Assembly: GCA_963766075.1 (NCBI GenBank)
Contig: CAVYAN010000008.1
Span: 33,953 to 97,952, forward strand
Reading direction: 5' to 3'
Length of the DNA stretch: 64,000 nucleotides
Source: an uncultured cyanobacterium
Lineage (GTDB): Bacteria > Cyanobacteriota > Cyanobacteriia > Leptolyngbyales > Leptolyngbyaceae
The first letter of the stretch is position 1, and each line of letters begins with the position of its first letter. Positions 1-64,000 of this stretch are shown here, in pieces. Below the pieces are notes generated by a model. The model had not been told where the DNA came from, searched no databases, and saw nothing but the letters and a program-made list of their open reading frames with translations. The position numbers were made by a program, and so were the translations under genes.

Positions 1-287
1 ACGAAGCCTTGGTGCCCTACCTACTGTTCCTGGGATCGGTGATTCCGCCGGTGGGAGGCATCATCATGGCTGACTTTTGGGTCAAGCACAAAGGCACATT
101 CCCATCCCTGGATCAAAAACAGCCTGCGTTTAACTGGGCGGGGGTAATTGCCTATGTGATTGCGTCTGTCACAGCCTACATTTCGACGAATGCGCCGACG
201 GGCATCGCCCTGTTTGACATTGCCCCACTCAATGGCGTCGTCGTGGCAGCGGTGCTTTACGCCATTTTGTCCAAGGTGTTGCGCTAA
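1..287 (+). CDS. codB: Cytosine/purine permease (NCS1 family), C-terminal part, truncated by window edge
   Basis: Hydrophobic ORF with FLGSVIPPVGGIIMADFW and FNWAG motifs typical of the CodB C-terminus. Confidence 0.7.
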   Translation, partial: EALVPYLLFLGSVIPPVGGIIMADFWVKHKGTFPSLDQKQPAFNWAGVIAYVIASVTAYISTNAPTGIALFDIAPLNGVVVAAVLYAILSKVLR

Positions 288-360
288 AGATGTCAGTGGG
301 GGACGGGGGAGGCATGCTCGACGGGAGATGCCCTCCCACTTTCCTGCCATGATTCCGTCA

Positions 361-458
361 AAGCTGACTCTTTTCAAGCTGACGTTGTTCAAGCTGACTC
401 TATGGAAAACAGCAAGAATCCTGCCAATTAACGTTGTAGCGCCTAACGTTGTGGCGCT
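361..458. repeat. Short intergenic tandem repeats: AAGCTGACtctTTTC-like x3 and TAACGTTGTrGCGCy x2 (15-bp units)
   Basis: Visible directly in sequence. Confidence 0.6.
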
Positions 459-555
459 TGGCGCTATCCAAAATCCGATAATGGTGTAGCATCGCTAGAG
501 CGATCCCCATAAATTTTCTGGGGATTCCTGCTCTTTTCTTTAGCATGAGGCTGTT

Positions 556-1329
556 ATGCCAACAGTGTTGCCGCGGCTGTCCACCGATCTTTTGGCCTCC
601 TACCGCCAGATTAGCCAACAGCAATTCACCATCGTCGATGTGGAAACAACGGGCTATAAGCCAGAAAACAGCCGAGTCATCGAAATCTCCATTCTCCAAG
701 CCAGCCTCGCCGATGGGATTCAGCATCAAGAAACCCATTTGATTAACCCAGGTACCGCTATCCCGGCCAAAATCACGCAGTTGACGGGAATTTCCCAGGC
801 CATGGTGGCAGAGGCAGAAGCCCCAGAGCCCGTGTGGCAGCGCTGTTTACCCTTGCTGAATGCGGGAATTTTCACTGCCCATAACCTCAGTTTTGACTAT
901 GGGTTTATTTGTTCAGAGTTCCGGCACTTGGGCATAACGTTCTCGCGGCCCCCGGAAGTCCGGCTCTGTACTGTCATATTGTCGCGGTTGCTGTTACCCG
1001 AACTGCCCTCTCGCAGTCTGCCAAACTTGGTCCAGCACTTTGGCTTTGACGTGGGGCGATCGCACCGGGCCGCCGCCGACACCCAAGCCTGCTGGCTATT
1101 GGCCAAACATCTCCTCACTGAAATCCAGACCACCGCCGACGCAGAATTGCTCGCCCGCTTTGCCCAGCAGTGGCTAACCCTGGGTGATGCCGCCGCTATC
1201 ATGAACTGTAGCGGCAAACAAGCGCGATCGCGGCTGGCCCAAGCGGGTATCGAACCCCGCATTGTCGGACGCTACAACACCGCCATGTATCGTCGCGGCG
1301 ACATAGAACGGTGTTGCCTCACGTCTTAA
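556..1329 (+). CDS. DEDDh 3'-5' exonuclease (DnaQ/Pol III epsilon-like) with short C-terminal HTH-like tail
   Basis: DVETTG, AHNLSFD, HRAAAD motifs. Confidence 0.9.
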   Translation: MPTVLPRLSTDLLASYRQISQQQFTIVDVETTGYKPENSRVIEISILQASLADGIQHQETHLINPGTAIPAKITQLTGISQAMVAEAEAPEPVWQRCLPLLNAGIFTAHNLSFDYGFICSEFRHLGITFSRPPEVRLCTVILSRLLLPELPSRSLPNLVQHFGFDVGRSHRAAADTQACWLLAKHLLTEIQTTADAELLARFAQQWLTLGDAAAIMNCSGKQARSRLAQAGIEPRIVGRYNTAMYRRGDIERCCLTS

Positions 1330-1393
1330 AATCGAATATCGTCATCCAAGCAGATATCGTCATTCAGCGTCCGGCCTCTAGACCTCCTGGTCA

Positions 1394-3091
1394 TTACTTG
1401 ACCACACCTAAAACAGCCGCCGATTTAGAGTCAGCGATCGCCGGACTCCCTAGACCCCAAGCATAGATAGCTGGATTCGTCTGCAACGCCTGCTCGTAGG
1501 ACTCCCGCATGCGGGCATTCACTGCCACCGTCTTCACGTCATACAACTGCGTCGCCAGCTTGGGATAGCAGCCGATTGCCACAATCAGCGCCAAGAAACA
1601 GACGGCAATAAAAACCTCACGGGGACTGGCATCTTTAAATTCCGCGTCCTCCGGCACCACACAGTCTGTGCCGAAACATACCGCCTCTTGATTGCCCTGG
1701 GCCTTCAAATCCCGATCATTCACGTCACAGGTAGGGACCAGATCGCACATTTGATCGGCGCTGGCTCCATGAAACACCTGCCGCACCATGGATAGCAGAT
1801 AGATGGGGGTCAGGATCAACCCGACCGCCGCTAGAAACACCGTTACCAACCGGAAGGCCGAACTGTCAATATCCGTCGTGGCCATCCCCACAAACACCTC
1901 CAGCTCTCCCACAAACCCACTCATTCCCGGCAGGGCCAAGGAAGCCATCGCCCCCATGGTAAACAGGGCAAACACCTTGGGCATCGCCTGCCCCAAGCCG
2001 CCCAACTGATTCATCATCATCGTGTGGGTGCGATCGTAGGTTACCCCCGCCAGGAAAAATAGCACTGCTGCAATCAGACCATGGGACAGCATTTGCAGCA
2101 TGGCCCCACTTACCCCCAAATCACTGTAGGAGGCAATCCCCAGCAGCACAAACCCCATGTGGGAAATCGAGGAATAGGCCAGTCGCCGCTTCATATTGGT
2201 CTGGGCAAAGGAGTTCAGCGCCCCATAAACAATGTTGACCACACCCAAAATCGCTAACACCGGCGCAAAATAAACATGGGCATGGGGCAGTAGCTCCACG
2301 TTCAGCCGAATCAACCCATAGCCCCCCATTTTTAGCAACACCCCGGCCAAAATCATCGACACCGGGGAAGACGCTTCGCCGTGGGTATCCGCCAGCCACG
2401 TATGAAACGGAAAAATCGCCAGTTTCACCCCAAAGGCCACCAGCAGCCCCGCGTACACAAGCAGTTCCAGCCCCAGCGGAAATTGCTTGAGTCCCAGCTC
2501 GGCCATATCAAAGGTGATCGTGTCGCCATAGAATGCCATGCCTAGAGCGGCCACCAAAATAAAAATCGAAGCCAGCGCCGTATACATCAAAAATTTGGTC
2601 GCCGCGTAGCCCCGATTTTGCCCTCCCCAGATGCAGACGAGCAAGTAAACCGGAACTAGCTCCACTTCCCACATGATGAAGAACAGCATCAGATCCTGGG
2701 CGACAAATACGCCCACCTGGGCGGCATACAGCACCAACATTAGGGCGTAGAAGAGGCGCGATCGCCGATCCACCTGCCAGGCCGAAAACATGGACAGCGT
2801 GGTCACCAGTCCTGCCAGCAACACCAGAGGCGCGGACACGCCATCCACCGACAGCGCCCAGCTCAACCCCAACTGCGGCATCCAGGCCACCTTTTCCATC
2901 ATTTGGAACGTTGCCAAACTGGGATCGTAATGTTGCCCAAAGGCGTAGCACATCAAACTAAAGTCAGCAAATCCGACCCCCAGCGCATACCAACGCACCA
3001 CCTTGCCGCCTTTATCCGGCAGCATGGGGATAAACAACGCGGCAACGAGGGGCAGCAAGACGATCGCAGTCAGCCAAGGAAAGGGTTGCAT
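1394..3091 (-). CDS. ndhD: NAD(P)H-quinone oxidoreductase subunit 4 (NdhD, D2-like)
   Basis: [50 protein letters not shown]. Confidence 0.95.
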
Positions 3092-3222
3092 GGTGATAAG
3101 GATAAATACCTATGGGTGAGTTAAGAATATCTTACGCAACTGCGGGGATCATCGGGCATCAATCCTTCGCGAGTGGGACATGGATTCAGGGTTATGGGTC
3201 GTTGATGCAGGCATCAACGACC

Positions 3223-3720
3223 CTAGGGTGGGCCTACAGCCTGCAATTCGGCCAATACGGTCTGGAGGTTGGCGGGCAATCGACGCAAAATCTTGCCCGT
3301 CTGGCGATCTACGGGCACCAGAGTCACTTCTGCCGTTACAAATAAATCATTCCCATCCGTCGAGCGAATCTCATACTCAAAATTCCAGCGGATGCCCTTT
3401 TGTTTCAGGCGCAACCACACCACAACCGCCATTCCCATCAGCACGGACCTGTGGTATTTCAACCCCATGGCCGCCACGGGCAAATCGCAACCCAGTGCCA
3501 CCAAATCGGCAAAATTGATACCGCCATGGCGTAAACATTCCACCCGAGCCTCTTCTAACCACGTAATGTAAGACCCATGCCAAACAATTCCGGCATAGTC
3601 GGTGTGATGGGGTTGGGCCCGAACTGGGTATAACCACCACCCCGCCGCTGTTTTCTGAATTGGCCCTGGGATTGTGACTGTTGGTTGCAAACCGGTCAAA
3701 GAAGGTGCGTCGTTTGGCAT
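3223..3720 (-). CDS. Acyl-CoA thioesterase (YbgC/4HBT hot-dog fold); start chosen at ATG 3720
   Basis: HHTDYAGIVWHGSYITWLEEARVE motif. Confidence 0.85.
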   Translation of the reverse strand: MPNDAPSLTGLQPTVTIPGPIQKTAAGWWLYPVRAQPHHTDYAGIVWHGSYITWLEEARVECLRHGGINFADLVALGCDLPVAAMGLKYHRSVLMGMAVVVWLRLKQKGIRWNFEYEIRSTDGNDLFVTAEVTLVPVDRQTGKILRRLPANLQTVLAELQAVGPP

Positions 3721-3768
3721 TCTATTAAGCAGGCGCGTCATTAAAAAAAAACGGATGAGGTAAATTCC

Positions 3769-4620
3769 ATGATTGAAAAAATTTTGTTTGCAGACTCCGG
3801 CACCGGTAATTCTGAGGCTATGCTGAAGGTCCTGCTGGAGATTCCGGGGATTCAACGGGCCACCGTGACCGTGCTCCACGTTGTGCCCCCTCAAGTATCA
3901 TCCGATGCCATGACCGAAAAGTGGGAAGAAGGCGGCAAAATCCTGGCCAAGGCGATTCAATCCCTTAATTTGGATCCCAGTCGGGCCACCGCCATACTGC
4001 GCCAGGGCGATCCCAAGAATGTTGTTGTTCAAGTTGCCGAAGAAATTGACGCCGATCTGATCATTATGGGGTCACGGGGGCTGGATCGGTTAGTTTCCAT
4101 TTTAGAGAACTCTGTTAGCCAGTATGTGTTCCAGCTTTCGCCGCGACCAATGCTACTGGTCAAGGATGACCTCTACGCCATTCGGCCCCTGAATAAGGTG
4201 GTGGTGGCGATGGACAAGTCCGATTCGGCGTTGGAATGCCTCAAGCTGGGAATTTTCCTGCTACGGGATATAAAAGGTGGGCAGCTTGTTCTCGTGCGCA
4301 TTGATCCAAATCTCAAGGCTGATGCGATTCTGTCGGCGGCTGAAGCGGAAAAGGATGCGGTATTGGCTCCAGCGGTGGCAGAGGCTAAGCGGATGGGGAT
4401 CAGCTATCGCTGCGTGGTGGAAGGTGGCAAAGCAGGTGAAAAGATTTGCCAGTTGGCTACAGAGGCGCGGGCTGATTTGCTGCTACTGGGTTCTCCGGAG
4501 CGCCGTCCCTCGATCGCCAAGGGGCTGCCTGATCTGGATCGGCTATTGGGCAGTTCGCTGTCTGACTATGTACGGGTTCATGCCGAATGCCCGGTGCTGT
4601 TGGCTCGGCGCGTGGGCTGA
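3769..4620 (+). CDS. Universal stress protein, tandem USP domains
   Basis: IEKILFADSG, DLIIMGSRG, LLGSSLSDYVRVHAECPVL. Confidence 0.92.
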   Translation: MIEKILFADSGTGNSEAMLKVLLEIPGIQRATVTVLHVVPPQVSSDAMTEKWEEGGKILAKAIQSLNLDPSRATAILRQGDPKNVVVQVAEEIDADLIIMGSRGLDRLVSILENSVSQYVFQLSPRPMLLVKDDLYAIRPLNKVVVAMDKSDSALECLKLGIFLLRDIKGGQLVLVRIDPNLKADAILSAAEAEKDAVLAPAVAEAKRMGISYRCVVEGGKAGEKICQLATEARADLLLLGSPERRPSIAKGLPDLDRLLGSSLSDYVRVHAECPVLLARRVG

Positions 4621-4820
4621 GCCGGGGATCAGGACAGGGGTGGGTGCACAGCATTCACCTCCCCCCTAGGGCTGACTTTGTTAAACGTTTTGGCATGTTT
4701 ATTGATGACTCGACATATTTTGTAGGATTGCTTTGCGATCGCGGTCAAAGGATTGCCCATATCCGAAGAAAGAAGAAAGAAGCAGCCCAAAATCCCCAAA
4801 AATAGTCGATAACTAGTCAA

Positions 4821-6059
4821 ATGCGTTCCGCTTTCTTCGGTGGTATCGTGATGATCATGAGTGACCTTGATTGGTGTTATCGGATTTTGGACCTGAAACC
4901 TGGTGCGTCTCTGGAAGAGGTGAACCAGGCGTATAAGGATATGGTCTTTATCTGGCATCCAGACCGGATTCCCAGTGATAATCCGCGATTGCAGCAAAAA
5001 GCTCAGGATAAGATCAAAGAGCTGAACGATGCCCGCGATCGCCTCCGCACCCGCATTAAAACGCAGCCTGCGTCCTCCCGGACAACGGCACATCATGCAG
5101 CCCAGGCCACAACTACGGCCCAAACCAAGACCACGGCCCAAGCCAAGACGACAGAAGCGAAAACCAGTTCCTCCCGCTACTACTACCAGCCCTATCCGCG
5201 TCCGAACTACAGCGAAGGCGCAGGTCGGCACGCAACGGGCAGTAACGCGAATAGTAGTAATGGTGCGGGCAATAATGGCACGGCCAGTGGCGCGACGGGC
5301 AGTAACGGTACCGGCAATAACGGCACGGGTAGCACTGGGTATAGCAGTAATGGCAACGGGCGGGCGGGCCATGCCAGCGGTTCTACGGCAACGGGTGCTA
5401 CAAATGGCCACCATGTCTATACCGCCCATACCCGGAATCCCTATTCCCACACCGCCCATGCCAGTCAGCAAGCGGCAAGTCGCGCCAGTAATACCTATAA
5501 CGGCAACCACGCCAGCAGCAGCACGCGCCACAGCACGACCAGCAGTGTGAATCACAGTACGAACCATAATGGCGCGAATCATAATGGCGCGAACCATAGC
5601 GCTGCCAATGCCAAGGCTGCGAGTCACAGCTATGGCTATCGCGCTCCTCAGTCCACGCCCTATCCGCCCTCTGCCAGTCAAAATCGCCGTCAAGACCCTG
5701 ATCTCAGTGGCGTAGACTACAGCGGGCGCAACCTCAGCGAAAAAGACTTCTCGGGCCGTAATCTCAGTAGCGCCAATTTGAGCAATGCTGACCTCAGCGA
5801 CGCCTTTTTGCATCGGGTTAACTTTAGCGGGGCTAATCTCTACCGCATTAATTTGTTTCGCGCCAATTTGCTAGAGGCTGATTTAACCCAAGCCGATCTT
5901 CGAGAGGCCAACTTAATTGGTGCAGACCTCAGCGGTGCCGATTTGCGGGGAGCAAATCTGCGGGGGGCAAAAATTGGGGCGGGCGATCGCGTCATGGTCA
6001 AGTTGACCGGAGCTAATCTGGCCGGAGCCACCATGCCCGATGGGCGTATCCATGAATGA
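4821..6059 (+). CDS. J-domain + low-complexity linker + pentapeptide-repeat protein (start may be 4857)
   Basis: CYRILDL..WHPDR J-domain; A(N/D)LxxA pentapeptide repeats at the C-terminus. Confidence 0.9.
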   Translation: MRSAFFGGIVMIMSDLDWCYRILDLKPGASLEEVNQAYKDMVFIWHPDRIPSDNPRLQQKAQDKIKELNDARDRLRTRIKTQPASSRTTAHHAAQATTTAQTKTTAQAKTTEAKTSSSRYYYQPYPRPNYSEGAGRHATGSNANSSNGAGNNGTASGATGSNGTGNNGTGSTGYSSNGNGRAGHASGSTATGATNGHHVYTAHTRNPYSHTAHASQQAASRASNTYNGNHASSSTRHSTTSSVNHSTNHNGANHNGANHSAANAKAASHSYGYRAPQSTPYPPSASQNRRQDPDLSGVDYSGRNLSEKDFSGRNLSSANLSNADLSDAFLHRVNFSGANLYRINLFRANLLEADLTQADLREANLIGADLSGADLRGANLRGAKIGAGDRVMVKLTGANLAGATMPDGRIHE

Positions 6060-6103
6060 CTAGATAGACTTCGGCGATCCTGTGCACCCCTTCTTGCTCA
6101 CAA

Positions 6104-6221
6104 GCTGAGCGAAGTCGAAGGGGCGACAGATCGCAGGCTGAACGGAGTCGAACGGACGACAAATCGCAAGGTTAACCAAGTCGAAGGGAGGACAAATCGA
6201 AGGCTGAGCGGAGTCGAAGCC
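6104..6221. repeat. Four copies of GCTGAGCGGAGTCGAAG-type REP-like unit, about 33-bp period
   Basis: Visible in sequence; same motif recurs at 9254-9321. Confidence 0.75.
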
Positions 6222-6268
6222 TGCTTATCGCAGGTTACTCAGCGGTCACAGTATTTTTGGGAAATTGC

Positions 6269-6378
6269 GGGAGCATGTCACCCTTTTGGGTAGAAAAATC
6301 AACCCCTCGAAATGCGTTCTACCATGGCCACGGGTTTACTGGCTTTTGAATTTCTCTGGAAAAAGATGACATGCTCCC
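6269..6378. mobile_element. 110-bp MITE with ISKra4-type ends
   Basis: TIR GGGAGCATGTCA...TGACATGCTCCC; perfect 8-bp TSD GAAATTGC at 6261-6268 and 6379-6386. Confidence 0.9.
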
Positions 6379-6473
6379 GAAATTGCAGCCAATTCCCATC
6401 AGAAAATCTTTTTCATTTCTCTATAGATTGATTTAGTTACAGAGTGCCTTGAACGGGGAATCTTAAGCATGAG

Positions 6474-9197
6474 TTGTTTCAACCTGCCATCCTCATGCCT
6501 GACCTTTCTGCGCCTGTGCAACGCCTGAATGCTCTGCAACAAGCCGCCTATCAACTATCCTCCTGTACGGACCAGATTTTTCAACAAATTGAGCAACACC
6601 AGACTTTGACCCGGATCATCGACAAAATTCGGTCATCCCTGGACTTGGATATCATCTTCAAAACTACGGCAACGGAGATTCGTCAGTTGCTCAATGCCGA
6701 TCGCGTTGGGGTGTTTCGCTTTACTCCCGGCAGTGGGTGGGATGAGGGCGAGTTTGTCTCAGAGGATGTGGATGCCGAATTTCCGTCAGCCATGGCAGCC
6801 AAAGTCTATGACCACTGTTTCGGGTCTCAATTTGCGGTCTACTACACCCAGGGACGGGTCCAGGCCGTCGCCGATATCTACGAGGCGGGCCTAAGTGATT
6901 GTCACGTCCAGATTCTCGAACAATTCCAGGTGCGGGCGAATCTAATTGTGCCCGTGCTCAAGGGAGACGAACTGTGGGGGCTTCTGTGCATCCATCAGTG
7001 CAGCGCGCCGCGCCGCTGGCAACTGGCAGAAATTGAATTTGTCCGCAAAATTGCCGATTATTTTGCCGTAGCCTTGCAACAGGCCGAGCATTTAGAACAG
7101 ATTAAGCATCAAGCCACATTGCTGGCACAAGTCAGTGCCCAAGAAAAATCGCTGATCCGGCAAAAAGCCTTGGTCAAAATTACTAGTCGGATTCGGCAAT
7201 CGCTTGACTTTGCGGTGATTTGTCAGACTGCCACCGAGGAAGTGCTCCAGTTGCTAGAGGCTGATCGGGTGACCATTTACCGCTTTAATGCTGACTGGAG
7301 TGGTGATTTTCTGTTTGAGTCGGTGTCTGTAGACTGGCAGCCATTAGTGGGAGTGTGCCCAACCATTGAGGACACGCACTTAATGGAGACTCAGGGGGGA
7401 CGCTACGCCGCCAATGAAACCTTTGCCATTGCCGATATTTACACGGCGGGGCATTCCGACTGCCATGTGGCGTTGCTGGAAGAATTCCAGGCCAAAGCCT
7501 ATGCGATCGCCCCCATTTTTCAGGGCGATCGCCTCTGGGGATTGCTGACAGCCTTCCAAAATTCTGGTCCCCGCCACTGGCACGCCGATGAAATTGAATT
7601 GCTAGCGCAGATTGGCGAACAATTGGGCATTGTGATTCAGCAAACCCAGGAACAAGAACGCGCGATTAGTCGCCAGAAGGCCCTGGTCAAAATTGTCAAT
7701 AAAATCCGCCAGTCCCTTGATTTTGCGGTGATTTGCCAAACGGTGACGGAGGAAGTGCGGCAGTTGCTCAGTGCGGATCGGGTGACGGTCTACCGCTTTA
7801 ATACCGATTGGAGTGGGGACTTTTTGTTTGAATCGGTGGCTGCGGAGTGGAAGCCCTTGGTCGGTGTTTCCCCCTCAATTGAAGATACCCACTTAATGGA
7901 GACTCAGGGAGGACGCTACGCAGCCAATGAAACCTTTGCCATTGCCGATATTTACACGGCGGGGCATTCCGACTGCCATGTGGCGTTGCTGGAAGACTTC
8001 CAAGCCAGAGCCTATGCGATCGCCCCAATTTTTCAGGGCGATCGCCTCTGGGGATTGCTGACGACCTTCCAAAATTCTGGCCCGCGCCAATGGCAAACCG
8101 ATGAAATTGAATTGCTGGCCCAGATTGGCGAACAACTTGGCATTGCCCTACAGCAAGCGGAAGCCGTGCGCCAGATTCAAGCGCAGTCGGTCGAATTGCA
8201 GGGAATGCTGGAAGAATTGAAACAGTCTCAAGCCCAATTGATTCAGCAAGAAAAAATGGCAGCCCTGGGACAGTTAATTGCAGGCGTGGCCCATGAAATC
8301 AATAATCCTTTGGGAGCGATTAAGGCATCGGCGAGCAATACCCATAAGGCCCTCCAGGAAGCGATCGCCGATTTCCCATATTTGCATCAACGGTTGAATG
8401 CTACTGAGCAAGAGAGCTTTTTTAAGCTGATCGATCGGGCAATCGATAGCCCTTCCCTGGTGGATGCGTTAGAAGGCCGTGCCTTGAAACGCAAAGTGAC
8501 CGCCTATTTGCAAGCGCAGGGGATTGAAGAAGCCCGAGACATTGCCGATACCTTGATGGACATGGGCATTCGAGAGGACTTGGACTTTTTGTTGCCGCTC
8601 TTAAAGGGTGAACACCATGAATGGGCGGTGCAGTTTGCCTACAACTTAACCTGTTCCTTTCTCAACAACCAAACGATTCTGCGTGCGGTCGATCGTTCGG
8701 CCAAAATTGTGTTTGCGCTCAAAAGCTATGCGCGGGTTGAGCAAAGTGAACAAAAACAGTTAACCCAATTAACTGACGGCCTAGAGACAACCCTGGAGAT
8801 TTATCACAATCACCTCAAACGCGACATTCACGTTGTCCGAGACTATGCCGCTCTGCCCCAAGTGTGGGTGTATCCCGACGAACTGATTCAGGTCTGGACC
8901 AACCTGATCCATAACGCCATTCAGGCCATGGAATCCGGCGGTACCTTGACCCTTTCCACCCGGCAGCAGGACGAGGGGATTGCGATCAGCATTACGGATA
9001 CGGGTTCGGGTATTCCTCCTGAAGTCCAGCAAAAAATCTTTGATGCCTTTTTCACCACGAAACCGCCGGGTAAAGGCAGTGGGTTAGGACTTCACATTTG
9101 CCAAAAAATTATTGATAAGCACCAAGGGCACATCCACGTCGAGAGTCAGCCTGGGCAAACTCAATTCCGGGTGTGGCTGCCTCACGAAGCGACTTAA
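6474..9197 (+). CDS. Cyanobacteriochrome sensor histidine kinase (3 GAF domains + HisKA/HATPase)
   Basis: GAF1 DHCF + CH; GAF2 and GAF3 EDTHL..QGGRY..CH; AHEINNPL H-box; NLIHNAIQA, DTGSG, GSGLGL. Confidence 0.92.
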   Translation: MFQPAILMPDLSAPVQRLNALQQAAYQLSSCTDQIFQQIEQHQTLTRIIDKIRSSLDLDIIFKTTATEIRQLLNADRVGVFRFTPGSGWDEGEFVSEDVDAEFPSAMAAKVYDHCFGSQFAVYYTQGRVQAVADIYEAGLSDCHVQILEQFQVRANLIVPVLKGDELWGLLCIHQCSAPRRWQLAEIEFVRKIADYFAVALQQAEHLEQIKHQATLLAQVSAQEKSLIRQKALVKITSRIRQSLDFAVICQTATEEVLQLLEADRVTIYRFNADWSGDFLFESVSVDWQPLVGVCPTIEDTHLMETQGGRYAANETFAIADIYTAGHSDCHVALLEEFQAKAYAIAPIFQGDRLWGLLTAFQNSGPRHWHADEIELLAQIGEQLGIVIQQTQEQERAISRQKALVKIVNKIRQSLDFAVICQTVTEEVRQLLSADRVTVYRFNTDWSGDFLFESVAAEWKPLVGVSPSIEDTHLMETQGGRYAANETFAIADIYTAGHSDCHVALLEDFQARAYAIAPIFQGDRLWGLLTTFQNSGPRQWQTDEIELLAQIGEQLGIALQQAEAVRQIQAQSVELQGMLEELKQSQAQLIQQEKMAALGQLIAGVAHEINNPLGAIKASASNTHKALQEAIADFPYLHQRLNATEQESFFKLIDRAIDSPSLVDALEGRALKRKVTAYLQAQGIEEARDIADTLMDMGIREDLDFLLPLLKGEHHEWAVQFAYNLTCSFLNNQTILRAVDRSAKIVFALKSYARVEQSEQKQLTQLTDGLETTLEIYHNHLKRDIHVVRDYAALPQVWVYPDELIQVWTNLIHNAIQAMESGGTLTLSTRQQDEGIAISITDTGSGIPPEVQQKIFDAFFTTKPPGKGSGLGLHICQKIIDKHQGHIHVESQPGQTQFRVWLPHEAT

Positions 9198-9253
9198 CAA
9201 TCTGCCGTGCTCAGAGCACAGAGTCGCAATAGGATAGCCCGCAGAAAACCGCT

Positions 9254-9321
9254 CCTTTCGACTCCGTTCCCTGAGCGGAGTCGAAGGGAGCGGAGTCGAA
9301 GGGAACGGAGTCGAAGGGAGC
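9254..9321. repeat. Inverted plus tandem GAGCGGAGTCGAAGG repeats (15-bp unit)
   Basis: TTCGACTCCG followed by three CGGAGTCGAAGG copies. Confidence 0.75.
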
Positions 9322-9355
9322 AACCCCCGTCAGTACAATCTCCATGGAAATCACC

Positions 9356-10326
9356 CTAGCCCTGTAGCCGATGCATCAAGGCCACCCACTCCTGCGATCG
9401 CGCATCGTCAATCGTCTCAAAGCCCACCGCCGTCAACGCTGCCAGCACATCCGCTTCATAGTCCACGGTAAACCCCGCCGTTAGCAACAGGCCCCGAGGC
9501 TGAAGTGCCCGCTGAAAATCCGCCGCCAGGGCAATATGCACCCGCGCCAAGATGTTTGCTGCAATCAGATTAAACGTCGCTTGAGGCTCCAGGCGCGGCA
9601 CCCCCCCCCCATTTCTCCCCCCATCCAATGCCCCAAGGCGCTGCCCTCTCCCAGGCTAGCCTGCATCACCGTCACCTGGTCAGCCACGCCATTGCGCTGC
9701 ACCGCCTCCTGACTGGCTTGCACCGCCACCGCGTCATTATCAATCGCCACCACCTCTGCCCCCAGCTTTGCCATGGCCACACTCAAAATTCCCGATCCAC
9801 AGCCCAAATCCAAGCCAGACATCGGGGGCTTCACATGGCGCTCCAACACCTGCACACTGAGCTGGGTAGCCGGATGCAAACCGCTGCCAAAAGCTAAGCT
9901 GGGCGGAATATACAGAGGAATTTCGCCCGTCGCCTGATCGGCGACAGGCGGAGTTGCCCACACCACAAACCGCTGCCCGATCGCCTGTTTGAGCGGATGC
10001 CCTTGCGCCGTTGGCCGCTCTGCCTCCAGGAGACTCTCACCATCAGACACTATCCGGAGCGGCGTCGCAATGCCCGTCCGCACCAGGGGCGCGATCGCCT
10101 GTTCAATCGCCGCACAGAGGCTAACTTGATCGGCAGGCAGCATCAGGGAGAGCGTAAAGGCCCAGTGCTCCGGGGCGATCCCCGCCGCCTCGGCTTCCTC
10201 ACCCGGATCTCCCCGATAGGCAGTCATCTGCATCACACCGCTATAAGCCGTGCCCGCCAGCAGCGTCCGCACCCAATCCACTCCCTCTCCAGTGGTATCT
10301 AAACTTAATTCAATCCACGGCATCAT
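9356..10326 (-). pseudogene. prmA: PrmA-like methyltransferase (ribosomal protein L11 MTase family), split by a frameshift at a C10 run (9601-9610); may be an assembly error
   Basis: AFGSGLHPATQL and LDLGCGSGILS in one frame; FNLIAANILA...EWVAL in another. Confidence 0.75.
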
Positions 10327-10489
10327 CTTTCCTAGTCCTCTCGCGATCGCGTCCCCGGCAAGGCTCCCATCATAAGGGCTTCCGATCACACTTGAAGCCA
10401 TACGCATTGAAAGCGCATTGAAAACAGTGCACCGATCCAGTTGTCATCCTAAAGATTCCACTTCCGGAATCCGAACGAACGCTTCTGTA

Positions 10490-11109
10490 GGGGTGCAACC
10501 TCGACTTGATTTAACGTTTGAATCGTGGTGTTGCTCAGTGATGAAAACCAAAGGTGCAGTCATGGGCGTTCAATTACTGAGCATTGAAGGGTCGCAAGTA
10601 ACGATAGAAGTAAGGATAGAACTGAGTTGTTCGATGCTGACGAGTGAAGAAAAATATCCAGCAAAACCTGAACAAGGTCGGTTGTATTGCCACAGCAGCG
10701 GCGCTCAAATATTTGGATACCGACGGCTCAGCGATAGCGATAGCGATAGCCGGAGAAGTGATGCGCACTAAAGGTGAACAGCCGAAAGCGTATCAAACTC
10801 CGTATGGGGAAGTTGTGGTTGAACGCCATGTCTATCAACGCTCAGGTAGTGGCAAGACCTATTGTCCGTTGGAGAGAGCGGGTAGAATCATCATCACGTC
10901 AACGCCTCTGTATGCTGCTATGCGACACCGGATGGCGAGAGGCCAAACGCTATCCGATTGGCTCGGGTGTGACTGAAGCGGCTTGTAAAACGGTCATTAA
11001 ACAACGCTTGTGCTGTTCTGGCATGCGATGAAAAGAAGCGGGTGCCGCTGTCGTGCTGAGTTTAAGAACGTTAGTCTTAACGCCGACGCTATGAAATCAA
11101 TTCTGGAAT
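10490..11109 (+). mobile_element. Degenerate, internally deleted ISKra4/ISLre2-like transposase remnant
   Basis: YQTPYGEVVVERHVYQ N-terminal block joined to PIGSGVTEAACKTVIKQRL C-terminal block; stops and frameshifts. Confidence 0.75.
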
Positions 11110-12676
11110 GTAACTACTCAGGCTGAGGGTACAAGGTCGGTGTCTTTCCGGAGAACAGGTCAATCAGCGCCTGAAAAACAGGACGCTTTTGTTTACGCCA
11201 GGTTGAAATAGCACTGCGAATGCGGCAGAACATTTTGGCCCCGTCCTTTGAGCGGAAGCCACCGGATATTTTTTGCTTCAACTTAACCATGCGCAAGTCA
11301 CGCTCAGCTAAATTGTTGTCAAAAGGAACCGCAAAATCGTGGAGAAAGCCAAGAACAGGCGCCTGTTGATCTCGCAAGCGCTCTAGAAGATTGCGCATGG
11401 GGGATTGCTTCGGTCGTCCTCTCGATTTCGGCGCATCCGGCGGGCGCTCGACGCGTGGATTGGCCGCCAGTCCCTGAGCTAAAATGGACTCATAGCGGGT
11501 TGTTAACGCGGTCAGTTGGTCAGCATCTAAAGCCCCGTGTCCTTGCGCCTGAGCGCTCTGCACGAGAGTCAGACTGGTGACCAACAGCAAAATCATCTGA
11601 TAGGCCCACCCCTGTTGATAGCGCTCGAACAGAAACTGCAACTCCCGTAAATGGTGGGCATTACAGAGGAAATGCGCGCAAGCATAGCTGAGATAGCTTT
11701 TCCAACCATCATGCACGGCTTTGCCCTGAAACGCGGGCCAGATCCCGATTTCATCAAGCGCCGTTTGACCCCGTTTGGCATGGACAAAGTAGTAGGTTAG
11801 TCCCGACGTACAGGCCACATGCAACCAATTCAACTGGCCCTGCACCCGCATCCCCGTTTCATCCCCGTGTAAAACCTCTGCTTGAATCAGGGCCGCGTGA
11901 ATCGCTTCATCCAGCGGCGCGAGGTTCTCAAAACACTGCCTCCGAGTAGTGAACAGCGTGCCTTCAGACAAGGGCACACCCATGAGTTCAGCGATGACCT
12001 CACAACTGCGTTGGGCAGGCAATAGCTGTCCCTCCATGAGATACATCATGGCTGCTTTCAGACGGGGACCATATTGCACAACCGTGGTCACCTCGGCCGG
12101 AAATTCACCCTGGTTGAATGTCCCACAATGGGGACAGGTTTTCTCTTGCGCTTGATGTTCCACCACGACCAATTCAATCGGCGGCAGGTCAAACACTTGG
12201 CGCGACAGCACTGATGCTACTGGCACCGACGCCAGTGATTGGCCACAACCTTGGCATTGATGCACCGGATGAATTTCGATGTGATCCGCTACCTCTCGCC
12301 ATTCCAACGTGCTACCCGGATGATCCGCTTGCCCACCACTCGGCTTGTCACTTTTTGTGCGCAAACTTCGCGTCCGCTTGCCAAACCCATCGCCTGAAGG
12401 AGGCTTACTGCTGTTACGACTCGTCTTGCTCAAGCGATTTTCCAGATCTGTGATCCGCGTTTCAAGTTTCTCAACTTTGCCTAACACCTCTGTAAACCAC
12501 ACATACAGAGCATCCTCTCCTTGCTCATACAGCGCATGGAACTCTTCTCGACTGATCTGGGTAGGGCGCTTGGCTTGGCTCACAACAAAACTCGATTTGC
12601 AACGATTGCCTTGAACTTACTAGTTCTGACTCAGTTTCAGAACATTCCTTTGCATTTCTTAAGCCTGAGTAGTTAC
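11110..12676 (-). mobile_element. IS66-family element, single-ORF (ISBst12-like) type; transposase 11114-12583
   Basis: TIR GTAACTACTCAG/CTGAGTAGTTAC; SRNSSKPPS, HGDETG, CNAHHLREL, DNNLAERDLR. Confidence 0.95.
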
Positions 12677-13097
12677 CCTGGATTGAATATGGTCTCAAGC
12701 AAGCTAAAGATGCTTTAGGTTGGGCAGACTTTCGCATGACAAGCTATGAGCAGATTGAAAAGTGGTGGGAGTTGGTCATGAGTGCGTTTTTGATGGTCAG
12801 TTTGTTTGCCGACCAGTTCAACGATTCGTGTCCACTTGCCCATCAACAGTTTGCACGACATCCCTGGTGGGACAACCAAAGCGGTTGGAAGAACGTACTC
12901 AACAACCTGCGCTTAATCATCCAACCGTTAATTTGTTTCAACTGGCTCAAACGGTGGTTAGAGGTCTTTCCGCTCGCCTCATTGCAAACCGGGTTTGAAC
13001 AATTGACACGCAAAATGGATGCGTTCATCTGCCCATTGGTGCATGAGTTAAATCTGCAACTCATCTTTTCATCTGCTTAGAGTGACCAAAGAGGGAT
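12677..13097 (+). mobile_element. IS701-family transposase C-terminal remnant
   Basis: WIEYGLKQAKDALGWADFR..IEKWWELVMSAF; begins abruptly at the IS66 end. Confidence 0.8.
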
Positions 13098-13825
13098 ATT
13101 CTTGGCTCATATTTTTCAAAAAAAAACATTCCCCTGCTGCATGAGGATTTCGATTTCCTTACAAATGACGACGATTTAGAGAAGCTTATCTATTTATTGT
13201 CAGAGTTTGGGAAGTATGCTCGATATCACAATCTCGACGTAGTTACTTCAGCAGCAAAACCTAGCATTAATGTTAAACAATTGTGGGAGGAATATGAGAG
13301 TAACCTTATTACCTCAAACCCTGAAATTTTAGAGAAATTGGGAAACTTGGAAGCCACAGAAGAAGTGATAAGTTATACAAAACGACAAATTCTGATTAAA
13401 CTAGAAAAGTTCACTCGGGCTATTTGTCGACAATTCACAATTGGTCAACCAGGGAAAAAAGCCTTGCAATATTCCCCCACTTTATACAAATTTATACTTC
13501 TTAAAGATGAAGACTTAGGTAACCAGAATTATCGGTTAGAAACAACTAGATATCAAAAAAGAACAGAAGGTTCATCAGCGAACACTAGTTAACGAGCTTC
13601 AGCGAACATATAATCCTCGTTATCGTTATGCAATTGTTAGAAAAGAGAATTTTGATGGAGACTGGCCCTTCTACCATGATGAGGTAACTATCGAGTGTCG
13701 TGAAAGATATTGGTGTGTGGTGACTATTGAGAATAAGGATTATGCCTTAAATGGATCTGCCGCAGGACGATATAAACTTGAAAGTGCACATGATGCTGGT
13801 ATGGCAATTTTAGGAAAGTCTTGTG
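13098..13825 (+). pseudogene. AT-rich gene remnant truncated at both ends by IS and frameshifted near 13560; N-part HEPN-like, C-part YebY/DUF2511-like (tentative)
   Basis: LSEFGKYARYHNLD; alternate frame WPFYHDEVTIECRE...YALNGSA. Confidence 0.5.
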
Positions 13826-15044
13826 GGGAGCATCTCACCTTTGCAATGAGCATAAATGCTTAGTGATAATTTCATCGAAATACGACAAAATTGAGTCACT
13901 GATTTGAGGCTTTGCCGCCATGACGCCTGAAGAATTACAAAAAATAGAATACCATGCCAACCAAATTGCCCAAATTCTCTATTCTGATACGGATCCGAAA
14001 GTGATTCAGACCTTGGGGGATATTGAAACTACCGTTCGTCAGCAAATCCTGCAGCATGTCAGCCCTCCTATCGGTGTTTTTTTGTCAAAAATGCCACCGA
14101 AATCGAAACGGGAAGAAAGCGAAACATCAAAACAACAATCGGGAATCTTGAAATCACGGAACGTCAAGCCCAACACCTCAATGTAAAACCCTATACTCAA
14201 ATCAGTGAGCACTTAGAAAACTGCTGTCTACTCGTGAGTGCAAATAGCTCTTATGCACGTTCACAAGAAGATTTAGCAATTCTAATGGGAATAGATATTT
14301 CTCATAGTACTCATCATAGATTAGTGAATCGTCAGGAATTTAAGGGAATCATTTCTGAAACCACTATTGAATCAATGAGTTTAGATGGCGGAAAAGCTAG
14401 AATCCGCACCCCCAAGGGTGAAGTGTCTATTTACAAAGATTACAAAGCCGTGGTTTTAGAAGGTCAAGGGATCGGGGGATATTTCCAAAAAAATGAGGCG
14501 TTGATTGATTGGGTCAATAGCCAACCCTTAGCCACCACGGTTTCCTGTTTAGGCGATGGGCATGATGGGATTTGGAATGTATTTCGTGCGGTGGCGGTTC
14601 CAGAACAGCGGCGTGAAATTCTGGATTGGTACCATTTGGTCGAGAATTTGCACAAAGTGGGTGGCTCGAACAATCGCTTAAATCAGGTGGAAGCCTTGTT
14701 ATGGACTGGCAAAGTCGAGGCGGCGATGGCGCTGTTCTCCGATTGCACTCTTGATACCGTGCCCAATTTCATCACCTATCTGACCAAGCATCGGCATCGG
14801 ATTCCGAATTATGACTATTTACAGTCAGAAGGATTCACCATTGGCTCGGGTGGCGTGGAATCTGGAATTAAACAAATTAGTCGCCGGGTGAAAATTTCAG
14901 GAGCACAATGGGAGGCGAAGAATGTCGATCAAGTCGTAAAACATCGGTGTGCCTACCTAAATGGTCAATTTTCAACGCATTTTCAGCTTTCCAGGGCGAT
15001 ATGATCACAAGTATTTCTACTCATCGCAAAGGTGAGATGCTCCC
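13826..15044 (+). mobile_element. ISKra4-family IS (ISMich2-like), copy 1, 1219 bp, two ORFs joined by a frameshift
   Basis: TIR GGGAGCATCTCACCTTTGC; ORFs 13920-14186 and 14234-15004; LDGG, GDG, DWYH, IGSGGVES; T7 slip site. Confidence 0.95.
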
Positions 15045-15253
15045 TACAGAAATGCCTATTTCGCCAAGATTGTCTGCACAAGTCAGTGCAAATAAGAGAG
15101 CTTATAAAATTCTCTTATTTGTGCTTTATTAGCGTTCCACATCCCCTTTTCGTCGGCTTGCTTGGTGTTTTTTTAGTACGGCAGCTGAGCCGTGCCCAAG
15201 AGTGAGCGGCAAATTTCAGTTTGTAACCCTCAAACCTCGCAAAGAGTCCTAAC

Positions 15254-15499
15254 ATGATGGAGTTATATCAAGAAGTCGCATTACCTTGCGACTTACCAGA
15301 GTGTGGACTGAGAGCTGGAGATGTCGCAATATTGGTTGATTTTGTTCCCTATCCGAGCGATGGCGAAGGGGGCTGTGTGCTGGAAGTCTTTAATGCGATC
15401 GGTGAATCTTTTGAAGTGATTGCTGTCCCAATCTCTGTAGTAGAAGTTCTGCGCCCGGATGAAATTTTAACAGTCCGCCCCCTAGCAAAAGCGAGTTAA
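15254..15499 (+). CDS. DUF4926-family protein, preceded by a short 3' remnant (GKFQFVTLKPRKES*) of a partner gene
   Basis: ELYQEVAL..DLPE.GL.AGDV..LVD...LEVFNAIGE pattern. Confidence 0.75.
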   Translation: MMELYQEVALPCDLPECGLRAGDVAILVDFVPYPSDGEGGCVLEVFNAIGESFEVIAVPISVVEVLRPDEILTVRPLAKAS

Positions 15500-15525
15500 T
15501 GTTCAAAAGTATAATAGCTGTGGTG

Positions 15526-15612
15526 GTCTAACAAATCGTTGCAACGGCGGAATTAAGGATGGTTGGTAGAGATGCCAAAACTTATCGCCGCTGCTGAACT
15601 CAATCGTTATGC
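15526..15612 (+). other. Integron attC-like site 1 (87 bp)
   Basis: R'' GTCTAAC-aaatc-GTTGCAAC-GGCGG ... CCGCT-GCTGAAC-tcaatc-R' GTTATGC imperfect palindrome. Confidence 0.85.
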
Positions 15613-15680
15613 CGCTCAGTTTACCGTTGAGGCAATAAAATGCAAGCTGTCTCTTTAAGCAAATCTTCAATATCTATTGG

Positions 15681-16295
15681 TCACCTTTTCACTAAATAAG
15701 ATGACAGCATAGCCATAATTTCTTGTTCAAGTTCTCCATTGTTCAACAGTTCCGGACGATCAAGCATCGCCCCATGACTGAGCGCTTTAATCGTCCGCCC
15801 AACTATGAAAACAGTTAAATCTAGATTTTTAGGTTGAAGTTGATTGCATCGATGCGCCATAAACGATCGCAGCATTTTTTCCATCCTTTCATCATCTAGC
15901 TGTCGCATCTCCTCACTGCGGGGAATCTGTTCATGTAGAACGCGATGGAGCTTAGGATTCACGGCATGAGCCGCCAACGCCGCTTTGACAATCTGCTGAA
16001 GCACATCAATGATAGAGCTATCTTCTAGCCCTGCTAAATGCTGCTGAGCTATCTGCGCCATTTCATTGGCATAATGTTCCGTCAAAGCAAAAATCAGAGA
16101 TTCCTTATTCGGAAAATATTGATACAGTGAGCCGATACTTACGCCTGCCAGTTCGGCTACTCGATTTGTGGTGAGATGGTCGTATCCTTTTTCGGTCAAA
16201 ATGTGAGTCGTTGCCGTGAGAATGGCTTCAACGGTCGCTTGAGAACGTTCCTGTTTTGGTAGTTTACGCGGTGTGGCTGGGGGCTTATGTGGCAT
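15681..16295 (-). CDS. TetR/AcrR-family regulator
   Basis: PRKLPKQERSQATVEAIL, VAELAGVSIGSLYQYFPNKESL. Confidence 0.95.
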   Translation of the reverse strand: MPHKPPATPRKLPKQERSQATVEAILTATTHILTEKGYDHLTTNRVAELAGVSIGSLYQYFPNKESLIFALTEHYANEMAQIAQQHLAGLEDSSIIDVLQQIVKAALAAHAVNPKLHRVLHEQIPRSEEMRQLDDERMEKMLRSFMAHRCNQLQPKNLDLTVFIVGRTIKALSHGAMLDRPELLNNGELEQEIMAMLSSYLVKR

Positions 16296-16414
16296 GAGTA
16301 AGTATCAAAAAAATGCGAGTTGTCAGGCGATCGCGATCGCTCGTAAAGTATGAGTAATCATTCACATTATACGCAGTGAGTCTCACCGCTTGCAGCGCCA
16401 CAGGAGTACTATTC

Positions 16415-17689
16415 ATGCGTATTGCGATTATTGCGCTGGGATCTCGCGGCGATGTTCAACCCTATATTGCTTTAGGCAAGGGCTTGAAAACAGCGGGGCA
16501 TTACGTCCGATTGATAAGCCATGAAAACTTTGAACAACTGGTTAGTTCTCATGACCTAGAATTCTGGTCAGCTAAGGGTGACGTGCAAGAAATCATGGAA
16601 AGTCCAGAAATGCGCGATCTATTGGAAAAAGGGAATTTTCTTGCTATTACAGCGTATACGGCAAAAGCATCCAAACAAGCGGCGATTGACTGGGCGCACG
16701 ATGGGTTAGCCGCTTGTCAGGGCATGGAATTGCTGCTTGCAGGCGTGGGTGGGCTGTTTCTAGGTCTTGCCCTTGCCGAAAAATTAAAGCTGCCCTTGCT
16801 TCAGGCATATGTCTTTCCCTTTACGCCAACATCAGTTTTTCCCGCTCCCCTTTTCCCTCAGTTTGTATCCAAACTCGGCGGATATGTGAATCGGTTGTCT
16901 CATCATTTATTCCGACAGATCATGTGGCAGGGGTCTCGCACGGGCGATGGGATAGCACGACAGCAAGTTCTGGGCTTGCCCGCCGCCCCATTTTGGGGAC
17001 TCTACAATTCACCCCCGCTCCAGCGCTATTCAATTCTCTATGGTTTCAGTCCGTCCATAATCCCTAAACCATCAGATTGGCGTAATACCCATGTCACTGG
17101 CTATTGGTTCTTGGATGAGGCACCTAATTGGACTCCACCAGCAGCCTTGGTGGAGTTTCTGCAAAGTGGCTCGCCGCCTGTGTATGTTGGGTTTGGAAGT
17201 ATGAGGAGTCAAAATCCAGAAGAAACGGCAGATCTAGTCTTAAAAGCGATCTCTCTCACGGGGCAACGCGCCATATTGCAATCGGGTTGGGGTGGTCTGA
17301 ATAAGAACCATTTACCAGATACAGTTTTTATGGTGGATTCAATCTCCCATTCATGGCTCTTCCCACGTGTCGCGGCTGTCGTCCATCATGGTGGTGCTGG
17401 GACAACAGCCGCTGGACTCAGAGCGGGAGTTCCGACCATCGTAATTCCGTTCTTTGGCGATCAGCCCTTTTGGGGACAGCGCGTTGCAGAATTAGGGGTT
17501 GGACCAAAACTGATTCCTCGCAAAAAACTAACGGCTGAAAGACTTGCAGAAGCGATTCACATCGCGATGACCAATCGATCGATGCGTCAGTGTGCAGCCA
17601 AGCTAGGGGCGAAAATTCGAGCCGAAGATGGTATTGCCAGTGCGGTTGCCATCGTAAAGGAAATCGAAAAGCGTGGGGTTAACTACTGA
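16415..17689 (+). CDS. GT1-family glycosyltransferase (sterol/secondary-metabolite glucosyltransferase-like)
   Basis: GSRGDVQPYIALG, HHGGAGTT, PFFGDQPFWG; RBS CAGGAG upstream of ATG 16415. Confidence 0.92.
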   Translation: MRIAIIALGSRGDVQPYIALGKGLKTAGHYVRLISHENFEQLVSSHDLEFWSAKGDVQEIMESPEMRDLLEKGNFLAITAYTAKASKQAAIDWAHDGLAACQGMELLLAGVGGLFLGLALAEKLKLPLLQAYVFPFTPTSVFPAPLFPQFVSKLGGYVNRLSHHLFRQIMWQGSRTGDGIARQQVLGLPAAPFWGLYNSPPLQRYSILYGFSPSIIPKPSDWRNTHVTGYWFLDEAPNWTPPAALVEFLQSGSPPVYVGFGSMRSQNPEETADLVLKAISLTGQRAILQSGWGGLNKNHLPDTVFMVDSISHSWLFPRVAAVVHHGGAGTTAAGLRAGVPTIVIPFFGDQPFWGQRVAELGVGPKLIPRKKLTAERLAEAIHIAMTNRSMRQCAAKLGAKIRAEDGIASAVAIVKEIEKRGVNY

Positions 17690-17723
17690 CAATTTGGATT
17701 CTGTTATTAATCCCAAAATAACT

Positions 17724-18278
17724 ATGTCATTAGAAATCATTCTCATTGGTCCCATCGGTGCTGGCAAATCTAGTGTCGCTGAGCTTTTAAGCAGTCGGCT
17801 GAGTCTTCCACAACAATCAATGGATGAACGACGCTGGGACTACTACAAGGAAATTGGATATGACGAAGATCTGGCAAAGCACAAAAGAGAAACCAAAGGA
17901 TTCCGGGAAGTTTATCAATATTGGAAGCCTTTTGAAGCATATGCTGTGGAAAGACTGCTATCGGAGCATCACAATTGTGTCATTGATTTTGGTGCGAGTC
18001 ACTCTGTTTATGAAGATGTTGCTTTATTTCAGAGGGTTGAGTCAGTGTTAGCCCCATATCCCAATATTGTTCTTCTACTTCCATCTCCTGATTTAGATGA
18101 GTCGATACGGATACTGAATGAGCGGAATGATTATATATCCGATAGCAGTTCCAATATCAATGAATATTTTGTCAGGCATCCTTCAAATCATAAGCTTGCA
18201 AAATTTACGACTTACACGAAGGCAAAGGCAATAGAAGAAACTTGCAATGAAATTTTGAGTCTGACAGGCACGGCGTAA
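17724..18278 (+). CDS. Shikimate-kinase-like P-loop kinase
   Basis: IILIGPIGAGKSS Walker A, VIDFGASH; stop TAA lies inside the attC R'' box. Confidence 0.8.
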   Translation: MSLEIILIGPIGAGKSSVAELLSSRLSLPQQSMDERRWDYYKEIGYDEDLAKHKRETKGFREVYQYWKPFEAYAVERLLSEHHNCVIDFGASHSVYEDVALFQRVESVLAPYPNIVLLLPSPDLDESIRILNERNDYISDSSSNINEYFVRHPSNHKLAKFTTYTKAKAIEETCNEILSLTGTA

Positions 18279-18361
18279 CAACGCCCATGCACACCGACCG
18301 CCGAGAGTCGATTGGTTATGATGTAAAGGTTACTAGCGGCGGGTAATGGGCAACGTTATGC
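18273..18361 (+). other. Integron attC-like site 2 (89 bp)
   Basis: GCGTAAC-aacgcccATGCACaccgaccgccg ... cggcgggtaATGGGCaac-GTTATGC. Confidence 0.85.
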
Positions 18362-18408
18362 TGTCGGCATTGTATGCTTTTCTGTAATTCTAAGGCGCTA
18401 GATCATCC

Positions 18409-19599
18409 TTGCTAAAAGTAATCATCATTGGGGGTGGAATTGGGGGATTGACCCTGGCGCGTGCCTGTTTAGATGTAGGCATTGCGGTCGAGCTCTATGA
18501 AAAGCGCCCGCTGAATGCAATGCTGTCAGGACCGGGTGGCATTTTCATTCAGCGAAACGCCCTGCGGGTCTATAAGCTCCTGTGGGGAGGAAAAATATAC
18601 GATCGCCTCTCCCAGCAAGGCGGAACCATTCTGAAAGGCGGCTTCTTCAGTAAAAGCGGCGAACCGCTCTACATCAATTCCCCGCAATTTGTTCAAGAAG
18701 ATAACCTGGGGATTTGTTTACTGCGAGCAGAGTTGCAGCAAATTCTCTACACAGCGCTGCCAGAAGGTACGGTCCGCCCTGGATATGCCTTCGAGGGCTT
18801 TGAAGAGCAGGGAGACAGTCTACGCGTTGTCTTTCGGGACGGCAGCAGCACAGAAGGAGACATCCTTGTTGGTGCCGATGGGCTGTATTCTACCGTGCGG
18901 GCTCGTCTGAGTGGCAAAGACCGATTGGAGCCTCCCATCTATAGCGGCACGTGCTGTTGGCGAGGCTATTTTGATGGGACTGGGTTACCCCTAGATGACC
19001 AATACAGTTGGGCAGAATTTTGGGGGCAGGGCGATCGCTTTGGTTATTTTGATGTCGGCTCCGGGCGCTGCTCCTTTTATGCCTTTGCCAACGTGGCTGC
19101 GGGGGGAAACGATGACAGTGCGGGCGGGGCGTTAAATGCGTTGAAATCTCGGTTTTCTGGCTATGCCAGTCCAGTGCCCGCCATTCTCGAAGTGCTGGCT
19201 GACCAGCCGATCTACCGAGATGACATCTATGATCGCATCCCCCTGGGACGGGAATGGGGCCATGGACGGGTCACACTCATTGGCGATGCCGCACATCCGG
19301 TGCAACCCAGCATTGGTCAGGGGGGATGCATGGCGATTGAAGACGCTTTTGAAGTGGCGAAGCGGCTGTCTACGCAGGGACAGGAAGATGCCGTTCCAGT
19401 GTTGTTGCGCCAGTTTGAAGCGAGCCGCAGCGATCGCATCGCCCGTGTGTTCACCACTGCCCGCCAGGTCGGTCAGTTAGGGCAGGCGGAGGGCGCGATC
19501 GCCTGTTTTCTCCGCAACTGGATCTATAAACTTACCCCCACCCGACTGGCTGATCAACAGTTCAAATGGCTATTTGATTACGTTCCACGCTGGGATTAG
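18409..19599 (+). CDS. FAD-dependent monooxygenase (zeaxanthin epoxidase/salicylate hydroxylase-like)
   Basis: GGGIGG, LVGADG, LIGDAAHPVQPSIGQGGCMAIED. Confidence 0.9.
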   Translation: MLKVIIIGGGIGGLTLARACLDVGIAVELYEKRPLNAMLSGPGGIFIQRNALRVYKLLWGGKIYDRLSQQGGTILKGGFFSKSGEPLYINSPQFVQEDNLGICLLRAELQQILYTALPEGTVRPGYAFEGFEEQGDSLRVVFRDGSSTEGDILVGADGLYSTVRARLSGKDRLEPPIYSGTCCWRGYFDGTGLPLDDQYSWAEFWGQGDRFGYFDVGSGRCSFYAFANVAAGGNDDSAGGALNALKSRFSGYASPVPAILEVLADQPIYRDDIYDRIPLGREWGHGRVTLIGDAAHPVQPSIGQGGCMAIEDAFEVAKRLSTQGQEDAVPVLLRQFEASRSDRIARVFTTARQVGQLGQAEGAIACFLRNWIYKLTPTRLADQQFKWLFDYVPRWD

Positions 19600-19689
19600 G
19601 TGAGCACTGGGATGCAGTGAGCTAGGCTACCGACCAGATAGCGCGGGTATAGAGCGGGTCGGCTAGTCCGCAAGATGGCTGGCCACCGT

Positions 19690-21243
19690 TTACCAATCGT
19701 CGTCGTCATCGATTTCGGTCGTCGGTGGGCTGGGATGGCTGGCGGGTGGTATTGGACTCCACAGGGGCGATCGCTCCGCGGCCCGTGGCAATGCGTTGGG
19801 CGGTACGCCATAGGGCGGCGGCACCAATTCCAACTGCGGGGCTGCCTTTTTCGCAGACTTTTTCGTTGCTTGATAGGGCTGATTATGCCGTCGCCGGGAA
19901 ACGTTTTCTTCGCTCGTATCTTCAGCGATCACTTCGTAGAGCATGGCCAACTTATCGGGATCGTTTCCGCGCCGCAGCACGCGCCCCAAACGCTGAATAT
20001 GTTCGCGGGTGGATCCCGTGCCCGAAAGCACGATCGCCACCTTGGCATCGGGGACATCCACGCCTTCATTCAGCACCCGCGAAGCCACCAAAGCGCGGTA
20101 CTGCCCCTGCTTAAACTGGGTAAGAATGTCATGGCGTTCCTTGACGGCGGTTTGGTGGGTGATGGCGGGAATCAGGAGTTCCTGGGAAATGCGATAGACC
20201 GTGGCATTGTCATCGGTGAAGATCAGGGTGCGATCGGGGTGGTGCTTGGCCAGGAGGTCAGCCAACACCCGCAATTTGCCAGCGGTGCCAAAGGCAATGG
20301 CCCGAGCTTCTCGATGGGCCAGCATGGCACGGCGTCCGGCTTTGGATTGGGCGCTGGCTTGGACAAAGCGCTGCCAGCCCTGCACCGATCCCAGAAAGAT
20401 CTTGGCGCTCTGGAGAAATTCATTGCGCTGGGCGATCAGCTGATCGTAGCGATCGCGCTCCTGGGGCGACAGCCGCACCTTAATTTGCACCGCCTCATGG
20501 TTGGCCAAGGCACCGCCCGCTAGATCCTCGGCCCGCTTGCGATAGACCTCCGGGCCGATCAGCGTGGCCAGATCGGCGTGCTTGCCGTCGGTGCGTTCGG
20601 GGGTGGCGGTGAGGCCTAGGCGATAGGGCGCGATCGCATACTCCGCAATCACCCGATTAAAGTCACTGGGCAAATGATGGCACTCGTCAAACACCAGGAG
20701 GGCGTACTGATTGCCCAGGGTTTCGGCATGGATGGCGGCACTGTCGTAGGTGGCTACCAAAATAGCGGTGCGATCGCGGGAACCGCCCCCCAACAGGCCA
20801 ATCTCCGCATCGGGAAACGCCGCCACTAAATGGGCATACCACTGGTGCATCAAATCCAGGGTGGGCACCATGATCAGGGTGCTGTGCTGGGTGGCTTGCA
20901 TAGCCAGTTGAGCCAGATAGGTTTTGCCCGCAGCGGTCGGCAAAATCACGACGCCGCGTTGCTGAGACTGTTTCCAGGCATCCAGGGCCTCCTGCTGGTG
21001 GGGATAGGGCACCATTTCCACACTGGGCACCAGGGCCACTTCTCGAAAGGCTTTGGCTTTATCGGTGATTTCGGTGCTCGATTCGCGACAGGAGCGCAGG
21101 ACTTCAAGGTAGCGCAGGGCGGGAATGCGGAAGCGTTCGACTCGATCATCCCAGGCGGCGTAGTCCATCCAGGCTTTGCCTCGGGGCGGTGGATGCAGAA
21201 TCAAGGTGCCGCGATCGTAGGTCAACGTGGGAGTGCGAGCCAT
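19690..21243 (-). CDS. DEAD/DEAH-box SF2 helicase (XPB/Rad25-like)
   Basis: LPTAAGKT, FDECHH, LGLTATPER, QRLGRVLR. Confidence 0.92.
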   Translation of the reverse strand: MARTPTLTYDRGTLILHPPPRGKAWMDYAAWDDRVERFRIPALRYLEVLRSCRESSTEITDKAKAFREVALVPSVEMVPYPHQQEALDAWKQSQQRGVVILPTAAGKTYLAQLAMQATQHSTLIMVPTLDLMHQWYAHLVAAFPDAEIGLLGGGSRDRTAILVATYDSAAIHAETLGNQYALLVFDECHHLPSDFNRVIAEYAIAPYRLGLTATPERTDGKHADLATLIGPEVYRKRAEDLAGGALANHEAVQIKVRLSPQERDRYDQLIAQRNEFLQSAKIFLGSVQGWQRFVQASAQSKAGRRAMLAHREARAIAFGTAGKLRVLADLLAKHHPDRTLIFTDDNATVYRISQELLIPAITHQTAVKERHDILTQFKQGQYRALVASRVLNEGVDVPDAKVAIVLSGTGSTREHIQRLGRVLRRGNDPDKLAMLYEVIAEDTSEENVSRRRHNQPYQATKKSAKKAAPQLELVPPPYGVPPNALPRAAERSPLWSPIPPASHPSPPTTEIDDDDDW

Positions 21244-21523
21244 TACCCTGGTCCGGTAGGTCAATCTGTTTCCGAGTATGCCGTACTTTGTCGGCGATTT
21301 CGTTGCTATTTCTGTGCAACTTGGACGAGGAAAGAATGGGGACGGGTATGTTAAGGTATATAAATAATTATCTTTATGAAATCTATTCGGGTTTTGCCTA
21401 GAGGTTCTCGGCTTTTTTGCTCCGCCTGCTTTTGCGCCCTGCTCCGTTCACTCAACGTTGTCCTTAAATACGCCTTTAATCGCTGGTTTTGTCTGACCTG
21501 TACCCTAGAGTGATCCCGTTAGC

Positions 21524-22306
21524 ATGGTTTCCCCGATTGCCGAAGGCAGCTCCCTGTCCTCCTTCCCGGAGGCTTTTCCCTCTGAACTTTTCGTCCTCCG
21601 CCAACGTACCCAGTGGTTGGGTTTAGCGATCGCACTGCTGATTCTCACGGTCTGGTTAGCCAGCACTGTGGTGCTGTTACGGTGCAATATTTCCCAGTGG
21701 CACCCGTTGGGACGATATCTCGCGACGGCATGGCAAACATTTTTGTACACGGGCCTGTTTATTACGGCCCATGATGCGATTCATGGGGTGGTAGTGCCGC
21801 AGCATGCGCGGATTAATCGGGTGATTGGGGCGATCGCCCTGTTCGCCTATGCCATGTTTCCCTATGCCCAAATTGCCCAGCGGCACTGGCTGCACCACCA
21901 GCACCCCGCGAGTTCACGGGATCCGGATTTTCACAATGGCACCCATCGGCACTGGCTGTTGTGGTACCTGTACTTTATGTTCCGTTACTGGAGTTGGCTG
22001 CGGTTTATTGCCTTAGCGACGACCTATAACCTGATGTTTCGCTTGCTCCAGATTCCGGAAGCCAATTTGGTGGCCTTTTGGGTGCTGCCGCCGTTACTCA
22101 GCTCGTTGCAGTTGTTTTATTTCGGTACCTATTTGCCCCACCGCCAACCCGTGGGGGGCTATACCCATCCGTCGCGGGCGGAAACGATTCGGCGCTCTTG
22201 GTTCTGGTCGTTTGTGACCTGTTATCACTTTGGTTATCACCGCGAACACCATGACTATCCCTTGGTGCCCTGGTGGTTGTTGCCGACGGTGGGGCGCTTG
22301 GGCTGA
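21524..22306 (+). CDS. crtW: Beta-carotene ketolase
   Basis: QTFLYTGLFITAHDAIHG, HWLHH, QLFYFGTYLPHR, CYHFGYHREHH. Confidence 0.9.
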   Translation: MVSPIAEGSSLSSFPEAFPSELFVLRQRTQWLGLAIALLILTVWLASTVVLLRCNISQWHPLGRYLATAWQTFLYTGLFITAHDAIHGVVVPQHARINRVIGAIALFAYAMFPYAQIAQRHWLHHQHPASSRDPDFHNGTHRHWLLWYLYFMFRYWSWLRFIALATTYNLMFRLLQIPEANLVAFWVLPPLLSSLQLFYFGTYLPHRQPVGGYTHPSRAETIRRSWFWSFVTCYHFGYHREHHDYPLVPWWLLPTVGRLG

Positions 22307-22348
22307 ATCGTTCCACTACAATCTAAGGAACTCCTTGGCTGATTTGGA

Positions 22349-22894
22349 ATGAATGCTGATTGCGATCGCCTGACTCGTTGGTCTGCTGCGCTCTGTGCCT
22401 TGGCGACTTTCCCGACCCTGTGGATCTTTGGTCTGATTGTGGCGCTGTTTGGGGTGACGATTTTTCAATCTATGGATTTTAACGAATTCTATGGATTGAC
22501 GGGGGTGACGCTGAATATTGGTGGGGCCTGGGTGATCATGGTGGCTTTAGCCGGAATCAATTACTGGATCGGCATGTGGCTGGCGCATCAGTATTGGCGG
22601 GCGGTGCGACGGCAGCACCCTTTGGTGCAGTGGTATGCGGATGCTGCCCAGAAATTTCAGCGGAGTCTGTGGCGGTATACGCTGATTTCGATGCTGTTGT
22701 GGACGCTGCTGCTGATGACGATGTGCGGAATTGGTCCGACCCAGATTGATGAGGTCTATGGGGTGGCGATCGCAGCGTTTCTTTGGCTAGCGGCGCTCGG
22801 CGTTTTCAATGGGGTGGTTACGGTGTTTGCGGCGGTGCGGGCGCTGAGGGGACAGGTTTATCACTATCCTGGGGCGACGGCGGTTTTGCAGTGA
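22349..22894 (+). CDS. Hypothetical membrane protein (DUF4870-like C-terminus)
   Basis: About four TM segments; ends AVRALRGQVYHYP. Confidence 0.6.
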   Translation: MNADCDRLTRWSAALCALATFPTLWIFGLIVALFGVTIFQSMDFNEFYGLTGVTLNIGGAWVIMVALAGINYWIGMWLAHQYWRAVRRQHPLVQWYADAAQKFQRSLWRYTLISMLLWTLLLMTMCGIGPTQIDEVYGVAIAAFLWLAALGVFNGVVTVFAAVRALRGQVYHYPGATAVLQ

Positions 22895-23063
22895 GAGGAT
22901 GTTTTAAAAGTCCTGCTGTTGGTAGCAAAAGTCTGGATCCCCCTAAATCCCCCTTAAAAAGGGGGACTTTCAATCCGGTTCCCCCTTTTTTAAGGGGGGC
23001 TAGGGGGGATCTCCGGGATCGTTGAGTGCCTAACATCACATTTGAAACCTTTAAAACGTCCCC
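22895..23063. mobile_element. 169-bp MITE carrying a GC/A-tract palindrome
   Basis: TIR GAGGATGTTTTAAAAG / CCTTTAAAACGTCCCC; 3-bp TSD TGA; palindromic core about 22936-23011. Confidence 0.75.
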
Positions 23064-23078
23064 TGAGGACAGGCGGGG

Positions 23079-23423
23079 CTAAAAGGCGGCTTCATCGGTG
23101 AGGGTTTCAATCAGCAAGTCCACCTGCTGCTGACGCTGGCTCAAAAATTCTTCGCACTGCTGGAGATAGTCCACGGCCTGGGCGAATTGGTCAAAGACGG
23201 CTGCGAGCTCTAGCTCGCCGGACTCAATCCGGGCGACGATCGCTTCCACCTGCTGGACTGTCGTTTCATAGTTCCAGCCGTCGGCCACGGGCGGCAGCAT
23301 CGGCTCGACATCCGGCGACAGGGCTTTCTGCGATCGCGCCTGAGATTTGGATTGGGATTTTGCCTGAGACTGGGAAGATTGACTCACCGAAGGTTCCACT
23401 GCGAATCGCCTAACAGGTTTCAC
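23079..23423 (-). CDS. xseB: Exodeoxyribonuclease VII small subunit (start uncertain)
   Basis: [31 protein letters not shown]. Confidence 0.85.
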
Positions 23424-23647
23424 TTGATTTACTGTACCAGTGTAGCCCTCTTGAGGGGTAGCTTTTGGCCCAGCCGCAGGGCTTCCTTCCTCGCGTTGAT
23501 GCTGGGTTCACAGGGGCGATCGCCCGTGCTGAAGATCGGCGCAAAACTCCACGCTGGGCAGGCGGCGGGGTCAGCCCTGCGATCGCTCTCTGGACTGGGC
23601 AGGGGACTGATCTGCAGGGCGGCTGTTTTCCCTGGCCATCCCTTGGA

Positions 23648-25027
23648 CTAGGCGTTAAACGTTAAGGCGTGACCTCGAACCTGCTGATTAAATTGGCCGC
23701 GATCGTAGACCACCTGCCCCCCTACAATCGTCACCACTGGCCAGCCCGTCAAATTCCAGCCCTCAAAGGGACTCCAGCCACACTTGGTCTGCAATTCTTC
23801 CCGCAGGACCGGATGGTACGTGTCTAAATCCACTAGGACGAGGTCGGCATCGTAACCAGGGGCGATCGCGCCCTTGCCGACAATTCCATAGGCTTTTGCC
23901 ACCGCCGTGGACATCCACTGGGAAACTTGCGCGACGCTACAGCGCCCCTGCATCGCCTGGGTCAGCATCAGCGGCAGCGAGGTTTCCACTCCTGGCATGC
24001 CCGAAGGCACCTTAGCGGGCTCTAGAAAAACGGTTGCCGAAGTCGCCTCTTCATCGGCAGGCTTGGCGGACTGCGCCTGCCCCTTTTCGGCCAGGGTATG
24101 GGGCGCATGATCGGTGGCAATGAAGTCGATCACGCCATCTTGCAGGGCTTGCCACAGCACTGCGTTGTCGTGGGTGCTGCGAATCGGCGGGTTCATTTGA
24201 ATCAGGGATCCCAGCTTTTTGTAGTCGCCCGTATTCAGCAGCAGATGCTGAGGTGTGACTTCTGCGGTGACCCAAGCAGGCTTGTCCTGACGCAGCAGTT
24301 CGGCTTCTTCGGCGGTGGACAGGTGCAGAATATGCAGCCGTCGCTGATATTTTTTCGACAGTTTGAGTGCCAGTTGGGTGGCATTGAGTGCGGCTTGATT
24401 GTCTTGAATCACGGAATGGATGGCTGGATCGGTGTTGCCAGCAAATTCCTGTCGCCGTTGGGCGATCCGCGCTTGGTCTTCGGCATGGACGGCGATCAGG
24501 CGGGTGCCGGTGGCAAAAATGCGATCGAGGGCGGCTTCTTGATCCACCAGCAGATCACCATGCATCGACCCCATGAAAATCTTGATGCCGGGGGTGGGCG
24601 TTGCGGTTTGCAGATCTGGTAAGTTGGCAGCGGTAGCGCCGATAAAAAAGCCGAAGTTGACAAACGACTTCTGGGCGGCGCGGGCCAGTTTATCGTTGAG
24701 GGCCGCCTGGTTGATGGTCAGCGGCTTGGTGTTGGGCATTTCTAAGAAGGATGTGACGCCGCCACGGGCACAGGCGCGGGAGGCGGTGGTGAGGTCTTCT
24801 TTGTGCTCTAATCCCGGTTCCCGAAAGTGGACTTGGGGGTCAATGACGCCGGGGAGTAGGGTGAGCTGGTTGGCCTCGATGACGGTATCGGCTGCGCGCT
24901 CTAGGTTGGGACCAATGTCTTGAATCACGCCGCCTTCAACCCACACATCGGCGGATTCAAAGTGGCCATTGGGGAGTAAGACCCTAGCGTTGCGGATGAG
25001 TAATGTGGCGGCGGGGGATGAGGACAT
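23648..25027 (-). CDS. pyrC: Dihydroorotase
   Basis: PGVIDPQVHFREPG, EMPNT, ATDHAPH, GMPGVET. Confidence 0.92.
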   Translation of the reverse strand: MSSSPAATLLIRNARVLLPNGHFESADVWVEGGVIQDIGPNLERAADTVIEANQLTLLPGVIDPQVHFREPGLEHKEDLTTASRACARGGVTSFLEMPNTKPLTINQAALNDKLARAAQKSFVNFGFFIGATAANLPDLQTATPTPGIKIFMGSMHGDLLVDQEAALDRIFATGTRLIAVHAEDQARIAQRRQEFAGNTDPAIHSVIQDNQAALNATQLALKLSKKYQRRLHILHLSTAEEAELLRQDKPAWVTAEVTPQHLLLNTGDYKKLGSLIQMNPPIRSTHDNAVLWQALQDGVIDFIATDHAPHTLAEKGQAQSAKPADEEATSATVFLEPAKVPSGMPGVETSLPLMLTQAMQGRCSVAQVSQWMSTAVAKAYGIVGKGAIAPGYDADLVLVDLDTYHPVLREELQTKCGWSPFEGWNLTGWPVVTIVGGQVVYDRGQFNQQVRGHALTFNA

Positions 25028-25281
25028 GGTGAACCAGGAGAGAGACTGCTTCCATCATAGGAAATTTCGGTTGCGTACCATTCTAATCAGCGCGATTATG
25101 CCGATAACGGACTGATCTCGTCGTTCCGCAACGGCCAGTCTCAGGGTATCTGTATCTAAGCTCTCTGGTTCGAGTGGCGGACCATAACGGGTAATCAAGC
25201 TTTTCCAGTAATGACCTGCATTGAGATCCATGGGTGAACTCCTAAAGCAGTGAGTCAGTGGGAATGAGAAAACAGAATTCT

Positions 25282-26850
25282 TTACCAGTTACCACCAGCA
25301 CCACCGCCATCGCTACCGCCACCGCCAAAGTCAGAACTGCTGCTGCTCGACGTATCAGGATAGTAATTGGGTTCGTAGGTGCTGCTGGATGAGGAACTTG
25401 CATCAGAGGAAGTGCGCGATCGCCCACTTGTTTCAGAACCAGAAGATGGCGATGGACGATAAATCCGGGCGATTTGCAGATGAGTACTTTCCCGATTGAT
25501 GGCCGCATTACAGGTTGGGCAGTGCCAGCCACAAATTTTGACATCCTTAGCGGCTGGAGAGGTTCGTTGTTTCGATGTGAGCAGGGGTTCTAGCTGTTCG
25601 GGCTGTAAAAGGTTGAGAGCGGTGCGGTGGCGATCGCAACAAAACGCTTGATGTTGTATACGGTAGCGTAAACTATCCCGTTCAAACGCTTGCAACAGCT
25701 TCCCGCTGAGCAAAATGCTGCATCCTGCCGTCAGCCCAGCCGCCTGTATTGGCCGCTGAATCCACCCCCCAAAGTCTCGGAGCGGAAACCAACCCAGGCT
25801 ACTAGCAAACCCCACTAGGACAAACAGTAACACCACCGAGGCGAGGAAGGATGACACCACGTCTCCCCAGTCAGGCTGAATCACCTCCTGCAGCACAGGC
25901 AGGAAACGTCGCTTATTGATCAGCCAATCCATGATGAACTTCAAGAGACCGCCAAAAATCAGCAAGGCGGCTAGGATCGGAATCAGCAAGCTGAGCCCAA
26001 AAATTTGGCCCCCCCAGTAGCGGGTGGCGGTTAAGATCATAAAGGTGAGGCTATAGAGAATAACGGCGATCGTAATTAGAGTTGGTGCCAAAAATAGCCC
26101 CGTAAATTTACGCTCTGGATGCTCACCCACCCAGGTTTGAACATCTTCTTGACGAAGAACATCCCGTCGCGTTTGCTGTTCTCCCATCTGAAGTGGTGTA
26201 AGTTGGCGCGATCGCCAGGTCAAAAGCCCACATATTCCCAGCAAGCCCACAATTCCTCCGCCCAGCAATTCCCAAATTACCGGGGGGATGACAAACTGCC
26301 GGAGGCGATCGGCATTGTTCCGAATTTCGTCTGCGAGTTGCTGGGTTACCTGGATAATTCCACCTGCATAGTCCTCCTGGCGAAAACGGGGGACTATCAC
26401 CGTTTCAATCAGCGTGGCAACTTGGGCATCTGGCAGAATGTTGGCGGTTCCTCGTCCGGTTTCAATTTCAACTCGGCGATCGTCGCGGGAGACCAGGATC
26501 AGCAGTCCATTGTCTTGAGTGGCTTTGCCAATGCCCCAGGTATTAAATAGTTCTGTGGCAAAGGCTTTGGGCGAAGCTGCTGGATCGGTCGTTGGCACTG
26601 TGACGACAGTTAACTCAGCTTGCGTATCGGCTTCCAGATCGGTCGCAATTTGATTAATCTGGACTTCAGCCTCAGGTGAGAGCAATGCTGCCATGTCAGT
26701 CACCCAGCCTCCTGAGGTCTGACGGGGGTTGGGAACGTCTTGAACAGTAATTGCCGTAGCAATGGGAGCCCAACTGAACCACAGCAATATCATTAAGCAG
26801 ATGCCTATAACCAAACGAACAGATGGTTTGAATAGACCTGGTAACTGCAT
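25282..26850 (-). CDS. TPM-domain membrane protein with Ser/Gly-rich tail
   Basis: FATELFNTWGIG..DNGLLILVS.DDRRVEIETG; tail SDFGGGGSDGGGAGGNW. Confidence 0.9.
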   Translation of the reverse strand: MQLPGLFKPSVRLVIGICLMILLWFSWAPIATAITVQDVPNPRQTSGGWVTDMAALLSPEAEVQINQIATDLEADTQAELTVVTVPTTDPAASPKAFATELFNTWGIGKATQDNGLLILVSRDDRRVEIETGRGTANILPDAQVATLIETVIVPRFRQEDYAGGIIQVTQQLADEIRNNADRLRQFVIPPVIWELLGGGIVGLLGICGLLTWRSRQLTPLQMGEQQTRRDVLRQEDVQTWVGEHPERKFTGLFLAPTLITIAVILYSLTFMILTATRYWGGQIFGLSLLIPILAALLIFGGLLKFIMDWLINKRRFLPVLQEVIQPDWGDVVSSFLASVVLLFVLVGFASSLGWFPLRDFGGWIQRPIQAAGLTAGCSILLSGKLLQAFERDSLRYRIQHQAFCCDRHRTALNLLQPEQLEPLLTSKQRTSPAAKDVKICGWHCPTCNAAINRESTHLQIARIYRPSPSSGSETSGRSRTSSDASSSSSSTYEPNYYPDTSSSSSSDFGGGGSDGGGAGGNW

Positions 26851-27106
26851 GGGGAAGTATAAAAATGAATATGGTGATTGGCTATGCTCGTAGTCTAACC
26901 TCTCTGACATACGTCACTGGCATTTGTCTCACTGGCATTGGTCTCAAGAAAGCGTCACTTGAGGCAGCAATCATTCTTGTAAAGTAATTCAGCACTCCCA
27001 TCAGGGCTGATATGGTAAATCTCCAGACAAAACTCACCTATACTCAGAGGTAGGAATGAGACACGGTTCTCCTGTCTGCCCTGCTCGCTGGTTTTGAGTA
27101 GCACAC

Positions 27107-28424
27107 CTGGTTGACTGACAAAAGTCTGCAAGTCAATTCCTGATTACCTTAAACTCGAGTCGTTCCAAACGCTGTTCCCGTTGCCATCGCGAGGCAAAAG
27201 CCGGGTCCGGATCCTGGTCAGACTGGAGCGCGACCTGCGTAAATACCTTCCACCCGCGCACCGTGACACCCTTCATCCAATTCCAACCGATTTTGAGATA
27301 GCTACTGCCGCGCTGCCAATGGGGATCCACCTGTCGGCGCAACCCTGCCGCCACGACCGCCGTCCCTTGCAGCGTCAGAAACAACGTCGCCACCGCCACC
27401 ACAAAACACAACCGCGACAAGGCGATGGCATCGCGCAGCATCGAGCGCTCCAATTCAAAGCCATTCGATTTGTCGTCCAAAAAGTTTTCCTCGATATCAA
27501 ACCGTTTGCCATATTCGGCAAAGGTTTGCAGTGTCGTCGGTTCGCTGCTGAGAATGAACCAATTTTCAGGGGTGCCTGCGACTTTCGCCAAGGCCAAATG
27601 GACATCGCTGAGGGTCTTGGTTGTGTAGATGCGCACTTGCTGAAACAGCCGTGCTTCCCCAGCACTGAGATGATAGTCCTTGATTTGTCGCCAGCCCAGA
27701 CCCGCTTGCCAAAACCAGAAATTTCCCTTCACCCGAATCCGATAGTGCCAGCCCAACTCCTGACGCACGTAGCGCATCAAATCCACATCCACAAAGCCCC
27801 GGTCGGCGAGCAATACCACTTTGACGCCCACAGGGAGTACCCCTGCCACCCGCTTGAGCATGTCACGATAGACTGCCAGTTTGACACTACAACTCTTGTG
27901 CCGAATCACCCGCCAGCCTACCGGCACCGCCCGTCCCCGGTAAACCACCGACACCCGAATGAGGCAGAACACATCCCACAGACTGCTGGTATCGAGGCTG
28001 AGGTACAGGCATGCCTCTTGCCAATCGCTCAATGCCGCTCGAATCAAGGGACCATACAACCGTGCCACGTTCAGCCGACTGTTGTGCAGCCATCGTCCGA
28101 ACCGGCGCTGGGTGCTTTGGGCATACTGCGCTTTCGTCTCCACACGACTAATCCAATGGGTCACATTCACCCGGCCTTCTTCCAAAAGACCAATCAGCAT
28201 CCACACCAAGACCGCGATGTGGCGCACATCCTGCCAGGTGGATTGACTCACAAACTCCCACAATGGATGATAAAGGCGAGAGGCGTAGACGATTTTCATA
28301 ATGGTCAATCTGATGTTTTTTGAACTAACAACAGATTAACGCCTCTTTCCTTGGTCTTCACACCTCAACACCCCTCTAGGCAAGATTTCCAGTCCTATTC
28401 CAAAAAGTTTTGTCAGTCAACCAG
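27107..28424 (-). mobile_element. IS4-family element; transposase 27133-28308
   Basis: TIR CTGGTTGACTGACAAAA; LSLDTS, LADRGF, YGKRFDIEENFLDDK (YREK-like). Confidence 0.9.
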
Positions 28425-28640
28425 GTAGTTCACACAGTCTCTCAATCCTTCCAACCACATGAATGGGGGTTGGTCATCAATCAGTATTCTTCCAGCAACC
28501 ACCAATCCAGAAAGTGGCTTGATCCCGCCTCCCACATCATCGACATAGGCAAAGAGAGGTTCTGGCTCTAGGAAAGCTGATAAATCAATCTTGAAGCCGA
28601 CTCCCCCAGAGATGCTGACAACTTGGACTGGGTTGTCCAT
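28425..28640 (-). pseudogene. Small cassette-like ORF truncated by IS4
   Basis: ATG 34 bp downstream of attC3 R'; frame runs into the IS4 TIR. Confidence 0.5.
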
Positions 28641-28673
28641 TTCACATCACCTTCGCTTATTTAGCTCTTTACT

Positions 28674-28757
28674 GTCCAACAACCCCAATCACCCACCGCA
28701 GATGAACTTGAACTCCAATCGACAACCTCTCGGCGGTCGGTGTGCATTGAGATTGTT
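28674..28757 (-). other. Integron attC-like site 3; R'' cut by ISKra4 immediately before AAC
   Basis: Minus strand AACAATCTCAATGCACACCGACCGCCG ... GCGGTGGGTGATTGGGGTT-GTTGGAC; shares ATGCACACCGACCGCCGAGAG with attC2. Confidence 0.8.
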
Positions 28758-29976
28758 GGGAGCATCTCACCTTTGCGATGAGTAGAAATACTTGTGATCA
28801 TATCGCCCTGGAAAGCTGAAAATGCGTTGAAAATTGACCATTTAGGTAGGCACACCGATGTTTTACGACTTGATCGACATTCTTCGCCTCCCATTGTGCT
28901 CCTGAAATTTTCACCCGGCGACTAATTTGTTTAATTCCAGATTCCACGCCACCCGAGCCAATGGTGAATCCTTCTGACTGTAAATAGTCATAATTCGGAA
29001 TCCGATGCCGATGCTTGGTCAGATAGGTGATGAAATTGGGCACGGTATCAAGAGTGCAATCGGAGAACAGCGCCATCGCCGCCTCGACTTTGCCAGTCCA
29101 TAACAAGGCTTCCACCTGATTTAAGCGATTGTTCGAGCCACCCACTTTGTGCAAATTCTCGACCAAATGGTACCAATCCAGAATTTCACGCCGCTGTTCT
29201 GGAACCGCCACCGCACGAAATACATTCCAAATCCCATCATGCCCATCGCCTAAACAGGAAACCGTGGTGGCTAAGGGTTGGCTATTGACCCAATCAATCA
29301 ACGCCTCATTTTTTTGGAAATATCCCCCAATCCCTTGACCTTCTAAAACCACGGCTTTGTAATCTTTGTAAATAGACACTTCACCCTTGGGGGTGCGGAT
29401 TCTAGCTTTTCCGCCATCTAAACTCATTGATTCAATAGTGGTTTCAGAAATGATTCCCTTAAATTCCTGACGATGCACTAATCTATGATGAGTACTATGA
29501 GAAATATCTATTCCCATTAGAATTGCTAAATCTTCTTGTGAACGTGCATAAGAGCTATTTGCACTCACGAGTAGACAGCAGTTTTCTAAGTGCTCACTGA
29601 TTTGAGTATAGGGTTTTACATTGAGGTGTTGGGCTTGACGTTCCGTGATTTCAAGATTCCCGATTGTTGTTTTGATGTTTCGCTTTCTTCCCGTTTCGAT
29701 TTCGGTGGCATTTTTGACAAAAAAACACCGATAGGAGGGCTGACATGCTGCAGGATTTGCTGACGAACGGTAGTTTCAATATCCCCCAAGGTCTGAATCA
29801 CTTTCGGATCCGTATCAGAATAGAGAATTTGGGCAATTTGGTTGGCATGGTATTCTATTTTTTGTAATTCTTCAGGCGTCATGGCGGCAAAGCCTCAAAT
29901 CAGTGACTCAATTTTGTCGTATTTCGATGAAATTATCACTAAGCATTTATGCTCATTGCAAAGGTGAGATGCTCCC
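28758..29976 (-). mobile_element. ISKra4-family IS copy 2 (1219 bp)
   Basis: Near-identical to copy 1, opposite strand. Confidence 0.95.
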
Positions 29977-30740
29977 TTTCTGTATCCTATTCTTGCCATT
30001 TCCAGGGCTTCTTCATAAGTCCACTGAGGCATGGGATCAAGGTCGGCAATATTCTGGAATGCTTTCAGGATGGACGAGTCACCCGTCAAGTCAGCCACAA
30101 CCTGAGCGATCGCCTTACAGCATCGGTTAGGAGAAATAACAACCTGCTTTTCACTGAAGCGAACGACGACCCACCCTTTGCGCAGGAAGAAATTATTGCG
30201 GCGATTATCTGCACCGAGGAAATGAATAGGTTTCCCAGAACTATAGATATAAGGCTCGTCAATTTCAATGTTGATGTGTAACCCAGTTGCCTGGTCAATG
30301 TAGCTGACGTCAGGATAGTAGAAACGCTCAGTCCCGAACGCTAACGTCAATTCTGTATAGACTTTGCCTGGGAAATAGCCGTTGAGCTTCATCTTTAAGA
30401 ATTCCTCTGAAGCGCCGGCTTGAGATTTACCCTTGCCATCATAAGTGCTGGTTTGCCGCAGAACTTTCAGGCATGAAGCCTGACGAAATTCAGCAACTTT
30501 TTCTGGGGTATGACATTCTGCTTTCAACCGCTCCCATTTCGGTTGATCAGCCTGTGCGGACATCCCGATACTGCCGTTTCTGTTCTGAAGCCTTTTCATA
30601 CTGCTGCTGCTCTTGGGCAAATCGGGATGTGTCTTGTTCATGCGCCCTACAGCGTTCAGGGAATGAACGAATCTGACTGACGATTTCCCAAGCGATCGCC
30701 CCAGGAATGGCAAGAACCGCCCAACTTATTACCCCGCTTA

Positions 30741-31769
30741 TAGCGGCTATCAGTCCAGCGAGGTACACTAAGAGCAAGGAAATCTACCCATAACTTGTCG
30801 CGATGAAAGCCTATTCTCTTGATTTACGCCAGAAAATCGTGGATGCCTACGCAACCGGTGATATTTCACAGCGAAAGCTCGCTAAGAACTTTGGTGTCGC
30901 CTTAAGCTTTGTCCAAACTCTCCTGAAACGTCAGCGTGAATTAGGCACTATTGCTCCCAAAGTGCGGACTGAGCAGACACCCACAAAACTCAATGATGAA
31001 CAACTGGAAATCCTGAGGCAACTGGTTGAAGCTCAGCCCGATGCAACTTTAGCCGAACTACGGGATCATCTTTATGAGAAAACCTCGATCTTCCTTGGTG
31101 TTGCCACGGTGGATCGGATGGTCCGTCTGAAGCTCAATCTCCGCTTCAAAAAAAAGTCTCTATCCCACAAAGAAAGGGACTGACCCCGTCCAACTCGCCC
31201 GCTTTGAGTACTGGCATCTGTTGCGCGGTATCCCTGCCGAGAATCTGATTTTTTTGGATGAATCGGGAGTTAATCTATCCTTGATTCGTAAATGTGCACG
31301 GGCATTACCTGGAAAACGTGCCTATGGTGAAAAGCCGAATCGTAAAGGGAAAAATGTCTCTGTGATTGGGGCGATTAGCTTAAAGGGATTGCTAGCCCAG
31401 TGGAGTGCCTTGGGCTCGATCAATACCTTGACCTTTGATGCCTTCATTGCCCAAAAGTTAGTGCCACAACTGTGGCCAGGGGCCGTGGTGATCATGGATA
31501 ATTGCTCAATTCATAAAAGTGCCGAACTCGAAGCCTTGATCGCTGCCGCAGGGGCACATCTGATTTATCTACCTCCCTACTCCCCCGATTTCTCACCCAT
31601 TGAAAACTTTTGGTCTAAGATTAAAAGCATCCTCCGTCGCATCGGTGCCAGAACTTATCCTGATTTACTTAAAGCATTAGAGGAGGCTTTTGCAGAAGTG
31701 ACGATTGAGAATTTATTGGGTTGGTTTACTCACTGCTGCTACTGTACCTCAGAAGCCCAATAACCGCTA
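30741..31769 (+). mobile_element. IS630-family element with frameshifted transposase (30803-31183, 31221-31763)
   Basis: TA-flanked ends TAGCGG...CCGCTA; MKAYSLDLRQKIV, FLDESG, MDN, LPPYSPDFSPIE; A-run slip site near 31148. Confidence 0.93.
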
Positions 31770-31797
31770 TACCAAGCAAAACAAGGCTACCCTGAGG

Positions 31798-33374
31798 GTA
31801 ACTACTCAGCGTTAAAATATTCAGCTAATTTTCAGATTGTATAGATTCTTTGTCTATATTGAGTTTCAAAGTTAATTGCCGCTGCGAGGTTTGCCTCTTG
31901 TGCTCCGCTCCCCGTTTGTCCATGAGTGCTGAAGAAATATACGCAGTGTATGCGCAGGGTGCCGAGGCTACGACGGTGCTGGTGCAAGCCCTAGTCGAGC
32001 GGATCAATCGCGTAGAAGAGCGTCTAGAAACGTTAGAGAATCAAAAGAGCAAAAATAGCCGCAATAGCAGTAAACCGCCATCCGGGGATGGGTTTGGGAA
32101 ACGCACGGAGAGCTTACGGCAGCGGAGTGAGCGGTCATCCGGTGGGCAACGGTCGCATCCGGGGAGCACGCTGTCATGGCGAGAGGATGTGAGCGAAGTG
32201 GTGGAGCATCGGGTGCATCAGTGCCATGGCTGTGGAGAGAGCTTGAGTCACGCGCCGATAATGGGAAGCGTGGTGCATCAAGTGCATGACCTCCCGGAGA
32301 TCCAACTGGAGGTGACGGAGCACCGGTCGGAAGTGAAAAGTTGTCCGGGGTGCGGTCTAGAAAATCAGGCGGCTTTTCCGGTGGAAGCGAGCCATCGGGT
32401 GCAGTATGGCTCGCGGTTGAAAGGCTGGATGGTGTATCTGATGGAGGCGCAAGTGGTTCCCGCCGCTCGGACCTGTGAAATGCTGAGCGAAATGGTCGGC
32501 GTCGAGCTTTCGGAAGGCACCTTGTTCAATACACGGGCGCAGTGTTTTGACGCATTAGCCCCGGTAGAAACTGCAATTGAGACCCAACTACAAACGTCCA
32601 CCCTGGCTCATTTTGATGAAACGGGATTGCGGGTGAATGGCAAATTGTGGTGGTTACATGTGGTCTGCACCCGTGCCTTAACCTATTACTCGGTGCAACT
32701 CAAGCGGGGACAAGTGGCCATGGAGGCGATGAACATTTTGCCGAACTTTACGGGCAAAGCAGTTCATGACGGGTGGAAAAGCTATCAAGTCTATGACCAG
32801 TGTGAACACTGCTTGTGCAATGCCCATCATCTGCGGGAATTGAAATTCATCTGGGAGCGCCACTACCAACTCTGGGCCTACTCGATGAGTCTATTCCTGA
32901 GCAGCGCCAAAGCCATCGTCGATCATGCCCGAGCCTCTGGGCTCTCGGCCCTTGACCCGGTGCAACTCCAACCGTTGGCAGCGCGCTATCAAACCATCCT
33001 GGACCAAGGCTTTGCCGCCAATCCAACAACGCCGGATTCAGAACCGGGTACCCCAAAGAAACGGGGTAGACCCAAACAGTCGGTGGCCAAGAATCTGCTC
33101 GACCGACTCAAAACCCAACACAGGTCAGTTTTGGGCTTTGTCTATGACTTTGAGGTGCCCTTTGATAACAATCAAGCGGAGCGCGATATTCGCATGATGA
33201 AGTTGAAGCAGAAAATCTCGGGTTCGTTTCGCTCTCAGGCTGGGGCTCAGATGTTCTGTCGCATTCGCGGTTATCTCTCTACTCTCAGGAAACAAGGCAT
33301 TGATGTGTTGGATGCCTTGACGAGTCTTTTTATGGGCGATCTTATCGTCCCCGACTTCTCCGCTGAGTAGTTAC
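31798..33374 (+). mobile_element. IS66-family element, single-ORF type; diverged from the copy at 11110
   Basis: TIR GTAACTACTCAG; perfect 8-bp TSD CCCTGAGG (31790-31797, 33375-33382); HFDETG, DNNQAERDIR. Confidence 0.95.
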
Positions 33375-33726
33375 CCCTGAGGATTATTACTCCCACAGCA
33401 TCCCATTCGACTCGTCGAGGGGGTTTACTAACGGGTGTAGGCGGTTTAGGTTCTAGGGGGGGCTGAGATTTGGTTAACTCAGGCAAGGGAGGGAATTGAG
33501 TCTGGATGCGGGCGATCTCAGGTGGGAATAGAATAATCGGGAAAGTGCTCATAGGTTGCCGCACCTTAAAAAATTTTTGGTTAGAGCAAATGGACAATCA
33601 GTAGAAGCGATCGTTCATTTGCTCTAGTACGGTTAGAGTTCCCAGAGTGCTTCTAGTTACTGCAATACTGCGAAGGGAAAGGGCGATCTCCATCCCCCCG
33701 TAGCTCAACATCCTCAACGTCAACCG

Positions 33727-33852
33727 GCGATTCGTAAATTAGGATTGTCGGTGCTGGCCAGCGATCGCATTCTCAAAGTCGCGCGCACCATTGCCGACTT
33801 GGCGGACGATGCGGATTTGCAAACCCAGCATGTGGCGGAAGCCATTCAATAT
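33727..33852 (+). pseudogene. comM: ComM/YifB Mg-chelatase-like ATPase C-terminal fragment
   Basis: [26 protein letters not shown]...HVAEAIQY. Confidence 0.8.
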
Positions 33853-33856
33853 GCCA

Positions 33857-33979
33857 AACGGCTATGATATCCGTACCGTCCAAGGACTCCTCGGCCCCAA
33901 AGATGTCAAAAACACGATAATCCATATCCATGCGCTTAATCGGGGCGGTTTGGGGGTTCGCAGTCCCTTGGATGCCTAA
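33857..33979 (+). pseudogene. intI: Integron integrase C-terminal remnant with catalytic His and Tyr lost
   Basis: [40 protein letters not shown] versus IntI consensus [38 protein letters not shown]. Confidence 0.85.
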
Positions 33980-34005
33980 ATCCAGGCGCAGGCTCTGGGC
34001 GCAAC

Positions 34006-34214
34006 TTGAATACGAGTTCTCGAATATTGAATACGAGTTCTCGAAATTGAATACGAGTTCTCGAATATTGAATACGAGTTCTCGAATATTGAATATGAGT
34101 TCTCAAATATTGAATATGAGTTCTCAAATATTGAATATGAGTTCTCAAATATTGAATATGAGTTCTCAAATATTGAATACGAGTTCTCGAAAGTTGAATA
34201 CGAGTTCCCAAACC
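34006..34214. repeat. Tandem array of ten 21-bp units TTGAATAyGAGTTCTCrAATA (unit 2 is 20 bp)
   Basis: Counted in sequence; no spacers. Confidence 0.95.
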
Positions 34215-34286
34215 TGATCTCAAGCCATCGGTGGATGGCAACCCCGCAGAAATGCCTGTCCACCCCAAATTTGCTCAAAATAGGGC

Positions 34287-34421
34287 TTGCAAAGTGCGGC
34301 GCGATTCGGTATTCTCTTGCGTTAAGGTGAGTGCGCCTAGGTTTAATCGCGCTCACCCAGACGCCCAAAGACCTCGGTCTTAAAACGCGATCGCCCGGTG
34401 GTTCCAACACCAAGCGATCGC
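34287..34421 (+). promoter_or_regulatory. Sigma70-like promoter followed by a structured leader with two hairpins
   Basis: TTGCAA-17-TATTCT (34287-34315); stems at 34326-34357 and 34387-34421. Confidence 0.5.
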
Positions 34422-34548
34422 TAACCCCCACGCTGACGTACCAGCATGGCGGCTTGTTCTATTTTACAAGCCACCCTGTTTTGCAACGCATTCGGGGTGG
34501 CTGCGGTTTTTGGGTCTTCTTCCCCACAACATCTCAGGAGACCCAACC

Positions 34549-34773
34549 ATGAATATGACCCCACCGAGCCGCGACCCAGCGGCTCACAGTTCCGACTGGA
34601 TCAACATCACCCTCAGCGGCCAAGCCCCCGCCGTCGAAGCCATGATCCACCTGCTCCATCGCCTCAACGTCATCGCCGCCAGCGAATGGAGTCCCATCGT
34701 GCCCCTCCGCAACTCCCCCATTGTGATTCGCGTCGCCTCGCGAGGCATGCGAATCGGCTCCCCCCGACCCTAG
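34549..34773 (+). CDS. Small cyanobacterial hypothetical protein (74 aa)
   Basis: RBS CAGGAG; G..PAVEAMIHLLHRL...SEWSP pattern recalled from a common cyanobacterial small-protein family. Confidence 0.65.
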   Translation: MNMTPPSRDPAAHSSDWINITLSGQAPAVEAMIHLLHRLNVIAASEWSPIVPLRNSPIVIRVASRGMRIGSPRP

Positions 34774-34845
34774 GGCATCACCATAGCGCCATTGCCCAAG
34801 CATCCGGATGCTCAAAGAGTTAGGCCAGGGGCAGAACCCATCCCG

Positions 34846-35102
34846 TAGGGTTGGTTCATTGTCTAGAGAGGAAATTTAAATGGGTACTGCCGACCCGGTG
34901 ATCCCCCCTCCCCCCCCTTAAAAAGGGGGGAACCGGATTCAAAGTCCCCCTTTTTAAGGGGGATCCAGCCTCGGCAACCCAACCATAGATGCGAATCGCT
35001 GACTCTCTATCCCAACTCAGTCTTTGGAATAGGGGATCCAGCCTCGGCAACCCAACCATAGATGCGAATCTAGTTTTCTCTTCGGAACATGAAACAACCC
35101 TG
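34846..35102. mobile_element. 257-bp MITE (ISAs1-like ends) with a 19-bp flanking direct repeat and internal palindrome
   Basis: TIR tAGGGTTGgTTCAT / ATGAAACAACCCTG; AGGGGCAGAACCCATCCCG at 34827-34845 and 35103-35121. Confidence 0.75.
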
Positions 35103-35134
35103 AGGGGCAGAACCCATCCCGGCCTTCGCCCCAC

Positions 35135-36947
35135 CTACTCCACCCGGAAATTGATCGGCAAGCGCACATAAATCCCCCGTGGGTCGTTCATCCCTTGCAT
35201 CGCCGCCAAATCGCGCTGCATTTTCTTCACCTCGCGAGTCAAGGGATCAGACGGCGCGGCAATTCTTCCTCCCCCGCCCTGGGCACCATCACCCTGCAAC
35301 TGCTGCAAAATGCGCTCCTCCAAACTCCGCCCTCGGGGATATTCCTGGACGTGAAACTTCGCCCCTAACTTGGCCCGCTTCGCCGCATCCTGAATCGCCG
35401 CTTCCAATCCGCCCAACTCATCCACCAACCCCAGCGCCTTCGCCTTGCTACCCGACCAAACCCGGCCCTGGGCAATCTCACCCACCTTGGGCTTAGGCAA
35501 CTTGCGGGACTCCGCCACCTTCGTCAGAAATTGTTCATAGATCAGATCGACGGATTTTTGGATTAGCGCCAGTTCCTGGGGCGACTTTGGGCCGCGTGGT
35601 GGTATTTAAATCAGCGTAGCGCCCCGTTTTCACCCCATCCCAGGTGATGCCGTTTTGGTTGGCAATTTGTTGAAAATTAGGCCGAATGCCAAACACGCCA
35701 ATCGAGCCAGTGATGGTATTCGGTTCCGCAAAGATGCGATCGCCATAGGTGGCAATCCAATAGCCCCCCGACGCGGCCACCGGCCCCATCGACACCACCA
35801 CCGGCTTCACCTTGCGGGTTAGCAGCACCTCCCGCTGAATCACATCCGACCCCGTCACACTGCCCCCCGGACTGTTAATCCGCAGCACCACGGCCTTCAC
35901 CTTGTCGTTTTCCCGCAGCTTGCGCAGGGCCTCAGCAAAGCGATCGCCCCCCACTTGGCCCGCATCGCCCCGCCCTGCCACGATTTCTCCTTCGGCATAG
36001 ATCACCGCGACATGATCCTCGGATTCATAGTCCGTTGAGTCTTCCGTAATGTTGGCGTAGGATTTCAGACTAATTTGGCGGAACGCCTGCTCATCTTCCT
36101 CCTTACTGGCCAAGCCCTTTAACTCCGCCGTAATTTCGTCCGTATAGGCGACTTTATCAACCAGCTTCGCCGCCAGGGCATCACTGGGTTCCAAAATCCC
36201 TTGGCAATCGGCGATCGCCTGCAATTGGGGCACTTCCAGGCGGCGATCCTTTCCTGCTGTCGTCAAAAACTCGCCCCACAAATCCCCCAGCAGCACTTGC
36301 AACTGTTGGCGATTTTCCGGACTCATTTTTGTCAACAGCAGCGGTTCCACCGCAGACTTATACTTGCCCACCCGCGTCACCTGAATGCCCACCCCAAACT
36401 TTTGCAGGGCCCCCGCATAAAACGTCGGCTCTGAACTTAAGCCATTCAGTTCAAAGGAGCCAATGGGATTAATGGCAACGGTATTGGCCACAGACCCCAG
36501 ATAATATTCCTTCTCTCGCCAGTCCACCCCGTAGGCAATGATTTTTTTGCCCGAATCGCGGAACCGCTGGAGCGCCTGCCGCACTTCCTTCAGCGTCGCA
36601 AATCCAGTGCTGTTGGCGTTGTCCATATTGCCCGTCAGATACAGCCCGGTAATCTTAGAATCCTTGGCCGCCTCATCCAGGGCGCGCAGCACTGTGCGCA
36701 GGGTAATCGTCCGATTGTCTGCCCCAGAGGAGGCCGACTGTAATGCCTGTCCCAGGGTGGTTTCCGGTGGGGCATCGGTAATTTCCGTGGACAGATCAAA
36801 CACCAAAATCGATCCATTCTTGACCTGGGGACCGGCATCTTTGCCCGCCGAAGCGAGGATCAACCAGATAATGCCGCCCAGTCCCACGCCCAGAAAGAGC
36901 AACAAACCGACCAGCGTCGCCGCAGTGTATTTGAAAAAGTCGCGCAT
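35135..36947 (-). CDS. sppA: Signal peptide peptidase SppA (67-kDa type), frameshift near 35586 (possible sequencing error)
   Basis: VGKYKSAVEP, LRINSPGGS, AASGGYW, TGSIGV; C-part GRVWSG..LVDELGG in another frame. Confidence 0.9.
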
Positions 36948-37019
36948 GGGAATTCCTAGGAACGGGGTGAGTTGGTCAGTTGGGCATCGTCAGTTGGGCG
37001 AGTTCTCCTCCTATCCTAA

Positions 37020-39882
37020 TCACTGAGTTTGCAATCGGGCGTCTAAGGTTTTGATGAGGCGATCGCGGCTTTCCTCTAAGTGGGCTCGCGTGTAGGTATC
37101 CATCTCGCCACTGCGCTGCCGCAGGGCTCTTTCCAAGGGATCCCGCAACTGCCGCAGGGAATACGCGGCAATGCTGCGGGCATCTTCTGGTGCATCGGTT
37201 TGCCGCAGGACCAGACTGGACAGGGCAGCGAGATGCTGGCGCTGGAGGCCCCGTCGCAGACTGGAGAGGTGCAGCGGTGCCTCGCGGTTGACGATCGTTT
37301 TGGCGGCGGCGGTGGCATCGGGGGGCAAAATTTCCTGCCAAATGCTCGTTTGTAGGGTGTTGAACAGTTCTGGAATGGTGAGGGCTTGGTCAGGGCTGGC
37401 TTTGAGTTCGGCATCGCGCAGGCGGGCAAGGCGATCGTAGCTGAGCAGTTCGTCCAGAATAAAGGATTGCATCCCCAGGATGCGATCGTAAATCGGATAG
37501 TCCAGGGGGGCGATCGCCGGGTCTGCGCCCCAGTGGCTCCAGCGGGAGGGAGCCAGCTTGTTCAAAAATGCCGGGGAAAAGCGGAACTTGCGCTCATCAA
37601 ACACATAGGTTTGGATAATGTTCAGGGCTTGGCGCTGTTGGGCCAGGGAGATTGGCTCAAAGGGCGATCGCCCCGTGGCATCGCCTCCCCGATAGCGATT
37701 AAAGGACTGCCCGCCCACGTAGGTGGTCAGCATTTGAGCGTAGTTGAAGTAGTAGTTAAAAATCCCACTAAACACGGTGCGAACATCGTTAAAACTTTCT
37801 CCCTCCAGGGGGTAGCGGCTATCGACTTTTTTCCACATTTGCAGCGCATTTTCAAACTGCCAAGGCGCATAGGTGAGCAGATTGCCACTCAGATCAAAGG
37901 CGTGGGACTGGGGATCCAGATCGGCGAAGATGTCTTCGTCGGTGGCATAGCCGAGATCGGGTTCCGGGGCGCGGCGGGCGATCGCCTCCAGGAGTTTGCG
38001 TTCTGCGGTGGGGTCGTTGGCCGGGTCGCTGGGGGTATAGCCATAGGCGATCGCCCAGACATCATAGGGACCCACCCGCTGGGTAAAGTAGTCGCCCTGG
38101 GGGGTCCCCTGGGGCGCAAGGTTCACTGGGACATAGTCCATCACAGAACCGACCAAGCCTTTTTGGTGGGTAATGGTGCGATCGTTCAATTCCTCCGGTT
38201 GCAGCATGGCGCTGGCCCGGAAGTTATGCCGCAGGCCCAGGGTGTGGCCAACCTCGTGAGCCACCACCGTACGCAGAAATTCCTGCACGTAGGCATTCAT
38301 TTCCGAGCCATTGGGCAAGGCGTTGTGCAGCATTGTCAGCGCCGAGGCCCCCAGGGCAAACTGCTGGGCCGCTTCCATGCCGTAGCACAGATCATAGTTG
38401 CTCATTTGTTGCAGGGCTAAGGGATGGGCGGATCGCTGCTTGGCCAGTAAGCCCTTTAACTCCTGGGCCATTGGCCCGTAGGTGCAAAGGTTGGCGTTGC
38501 CCGTGGCCTTCGCCAGGGAGGGCAGCCAGCGCAGTTGATTTTGCTGCACTAGATTTTGATATTGCTGTTTCAGGTAGCGGGCAAAACTGCTGTCAATCAA
38601 AATATCTGCATCGAGAATTTCCCCGGTCAAAGGGTTTACCCGCGAGGGACCCAGGCCCAAAAAGCCGTTGTCGTAGGATGTCAGCCAGCGAATCGTGTTG
38701 TAGCGCACGTCGGCGGGATCCCAGGGGGCGTTGTTGGACATTTGGCGCGCCTCGATCGCATTCTTAAACCCTGCGGCCTCAAAGGCTTGGTTCCACATCA
38801 AAATGCCATCCCGTACGGCATCCCGGTAGATCAAGGGCACCGTATTTTCGATCCAGAAGACAATGGGCTCTTTGGGTGGGGATAGGGGGGCGGTGGGATC
38901 CTGCTTTTCCAGATGCCAACGGTTAATCAAGCGCACAAAGGGCGATCGCGGCGTATCTTGGGAAAAGTCTTGGTAAGCCGACAGAAAATAGCCAATTCGA
39001 TCATCGGCTTTGCGGGGGCGATAGGCTTTGTGAGCGGGTAATTGGGAGAAGCTGTAGCGCACCCGCAGGTTAAAGCTGCGGCTATCGGGCAGGGTTTCCA
39101 CGAACGCGGGAAAGCCTCCCTCCTCTGTCCCGCCGGAGAAGCCGTAAATCGATTCCAATTCAATGTTGAGCGGAAACGCCTTGACCATGCCGAAGCTGGA
39201 TTTGTCGGCATCCAGGCTGTAGCGTGCTCCCAGGGTGAGCGCCAACATGGGGGTTAAGCCGGGAAAGTCCTTGAGCAGTAGGGGGCCAAGATCGATTAAC
39301 AGACTTTTGCGGGTGGGATGGGTGCTGAGAATGGGCAGCGGATTGCAGGGTCGAGTCGCTGAAGGCACGGCGCACAGCGGCAGTTTGAGGATCGCCGGGA
39401 CGGGTGCGAAAATACAGGTTGGGTACGACAAATTGCACCCGATTGTTGACTTGCCGAAAGTTGAACAGCAGGTCCAGCAGGGGCAGGCCGCTGTAGAGCC
39501 ACCCTTCGCCCACGCCTGATTCCAACGTGACGGTGCTGAGGTAGTTGACATTAAGTTGGTCGGGGCGAATTTCCAGATACAGCTTGCCTGTGGGGCGATC
39601 GCGATAGAGCGTAAACAACCCCTCTAGGCGTTCCCAGCCCTTGACCAGGTGCTCAAATTCCTTGGCGTCTGGGGCTGTTGGCGGGTCTTCACTGTCTGCA
39701 CCAGCGATTGGGCTGGCACCGGCATGGCGAGACAAGGCCGCCTCCGCCCAGGCTTTGACAACCTGTTGCAGGGTGGTGATGGCAGGGGGGGCGGCGTTCG
39801 CTCGCAGGGCTGTCCAACCCAGCGGGGCGATCGCTAAAATGAGTCCCAGCAAAAAGGCAATCAGAATCGGGGGGCGTTTCAT
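37020..39882 (-). CDS. Secreted zinc metalloprotease (DUF5117/DUF4953 EcxA-like), frameshift near 39340
   Basis: Signal peptide; GLFTLY; AHEVGHTLGLRHNF; SVMDY Met-turn. Confidence 0.88.
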
Positions 39883-40209
39883 GGGGTGTGAATCCACACT
39901 CTAGGTGTGAGCTACGATAACACGCATGACACAGCGTAACGATCAGGATTCATTCTGGAAGTGAGAGTTCTCACCGGGTGCGGCCCTTGACCCGCGCCAT
40001 GCCGATCAACCTGTCAAACTTCAGCACAAACGGGGCAAGCCCGTATTCTGACTACGGCCTCTTGAACGACGGCCTCTTGAACGACGGCTCCCCTCACAAG
40101 TTCCTCAACTTCTTCTCCTATAACAAGAGAGTTAGCGCTGGCCGTCCTGGAATCGCGCCCATACCCCAGTCCAGGTGTCACCAGCCCCGCTTCTAGGAGC
40201 TTGCTGTTT

Positions 40210-42711
40210 ATGCTGAACACTGTACTGGATCAAAATCGCGCTGGCGTGGCTCGGGAAACAGCACTGGTTTTAGCCTTTAGCGCCGTTGACTTGGGGGATA
40301 TTGCACTGGTTGGAGGTAAAAATGCCTCCCTGGGTGAAATGATTCAACAACTGGTGCCCCAAGGTGTGAATGTGCCCACGGGCTTTGCCACCACCGCCTT
40401 TGCCTATCGCCAGTTTATTCAGGCGGCAAATTTAGAACCCCAACTGCGTCAAATTTTTGCCCATTTGAATGTGGAGAATCTCCAGGATTTGCATCGCTGT
40501 GGGCAACAGGCGCGATCGCTGATTCTCCGAACGCCATTCTCACCGGAATTGCGGGCGGCGATCGCCGCTGGCTACCAAGCCCTCTGTGATCAGTACGGAG
40601 AGGATACCGATGTGGCCGTCCGTTCCAGTGCCACCGCCGAAGATTTACCCGAAGCCAGTTTTGCCGGACAGCAAGAAACCTACCTCAACGTCCACAACTT
40701 AGCGGGCGTGCTCGAAGCCTGCCACAAATGCTTTGCGTCTCTGTTCACTGATCGCGCTATTGCCTATCGCCATGCCCACGGCTTTGACCATTTTGAGGTT
40801 GCCCTGTCTGTGGGCGTGCAAAAAATGGTGCGGTCTGACCTGGCCAGTTCCGGTGTGTTGTTTTCCATCGACACTGAAACCGGCTTTAAGGACGCCGTCC
40901 TGATCACCGCTGCCTATGGTCTGGGTGAAACCATTGTCCAAGGCTCCGTGAATCCTGACGAATATTTGGTCTTTAAGCCCACTCTGAAAACGGGATTTCG
41001 CCCGATTTTGGATAAGCGACTGGGCAGTAAAGAAATCAAATTAATTTATGATCCAGGAGGATCAAAACTAACCAAAAATATTTCTGTCAGCACCAGCGAT
41101 CGCCAACGCTTTAGCCTGGGCGACGATGAAGTGCTCCAGCTCGCCAACTGGGCCTGCATCATTGAAGACCACTACACCCAGGAGCGCGGCACCTACACCC
41201 CAATGGACATTGAGTGGGCCAAGGATGGCATCACCGGCAAACTATTTATCGTCCAAGCCCGTCCGGAGACGGTGCAATCCCAAAAACAGCCAAATATTCT
41301 GCGCACCTACCGCCTACTGCCCTCTCCCTTTGGCCTGCATCCTGCGCCACTGCTCTCCGGACGCGCGATCGGCGAACGGATTGGCCAAGGCCGGGTACGG
41401 GTGATTTACGACGTGCATCAGATTGACCAATTTCAACCGGGCGAAGTCCTTGTCACTAATCGCACCGAGCCGGATTGGGAGCCGATTATGAAGCAGGCCA
41501 GTGCCATCGTCACCAGTCAGGGCGGGCGCACCTGTCATGCCGCAATTATTGCCCGAGAACTGGGAATTCCGGCGATCGTTGGCTGTAGCCATGCCACCAC
41601 CACGCTCAAAACGGGACAAATGATCACCGTTTCCTGTGTGGAGGGCAGCGAAGGGCATATTTACAATGGCTTGCTGCCCTTTGAGGAAAAAGCCCTGACG
41701 CTGGATCAAGTGCCCCAGACCTGCACCCAGATGATGATGCATGTCGCCAATCCCCAGGCGGCTTTCCGTCTGGCCAGTCTCCCTAATGATGGCGTTGGTC
41801 TAGCCCGCCTAGAGTTTATCATCGCCAATCAAATTCAAATCCATCCTCTGGCCCTGATTAACTTTGGCGAACTGGACGATCACCTCGCCCAAAATAAAAT
41901 CGCTGACCTGACGGCACAGTACGACGATAAATCGCAATTCTTTATTGACCAGTTAGCCTATGGGATTGGCACGATCGCCGCTGCCTTTTACCCCAAACCC
42001 GTGATTGTCCGCTTCTCCGACTTCAAAAGCAACGAGTACGCCCATCTTTTGGGAGGACGGCAATTTGAACCCCGCGAAGAAAACCCCATGCTGGGGTGGC
42101 GAGGGGCCGTCCGCTACTATGACGATCACTACCGCGAGGGGTTTGCCCTAGAATGTCAGGCCATGGGGCGAGTCAGGGATGCGATGGGCCTCACTAACGT
42201 GATTCCCATGATTCCTTTTTGTCGGACTCCTGCAGAAGGCCAGCGCGTTCTGGATGAAATGGCAAAGCATGGGCTAGTTCGTGGTGAGCATGGATTGCAG
42301 GTGTATCTCATGATCGAGACGCCTAGCAATGTTTTGCAAATAGATGAATTGAGTCAACTCTTTGACGGATTCTCCATTGGCTCCAATGATTTAACCCAGC
42401 TCACCCTCGGCATCGATCGCGATTCTGCCTTGGTTGCCCCCCTGTTTGACGAGCGTAATCCTGCGGTTAAAGCCCTGATTCAACAAGCGATCGCCACGGC
42501 AAAACGCCACGGACGCAAAATTGGTCTGTGTGGCCAAGCGCCCAGTGACTATCCGGAATTTGCCCAGTTCTTGGTGGCCGCAGGCATCGATTCCATCAGC
42601 CTTACTCCCGATTCGCTATTAAAAACGTTAGTCGGGATCGCTGAGATCGAAAAGACGCTGGACCCTCATCCCACGGCCCCAGCCTTTCAACCCCTATCCC
42701 ATGACGCATAA
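40210..42711 (+). CDS. ppsA: Phosphoenolpyruvate synthase
   Basis: VGGKNASLGEM, VRSSATAEDLP, GGRTCHAAIIARELG, SIGSNDLTQ. Confidence 0.96.
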   Translation: MLNTVLDQNRAGVARETALVLAFSAVDLGDIALVGGKNASLGEMIQQLVPQGVNVPTGFATTAFAYRQFIQAANLEPQLRQIFAHLNVENLQDLHRCGQQARSLILRTPFSPELRAAIAAGYQALCDQYGEDTDVAVRSSATAEDLPEASFAGQQETYLNVHNLAGVLEACHKCFASLFTDRAIAYRHAHGFDHFEVALSVGVQKMVRSDLASSGVLFSIDTETGFKDAVLITAAYGLGETIVQGSVNPDEYLVFKPTLKTGFRPILDKRLGSKEIKLIYDPGGSKLTKNISVSTSDRQRFSLGDDEVLQLANWACIIEDHYTQERGTYTPMDIEWAKDGITGKLFIVQARPETVQSQKQPNILRTYRLLPSPFGLHPAPLLSGRAIGERIGQGRVRVIYDVHQIDQFQPGEVLVTNRTEPDWEPIMKQASAIVTSQGGRTCHAAIIARELGIPAIVGCSHATTTLKTGQMITVSCVEGSEGHIYNGLLPFEEKALTLDQVPQTCTQMMMHVANPQAAFRLASLPNDGVGLARLEFIIANQIQIHPLALINFGELDDHLAQNKIADLTAQYDDKSQFFIDQLAYGIGTIAAAFYPKPVIVRFSDFKSNEYAHLLGGRQFEPREENPMLGWRGAVRYYDDHYREGFALECQAMGRVRDAMGLTNVIPMIPFCRTPAEGQRVLDEMAKHGLVRGEHGLQVYLMIETPSNVLQIDELSQLFDGFSIGSNDLTQLTLGIDRDSALVAPLFDERNPAVKALIQQAIATAKRHGRKIGLCGQAPSDYPEFAQFLVAAGIDSISLTPDSLLKTLVGIAEIEKTLDPHPTAPAFQPLSHDA

Positions 42712-42730
42712 CTTAACTTTGGAGGTCACG

Positions 42731-43261
42731 ATGTTTCAAAAAATCTTAGTTGCGCTGGATTGTTCGGATATGGGCAGACCGGTCTTTGACACGGCCCTCG
42801 CCCTGGCAAAGTCAACCCAGGCCAGTTTGCTCTTAGTGCATGTGCTGTCTCCCCTGGATGCTGGATATCCGAGCGCGCTCTATCCCGAGGCCGGAGCGGT
42901 TTATCCGACGCTGTATGAGGAAGCCATTAAACGCCGGATGCAGGACTGGGAAGGCTTTAAACAGCAGAGTTTGGACTATTTGCGATCGTGCGTCAACGAA
43001 GCCCTGGCAGAAAATGTAGCCGCAGACCACCAACAGGTCATGGGTGATCCGGGGCGACAAGTCTGTGACCTTGGGCGAACGTGGGGTGCGGACTTGATTA
43101 TTGTGGGACGACGTGGGCACTTGGGCCTGGGCGAATTTCTCCTGGGCAGCGTCAGCAACTATGTGATGCACCATTCTCCCTGTTCGGCGCTGACGGTACA
43201 AGGCGAAACCATGGTGGATGCGAACCTGAAGCCTCGCCAGGGTCAGATGGCTCTTCAATAG
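42731..43261 (+). CDS. Universal stress protein
   Basis: FQKILVALD, GRRGH.GL.EFLLGSVSNYVMHH; RBS GGAGG. Confidence 0.92.
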   Translation: MFQKILVALDCSDMGRPVFDTALALAKSTQASLLLVHVLSPLDAGYPSALYPEAGAVYPTLYEEAIKRRMQDWEGFKQQSLDYLRSCVNEALAENVAADHQQVMGDPGRQVCDLGRTWGADLIIVGRRGHLGLGEFLLGSVSNYVMHHSPCSALTVQGETMVDANLKPRQGQMALQ

Positions 43262-43407
43262 CTCCTTCGTTCAGTTCCTGCGTTCTAGGAGACTTTAGGC
43301 GATTGCCAAGAATAAGATTACCGGCTAGGTTGGATCAGAATATCCCATTTGGATAAGTCAGGATGTCGTTTGAGCCTGTGTTCAATCTCCTCCAACTCCC
43401 GTTTAGA

Positions 43408-43770
43408 GCTACCGTGTATAGACATCTTGGCCATGAATCAGCCCCTAGCCTTGAAGAGATCCCCTCAAACTTCTGTAATCCTTTGAAGAGTGTCCTGATT
43501 CCTGGAGGTCGTTGGCTTTGGAGTCCAGACCATCCGCCTAAACGGGCAATCAGCCAGGATGCCCAAGCTAAGGTGTAGGGAGGATAAGGGATTTTTTGCT
43601 TCTGGGTCCGTCCTTCCAGTGTCGGAGCCAGATCGCTTAAACACTGCTGTTGACGTTGGGAAAAAACAACACTGGCCGCTTGGTGAGGGTCATCACGACC
43701 TTCTTGTAATTGGAGGACTTGAACCACAGCGGCGAGAGCCAGGACACATAACCGTTGAATCCCTCGCCGG
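43408..43770 (-). mobile_element. IS4-family (Tn5-like) transposase C-terminal remnant
   Basis: LAWASWLIARLGGWSG..RPPG.RTL.KGL; end motif TGTCTATACACGGTAG. Confidence 0.75.
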
Positions 43771-44298
43771 TCGGCCCTTTCACTCCTGCGGTGACATCCG
43801 CAATATCTTTGCCGACAGGTAAGGTCACAAGCTGGGATTTGAAGGTATGCTGCTGCTTTTTGCCGGAAAAATAGGAACGCTGTTCCTGGTTATCTTCAGG
43901 TCGCTCCCTGGCTTGCTCCAGGCTGTCTACAATCAACTGAAATTGGCTCAGCCACTCCTGCACCATCGCATAGTCACTATCCTCCGATGCCACCGCCTCT
44001 AACAAACTCGCGGGCAGGAGCACCCGCAGGATGCTCAGCCAATAGTGAACGGTATCATTAGCTTCAGTTTTTGACACACCAAATTGGAGTCCTAAGATTT
44101 CAAAGGTGGGATAGTGCCTCAAGTAGAGCAAGCATAGACACACCTCCTCGGCTACCGACAGGATTGTCTTGCGCCCTCCTCCTTTGGCATTGACCCGAAT
44201 TTTCTGGGCTTCCCTCTCCCCTTGCCGTTGAGCATGGGCTAATTCTGCCTGTTCCAACAGTTGCAGAAACTGTGGGTAGTCAATTCCCAAGACTCGCA
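43771..44298 (-). mobile_element. IS5-like (HTH_Tnp_4/DDE_Tnp_4) transposase fragment
   Basis: GGGRK..LS..EEVCLCLLYLRH.PTF..LG..FGVS; VDSLEQ..ERP; YFSGKK. Confidence 0.8.
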
Positions 44299-45517
44299 GG
44301 GAGCATCTCACCTTTGCGATGAGTAGAAATACTTGTGATTATATTGTCCTGGAAAGCTGAAAATGCGTTGAAAATTGACCATTTAGGTAGGCACACCGAT
44401 GTTTTACGACTTGATCGACATTCTTCGCCTCCCATTGTGCTCCTGAAATTTTCACCCGGCGACTAATTTGTTTAATTCCAGATTCCACGCCACCCGAGCC
44501 AATGGTGAATCCTTCTGACTGTAAATAGTCATAATTCGGAATCCGATGCCGATGCTTGGTCAGATAGGTGATGAAATTGGGCACGGTATCAAGAGTGCAA
44601 TCGGAGAACAGCGCCATCGCCGCCTCGACTTTGCCAGTCCATAACAAGGCTTCCACCTGATTTAAGCGATTGTTCGAGCCACCCACTTTGTGCAAATTCT
44701 CGACCAAATGGTACCAATCCAGAATTTCACGCCGCTGTTCTGGAACCGCCACCGCACGAAATACATTCCAAATCCCATCATGCCCATCGCCTAAACAGGA
44801 AACCGTGGTGGCTAAGGGTTGGCTATTGACCCAATCAATCAACGCCTCATTTTTTTGGAAATATCCCCCAATCCCTTGACCTTCTAAAACCACGGCTTTG
44901 TAATCTTTGTAAATAGACACTTCACCCTTGGGGGTGCGGATTCTAGCTTTTCCGCCATCTAAACTCATTGATTCAATAGTGGTTTCAGAAATGATTCCCT
45001 TAAATTCCTGACGATGCACTAATCTATGATGAGTACTATGAGAAATATCTATTCCCATTAGAATTGCTAAATCTTCTTGTGAACGTGCATAAGAGCTATT
45101 TGCACTCACGAGTAGACAGCAGTTTTCTAAGTGCTCACTGATTTGAGTATAGGGTTTTACATTGAGGTGTTGGGCTTGACGTTCCGTGATTTCAAGATTC
45201 CCGATTGTTGTTTTGATGTTTCGCTTTCTTCCCGTTTCGATTTCGGTGGCATTTTTGACAAAAAAACACCGATAGGAGGGCTGACATGCTGCAGGATTTG
45301 CTGACGAACGGTAGTTTCAATATCCCCCAAGGTCTGAATCACTTTCGGATCCGTATCAGAATAGAGAATTTGGGCAATTTGGTTGGCATGGTATTCTATT
45401 TTTTGTAATTCTTCAGGCGTCATGGCGGCAAAGCCTCAAATCAGTGACTCAATTTTGTCGTATTTCGATGAAATTATCACTAAGCATTTATGCTCATTGC
45501 AAAGGTGAGATGCTCCC
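44299..45517 (-). mobile_element. ISKra4-family IS copy 3 (1219 bp)
   Basis: Near-identical to copies 1 and 2. Confidence 0.95.
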
Positions 45518-45577
45518 GACTCAGTGTCTCAGTGCAGCATGACCCGGTATGGGGTTTGGTAAAATTTGAGCGTAAAG

Positions 45578-46714
45578 TCATATTTTCTCCTCGAATCTGG
45601 GCACTGAACCTCCTAATAAAATTTTAGATATGGTGCGATGTCGGGCAATCCAAGCTGTGGCGAAGCCGCTCACCGTAAAAATTAGAGTAGCCACACTGAG
45701 AAGACTTAATGGGGAAAGTTCCGTCACTAAATTGATTATCTGAAACTTTGTCAGCATTGGACTTAAGCCTGCGGTGAGAATGCCGTGAATCAAATAGATG
45801 CCAAAGCTGAGTTGACTGATATAGGCAATTCCCACAATTTTCCGATCAACTGTCCCCGAAATTAAAATGGCTAAAAATAGGGCCAGAATGGGAATCGAAA
45901 ATTGGAGAAAATTCATCTGAAAAAATATGATTAAACTCATGATTATTAATAATAAAAAAATAGTGCCGATAGTGAATTGCGTATGAATGCATCGGGTGAG
46001 TAGTTTCTGAAAACTTGAGTTGAGGAAAATCACGCTCACGAAACTATAGGGCAAGCAGTAAAGCACCCAGGAAAATACAATAACGATACTTTCGGCTAGC
46101 CATTGGGGATGGATGGACTGGAGTAAGGCGTGGAGCAGCCCTGGCCATAGGGATCCTTCTAATTGAGCTAAAACTTGATGGGCATTTTGGGGGATTCCTG
46201 ATAGTTGTAAGGGAAACCCCAGATAAAGGCTGCTACCCAAGCCAATCATTGGAATGATCAGATGCTGCTGCTGTGTAATATATCGAGTGATGCAAACGGA
46301 GGTGATAATGCCCGTAAAAAGTAAGGGAAGAAAATACAGTTGTACACCGGCGCTGCCAAACAGAAGTGAAGTGGGATGGGTCAATAGTTTGTCAAAGGAG
46401 ATATTTTTTAAAATGATTTGCTTAATCAGTCTAAATGCTAGATAAATGAGGCTCCAAGCGTAGAATGGAATTAGAATCCGCTGATGGCGTTTGAACAGAT
46501 AGGTCCGCCAATCGGTGTGGCTGAGGCTGGATGTACTAAAGTAAAGTGCCACCATTAAGAACGTAGGTACAGAAAATATTAAAAAGTATTCTGCAATGCG
46601 TTCTGCCCCGGCTCCTTTGGGCACATCCCCGAGTCCATGAATGACGACCACGCCATAGGCGGCCACAACTTTTAGAATATCAAAACCTATGAGTCTGGCT
46701 TTTTGTACAGTCAT
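45578..46714 (-). CDS. Acyltransferase-3 family membrane protein (polysaccharide O-acyltransferase)
   Basis: GFDILKVVAAYGVVVIH, RILIPF, SFGIYLIH. Confidence 0.88.
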   Translation of the reverse strand: MTVQKARLIGFDILKVVAAYGVVVIHGLGDVPKGAGAERIAEYFLIFSVPTFLMVALYFSTSSLSHTDWRTYLFKRHQRILIPFYAWSLIYLAFRLIKQIILKNISFDKLLTHPTSLLFGSAGVQLYFLPLLFTGIITSVCITRYITQQQHLIIPMIGLGSSLYLGFPLQLSGIPQNAHQVLAQLEGSLWPGLLHALLQSIHPQWLAESIVIVFSWVLYCLPYSFVSVIFLNSSFQKLLTRCIHTQFTIGTIFLLLIIMSLIIFFQMNFLQFSIPILALFLAILISGTVDRKIVGIAYISQLSFGIYLIHGILTAGLSPMLTKFQIINLVTELSPLSLLSVATLIFTVSGFATAWIARHRTISKILLGGSVPRFEEKI

Positions 46715-46786
46715 CGCGATTGCCTCGGCTCCCTCTTACTAAATCACAAACTAAATCACAAAGATGATGAGAATGGCGTGCTGAAC

Positions 46787-48331
46787 TTAGTGTGAAAATG
46801 CCCTCAGTCTAATCTGGGCCATCATGCCAGATAAGCGTTGTCCCCAAACCAGCCGTTCCTGAGGATTCAGGACAAGATGCCAAACCAGAACCAAATAGAG
46901 TAAGGCGACGCAGCCCATTTCACCCGCCAACCCTAGCCAACCGTACGGGGTGTGAGAGGCGGCAACGCCAATCACTACAACGGCGTAGGGAATGCCAACT
47001 TTTAAGGGTTGGGCGATCGCCCAGAATAATTGTCTGGGTGAGGTGCCAAACACGCTGTGCAATAGTCGGGGCAATAACCAGGCATACAACGCGATCGCAC
47101 TGATAAAGGTGCCCAGTAAAGGGCCGATCATACCCAATTGGTGCGTTGCCACCAAACTGATGCCGCCATTGACTAGGGTGCCAAAGATGGAGAGCCGCAC
47201 TAGCTTAGGAAATGTTCCAGTGCCCATGAAACAAGATTCCCACAAAAATAGCACCCCTCTCAGGAGGCCATTTGCCGCTGCTAGCAGATTTACGGCCCAG
47301 CCGCCAAACCGATCCGCCCCCATCCACAGTGTCACAAAGTGGGCGTTGTAAGCAGTGATGGGAATCATTACGGTTAAACCCACAATCACGACAATTTTGG
47401 TTAAATCCACCAGCCGGGTATTAAATTCATCCCGTGCCCCTTGGGTGTGTAGGTCCGCCAGCGCGGCCCACGTCGAACCCCCGACCGCTTGGATTTGCAT
47501 TTGCGCGAGGGAGGCTAACCGCTGAGTAATCAGAAAAGGGACAACGGCGGCTGGTCCTAGGTAAAAGGACACAATCACATTGTCAGTCAGCAATCCGACG
47601 CGACCCGCCAAGTGCAGCACTAAATTGGGTACATTGAGGGACCATAATCGTTGATTGACTTGTTGAGAGATCGCTTTGGGGGGATGAATAATGGCTTCTA
47701 CAACATCGGGATAGCGACGCAGCCCATCCCAACTGAGGGTAATATTGACGAATGCATTCCCGATTAACGCGGCCAAAAATTGCCCAGGAATGCCCCATCC
47801 CAACCAGGAAAACAATAGCAGCAAACCTGTGATCAGTAACCCTTGGGTAATCAGCAGAAAGCTTTTGAAGTACGTGCGTTGGCTGGCATCTGCCAAGAGA
47901 TGAAAAGGATTCAGGGGAATTAATAGCATATTCAGTAGCCCAATCCAGTAGCCCATCTGAAGTTCTCGAACCAAGCTGTGCTGGATGGGAACAAGGTGCG
48001 GGATGAGACAGCCTAATCCCACACCTGCGAGGAGCATAAGACACAGCACTCGGAGATACGCCCGGACCCCACACCCCAGCGTGATGCGAACTTGGTCGCG
48101 ATCGCCCTGGCTAATCACATTGGCCAGCATGGCATTGAGTGCGCCTCCTAAACCCATCTCAAACAGAAGAATGTAACCTGTGACATCGGTGGCGGCCCGA
48201 AAAGCTCCGTAGCGTTCGTCCCCCAACCAATGCAGTAGCAGGGGCGTGCTGAAAATACCGGTGGTTACGGTGGTCACTTGCAGCAGTAGTAGAGAGGCAA
48301 AACTGGCAATGGAACGATTTGTGCGCGTCAT
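46787..48331 (-). CDS. Wzx-like polysaccharide flippase
   Basis: TPLLLHWLGDERYG, EMGLG, multi-TM, EPS cluster context. Confidence 0.82.
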   Translation of the reverse strand: MTRTNRSIASFASLLLLQVTTVTTGIFSTPLLLHWLGDERYGAFRAATDVTGYILLFEMGLGGALNAMLANVISQGDRDQVRITLGCGVRAYLRVLCLMLLAGVGLGCLIPHLVPIQHSLVRELQMGYWIGLLNMLLIPLNPFHLLADASQRTYFKSFLLITQGLLITGLLLLFSWLGWGIPGQFLAALIGNAFVNITLSWDGLRRYPDVVEAIIHPPKAISQQVNQRLWSLNVPNLVLHLAGRVGLLTDNVIVSFYLGPAAVVPFLITQRLASLAQMQIQAVGGSTWAALADLHTQGARDEFNTRLVDLTKIVVIVGLTVMIPITAYNAHFVTLWMGADRFGGWAVNLLAAANGLLRGVLFLWESCFMGTGTFPKLVRLSIFGTLVNGGISLVATHQLGMIGPLLGTFISAIALYAWLLPRLLHSVFGTSPRQLFWAIAQPLKVGIPYAVVVIGVAASHTPYGWLGLAGEMGCVALLYLVLVWHLVLNPQERLVWGQRLSGMMAQIRLRAFSH

Positions 48332-48338
48332 GGTGGGT

Positions 48339-49553
48339 TTAAGCGAGAGGGGCGGCAGCACGCCTGATGGGTGGGCATTGATCTGGCGGGTGACGGGCGA
48401 TCGCCTGGGGTACCTTAGATTCGATGACATCTTGATAGATCGCCATTAACTGGGCGCAATGGTTTTTGGCGTCAAAGTGTTGAGCCGCAATACTGCGCCC
48501 TGCTGCTCCCATTTGCGCTGCCAAAGACCAATCGACGGCCAGTCTTTCGATACTGTGGGATAGCTGCTCCACATCGTTCGGGGTAACGAGCAGTCCATTG
48601 ATTTCATCCTTCACCACCTCTGGCATGCCTCCCACTCGGCTCATAATCAGTGCTCGGGCCTGGGTCATTGCCTCAAAGGCCACTGTGCCGCCGGGTTCAT
48701 GCCATAGGGAGGGAAAGATGAGTGCCCGAGCGGCCTGCAGGAGGGCCTTGGTTTGCTGGGCGCTGAGCCAGCCATGGAAGGTGACGCGATCGCCTAAGTT
48801 GAGTTGCTGAACTAGCGTGCGGAGGTATGTTTCCTGCGGCCCTTCTCCTGCAATGTCCAAATGAATGGGTACAGTTACCCGTTGCAGCGCTCGGAGCAGC
48901 CAATCCAGCCCTTTATTGGGAACCAAACGACCCAAAAATACAAAGCGCGGGGGGTTGGTTTGGGGTGGCGCACTCTGCTCGGAGGATTCCGGGGCAAATA
49001 AATACAGCACCTGGATTAAATCTGCGGCATAGCCCACCGCAATCATCTGATCTTTTAAGAACTGGCTGACCGTAATTGTTGGGATCTGGGACAGAGTTCT
49101 CAGTTCATCCTGCGTGGATTGAAAATTACGCAACAGATTCAGCGGACGAATGCTGCCGCAGTGGTCAATCAGATGTCCCCAAAGACATCCCCCTAAACTG
49201 TGGGTGCGATCGCAGGGCTGCTGGCGGCTTTCTAAATATTTACTGCCGCTTGGACAATAGGGTTGATGTCCATGCACAGTCCTGACTACGGCTAGATCTC
49301 TAGGAGGGATGCTTCGAATGCCGCGGTGAAGATGCAAAATATTAACCCCACGCTGCTGCGCCTGTGAAAACAGATCCGCATCGTCTTGAACAAGGATGGG
49401 TGCATCCGGTTGCCGCAGCATTTCCTCAGTGGCAAACTTAGAAAAATAATGCACGCGATGTCCAGCATCCTGTTGCTGTGCCGCAATTCGCCGGATATAA
49501 GTTGCAATCCCCCCAGGGGCCCAAATTGCATCATCAAAATGACCAATGATCAT
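48339..49553 (-). CDS. GT4 glycosyltransferase
   Basis: GRLVPNKG, PSLWHEPGG.VAFEAM. Confidence 0.9.
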   Translation of the reverse strand: MIIGHFDDAIWAPGGIATYIRRIAAQQQDAGHRVHYFSKFATEEMLRQPDAPILVQDDADLFSQAQQRGVNILHLHRGIRSIPPRDLAVVRTVHGHQPYCPSGSKYLESRQQPCDRTHSLGGCLWGHLIDHCGSIRPLNLLRNFQSTQDELRTLSQIPTITVSQFLKDQMIAVGYAADLIQVLYLFAPESSEQSAPPQTNPPRFVFLGRLVPNKGLDWLLRALQRVTVPIHLDIAGEGPQETYLRTLVQQLNLGDRVTFHGWLSAQQTKALLQAARALIFPSLWHEPGGTVAFEAMTQARALIMSRVGGMPEVVKDEINGLLVTPNDVEQLSHSIERLAVDWSLAAQMGAAGRSIAAQHFDAKNHCAQLMAIYQDVIESKVPQAIARHPPDQCPPIRRAAAPLA

Positions 49554-50629
49554 GCTACACCTGCCGCCATGATCGGCATACCTGTTGTCATGGACAAAGA
49601 CGATTGACAGGCGCGCAAACGCTCTAGCAGCGCTTCCCAGTCGCCTGTGGGGACGACATAGCCATTGACTCCATCTTGAACGTATTCCTTCATCCCCGTG
49701 TCGGCAGTAACAATTACGGGGACGCCGCAGGCCAGGGCCTCCATCGGTGCATAGGCAAAGCCATCTTCATAGGATGGATGGACGTAGACGTTGGCGCGCT
49801 GCAGATGGGGTAATGGATCGCCGGGTGCCAGCCGAATGCGTGGATCGCGAGCTTGCCAGGACTCTAAATACTGCCGCATCCATCGGGTTGAGGAGCCGCC
49901 CACAAGGGTCAACTCACAGTTTTGTCCGGTTAACCGGGAAAAGGCTTCCAGCAGTATCGGGACTCCTTTCATCACTGTGACACTGCCGGAATAGACAACC
50001 CGAAAAATGCCATCGTCTCGTCGGGTTACGGGGGGCACAAAACGGCTCGGCACGGTAAAGTTTCGCCGCCGTAATTTATGGGCTGGCACACCCGCTGCCA
50101 AAAATGTTTGCATTGTGTAGTCGGATGCGACATGAATGATGTCAGCCATAGCATAAGCCCGCCGCATATTCCGTTGTTGTGCACAATTGAGCCAGCTCGG
50201 CTCAAATCCAAACTGTTGTTGGGCTTTTTGATGCTGACGCATGACATTATCCGCATGGCTGTTGTCTGCTTGCATGGCTAAGATGCTGTAGCCCAGTTGA
50301 CGTGCGCGTCGAAAGGACTGGAGCGCGTGTCCTGCACAGACTGCTTCAAATTCGTCTGCTGGACCCAATTGAGCGGCGACAGCCCGATCAAATAACTGGT
50401 TAAATACGTAGTGCCGCCAACCGGGACTCCACCGCAGGGGCGTATGGTGGTAAAGCGATTTTTGCAAGGGAATGGTTACTCTCTGTCCAGCCCCATCGCC
50501 TCGTTGCGGTTGGGGGGTGTAATATGCGGTTAAGCGATTAGCAGCGCGGGTTTCTTCAACAACAAAAGAAAAGTGCTGACCCAACCCACCAGAATGATAG
50601 GGAGCAATGCAAGCGACGGTCTTTTTCAT
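49550..50629 (-). CDS. GT4 glycosyltransferase
   Basis: HPSYEDGFAYAPMEALACG. Confidence 0.9.
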   Translation of the reverse strand: MKKTVACIAPYHSGGLGQHFSFVVEETRAANRLTAYYTPQPQRGDGAGQRVTIPLQKSLYHHTPLRWSPGWRHYVFNQLFDRAVAAQLGPADEFEAVCAGHALQSFRRARQLGYSILAMQADNSHADNVMRQHQKAQQQFGFEPSWLNCAQQRNMRRAYAMADIIHVASDYTMQTFLAAGVPAHKLRRRNFTVPSRFVPPVTRRDDGIFRVVYSGSVTVMKGVPILLEAFSRLTGQNCELTLVGGSSTRWMRQYLESWQARDPRIRLAPGDPLPHLQRANVYVHPSYEDGFAYAPMEALACGVPVIVTADTGMKEYVQDGVNGYVVPTGDWEALLERLRACQSSLSMTTGMPIMAAGVA

Positions 50630-50792
50630 GGTGTTTCTGACAATCTAATCGGGATAAATCTGATCGGAATAAATCTGATTGGCTGAGTAGGCAAGAAAAA
50701 TTTAAGGAGATGATGGGCACAAGTTTGACGTGTATTAACACAATTAAGGCTTTGATGATTGATAAAATGAAATATTTTACCAATTCTGAATA

Positions 50793-51941
50793 TTAACTAG
50801 ATGAATCTACTATGTTTATAATTAATTCTGACATGTGCTCCCAAGTGTAAATCCTTAGTTCATTTGATAGTGAGTTCCTGACAATCTCTTTATAAAATTC
50901 AGCATGTTTATTCCAGTGATAGAGTCGATCAATGAGGTGATTGACATCGCTGGCATCCCTTAATAGAAGGTCCTGAAGCGATTCTGGATAGCGTTCTGCG
51001 ACTCCTGCCGTGGCACTCACTAACGCCGGTAAGCCGCAACAGAGGGCTTCATGTACGCCCAATCCGTAGGCTTCATAGCGGGTGGGTGCAACCAAACAAT
51101 CCGCCGCCCGCAACAAATCGGGAACATCCTGCCGAAAGCCGAGAAACTGGATGCGATCGCCTAACCCCGCCTTGTGCGATCGCTGTTGCCACTGAGGCAA
51201 TTCTGCGCCGCGTCCAATCACGATTAAATCGGCCTGCCAATTCACGTCTGCACACAGGTGTTGCCATGCGGCGAATAACGTATCAAATCCTTTACGGCGA
51301 TCGCCCAAAGCACCTAAGAAAATCAGGATTGGGCGATCCAATTTCCAGCCGAGTTGACGGCGGCGGTGTTGGCGTTCGGATTCAGTAACCGGATAAAAAA
51401 TTGTGGGGTCAACGCCATGGTAGACCCGAAAAATTTTTTCAGGGGCGATGCCACAATAATTTACTAAATCTGCCTGGGTGCGACTAGAATTAGCGATCAC
51501 GAGCCGCGCTGCTTGTAAAGCTTGACGTTCAGTCTGGCGAAAGTGGTGATTTGCTAGTGTATGCTTTGCCTGTTGTAGTGGATTTACCCGACTTTCTGGG
51601 CGATAGGCAGCATGGACATAGTGGACCCAGTTAATGTCTCCCCACTGACAGTTGCCACCATTGACTAGCACCCGTCCACCTTGCTGCTGAATTTTCTGAG
51701 CGTGAAATCGTCCGATTCGATCCAGCAAAAAGCCGCTGAGAAAATAGGAGTTAGCGACTTTGGGAACTGAATGCCAGGTGATATTGCCATAGTTGAGCAA
51801 CGTGGGATCAACCCGATGGGCCACGAGATGCACATCCCCGCCTTGGTTGGCTAGATAGGTGGCGAGGGAATAGTTTGCCTGATCCATCCCGCCTGTTTTA
51901 ACAAAATCGCCTGTGACTAAAAGATAGGGTTTCATCGCCAT
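50793..51941 (-). CDS. GT4 glycosyltransferase
   Basis: PTRYEAYGLGVHEALCCG. Confidence 0.9.
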   Translation of the reverse strand: MAMKPYLLVTGDFVKTGGMDQANYSLATYLANQGGDVHLVAHRVDPTLLNYGNITWHSVPKVANSYFLSGFLLDRIGRFHAQKIQQQGGRVLVNGGNCQWGDINWVHYVHAAYRPESRVNPLQQAKHTLANHHFRQTERQALQAARLVIANSSRTQADLVNYCGIAPEKIFRVYHGVDPTIFYPVTESERQHRRRQLGWKLDRPILIFLGALGDRRKGFDTLFAAWQHLCADVNWQADLIVIGRGAELPQWQQRSHKAGLGDRIQFLGFRQDVPDLLRAADCLVAPTRYEAYGLGVHEALCCGLPALVSATAGVAERYPESLQDLLLRDASDVNHLIDRLYHWNKHAEFYKEIVRNSLSNELRIYTWEHMSELIINIVDSSS

Positions 51942-53308
51942 AGCCTCGGATCTAAGACGATACGTCGCTGGGCCATGCTATGGGCGGCGGCAAACAATGC
52001 GATATTCAATAACCAAAACTCCATGCCCATTTGGCCATTGAACAGGGGGTTATTAAAGGTAATGGCGATCGCGCCAATGTCATAGGCTAAAACAACTCCA
52101 GCCCAAATCTGCAATGCTTCTGTTTGCCGGTTCATCGCAATTGTCCAGGCCACGTAACAGGCAGTCAGCAAAGCACCGCTATAGGCAATGATGAGCGGTA
52201 CTCCACCATCGTAGAGCCATGCTGTCCACTGGATTTCTGCCCATATCGTACCGGTTAAAGGATTGGATTTATCACCAAAATAGTCATTAATCATGCCCCA
52301 GCGCCCTAACCCGGCTCCCAAGGGATATTCCGGCAGCAAGCTAGTGAGAGTATATTCCAAGAAAAAGCCCCGATTGTTGTATACAACGGCATCAGGGCGA
52401 TCGGCAATGAGGCTGAATAGGCGATTGCTGGTGCTATCTCCCCCCATCTGTAAGGCAAGGGTCAGGCTAGTGATGGCGAGGATGGCTGTGCCGCCTAGCA
52501 TCGCGGACAGGCGGGCTAACTTTCCTTGCAGGAGCAACATGCCTGCCAAAATGATCAGACAAATCAATCCATAGAGCAGTGTGGAGCGTACCTGGGATAC
52601 ATAAATGCAAAACATGCCCATGGCAATTGTACCGATGCTGATGCACCGCAGGAGTAGGCTCCGTTCCTGTAGGGCAATTCCTGTGCCTAATAGCAGGGCA
52701 TAAAAGCCAGAGGTCGCAGCGGCCCCCGGAACATCGCTGAGTCCAGTTGGGCGATAGATTGATTGTCCATTTGCCAACATGATTTTGAACTGTTCGCCTC
52801 CGAAGACGTTGGTTTCAATGACGTTGGAGATTTCAAATTGAAATGTTTGCGGATAATAAATCTGTAAGACGCCGACTAAAGAGCTGAAGCTATGAAAGCC
52901 CCATAAAATAAACAGCAACCAGCGAAAACTATCAACGGTGATGGGTAGGCGGCTGGCCCAAAATAAGGGGGCTAAAATGGCCAGATAAACGCCGCACTGG
53001 GCTAGTCCTGCGGGCAATGAATTTAAGTAAGGGTGCCAGAGGAGTTCCATGGCCATGATTCCCAAAATGGCGATCGCCCAAGGCTTAGCGGGATGCTTTA
53101 GTCCGGGACCGCGCACTCGGGTTAATAGCACTAGGCTGAGGGCAAAGGCGGCGACTCGCATGGGCATGCGGACAGCCCCCCCCTGGGGAAACAGCAACAG
53201 TATTTGCAAAACAAATTGCAGCAGGATGAATCCATGAATCCAACCCCAGGGCGGGAGTTGAAATGCAGACTTGGCTGAACGGGGCGATTTGCGCCAAGTG
53301 TCAAGCAT
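51932..53308 (-). CDS. Wzy/O-antigen-ligase-like polymerase
   Basis: Multi-TM; RPTGL, SQVRS, YPLGAGLGRWG. Confidence 0.75.
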   Translation of the reverse strand: MLDTWRKSPRSAKSAFQLPPWGWIHGFILLQFVLQILLLFPQGGAVRMPMRVAAFALSLVLLTRVRGPGLKHPAKPWAIAILGIMAMELLWHPYLNSLPAGLAQCGVYLAILAPLFWASRLPITVDSFRWLLFILWGFHSFSSLVGVLQIYYPQTFQFEISNVIETNVFGGEQFKIMLANGQSIYRPTGLSDVPGAAATSGFYALLLGTGIALQERSLLLRCISIGTIAMGMFCIYVSQVRSTLLYGLICLIILAGMLLLQGKLARLSAMLGGTAILAITSLTLALQMGGDSTSNRLFSLIADRPDAVVYNNRGFFLEYTLTSLLPEYPLGAGLGRWGMINDYFGDKSNPLTGTIWAEIQWTAWLYDGGVPLIIAYSGALLTACYVAWTIAMNRQTEALQIWAGVVLAYDIGAIAITFNNPLFNGQMGMEFWLLNIALFAAAHSMAQRRIVLDPRLWR

Positions 53309-53560
53309 AGTGCAAGTTCCTATGGGCTTACAAGTAGGTTGCTGGATAACTCCGGGGCGGGCCTACTCTGGGTTAACAAGGGCAGTGGGAAATCTACCGA
53401 CTCCCTATACTTAAACTCCATTTACAGGGGGGAACTCATCGGTGCCATTACCGAACATACTGGGCCTGATAGCCCGATTTCCGTGGGATTACCGGAGTGG
53501 GATTGCGGAGAGATTGGCTGTAAGGGGCATGAATTGAGGCCGTAGATTGAGGCTATGGAT

Positions 53561-54817
53561 TTAGGCGAGCACGGATTGGGAATTCCAGGCGGCGATCGCC
53601 CGCTCATAAACCCTGAAACTTTTGCGGGCCATCAGAATGTGGTCGAACTGACGTGCCCGCTGGCGACTGGCAATGCGGAACCTTTCATGTAAACTCGGTT
53701 CTGCCAGCAGGCGATTGGCCGCCTCGGCCAGGGCGGAGACATTGTCTAAGGGAATGGTGAAGCCTTCTTGTTCATGGCGACTGACCCAGGATACGCCACT
53801 GTGGGGGACTTGTGCATTAATCACAGGACAGCCACTGGCCATGGCTTCTACTTGCACAAGACCAAAGGCTTCGCTGCGGGCATTAGACGGGAACCAGAGG
53901 GCTGTTGCTGCATGGTAGGCCCCAATCAGTTCGGCTTGGCTGGCATAGGGTAACCAGACAATGCGATCGCTGACGCCCAAAGTCTCTGCCTGCTGTTTTA
54001 GTTCGGCTTGCAATTCACCTTTGCCCACGATGATCAAGGTGCCTGGGACTGAGGCTAGAGCAGCGATCGCGATATGCAGAGCCTTATAGTAAACCATACG
54101 ACCCACGGCCAGCCAAATGGGGCCATGGCCATGGGCTTCTAATAGCTTTTCGGTTTCAGCCTGGGCCATGGGACTGGGTTCCGTATAGACAGATAAGTCA
54201 ATTCCTAGGGGTAACACGTCTACGCGATCACAGTGGGGCTTTAAAAAATTCGATCCCGACAGATACTCTGGGCTGGTGGTTAAAACCTGTGCTGCTTGGT
54301 TATAAACATAATGCATTAAGGGATTGACGATATGTTTTAGAAAGCGTTGTTTAATAATATCGCTGTGATGAGTAATTACGAGCGGAATGGTAGCCTGGGA
54401 AAGACTCCAATGCATGGCCATTGCTGGGTTCGGCGTGTGCAAATGGGCAATATCATAGTTTGTTGCGCGAGAACTGAAATACTGCGAAAATTCCCGGAAA
54501 AAGTCAACCCGTGCTAGGGTAAACAGCCGCCCCATCCGAATGACGCGCACATTTCTGTCTAGCTCTTCGACTGTGTCAGTTCCATGGGCGGGATGCCCGT
54601 CGGTATCTGTTGTATTGATACAAATTACATCGACTTTTGCGCCGAGGTCTGCCTGGATGGTGGCTAGTGTCCGCACATGGGTTTCGATGCCACCGGGATG
54701 GGGAGGATAATACTTGGATAGATGGCAGATGCGTAAAGTTTCCAGAGAACCGCTAGTCCTGGCAGTTCTGGAGTCTTGGCCGAGCTTAGATTTTGCCAGT
54801 GCTGAAATAGAAACCAT
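53561..54817 (-). CDS. GT4 glycosyltransferase
   Basis: KYYPPHPGGIE, RSEAFGLVQVEAMASG. Confidence 0.9.
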   Translation of the reverse strand: MVSISALAKSKLGQDSRTARTSGSLETLRICHLSKYYPPHPGGIETHVRTLATIQADLGAKVDVICINTTDTDGHPAHGTDTVEELDRNVRVIRMGRLFTLARVDFFREFSQYFSSRATNYDIAHLHTPNPAMAMHWSLSQATIPLVITHHSDIIKQRFLKHIVNPLMHYVYNQAAQVLTTSPEYLSGSNFLKPHCDRVDVLPLGIDLSVYTEPSPMAQAETEKLLEAHGHGPIWLAVGRMVYYKALHIAIAALASVPGTLIIVGKGELQAELKQQAETLGVSDRIVWLPYASQAELIGAYHAATALWFPSNARSEAFGLVQVEAMASGCPVINAQVPHSGVSWVSRHEQEGFTIPLDNVSALAEAANRLLAEPSLHERFRIASRQRARQFDHILMARKSFRVYERAIAAWNSQSVLA

Positions 54818-55278
54818 GAAAAAATCCCCCCGTCATCAGTACGGTAGACTCGAAAAGTAGATGGGTTGGTAAAAAATCGCGGATAAGAATCTAAATTCCC
54901 CCTACGCGCGATCGCCTGCTGGAATGCATGCCGTCAATGTCTGAATAATTTTGGATTCGGGCCAAATAATAGATATGTCTATGACTTATTTATTCCCTTC
55001 TAATGGTGGCTGATAACGTTCTTTTGTGAGTTTGTTTTAGGCATTCTCTATCTGTATAAGAATTTAAATTTCGATCTCAAGTGAGGCTAAATATTCTTCC
55101 CTTTAATGTATTAAGAGCCACCATGTTTCCTGCTAAAAAAGAAACGTGATGGCTCGAGTAATGTTGAATGATCATTCATCGATCATTGTTAATTCAATTA
55201 ATCTGTGCCTGCCCACTGATTTTGATGTGGCCCCTAGTGAAAAAGCCACAGCGGTGCAAACATGTGGGGAGAGCTACG

Positions 55279-56568
55279 TTACGGCATCAGTAGCCGCAGT
55301 AGGCCAAAAGCCCCGGTAATGGGACTGACGATCGCATTCAACAGATCAGAAGCCTTGGCTGTATTGCTGCGATTCACCACAATCACATCATTTTGATGAA
55401 TGGCGGGATTGGTGGCATCGTTTAGCCCCTTAGACAAATCCAGCTTAAATTCCTTCCGCTCCACACTGCCGTTTGGCATTAACCGAATCAACTCGATCTT
55501 GGTTTTGCGACCCCGACCGGGAGTTACACCGCCTGCGGCCAAGATCGCCTGATTCAGTGTTGAGTTCGGACGGATACCGACTGAGCCTGGGCGCACTACT
55601 TCACCGACCACATTCACCTGCACCTGTTCGGGTGAAAAATTGCTGACGGCGACAGCGGTGGCTTCCGTCGGGTCGATTTGCGCGGCAACGGGCACGGAAA
55701 TGGTGTCGCCATCCCGCAGTAAAATATCCTGGCTGAGTTCTCCTTCTTGCAGATATTTCCACAGGTCAACCTGGATAACTTGGGGTGGAGCATTGAGCTG
55801 AGGGCGACGAACTTCTATCCGGCGAATATTGGCCGATTGGGCGATTCCTCCGGCGGTTTGAATGGCTTTGCTCACGGTGGGCCACTGGCTGCCCCCCTCG
55901 GTGCTGCTGCGTTGATTCAAACTGGACTGTGTGGCTTCACTGCCAATCACATTAATGATGTAGGATCCGGGCCGATTGACTGCGCCAATCAAGCCAATTT
56001 TTAAGGGACGGGGAGCCACGAGGCTAACGGTAATCACGGGATCTTGGACAAATCGCTTATAGCGTGCCTTTAAGGTTTCGGATGCTTGCTTTAAGGTGAG
56101 TCCTTGCACGGGCACTTCACCGACCCAGGGTAAGTTGAGGGTGCCGTCTAGGAGTACCGTATAGCGTGGCTCAAAGGTGAGTTCTGGTGTGTCAAAAATG
56201 TCAAGACGTACTAAATCCCCCGCGCCCAGGGCGTAGGCGCTATCGGTGGGCCGGGTGGTGGTGGTGGGTGCAATCGCCCCGACTGCTAGGGAGGATTCAG
56301 ATTGGGAGGGCGTTGAGGTCCGGGGAGCGGCAGGAGCTAGGGGTGGCACGGCAATTGTGGGAACGGCGGCAGTCCGAGATGGGTCCATTTGGGCTTGTCC
56401 TTGCGGAGCGGTGACTAGGCCCGCGAGGACAAGCCCAAGGGAAAGGCCGAGAGTAAGGCCCATAGAGGGCTGTGGAGAGGGGTGTGAGTGGGGGAGATTG
56501 AGTCCTGTCATGGGTCCGCAGGGTTTATGGGTAAGGTGGATTTGGGGCCGGGAAAACGCATTGAGCAC
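55279..56568 (-). CDS. wza: Wza/KpsD-like polysaccharide export protein with SLBB domains (start uncertain)
   Basis: YALGAGD, DGTLNLPWVG, GAVNRPG, GEVVRPG. Confidence 0.9.
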   Translation of the reverse strand: MLNAFSRPQIHLTHKPCGPMTGLNLPHSHPSPQPSMGLTLGLSLGLVLAGLVTAPQGQAQMDPSRTAAVPTIAVPPLAPAAPRTSTPSQSESSLAVGAIAPTTTTRPTDSAYALGAGDLVRLDIFDTPELTFEPRYTVLLDGTLNLPWVGEVPVQGLTLKQASETLKARYKRFVQDPVITVSLVAPRPLKIGLIGAVNRPGSYIINVIGSEATQSSLNQRSSTEGGSQWPTVSKAIQTAGGIAQSANIRRIEVRRPQLNAPPQVIQVDLWKYLQEGELSQDILLRDGDTISVPVAAQIDPTEATAVAVSNFSPEQVQVNVVGEVVRPGSVGIRPNSTLNQAILAAGGVTPGRGRKTKIELIRLMPNGSVERKEFKLDLSKGLNDATNPAIHQNDVIVVNRSNTAKASDLLNAIVSPITGAFGLLRLLMP

Positions 56569-56625
56569 CCGTCATCAAGAATCGGAGAGGATCTAAACCA
56601 GAGATTGAGGGTAAAGGGCCGGGGA

Positions 56626-57114
56626 TTAGGGATCTACCAACTTGCTCATGCCTCTGGCTTCGCGGAGTTGGTTGCTGAGGGTGCGAAATTCTGCGCTCTT
56701 AAACAGTGCGAGCAGAATGCTGGGATTACTACTGTTAATGAGCTGGTTATAGGACTGAATTGTGGCCCCTAAAATGTTCCAGTCAGAGGGGTTAGATACC
56801 TTGCCTGCATCGCCGGGATTGCTGGCGATCGCCGTGATGGAGAGAACCGGTTGGGCCATTTGAGCGCCTAACTGGGACGCTTCACTGCGGCTGTGTTGGG
56901 AGCTGGTGGCGAGGAATGTCCCCAGGCCGATCGCCTGTTGCAGTGCCGTTGGTGATGCCCCGGCCTCGGCCAGTCCGGCCAAGGTTCCCGCGAGAATGGC
57001 GGCTGTTCCATAAAGCCCAACCGTACTCAGAATGGAGCCTGTAATGGCCAGCGTTCTGAGGCAATGACGCACCTTGGAAGTGTCGGTCGGCTGGAGGTGA
57101 TGCTCTGATTTCAT
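56626..57114 (-). CDS. Hypothetical protein upstream of wza
   Basis: 162-aa ORF with N-terminal hydrophobic segment, co-oriented with wza. Confidence 0.5.
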   Translation of the reverse strand: MKSEHHLQPTDTSKVRHCLRTLAITGSILSTVGLYGTAAILAGTLAGLAEAGASPTALQQAIGLGTFLATSSQHSRSEASQLGAQMAQPVLSITAIASNPGDAGKVSNPSDWNILGATIQSYNQLINSSNPSILLALFKSAEFRTLSNQLREARGMSKLVDP

Positions 57115-57408
57115 GACTATCGCTCGACCAATCCGTGGAAGTTATGGGGAGACTGCTACACCCTAATCAATCATTGGGAGGATAAGCTCTGTAGGATCTC
57201 GGGTCTTTAGAGGCTGCTATTGCTGTCAATTCCGTGACACTACCGAATCCACATGCGGGTCTTCATGAAACACTGTGGGTAGTCGAAGCATCTATGTTCC
57301 CTCCTCCCCGGAGATTGCCCTAAAGCTTTCAGTATTTTTACGTATAGTCGTTCCACATCCATCAAACGGGGGAACGCTGTCAATACGGAATAACACTCAC
57401 CGAGTCCT

Positions 57409-59715
57409 ATGAGTACCAATCCTCGTTCCAGTTCTTCTCTTTCTGCTGCCAACCTCAGGTCCGAGGTTTCCCAAAGTACGTCGATTCAGTATTTGACGCC
57501 TAAATCAATTGAGACCAAATCCGAAGTTGATCTTAAAGAGATCTGGCAAATTGTCCAGCGTCGTCGCTGGCTGATTGCAGGCGTGGCCTGTGCGGTGTTT
57601 ACCGTGACGACGGCTTGGTCACTGTCGCGTAAGCCGGTTTACATGAGTACCTTTCGGTTGTTGATTGAGCCGACCAAGACCGATGACTCCGCTGCGCGAC
57701 AAGCCGTGGCACCGAATCTTCCCGGCTCCGGGGTGAATTATACGACCTTGACTCAGGTGCTGCGCAGCAGTGAGACGCTGCTGCCCATTTATCAGTCCTT
57801 ACAAAGGCAGTATCCCACCCTCACCTTTGATCAAATGCTCCAGGGGCTGAATTTGGTGCGTCTGAAGGATACAGAAATTATTGAAGTCAGCTACTTGGAT
57901 CAGAATTCTGCCAAGGGTCAGTTGGTGGCGGAAAAGCTGGCGGAGGGGTATCTCAACTATGGGGTGCAGTTACGGAACCGCAGTGTGCAGCAGGGCATTG
58001 ATTTTGTTGAAAAGCAACTGCCGGGATTGACGAATCGGGTTGACCAAATCCAAGGCAAGCTGGAGCGGTTTCGCAAAGACTATGAAATTGTCAATCCGGA
58101 AGACCGGGCAAAGTATTTGACTGAGTTGATTGGCCAGGTGGAGTCAGAGCAACAACAACTGCAAGCGAAGCTGGCGGAGTCAAAGACGCTTTATGGGACG
58201 TTGCAGCAACAGGTGGGCCAAAGTCCACAGGCCGCGATCGCCTCTTCGGCCTTGAGCGAATCGAAAAGTTATCAAGCTCTACGGGATCAATTGCAACAGA
58301 TTGAGACTCAAATTTCGATCAACTCGGAGCGGCTCACTCCAGAATCACCGCCGGTCCAGGCTTTGATCAAACGACGAGACGGGATGCTGAAGCAAATTGC
58401 CCAGGAGGAAGTCCGGACTCTGGGTCGCCCGAAAGCAGCCAGCGATCGCGGCAACTTGACTGGATCGTTGGTTGATCTGAATCGCCAACTGATCACAGTT
58501 AGTAATGAAATCAAGGCGATGGAGGCCCGTAATCAATCCTTACTACAAGCGGCACAACAATTGCGTGGCAGCTTTGCTGTCATTCCCACAATTGTCCGTC
58601 AGAATACCGATTTGCAGCGAGAACTGCTGTTGGCCAACAATAGTTTGGATCGGTTTCTAGCGAGTCGGGAAACCCTGCAAATTGAAGCGGCCCAGAAAAA
58701 TAAGCCCTGGCAGATTATTGCGGCCCCGATGCAGCGTCCTGCCCCGGTGTTTCCCAGCATTCCTCAGAGTGCAGGCTTAGGTTTTATTGGTAGCTTGTTC
58801 TTGGGGGTAATGGCGGCCTTATTAGCAGAGAAACTGGATGATGTCCTCTATTCAGCGGAAGAACTGAAGCAGGATAGCAAGTTCCCCATCCTCAGCATTG
58901 TGCCGTTCTACAAACATGTCGGCACCATGCGATTGCCGGCCCAGGTCGCCTATCCAACCAGTGGGGTGGGTGGTTTGCCTCCGGCTGTGGACGTTAAGGC
59001 TGCCCCAGCGCCGTTCCTTGACCTCAGTGATGATGCGGCCATCTTCCGCGAAGCCTTCCGCAGTTTGTACCTGAGTCTTTCCATGCGGGAAACGATTGAT
59101 TCCCTCCATTCGGTTGTGGTGACTTCTCCCCTAGCGTCAGATGGCAAGTCTACGGTGGCGTTGAACCTGGCGTTGGCGGCGGCTACCATGGGGCGGCGGG
59201 TGCTGCTCGTGGATGCTGATTTGTATCGCCCCAGAGCACATATTTACTCACACCTCACCAATAATCAAGGTTTGAGCCAAGTTTTGACGACGGATGTGGC
59301 GGTGCAGGGTCTGATTCAACAGTCCTTGATGGAACGCAATTTGTTTGTGTTGACCGCAGGGGAACGGCAGTCGGATGCGAGTCGGTTGCTGTCTTCTCCC
59401 AAAATGCTTCAGATTATGGACTCTGTGAAGTCTGATTATGATCTGATTATCTATGACACGCCGCCACTGTTGGGGTTCTCCGATAGTTTGATTCTCTCCA
59501 GCCATACCGACGGGAGTCTCGTAGTAGTAGGTTTGGGAAATACGGGACGCGCGGCCTTAGTGGAGTCCTTTAACCATTTGCAAATGTCGGGTAATCGGAT
59601 TCTGGGTGTGGTGGCGAACTGTTTGAAGCCGGGGATGAGCTCGGTGTACAAATATCACGAATATGTGCGCCAAAATTACAATGCCTCTAAGGCATCTGAG
59701 GTCGTGGAGGCGTAA
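57409..59715 (+). CDS. wzc: Wzc/GumC polysaccharide co-polymerase tyrosine kinase
   Basis: EAFRSL, DGKST, LLVDADL, IYDTPP, Tyr-containing tail. Confidence 0.92.
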   Translation: MSTNPRSSSSLSAANLRSEVSQSTSIQYLTPKSIETKSEVDLKEIWQIVQRRRWLIAGVACAVFTVTTAWSLSRKPVYMSTFRLLIEPTKTDDSAARQAVAPNLPGSGVNYTTLTQVLRSSETLLPIYQSLQRQYPTLTFDQMLQGLNLVRLKDTEIIEVSYLDQNSAKGQLVAEKLAEGYLNYGVQLRNRSVQQGIDFVEKQLPGLTNRVDQIQGKLERFRKDYEIVNPEDRAKYLTELIGQVESEQQQLQAKLAESKTLYGTLQQQVGQSPQAAIASSALSESKSYQALRDQLQQIETQISINSERLTPESPPVQALIKRRDGMLKQIAQEEVRTLGRPKAASDRGNLTGSLVDLNRQLITVSNEIKAMEARNQSLLQAAQQLRGSFAVIPTIVRQNTDLQRELLLANNSLDRFLASRETLQIEAAQKNKPWQIIAAPMQRPAPVFPSIPQSAGLGFIGSLFLGVMAALLAEKLDDVLYSAEELKQDSKFPILSIVPFYKHVGTMRLPAQVAYPTSGVGGLPPAVDVKAAPAPFLDLSDDAAIFREAFRSLYLSLSMRETIDSLHSVVVTSPLASDGKSTVALNLALAAATMGRRVLLVDADLYRPRAHIYSHLTNNQGLSQVLTTDVAVQGLIQQSLMERNLFVLTAGERQSDASRLLSSPKMLQIMDSVKSDYDLIIYDTPPLLGFSDSLILSSHTDGSLVVVGLGNTGRAALVESFNHLQMSGNRILGVVANCLKPGMSSVYKYHEYVRQNYNASKASEVVEA

Positions 59716-59947
59716 TGAGCGATCGCCCATGGGGCCAGATGGGACAGGATGTCTTGGATCCGAGGGCTGGAGATCAGCGTTGAGTTTGGATGAGGATGAG
59801 GTTTGGTGTTGCTGAATGCATCAGATTCGGCAACACCAATTTTTTTAACGAATATTTTTAGCTAATATTTTTGGAAAATACATTTTAGCCAATCGGCCAA
59901 TGGTTTGAGCGCCAGCATGGTTGGATTGGCATATTTCGGGGTAGCTC

Positions 59948-59968
59948 TTGACAGTAATTTCTATTTAA
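59948..59968. promoter_or_regulatory. Possible Fur-box-like AT-rich site upstream of futA
   Basis: TTGACAGTAATTTCTATTTAA; weak match, supported mainly by context. Confidence 0.3.
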
Positions 59969-60110
59969 CCTATTCTTGGCTAGTGATATTTTTTGTCAGT
60001 TGTGGTTGTACAGAGGTCTGGAAAGCTTTCCCTGTCTGTACGCTGGCTTTTCTATGGAATATTTTCCGTAGAACTGATTGTTGCAGTCGTCTACTTGAGT
60101 TGAATTGATC

Positions 60111-61180
60111 ATGAATGTTACTCGCCGTGTGTTCCTGGGGGCTGGTGCCGCCACCGTTGCTGTTGCGGCTGGGAGTGGCTGCACCCCCGGTTGGGGATGG
60201 CCCAAAGTCGCGATCGTGTCATTAATTTGTATTCCGCTCGCCACTATGGCACGGATACGGCTATCTATGATAGCTTTACGCGAAAAACTGGCATTAAGGT
60301 CAATTTAGTGGAAGCCGATGCCGATAAGTTGATTGAACGGATTAAAAGTGAAGGGGTCAACAGTCCAGCCGATGTGATCATCACGGTGGATGCGGGGCGA
60401 CTGGCTCGAGCGCAGGATGCGGGTATTTTGCAGGCGGTGAACTCGCCGGTGCTGAATGCCGCGATTCCCAGTAATTTGCGTGATCCGAATGGACTTTGGT
60501 TTGGGCTGGCCAAGCGGGCGCGCGTGATTCTTTACAACAAGGACAAGGTGCGGCCCAGCGAACTATCTACCTACGAAGATTTGGCTAATGCCAAGTGGAA
60601 GGGACGGTTGATAGCGCGTAGTTCTACCCATGTGTATAACCAGTCTCTCACGGGGGCAATTTTGGCAGCCTACGGTGAGTCCAAGACTGAAGCCTGGGCG
60701 CGGGGCCTGGTTGCTAATTTTGCCCGGTCTCCTGAAGGGAACGATACGGCGCAGATTCGGGCGATCGCGGCAGGCGTGGCCGATGTCACCTTTGTCAATA
60801 CGTACTATTTGCCCCGCTTAGCCAAATCGGATAAGCCGGAGGACAAGGCGGTAGCGGCGAAGATTGGTGTATTTTTCCCGAATCAGGGGGCGGGCGATCG
60901 CGGTGTTCATGTCAATATTAGTGGGGGTGCTGTGCTGAAAACTGCGCCTCATCGGGACGCGGCGGTTCAGTTTCTGGAGCATTTGGTGAGTCGCGAGGCC
61001 CAGGAGATTTTTGCTAAAAGTAGCTATGAATATCCGGTACTGTCTGGTGTGGCGATCGATCCGATCTTGGCCAGCTATGGCGACTTAGCCAAATTAAAGC
61101 AGGACAAGCTGAATGCGGCTACCTTTGGCAAAAACAATCGGCTAGCGCTGCAAATTATGGATCGAGCGGGCTGGAAATAG
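60111..61180 (+). CDS. futA: Fe(III) ABC transporter substrate-binding protein; Tat signal separated by a 1-nt frameshift near 60171
   Basis: TRRVFL Tat motif; NLYSARHY, SPADV.ITVDAG, NTYY, GVHVNISG. Confidence 0.92.
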
Positions 61181-61290
61181 CGGGTGACTTTCTGTCCGAA
61201 ATCCAGATGGGCTGAGTTGGGCTTGGATTTGCTCTGTGTCTCGGCGAACACCCTGTAGAATTGCCTCAGTCCTTTTGCGTTGTGCTGCCT

Positions 61291-62040
61291 ATGTCCACTG
61301 TTCTGGTATTTCTGACCAAGGGTGGCCCCGTGATGATTCCCATTGCGGGGTTATCCATTGCTACAACGGCCTGCGCCTTGGAGCGGGGCTGGTTTTGGCT
61401 ACGGACTCTGCGGGGGGAGAATCGACTGGCTCATTTGATTTTAGAGACGGCACGACAGGATTGGGATAGGGCGCGGATGATTGCTGAAGCCTCGGCGGAG
61501 TTGCCCATTGCTCGGTTTATGCTGGCGGGGCTGAAACTGCATCAACCGACGCCGGAAACGTTACGTCTCGCCCTCGAGACCCAGGGCGATCGCGAATTTA
61601 TTACTATGCGCAGAGGCGATAAACTGCTCGAAACCATTGTCGGCATTGCGCCGTTGCTGGGCTTGCTGGGCACGGTGACGGGGTTGATTGCCACCTTTCT
61701 CAATTTACGCATTGGAGGTGGCTCTGCGGTGGATACGACCAAAGCGGCTTTGGGCATTGCGGAAGCCCTGATTACCACGGCTGGTGGGATGATTGTGGCG
61801 ATTTTGGCTCTGCTGGTGTATCGCGTTTGTATTGCGTTGCAGACGAACCAGATTGAGTTTTTCTCGGATATGGGTAATGAACTTGAACTGACTTATCGAC
61901 AGATTTGGTATGAATTGGCAACTCCAAAGGATAAATTTTATGAATCAATTAATAAACAGTCTTTTGATGCAACACTTTTACATCAACTGGCTGAACTCAT
62001 TCACAAAATCGTTCAGCATGAGTCTATGACTAAAGACTAG
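61291..62040 (+). CDS. exbB: ExbB/TolQ/MotA proton-channel protein
   Basis: KGGPVMIP, APLLGLLGTVTG, GIAEALITTAGG. Confidence 0.88.
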   Translation: MSTVLVFLTKGGPVMIPIAGLSIATTACALERGWFWLRTLRGENRLAHLILETARQDWDRARMIAEASAELPIARFMLAGLKLHQPTPETLRLALETQGDREFITMRRGDKLLETIVGIAPLLGLLGTVTGLIATFLNLRIGGGSAVDTTKAALGIAEALITTAGGMIVAILALLVYRVCIALQTNQIEFFSDMGNELELTYRQIWYELATPKDKFYESINKQSFDATLLHQLAELIHKIVQHESMTKD

Positions 62041-62122
62041 TAGATCAGTTATTTTGGGCGCAGGAAATGTGGATTGACAATGATGAATGAAAGTTAAAAT
62101 GTAGAAATTTTCTAAGAAGATA

Positions 62123-63236
62123 CTACCCAGAGCGCCAAATAGTTAACATGGTAATGTAGCTATTCCAGGAAGAAGCCATGCAACTGAAAGATGCTCGACA
62201 CCTATCTCCAGATGCGCAAGAAGCCCTGCGTTATCGGGTGGTCAGTGCAATTGAGAATGGCATGAGCAAGTCAGAAGCGGCTAGGGTCTTCAGTGTTTCA
62301 AGAACGGCTGTGCATCATTGGACGAAAGCCGTCAACGAACAAGGCCGTCGGGCATTGAAGGCGAAAAAGCGAGGGCGACGCAGCTCATCTCGGTTAGCCC
62401 CTCACCAAGCGGCAACAACGGTTCGCCTCATTACCCAGAAGTGTCCAGAACAATTAGACTTGCCGTTTGCGTTGTGGACGCGCGAGGGAGTGCGCCAATT
62501 GATCGAGCAGCGCTATGGCATCTCGGTTTCGGTCTGGACGATTGGCCGGTATTTGAAACGATGGGGGCTGCCCCCTCAGAAACCGTTGCGACGAGCTTAT
62601 GAGCAAGACCCCAAAGCGGTTAAACAGTGGTTAGAGGTGGATTACCCCGCGATTGTCAAGCTCGCAAAACAGGCGGGTGCCGAGATACACTGGGGTGATG
62701 AAATGGGACTGCGCTCAGACGACCAAACCGGACACTCCTATGGCAAGCGAGGGCAGACTCCGGTGATTCCTGGCACCGGACAACGATTTCGTTGCAATGT
62801 GATCTCAACGCTGAACAATCACGGCACCCTGTACTTCAAGTTGTTCACACAAAACTTCAATGGCGACGTGATGCTGGACTTTTTGCGTCGCTTGATTGGG
62901 CAGATTCCCCAAAAGGTATTTTTGATTGTGGACAAGCACCCGGTGCATCTTTCGGCGAAAGTCCATCGTTGGTTGGAGAAACATGCTGAGCGGATTCGGA
63001 TGTTTTTGTTACCCTCCTATAGTCCAGAACTCAATCCTGACGAGTTGCTCAACCACGATGTCAAAGCGAATGCTGTGGGGCGAAAACGAGCGAAAACCAA
63101 GCGTGAGATGATGGAGAATATTCGTCATCATTTACGTCGTCGGCAACGACAACCAGAAATTGTAAGACGCTTCTTCCATGAAGAACATGTGACTTATGCG
63201 GCCTAAAAAGTGTTCACTATATCCTGCTCTGGTTAG
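62123..63236 (+). mobile_element. IS630-family element; transposase 62178-63206
   Basis: TA|CTACCCAGAGC ... GCTCTGGTTAG|TA; WGDE, VD, LPSYSPELNPDE. Confidence 0.93.
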
Positions 63237-63855
63237 TAAGCCTCAGTGCGGATGAGGTTCCCACGATTGTCGTTCAGCTCTTGGATCCACCATTGGTGCT
63301 GGTCACCTCGGTAATGAACCTCACATAACTCGCGATCGCGGTAAGGCGGCTGGGATCGAGGTCTAGTGAGCGTTCCACGAAATCCGGAAGACTACTTCCC
63401 AGTTCGATGAACTCGAAACCGTCGTGCTCGAACTCGAAGACTTTTCCTGCTTCTGGCCCTGTAGTCGGAACCAAGAGGTAGTTACCGCTTCGCGGTATCT
63501 CTCCCACTACAATGCAGTCGCTGATCCAATCCGGCAAGTAATCGTCGGCTTCATCGTCTTCAATGCCATCGAGCCACGGGCGAAAGTGGCTATCGAGTTC
63601 CTCCCACTGCGACGGACTCGCGATGAAGTAGGCAGAGTCTCCGCTTTCGCCTTCGACGTAGAGCGTCAGTTCACCGAACGTGCTGTAGAAGTCTAGGAGT
63701 CCGTGAATATCAGGGACAACGGGACTTGGTTCGGGTGGAGTGCCAATGTGCCGAAAATGAACGGTCTTCGAGTTCTTCGCATGGTGGATCTCGCTGCAGA
63801 CGAACTGACCAGAATGTGATTGGACTGCCGAGCGAAGTTGTTCAAGTGCGGACAT
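63237..63855 (-). CDS. SMI1/KNR4 (SUKH)-like immunity protein cassette; probable frameshift near 63305
   Basis: LLDFYSTFG, VGEIPRSGNYL, GKVFEFEHDG..LGSSLPDF; alternate frame continues DQHQWWIQELNDNRGNLIRTEA up to the IS630 end. Confidence 0.65.
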
Positions 63856-63889
63856 GTAATCTCCGAGCTGACGAAATGTGGAGTCTGAG

Positions 63890-63974
63890 GCATAACGTTC
63901 GCAATTACCGGACTCAGACCACTCTGGCTACTTATTCGTGTATTCTAAAGTTCCGGTGCATTGCGATATTATAC
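63890..63974 (-). other. Integron attC-like site 4 (85 bp)
   Basis: Minus strand GTATAAT-atcgcaATGCACCGGA ... TCCGGTAATTGCGaac-GTTATGC. Confidence 0.8.
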
Positions 63975-64000
63975 AGCGATCGCGAGTGTCCTATTCAGGC

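Follow-up and report, generated by a model that had tools for sequence, protein, structure and literature searches.

The window, a 64,000-nucleotide stretch of DNA from an uncultured cyanobacterium, contains two inverted copies of an ISKra4-family insertion sequence (IS), copy 1 at 13826 to 15044 on the plus strand and copy 2 at 28758 to 29976 on the minus strand, with two differences in 1219 bases. Copy 1 has two open reading frames (ORFs) in an ISMich2-like layout, and family membership was assigned from a match to NF033572 (214 bits, with a cut-off of 205), the terminal ends, and 8-bp repeats. To the left of copy 1 is the remnant of a gene for about 350 amino acids (13098 to 13825, +), which is cut at both ends by ISs, has one frameshift near 13560, and matches residues 93 to 334 of the 351 residues of P0002.

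The region between the two copies begins with the displaced 3' end of a nuclease gene (15045 to 15095, +) and a 5'-truncated first cassette (15209 to 15499, +), composed of the last codons of a DUF6883 gene and a whole DUF4926 gene (PF16277, E = 7e-5, below the cut-off). These are followed by genes identified with Pfam: a TetR gene (15681 to 16295, -), a divergent glycosyltransferase (GT) gene (16376 to 17689, +), an AAA_18 kinase-like gene (17724 to 18278, +), and an FAD-dependent monooxygenase gene (18409 to 19599, +). Next comes a housekeeping block (19690 to 26910) of XPB-like helicase, crtW, DUF4870, xseB, dihydroorotase, and TPM-domain genes, which resembles the native flanks (GC content, 0.56; 2.1 HIP1 sites per kb). 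An XPB-like helicase is also found beside intI in one relative's genome (among loci L009 to L049). The region ends with an IS4-family element (27105 to 28424, -), present as a single copy in the assembly, and a 72-codon ORF after attC3 (28425 to 28640, -), which this element cuts and which has no relative in 200 other genomes.

To the right of copy 2 lies a DUF559/Vsr-like nuclease gene (29977 to 33552, -), broken by an IS630 element (about 30740 to 31770, TA flanked), an IS66 element (31798 to 33374, 8-bp duplication intact), and the ISKra4 copy. It is followed by a 3' fragment of comM, encoding a YifB Mg-chelatase-like protein (33724 to 33852, +; 79% identical to the genome's own comM), which is joined to a 40-codon 3' remnant of intI (33852 to 33979, +; 33857 to 33979 in the original prediction). 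Beyond this stub are 21-bp tandem repeats (34003 to 34212, +), which are also found 3' of the intact intI, and a multicopy element (34274 to 34775, +) with promoter-like sequence, predicted hairpins with two hypervariable loops, and a 74-codon ORF.

attC sites and cassette genes

Three palindromes in this region had been predicted to be attC sites. We scored them with a covariance model (R1) trained on 24 sites, all next to intI genes in other genomes; a rule-based scan in 17 loci had yielded 29 sites, and 5 of these were left out of the alignment, namely two that lie inside intI, one downstream of it, one of poor shape, and one duplicate. The training hairpin covaries on the bottom strand, with 95.3% of cells paired and two-sided change in 13 of 19 pairs (slid controls, 28 to 43%). 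R1 matched all three palindromes on the strands claimed, attC1 (15526 to 15612, +) at 50.2 bits, attC2 (18273 to 18361, +) at 71.1 bits, and attC3 (28674 to 28757, -) at 62.8 bits over 28674 to 28761, with rough E values of 4e-10, 3e-15, and 3e-13, respectively, whereas the best non-attC match in the window reached 9.9 bits. These data establish the palindromes as attC sites. A fourth site, missed in the original prediction, was found at 63890 to 63974 (45.3 bits). Among R1 matches in 17 intI loci of relatives, training sites included, 78 of 79 are in the usual orientation.

All three sites combine R'', R', and L boxes with a covariance match of 50 to 71 bits. In attC3, the outer four bases of the R'' box described earlier are those of the IS end, and AAC alone is kept. 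The expected hairpin with extrahelical bases was also recovered, since the model alignments leave both bases unpaired in attC2 and attC3. In attC1, the second base is aligned to a gap and three pairs are nonstandard; attC2 has no such pair. All 24 training sites have C as the first extrahelical base; in class 1 and Vibrio attC sites this base is G. Plain DNA folding of the bottom strand is weak evidence because free energy alone was not significant for the three sites (z = -1.14, -1.13, and -1.83) and the R boxes are unpaired in the minimum-energy fold of attC1, which was no better than those of shuffles. Rfam gave no match anywhere in the window at gathering scores. The rule-based scan caught attC1 and missed attC2 and attC3, and its candidate at 47539 to 47656 was rejected as a false site; the scan served solely as a source of training sites.

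Cassette 1 is 86% identical to a DUF6883-DUF4926-attC cassette that lies on contig C2, 1.3 kb upstream of a copy of the multicopy element; C2 carries an 89.5% identical copy of attC1. As predicted, the stop codon of the kinase gene falls within R'' of attC2, and kinase homologs end in R'' at loci L057 and L058. The TetR/GT pair, which is found 3' of an attC in L126 and L128, with a cut attC behind the pair in L128, appears to be a cassette that has lost its own attC. No attC lies behind the monooxygenase gene; the only homolog found (76%; 1 of 60 genomes) is followed by an attC at a distance of about 260 nt, and the gene is probably the last cassette of the array. The assignment of the kinase gene, the TetR/GT pair, and probably the monooxygenase gene as cassettes is thus borne out by homologs that adjoin attC sites in some relatives. 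Same-strand attC sites are nearby in only 4 of 12 kinase loci and 3 of 19 GT loci, which we counted against our best explanation. GT and kinase genes were not found together elsewhere (0 of 12 and 0 of 19 loci), and a search of 1.5 kb around the GT and nuclease homologs found no intI.

The nuclease gene had been proposed as the first cassette. It is not a cassette gene: a same-strand attC is present in 0 of 33 homologous loci, and R1 detected none between the nuclease end and DUF4926. The gene at 13098 is probably a cassette gene, as a P0002 gene is followed 20 nt downstream by an attC (28 bits) in L050; one of six loci has a same-strand attC. The proposal that attC3 comes directly after this gene is not supported, since a 1219-bp IS intervenes, the IS flanks mismatch, and at least 17 codons and part of R'' are gone. 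If attC3 is the gene's own site, some 60 to 90 bases would have been deleted.

Inverted ISKra4 copies and the split nuclease gene

One 8-bp target duplication is split between the two ISKra4 copies: read in IS orientation, copy 1 has on its right the same flanking bases that copy 2 has on its left, a match with a chance of about 2e-5 per position. Two other full ISKra4 copies in the genome carry 8-bp direct repeats. The nuclease gene is divided at the same two places. The piece left of 29977 ends with Tyr-Arg, and the piece at 15045, in which bases 1 to 8 represent one copy of the target duplication, starts with Tyr-Arg-Asn-Ala-Tyr; Arg-x-x-Tyr occurs at this point in 35 of 35 homolog tails that match the terminal motif (among 83 nuclease homologs). 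The three nuclease pieces match residues 1 to 48, 71 to 153, and 117 to 329 of P0081. The split duplication and the resumption of the nuclease gene across it support the inversion of 15045 to 28757 on grounds beyond those first given.

With this block flipped back, attC1 and attC2 take the usual orientation, as originally predicted, and lie at an IS-free distance of about 1.85 kb from the intI remnant. As the block now lies, the usual orientation is also that of attC3, with about 1.4 kb of IS-free sequence between this site and the stub; orientation by itself therefore does not discriminate between the arrangements. The attC strand opposite intI is occupied at present by attC3 only, and by attC1 and attC2 only once the inversion is undone. 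An un-inverted locus was not found in a metagenome scan (four distant loci), and one run holding 5% of the words gave no contig joining 15045 to 29977; the genome samples compared come from other genera. The orientation of DNA between near-identical inverted repeats is prone to mis-assembly, a point that we counted against the best explanation.

Identity between the right and left flanks of inverted copies is an inversion signature described for IS26 by He et al. 2015 (PMC4471558). The present locus is similar in having two inverted IS copies, an 8-bp sequence at one flank of each, and a gene split in two, and it differs in that the IS belongs to the ISKra4 family. Members of this family are reported to generate 8- to 9-bp repeats and to move through circles (PMC3942029); one-step replicative transposition and recombination between two inserted copies are therefore equally likely.

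The intI stub and the multicopy element

In NCBIfam, the intI remnant matches no models other than those of integron integrases (TIGR02249, E = 1e-12), and IntI4 is its sole match among 177635 PDB sequences at E ≤ 10. It is 74 to 85% identical to the genome's intI copies, with other matches at E > 2. These results demonstrate that the stub derives from IntI and not from another tyrosine recombinase; the IntI-specific insertion domain region lies outside the remnant. Against the intact IntI of the same genome, the reported replacements of the catalytic His and Tyr (GH to GP and IY to IH) are present. That intact intI, the only one in the genome, is located on contig C41, encodes all catalytic motifs, and scores 464.6 bits to TIGR02249 (cut-off, 265). 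The remnant is one of five, and since its breakpoint and Tyr-to-His change are common to another copy, it was likely copied when already dead.

No attI had been identified, and our searches agree: the genome's own attI/promoter region had no BLAST match in this contig, and three motifs from that region had no convincing match at 3 mismatches. A candidate near 30725, with an 11-base likeness to the attI on C31, was rejected as lying inside nuclease coding sequence. A divergent attI type may lie between intI and the first cassette, although this space is filled by comM and nuclease sequence. The direct link drawn between intI and the array is not supported, as the foreign comM fragment and the nuclease gene intervene and no attI was found. 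comM was not found beside intI in the relatives' loci L009 to L049.

The multicopy element is present in 18 copies in the genome. At 8 of the 17 other copies, an attC in the usual orientation lies at most 7 kb upstream, versus 1.2% of random positions, and the reconstructed distance here falls inside the range of array distances at other copies (1.2 to 6.4 kb). The element copies are mosaic, and the foreign DNA to which they are joined varies; the copy on C90 adjoins uvrD and ksgA-like sequence that is unrelated, and no attC is present there. Three platform copies have one internal deletion in common and different first cassettes. The 74-codon ORF has no Pfam match, and its Atlas matches, at only 0.80 to 0.82, are to cyanobacterial clusters without names. 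Rfam gave chance-level matches only over the element, and its predicted fold has little covariation (4 two-sided changes versus 3.1 in shuffled alignments). A guide function, in which the two variable loops would match flanking DNA, was not supported by any sequence within 3 kb. Element homologs occur in 5 of 60 family genomes, at 9 loci with no attC or intI within 1.5 kb, and the tie between element and intI may therefore be lineage specific.

Reading of the locus and its alternatives

We read the locus, with a probability of about 0.68, as a decayed cyanobacterial integron cassette array that adjoins a dead intI stub and that contains, between the inverted ISKra4 copies, a flipped block of 13.7 kb. 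The original prediction that undoing one inversion reassembles the integron stands with respect to the inversion but not to a single integron, since two converging damaged arrays surround about 7 kb of housekeeping genes. attC1 and attC2 are 2.7 kb apart (CALIN comprise two or more attC sites within roughly 4 kb), and the nearest intact intI is on another contig. A complete integron would have an intact intI beside the array; here there are only 40 codons with His and Tyr replaced. The class is that of decayed integron/CALIN, a kind already known. CALIN and IS-split chromosomal integrons as described by Cury et al. 2016 (PMC4889954) likewise have at least two attC sites, no working integrase nearby, IS neighbors, and an intact intI elsewhere; IS neighbors are reported for 38% of CALIN, inversion is named as a cause of splitting, and service in trans is considered possible. 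In that source, 95% of CALIN are reported to have no intI remnant; this locus has a recognizable one close by, and its inversion is traceable through the split duplication. The attC sites, scored with the separately built R1, resemble those in relatives' complete integrons, and a phylum-specific cyanobacterial attC family has already been modeled (Ghaly et al. 2021, PMC8352920).

In the series of events that we propose, an integron platform (attI, intI, 21-bp repeats, and multicopy element) would have spread to several loci with intI mostly deleted, and the copy here would have been dead before copying and would have lost attI. About four cassettes (DUF6883-DUF4926, TetR/GT, kinase, and monooxygenase) would have stood left of the platform and eroded, cassette 1 losing its 5' end and two attC sites disappearing, while a separate opposite-facing pair (the 13098 gene and attC3) would have lain beyond the housekeeping block. 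ISKra4 would then have entered the nuclease gene and the attC3 junction, with deletion of adjacent DNA and inversion of the block, likely by recombination between the ISKra4 copies or by intramolecular transposition. Judged from sequence, the present-day role would be that of a CALIN: no capture would take place here, and a putative attC1-attC2 unit could be excised in trans by the intact IntI of C41.

The common origin of stub and array rests on distance and orientation only, because attI is absent and two noncassette sequences intervene. An unlikely alternative is that the cassettes entered secondary attG sites through IntI acting in trans and that the stub and repeat came separately, their closeness reflecting a hot spot for foreign DNA. 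Isolated cassettes arise in this way experimentally (10.1101/2022.09.11.507474), and 28 attC matches, many of them solitary, are spread over 18 contigs of this genome; the absence of attI, the intervening nuclease gene and comM fragment, and the C90 element copy also fit. The strong linkage of element copies to upstream attC sites in the usual orientation argues instead for the decayed array, as do the reconstructed distance and the C2 paralog, where this first cassette and this element occur together. attC3 and the site at 63890, as single attC sites far from an integrase, resemble the SALIN of that study; attC1 and attC2 differ in forming an array near an intI-derived platform.

We regard as improbable an inversion that exists in the assembly only, with the block misjoined between the 99.8% identical inverted IS copies and the chromosome ordered as originally reconstructed. 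The genome is in 126 contigs and 85% complete, the split duplication would be identical under either cause, and independent reads were sought and none found. However, the assembly spans five full ISKra4 copies that differ at six sites, two of them with correct direct repeats, which suggests that the repeats were resolved, and the mismatch at the other junction persists in either arrangement. We consider very improbable a single original array to which attC3 and the 13098 gene also belonged and which two inversions broke up one after the other, the first of them via IS4 or a lost IS. In its favor, attC2 and attC3 have 21 identical bases in common, only 7 of 9 bases agree between the IS4 flanks, and the monooxygenase gene stands at the end without an attC. 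Against it, no second inverted-repeat pair or second split duplication was found, attC2-like sites on four other contigs mean that likeness is no proof of a common array, and in one relative (L039) an attC 9 kb from intI likewise faces the opposite way.

The decayed array is likely what is left of one among several integrase-less gene-capture platforms dispersed in this genome, and as an element it is ordinary. It documents well, with the inversion legible in the sequence, an already described process by which ISs break a chromosomal integron up into dispersed groups of cassettes. The more novel side is the multicopy platform with its two-hypervariable-loop repeat. We suggest, tentatively, that the stub could belong to a set of nonautonomous mini-integrons (attI, deleted intI, and 21-bp repeats) that are tied to the multicopy element, spread with it, and acquire cassettes by means of the one intact IntI, acting in trans; the element would then resemble an anchor for recombination or a mobile unit that takes upstream DNA along. 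If this genome-wide pattern is true, several integrase-less attI platforms, one integrase, and repeat-driven spread would explain the dispersed cassettes in cyanobacterial chromosomes. The literature covered, which includes few subscription papers, yielded no account of this element or of multicopy dead intI platforms in cyanobacteria. Repeat-plus-small-ORF elements of a similar general kind have been described in Nostoc.

attC sites in the window

An attC covariance model (R1) was built from the surroundings of intI genes in other genomes (17 regions). All 29 sites that a simple rule scan identified there lay on the strand opposite intI. Five were left out: a duplicate, a poorly shaped site, one lying downstream of intI, and two within the gene. 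The remaining 24, taken as bottom strands, formed the alignment. In this alignment, 95.3% of cells pair in the named hairpin, compared with 28 to 43% in slid controls, and 13 of 19 hairpin pairs show two-sided changes.

All three palindromes proposed as attC-like are attC sites, with R1 scores of 50.2 to 71.1 bits versus a background of at most 9.9 bits. attC2 (18273-18361, + strand) scored 71.1 bits with zero nonstandard pairs, attC3 (model span, 28674-28761, - strand) scored 62.8 bits, and attC1 (15526-15612, + strand) scored 50.2 bits, with three nonstandard pairs and its second extrahelical position gapped. In attC3, the R'' box lacks its four outer bases, and near-equivalent ones come from the insertion sequence (IS) end. 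A fourth, newly found site lies at the contig end (63890-63974, cassette strand -, 45.3 bits), and the next-best match in the window was the reverse of attC3, at 16.2 bits. The bottom-strand hairpin is evident in the covariation of the 24-site alignment and not in energy folding of the three sites (z of -1.14, -1.13, and -1.83), which alone was not significant.

The window is the final 64 kb of its contig, C8; the assembly (5.05 Mb, 126 contigs) is 85% complete. Genome-wide, at least 28 attC matches were found on 18 contigs with 150 of 1,261 candidates scored. The fourth site is upstream of a weakly SMI1/KNR4-like open reading frame (63274-63855, E 0.0045) and an IS630 element. In a relative, loci L043 (G017:C1, 3153-8693) and L033 carry attC runs spaced about 308 bases, which suggests tandem repeats of very short cassettes.

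An inversion between two ISKra4 copies

The block 15045-28757 lies between two mutually inverted 1,219-bp copies of an ISKra4-family IS (13826-15044 and 28758-29976). Full ISKra4 copies on C31 and C29 are flanked by 8-bp direct repeats. In the window, read in IS orientation, the 8-bp sequence flanking copy 1 on the right is identical to that flanking copy 2 on the left. The duplicated bases fall within a DUF559-like nuclease gene, which starts at 33552 and is also interrupted by IS630 and by IS66, the duplication of the latter being intact. The nuclease piece ending at 29977 has Tyr-Arg as its last residues and the piece at 15045 opens Tyr-Arg-Asn-Ala-Tyr; Arg-x-x-Tyr stands at the matching place in 35 of the 35 homolog tails with the terminal motif, out of 83 homologs. 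This split duplication, across which the nuclease gene resumes, supports the predicted inversion.

The eight-base flank of one copy recurring at the other resembles IS26-bounded inversions, for which a split duplication at an inverted IS pair is described (PMC4471558). ISKra4-type elements are reported to produce 8- to 9-bp repeats and to move through circles (PMC3942029), so the arrangement is compatible both with recombination between the copies and with one-step transposition. Five ISKra4 copies differ at six sites, in ways compatible with either route. A misassembly would look no different and would imply an identical ancestral order. The third ISKra4 copy of the window (44299-45517) lies within another transposase gene, and its flanks form no direct repeat, which suggests a further rearrangement. 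The sppA and Met-zincin genes (35135-36947 and 37020-39897) are each split into two frames, as is the genome's own comM (C25, near 7150); these splits and the frameshifts in the nuclease gene and the gene at 13098-13825 may be assembly indel errors.

Which genes are cassettes

The original prediction ordered the array as nuclease, DUF4926, attC1, TetR/glycosyltransferase/kinase, attC2, and monooxygenase. The nuclease gene fails as a cassette: among 33 homolog loci (29 best genome loci and 4 metagenome loci), attC was found at one, on the wrong strand. Homologs of the kinase, TetR/glycosyltransferase, and monooxygenase genes do occur beside attC. Kinase homologs were found in 11 of 300 genomes, with same-strand attC at 4 of 12 loci; the three closest all lie in attC arrays, and two of these stop inside R'', as does the window gene (17724-18278). 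At 19 glycosyltransferase loci, there was a close divergent TetR gene in six and an upstream attC in three. At L128, the TetR/glycosyltransferase pair is its own cassette, with the same first seven bases as in the window, and ends with a cut attC. Glycosyltransferase and kinase occurred together at no other locus (19 and 12 loci, respectively), so the 2.7-kb unit from attC1 to attC2 likely represents a fusion of two cassettes.

The monooxygenase gene (18409-19599) has GC and HIP1 contents that are native-like, and its one homolog has a downstream attC. The DUF4926-attC1 segment forms the end of a DUF6883-DUF4926 cassette, a nearly whole version of which is on C2. In a relative (L045, G035:C47, 8-2551), intI adjoins an XPB-like helicase gene 71% identical to that beside the window monooxygenase.

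The gene at 13098-13825 retains residues 93 to 334 of 351. attC follows its homolog at one of the two cyanobacterial loci and at none of the four from Flavobacteriaceae. The predicted direct junction with attC3 was not supported: the two flanks mismatch, indicating that DNA of some length was deleted between them, and former adjacency is plausible. At 11110-13099, IS66 sits inside another IS; the 410-bp end of the outer element cuts this gene and has three further copies in the genome.

The intI remnant, its sister platforms, and a multicopy element

Integron-integrase models were the sole profile matches of the 40 codons at 33857-33979 (+), and IntI4 was the sole match among solved structures. 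This segment is thus the IntI C-terminal remnant proposed, and is not nearer to non-integron tyrosine recombinases. Full-length IntI above the TIGR02249 cutoff was present in 20 of 40 relatives, so integrons are common in this group. An intact intI does exist elsewhere in the genome, the only one, on C41, with every catalytic motif; just upstream (C41:96165-96215), AGTAC-containing palindromes may resemble the cyanobacterial LexA box.

Besides that of the window, the genome holds four intI 3' remnants. Three mini-platforms (C17:164560-164980; the second C31 copy, 99450-99840; and C65:48800-49190) retain an attI/promoter region, 84 to 88% identical to that of C41, joined to the last intI codons via one common deletion; their first cassettes all differ. 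The other C31 copy has the breakpoint and Tyr-to-His change of the window remnant, which was therefore likely copied after inactivation. On C31:36600-37210 (L073), a second attI-region type and a diverged intI 5' pseudogene are joined to a window-type 3' remnant; a GNAT cassette and attC come next. No attI match was found in contig C8, as the original prediction had it; a comM 3' fragment adjoins the stub on the left in place of attI and shares only 79% identity with the comM gene of this genome.

On the right, the stub adjoins 21-bp repeats and a 500-bp element (34274-34775) with 17 other copies in the genome, 18 in all. The element starts with promoter-like sequence and includes predicted hairpins with two loops and an open reading frame of 74 to 105 codons. 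The loops (5 to 9 bases) vary in almost every copy, and the stems are constant; one loop is bounded by HIP1 sites. Copies are mosaics of each other, covariation in the predicted fold is weak, and the loops did not match flanking DNA within 3 kb. In this genome, the element is a marker of integron platforms and of further accessory DNA. Homologs occurred in 5 of 60 family genomes, with no attC or intI nearby at nine loci.

With the inversion undone and ISs removed, some 1.85 kb separates attC1 from the stub, and attC1 then has the predicted, usual orientation, its strand being opposite to that of intI. Eight of the 17 other element copies have an attC in this orientation within 7 kb upstream, versus 1.2% of random positions; contig ends lie near several copies lacking one. 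On C2, the DUF6883-DUF4926 cassette, the same first cassette as in the window, is 1.3 kb from an element copy. Because of this attC link and the C2 pairing, a common origin of stub and array is favored; the counterarguments are that attI is missing, that two non-cassette sequences intervene, and that attC3 has the usual orientation today. Among the relatives sampled, no close relative of this genome was found.

The locus belongs to a kind of integron decay already described. Published reports cover IS-split integrons and clusters of attC sites lacking an integrase (CALINs), with an intI elsewhere in the genome that may serve them in trans (PMC4889954), truncated intI among transposases with dispersed CALINs in Xanthomonas (10.1101/2025.06.18.660453), single cassettes at attG sites (10.1101/2022.09.11.507474), and a cyanobacterial attC model (PMC8352920). 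A search of mainly open-access papers found no literature on multicopy dead intI platforms or on the element.

Upstream of element copies, a methylase-HNH pair (C10:89400-91060, L080) and a reverse-transcriptase gene (C17:102500-104330, L081) end beside attC. At C90:37900-41800 (L082), which has no attC, an element copy and 21-bp repeats directly abut a ksgA-like fragment and split uvrD genes, which look foreign, like the window comM fragment. REP-like palindromes rich in G and C runs, frequent in cyanobacteria, lie at 22930-23020 and 34890-35070.
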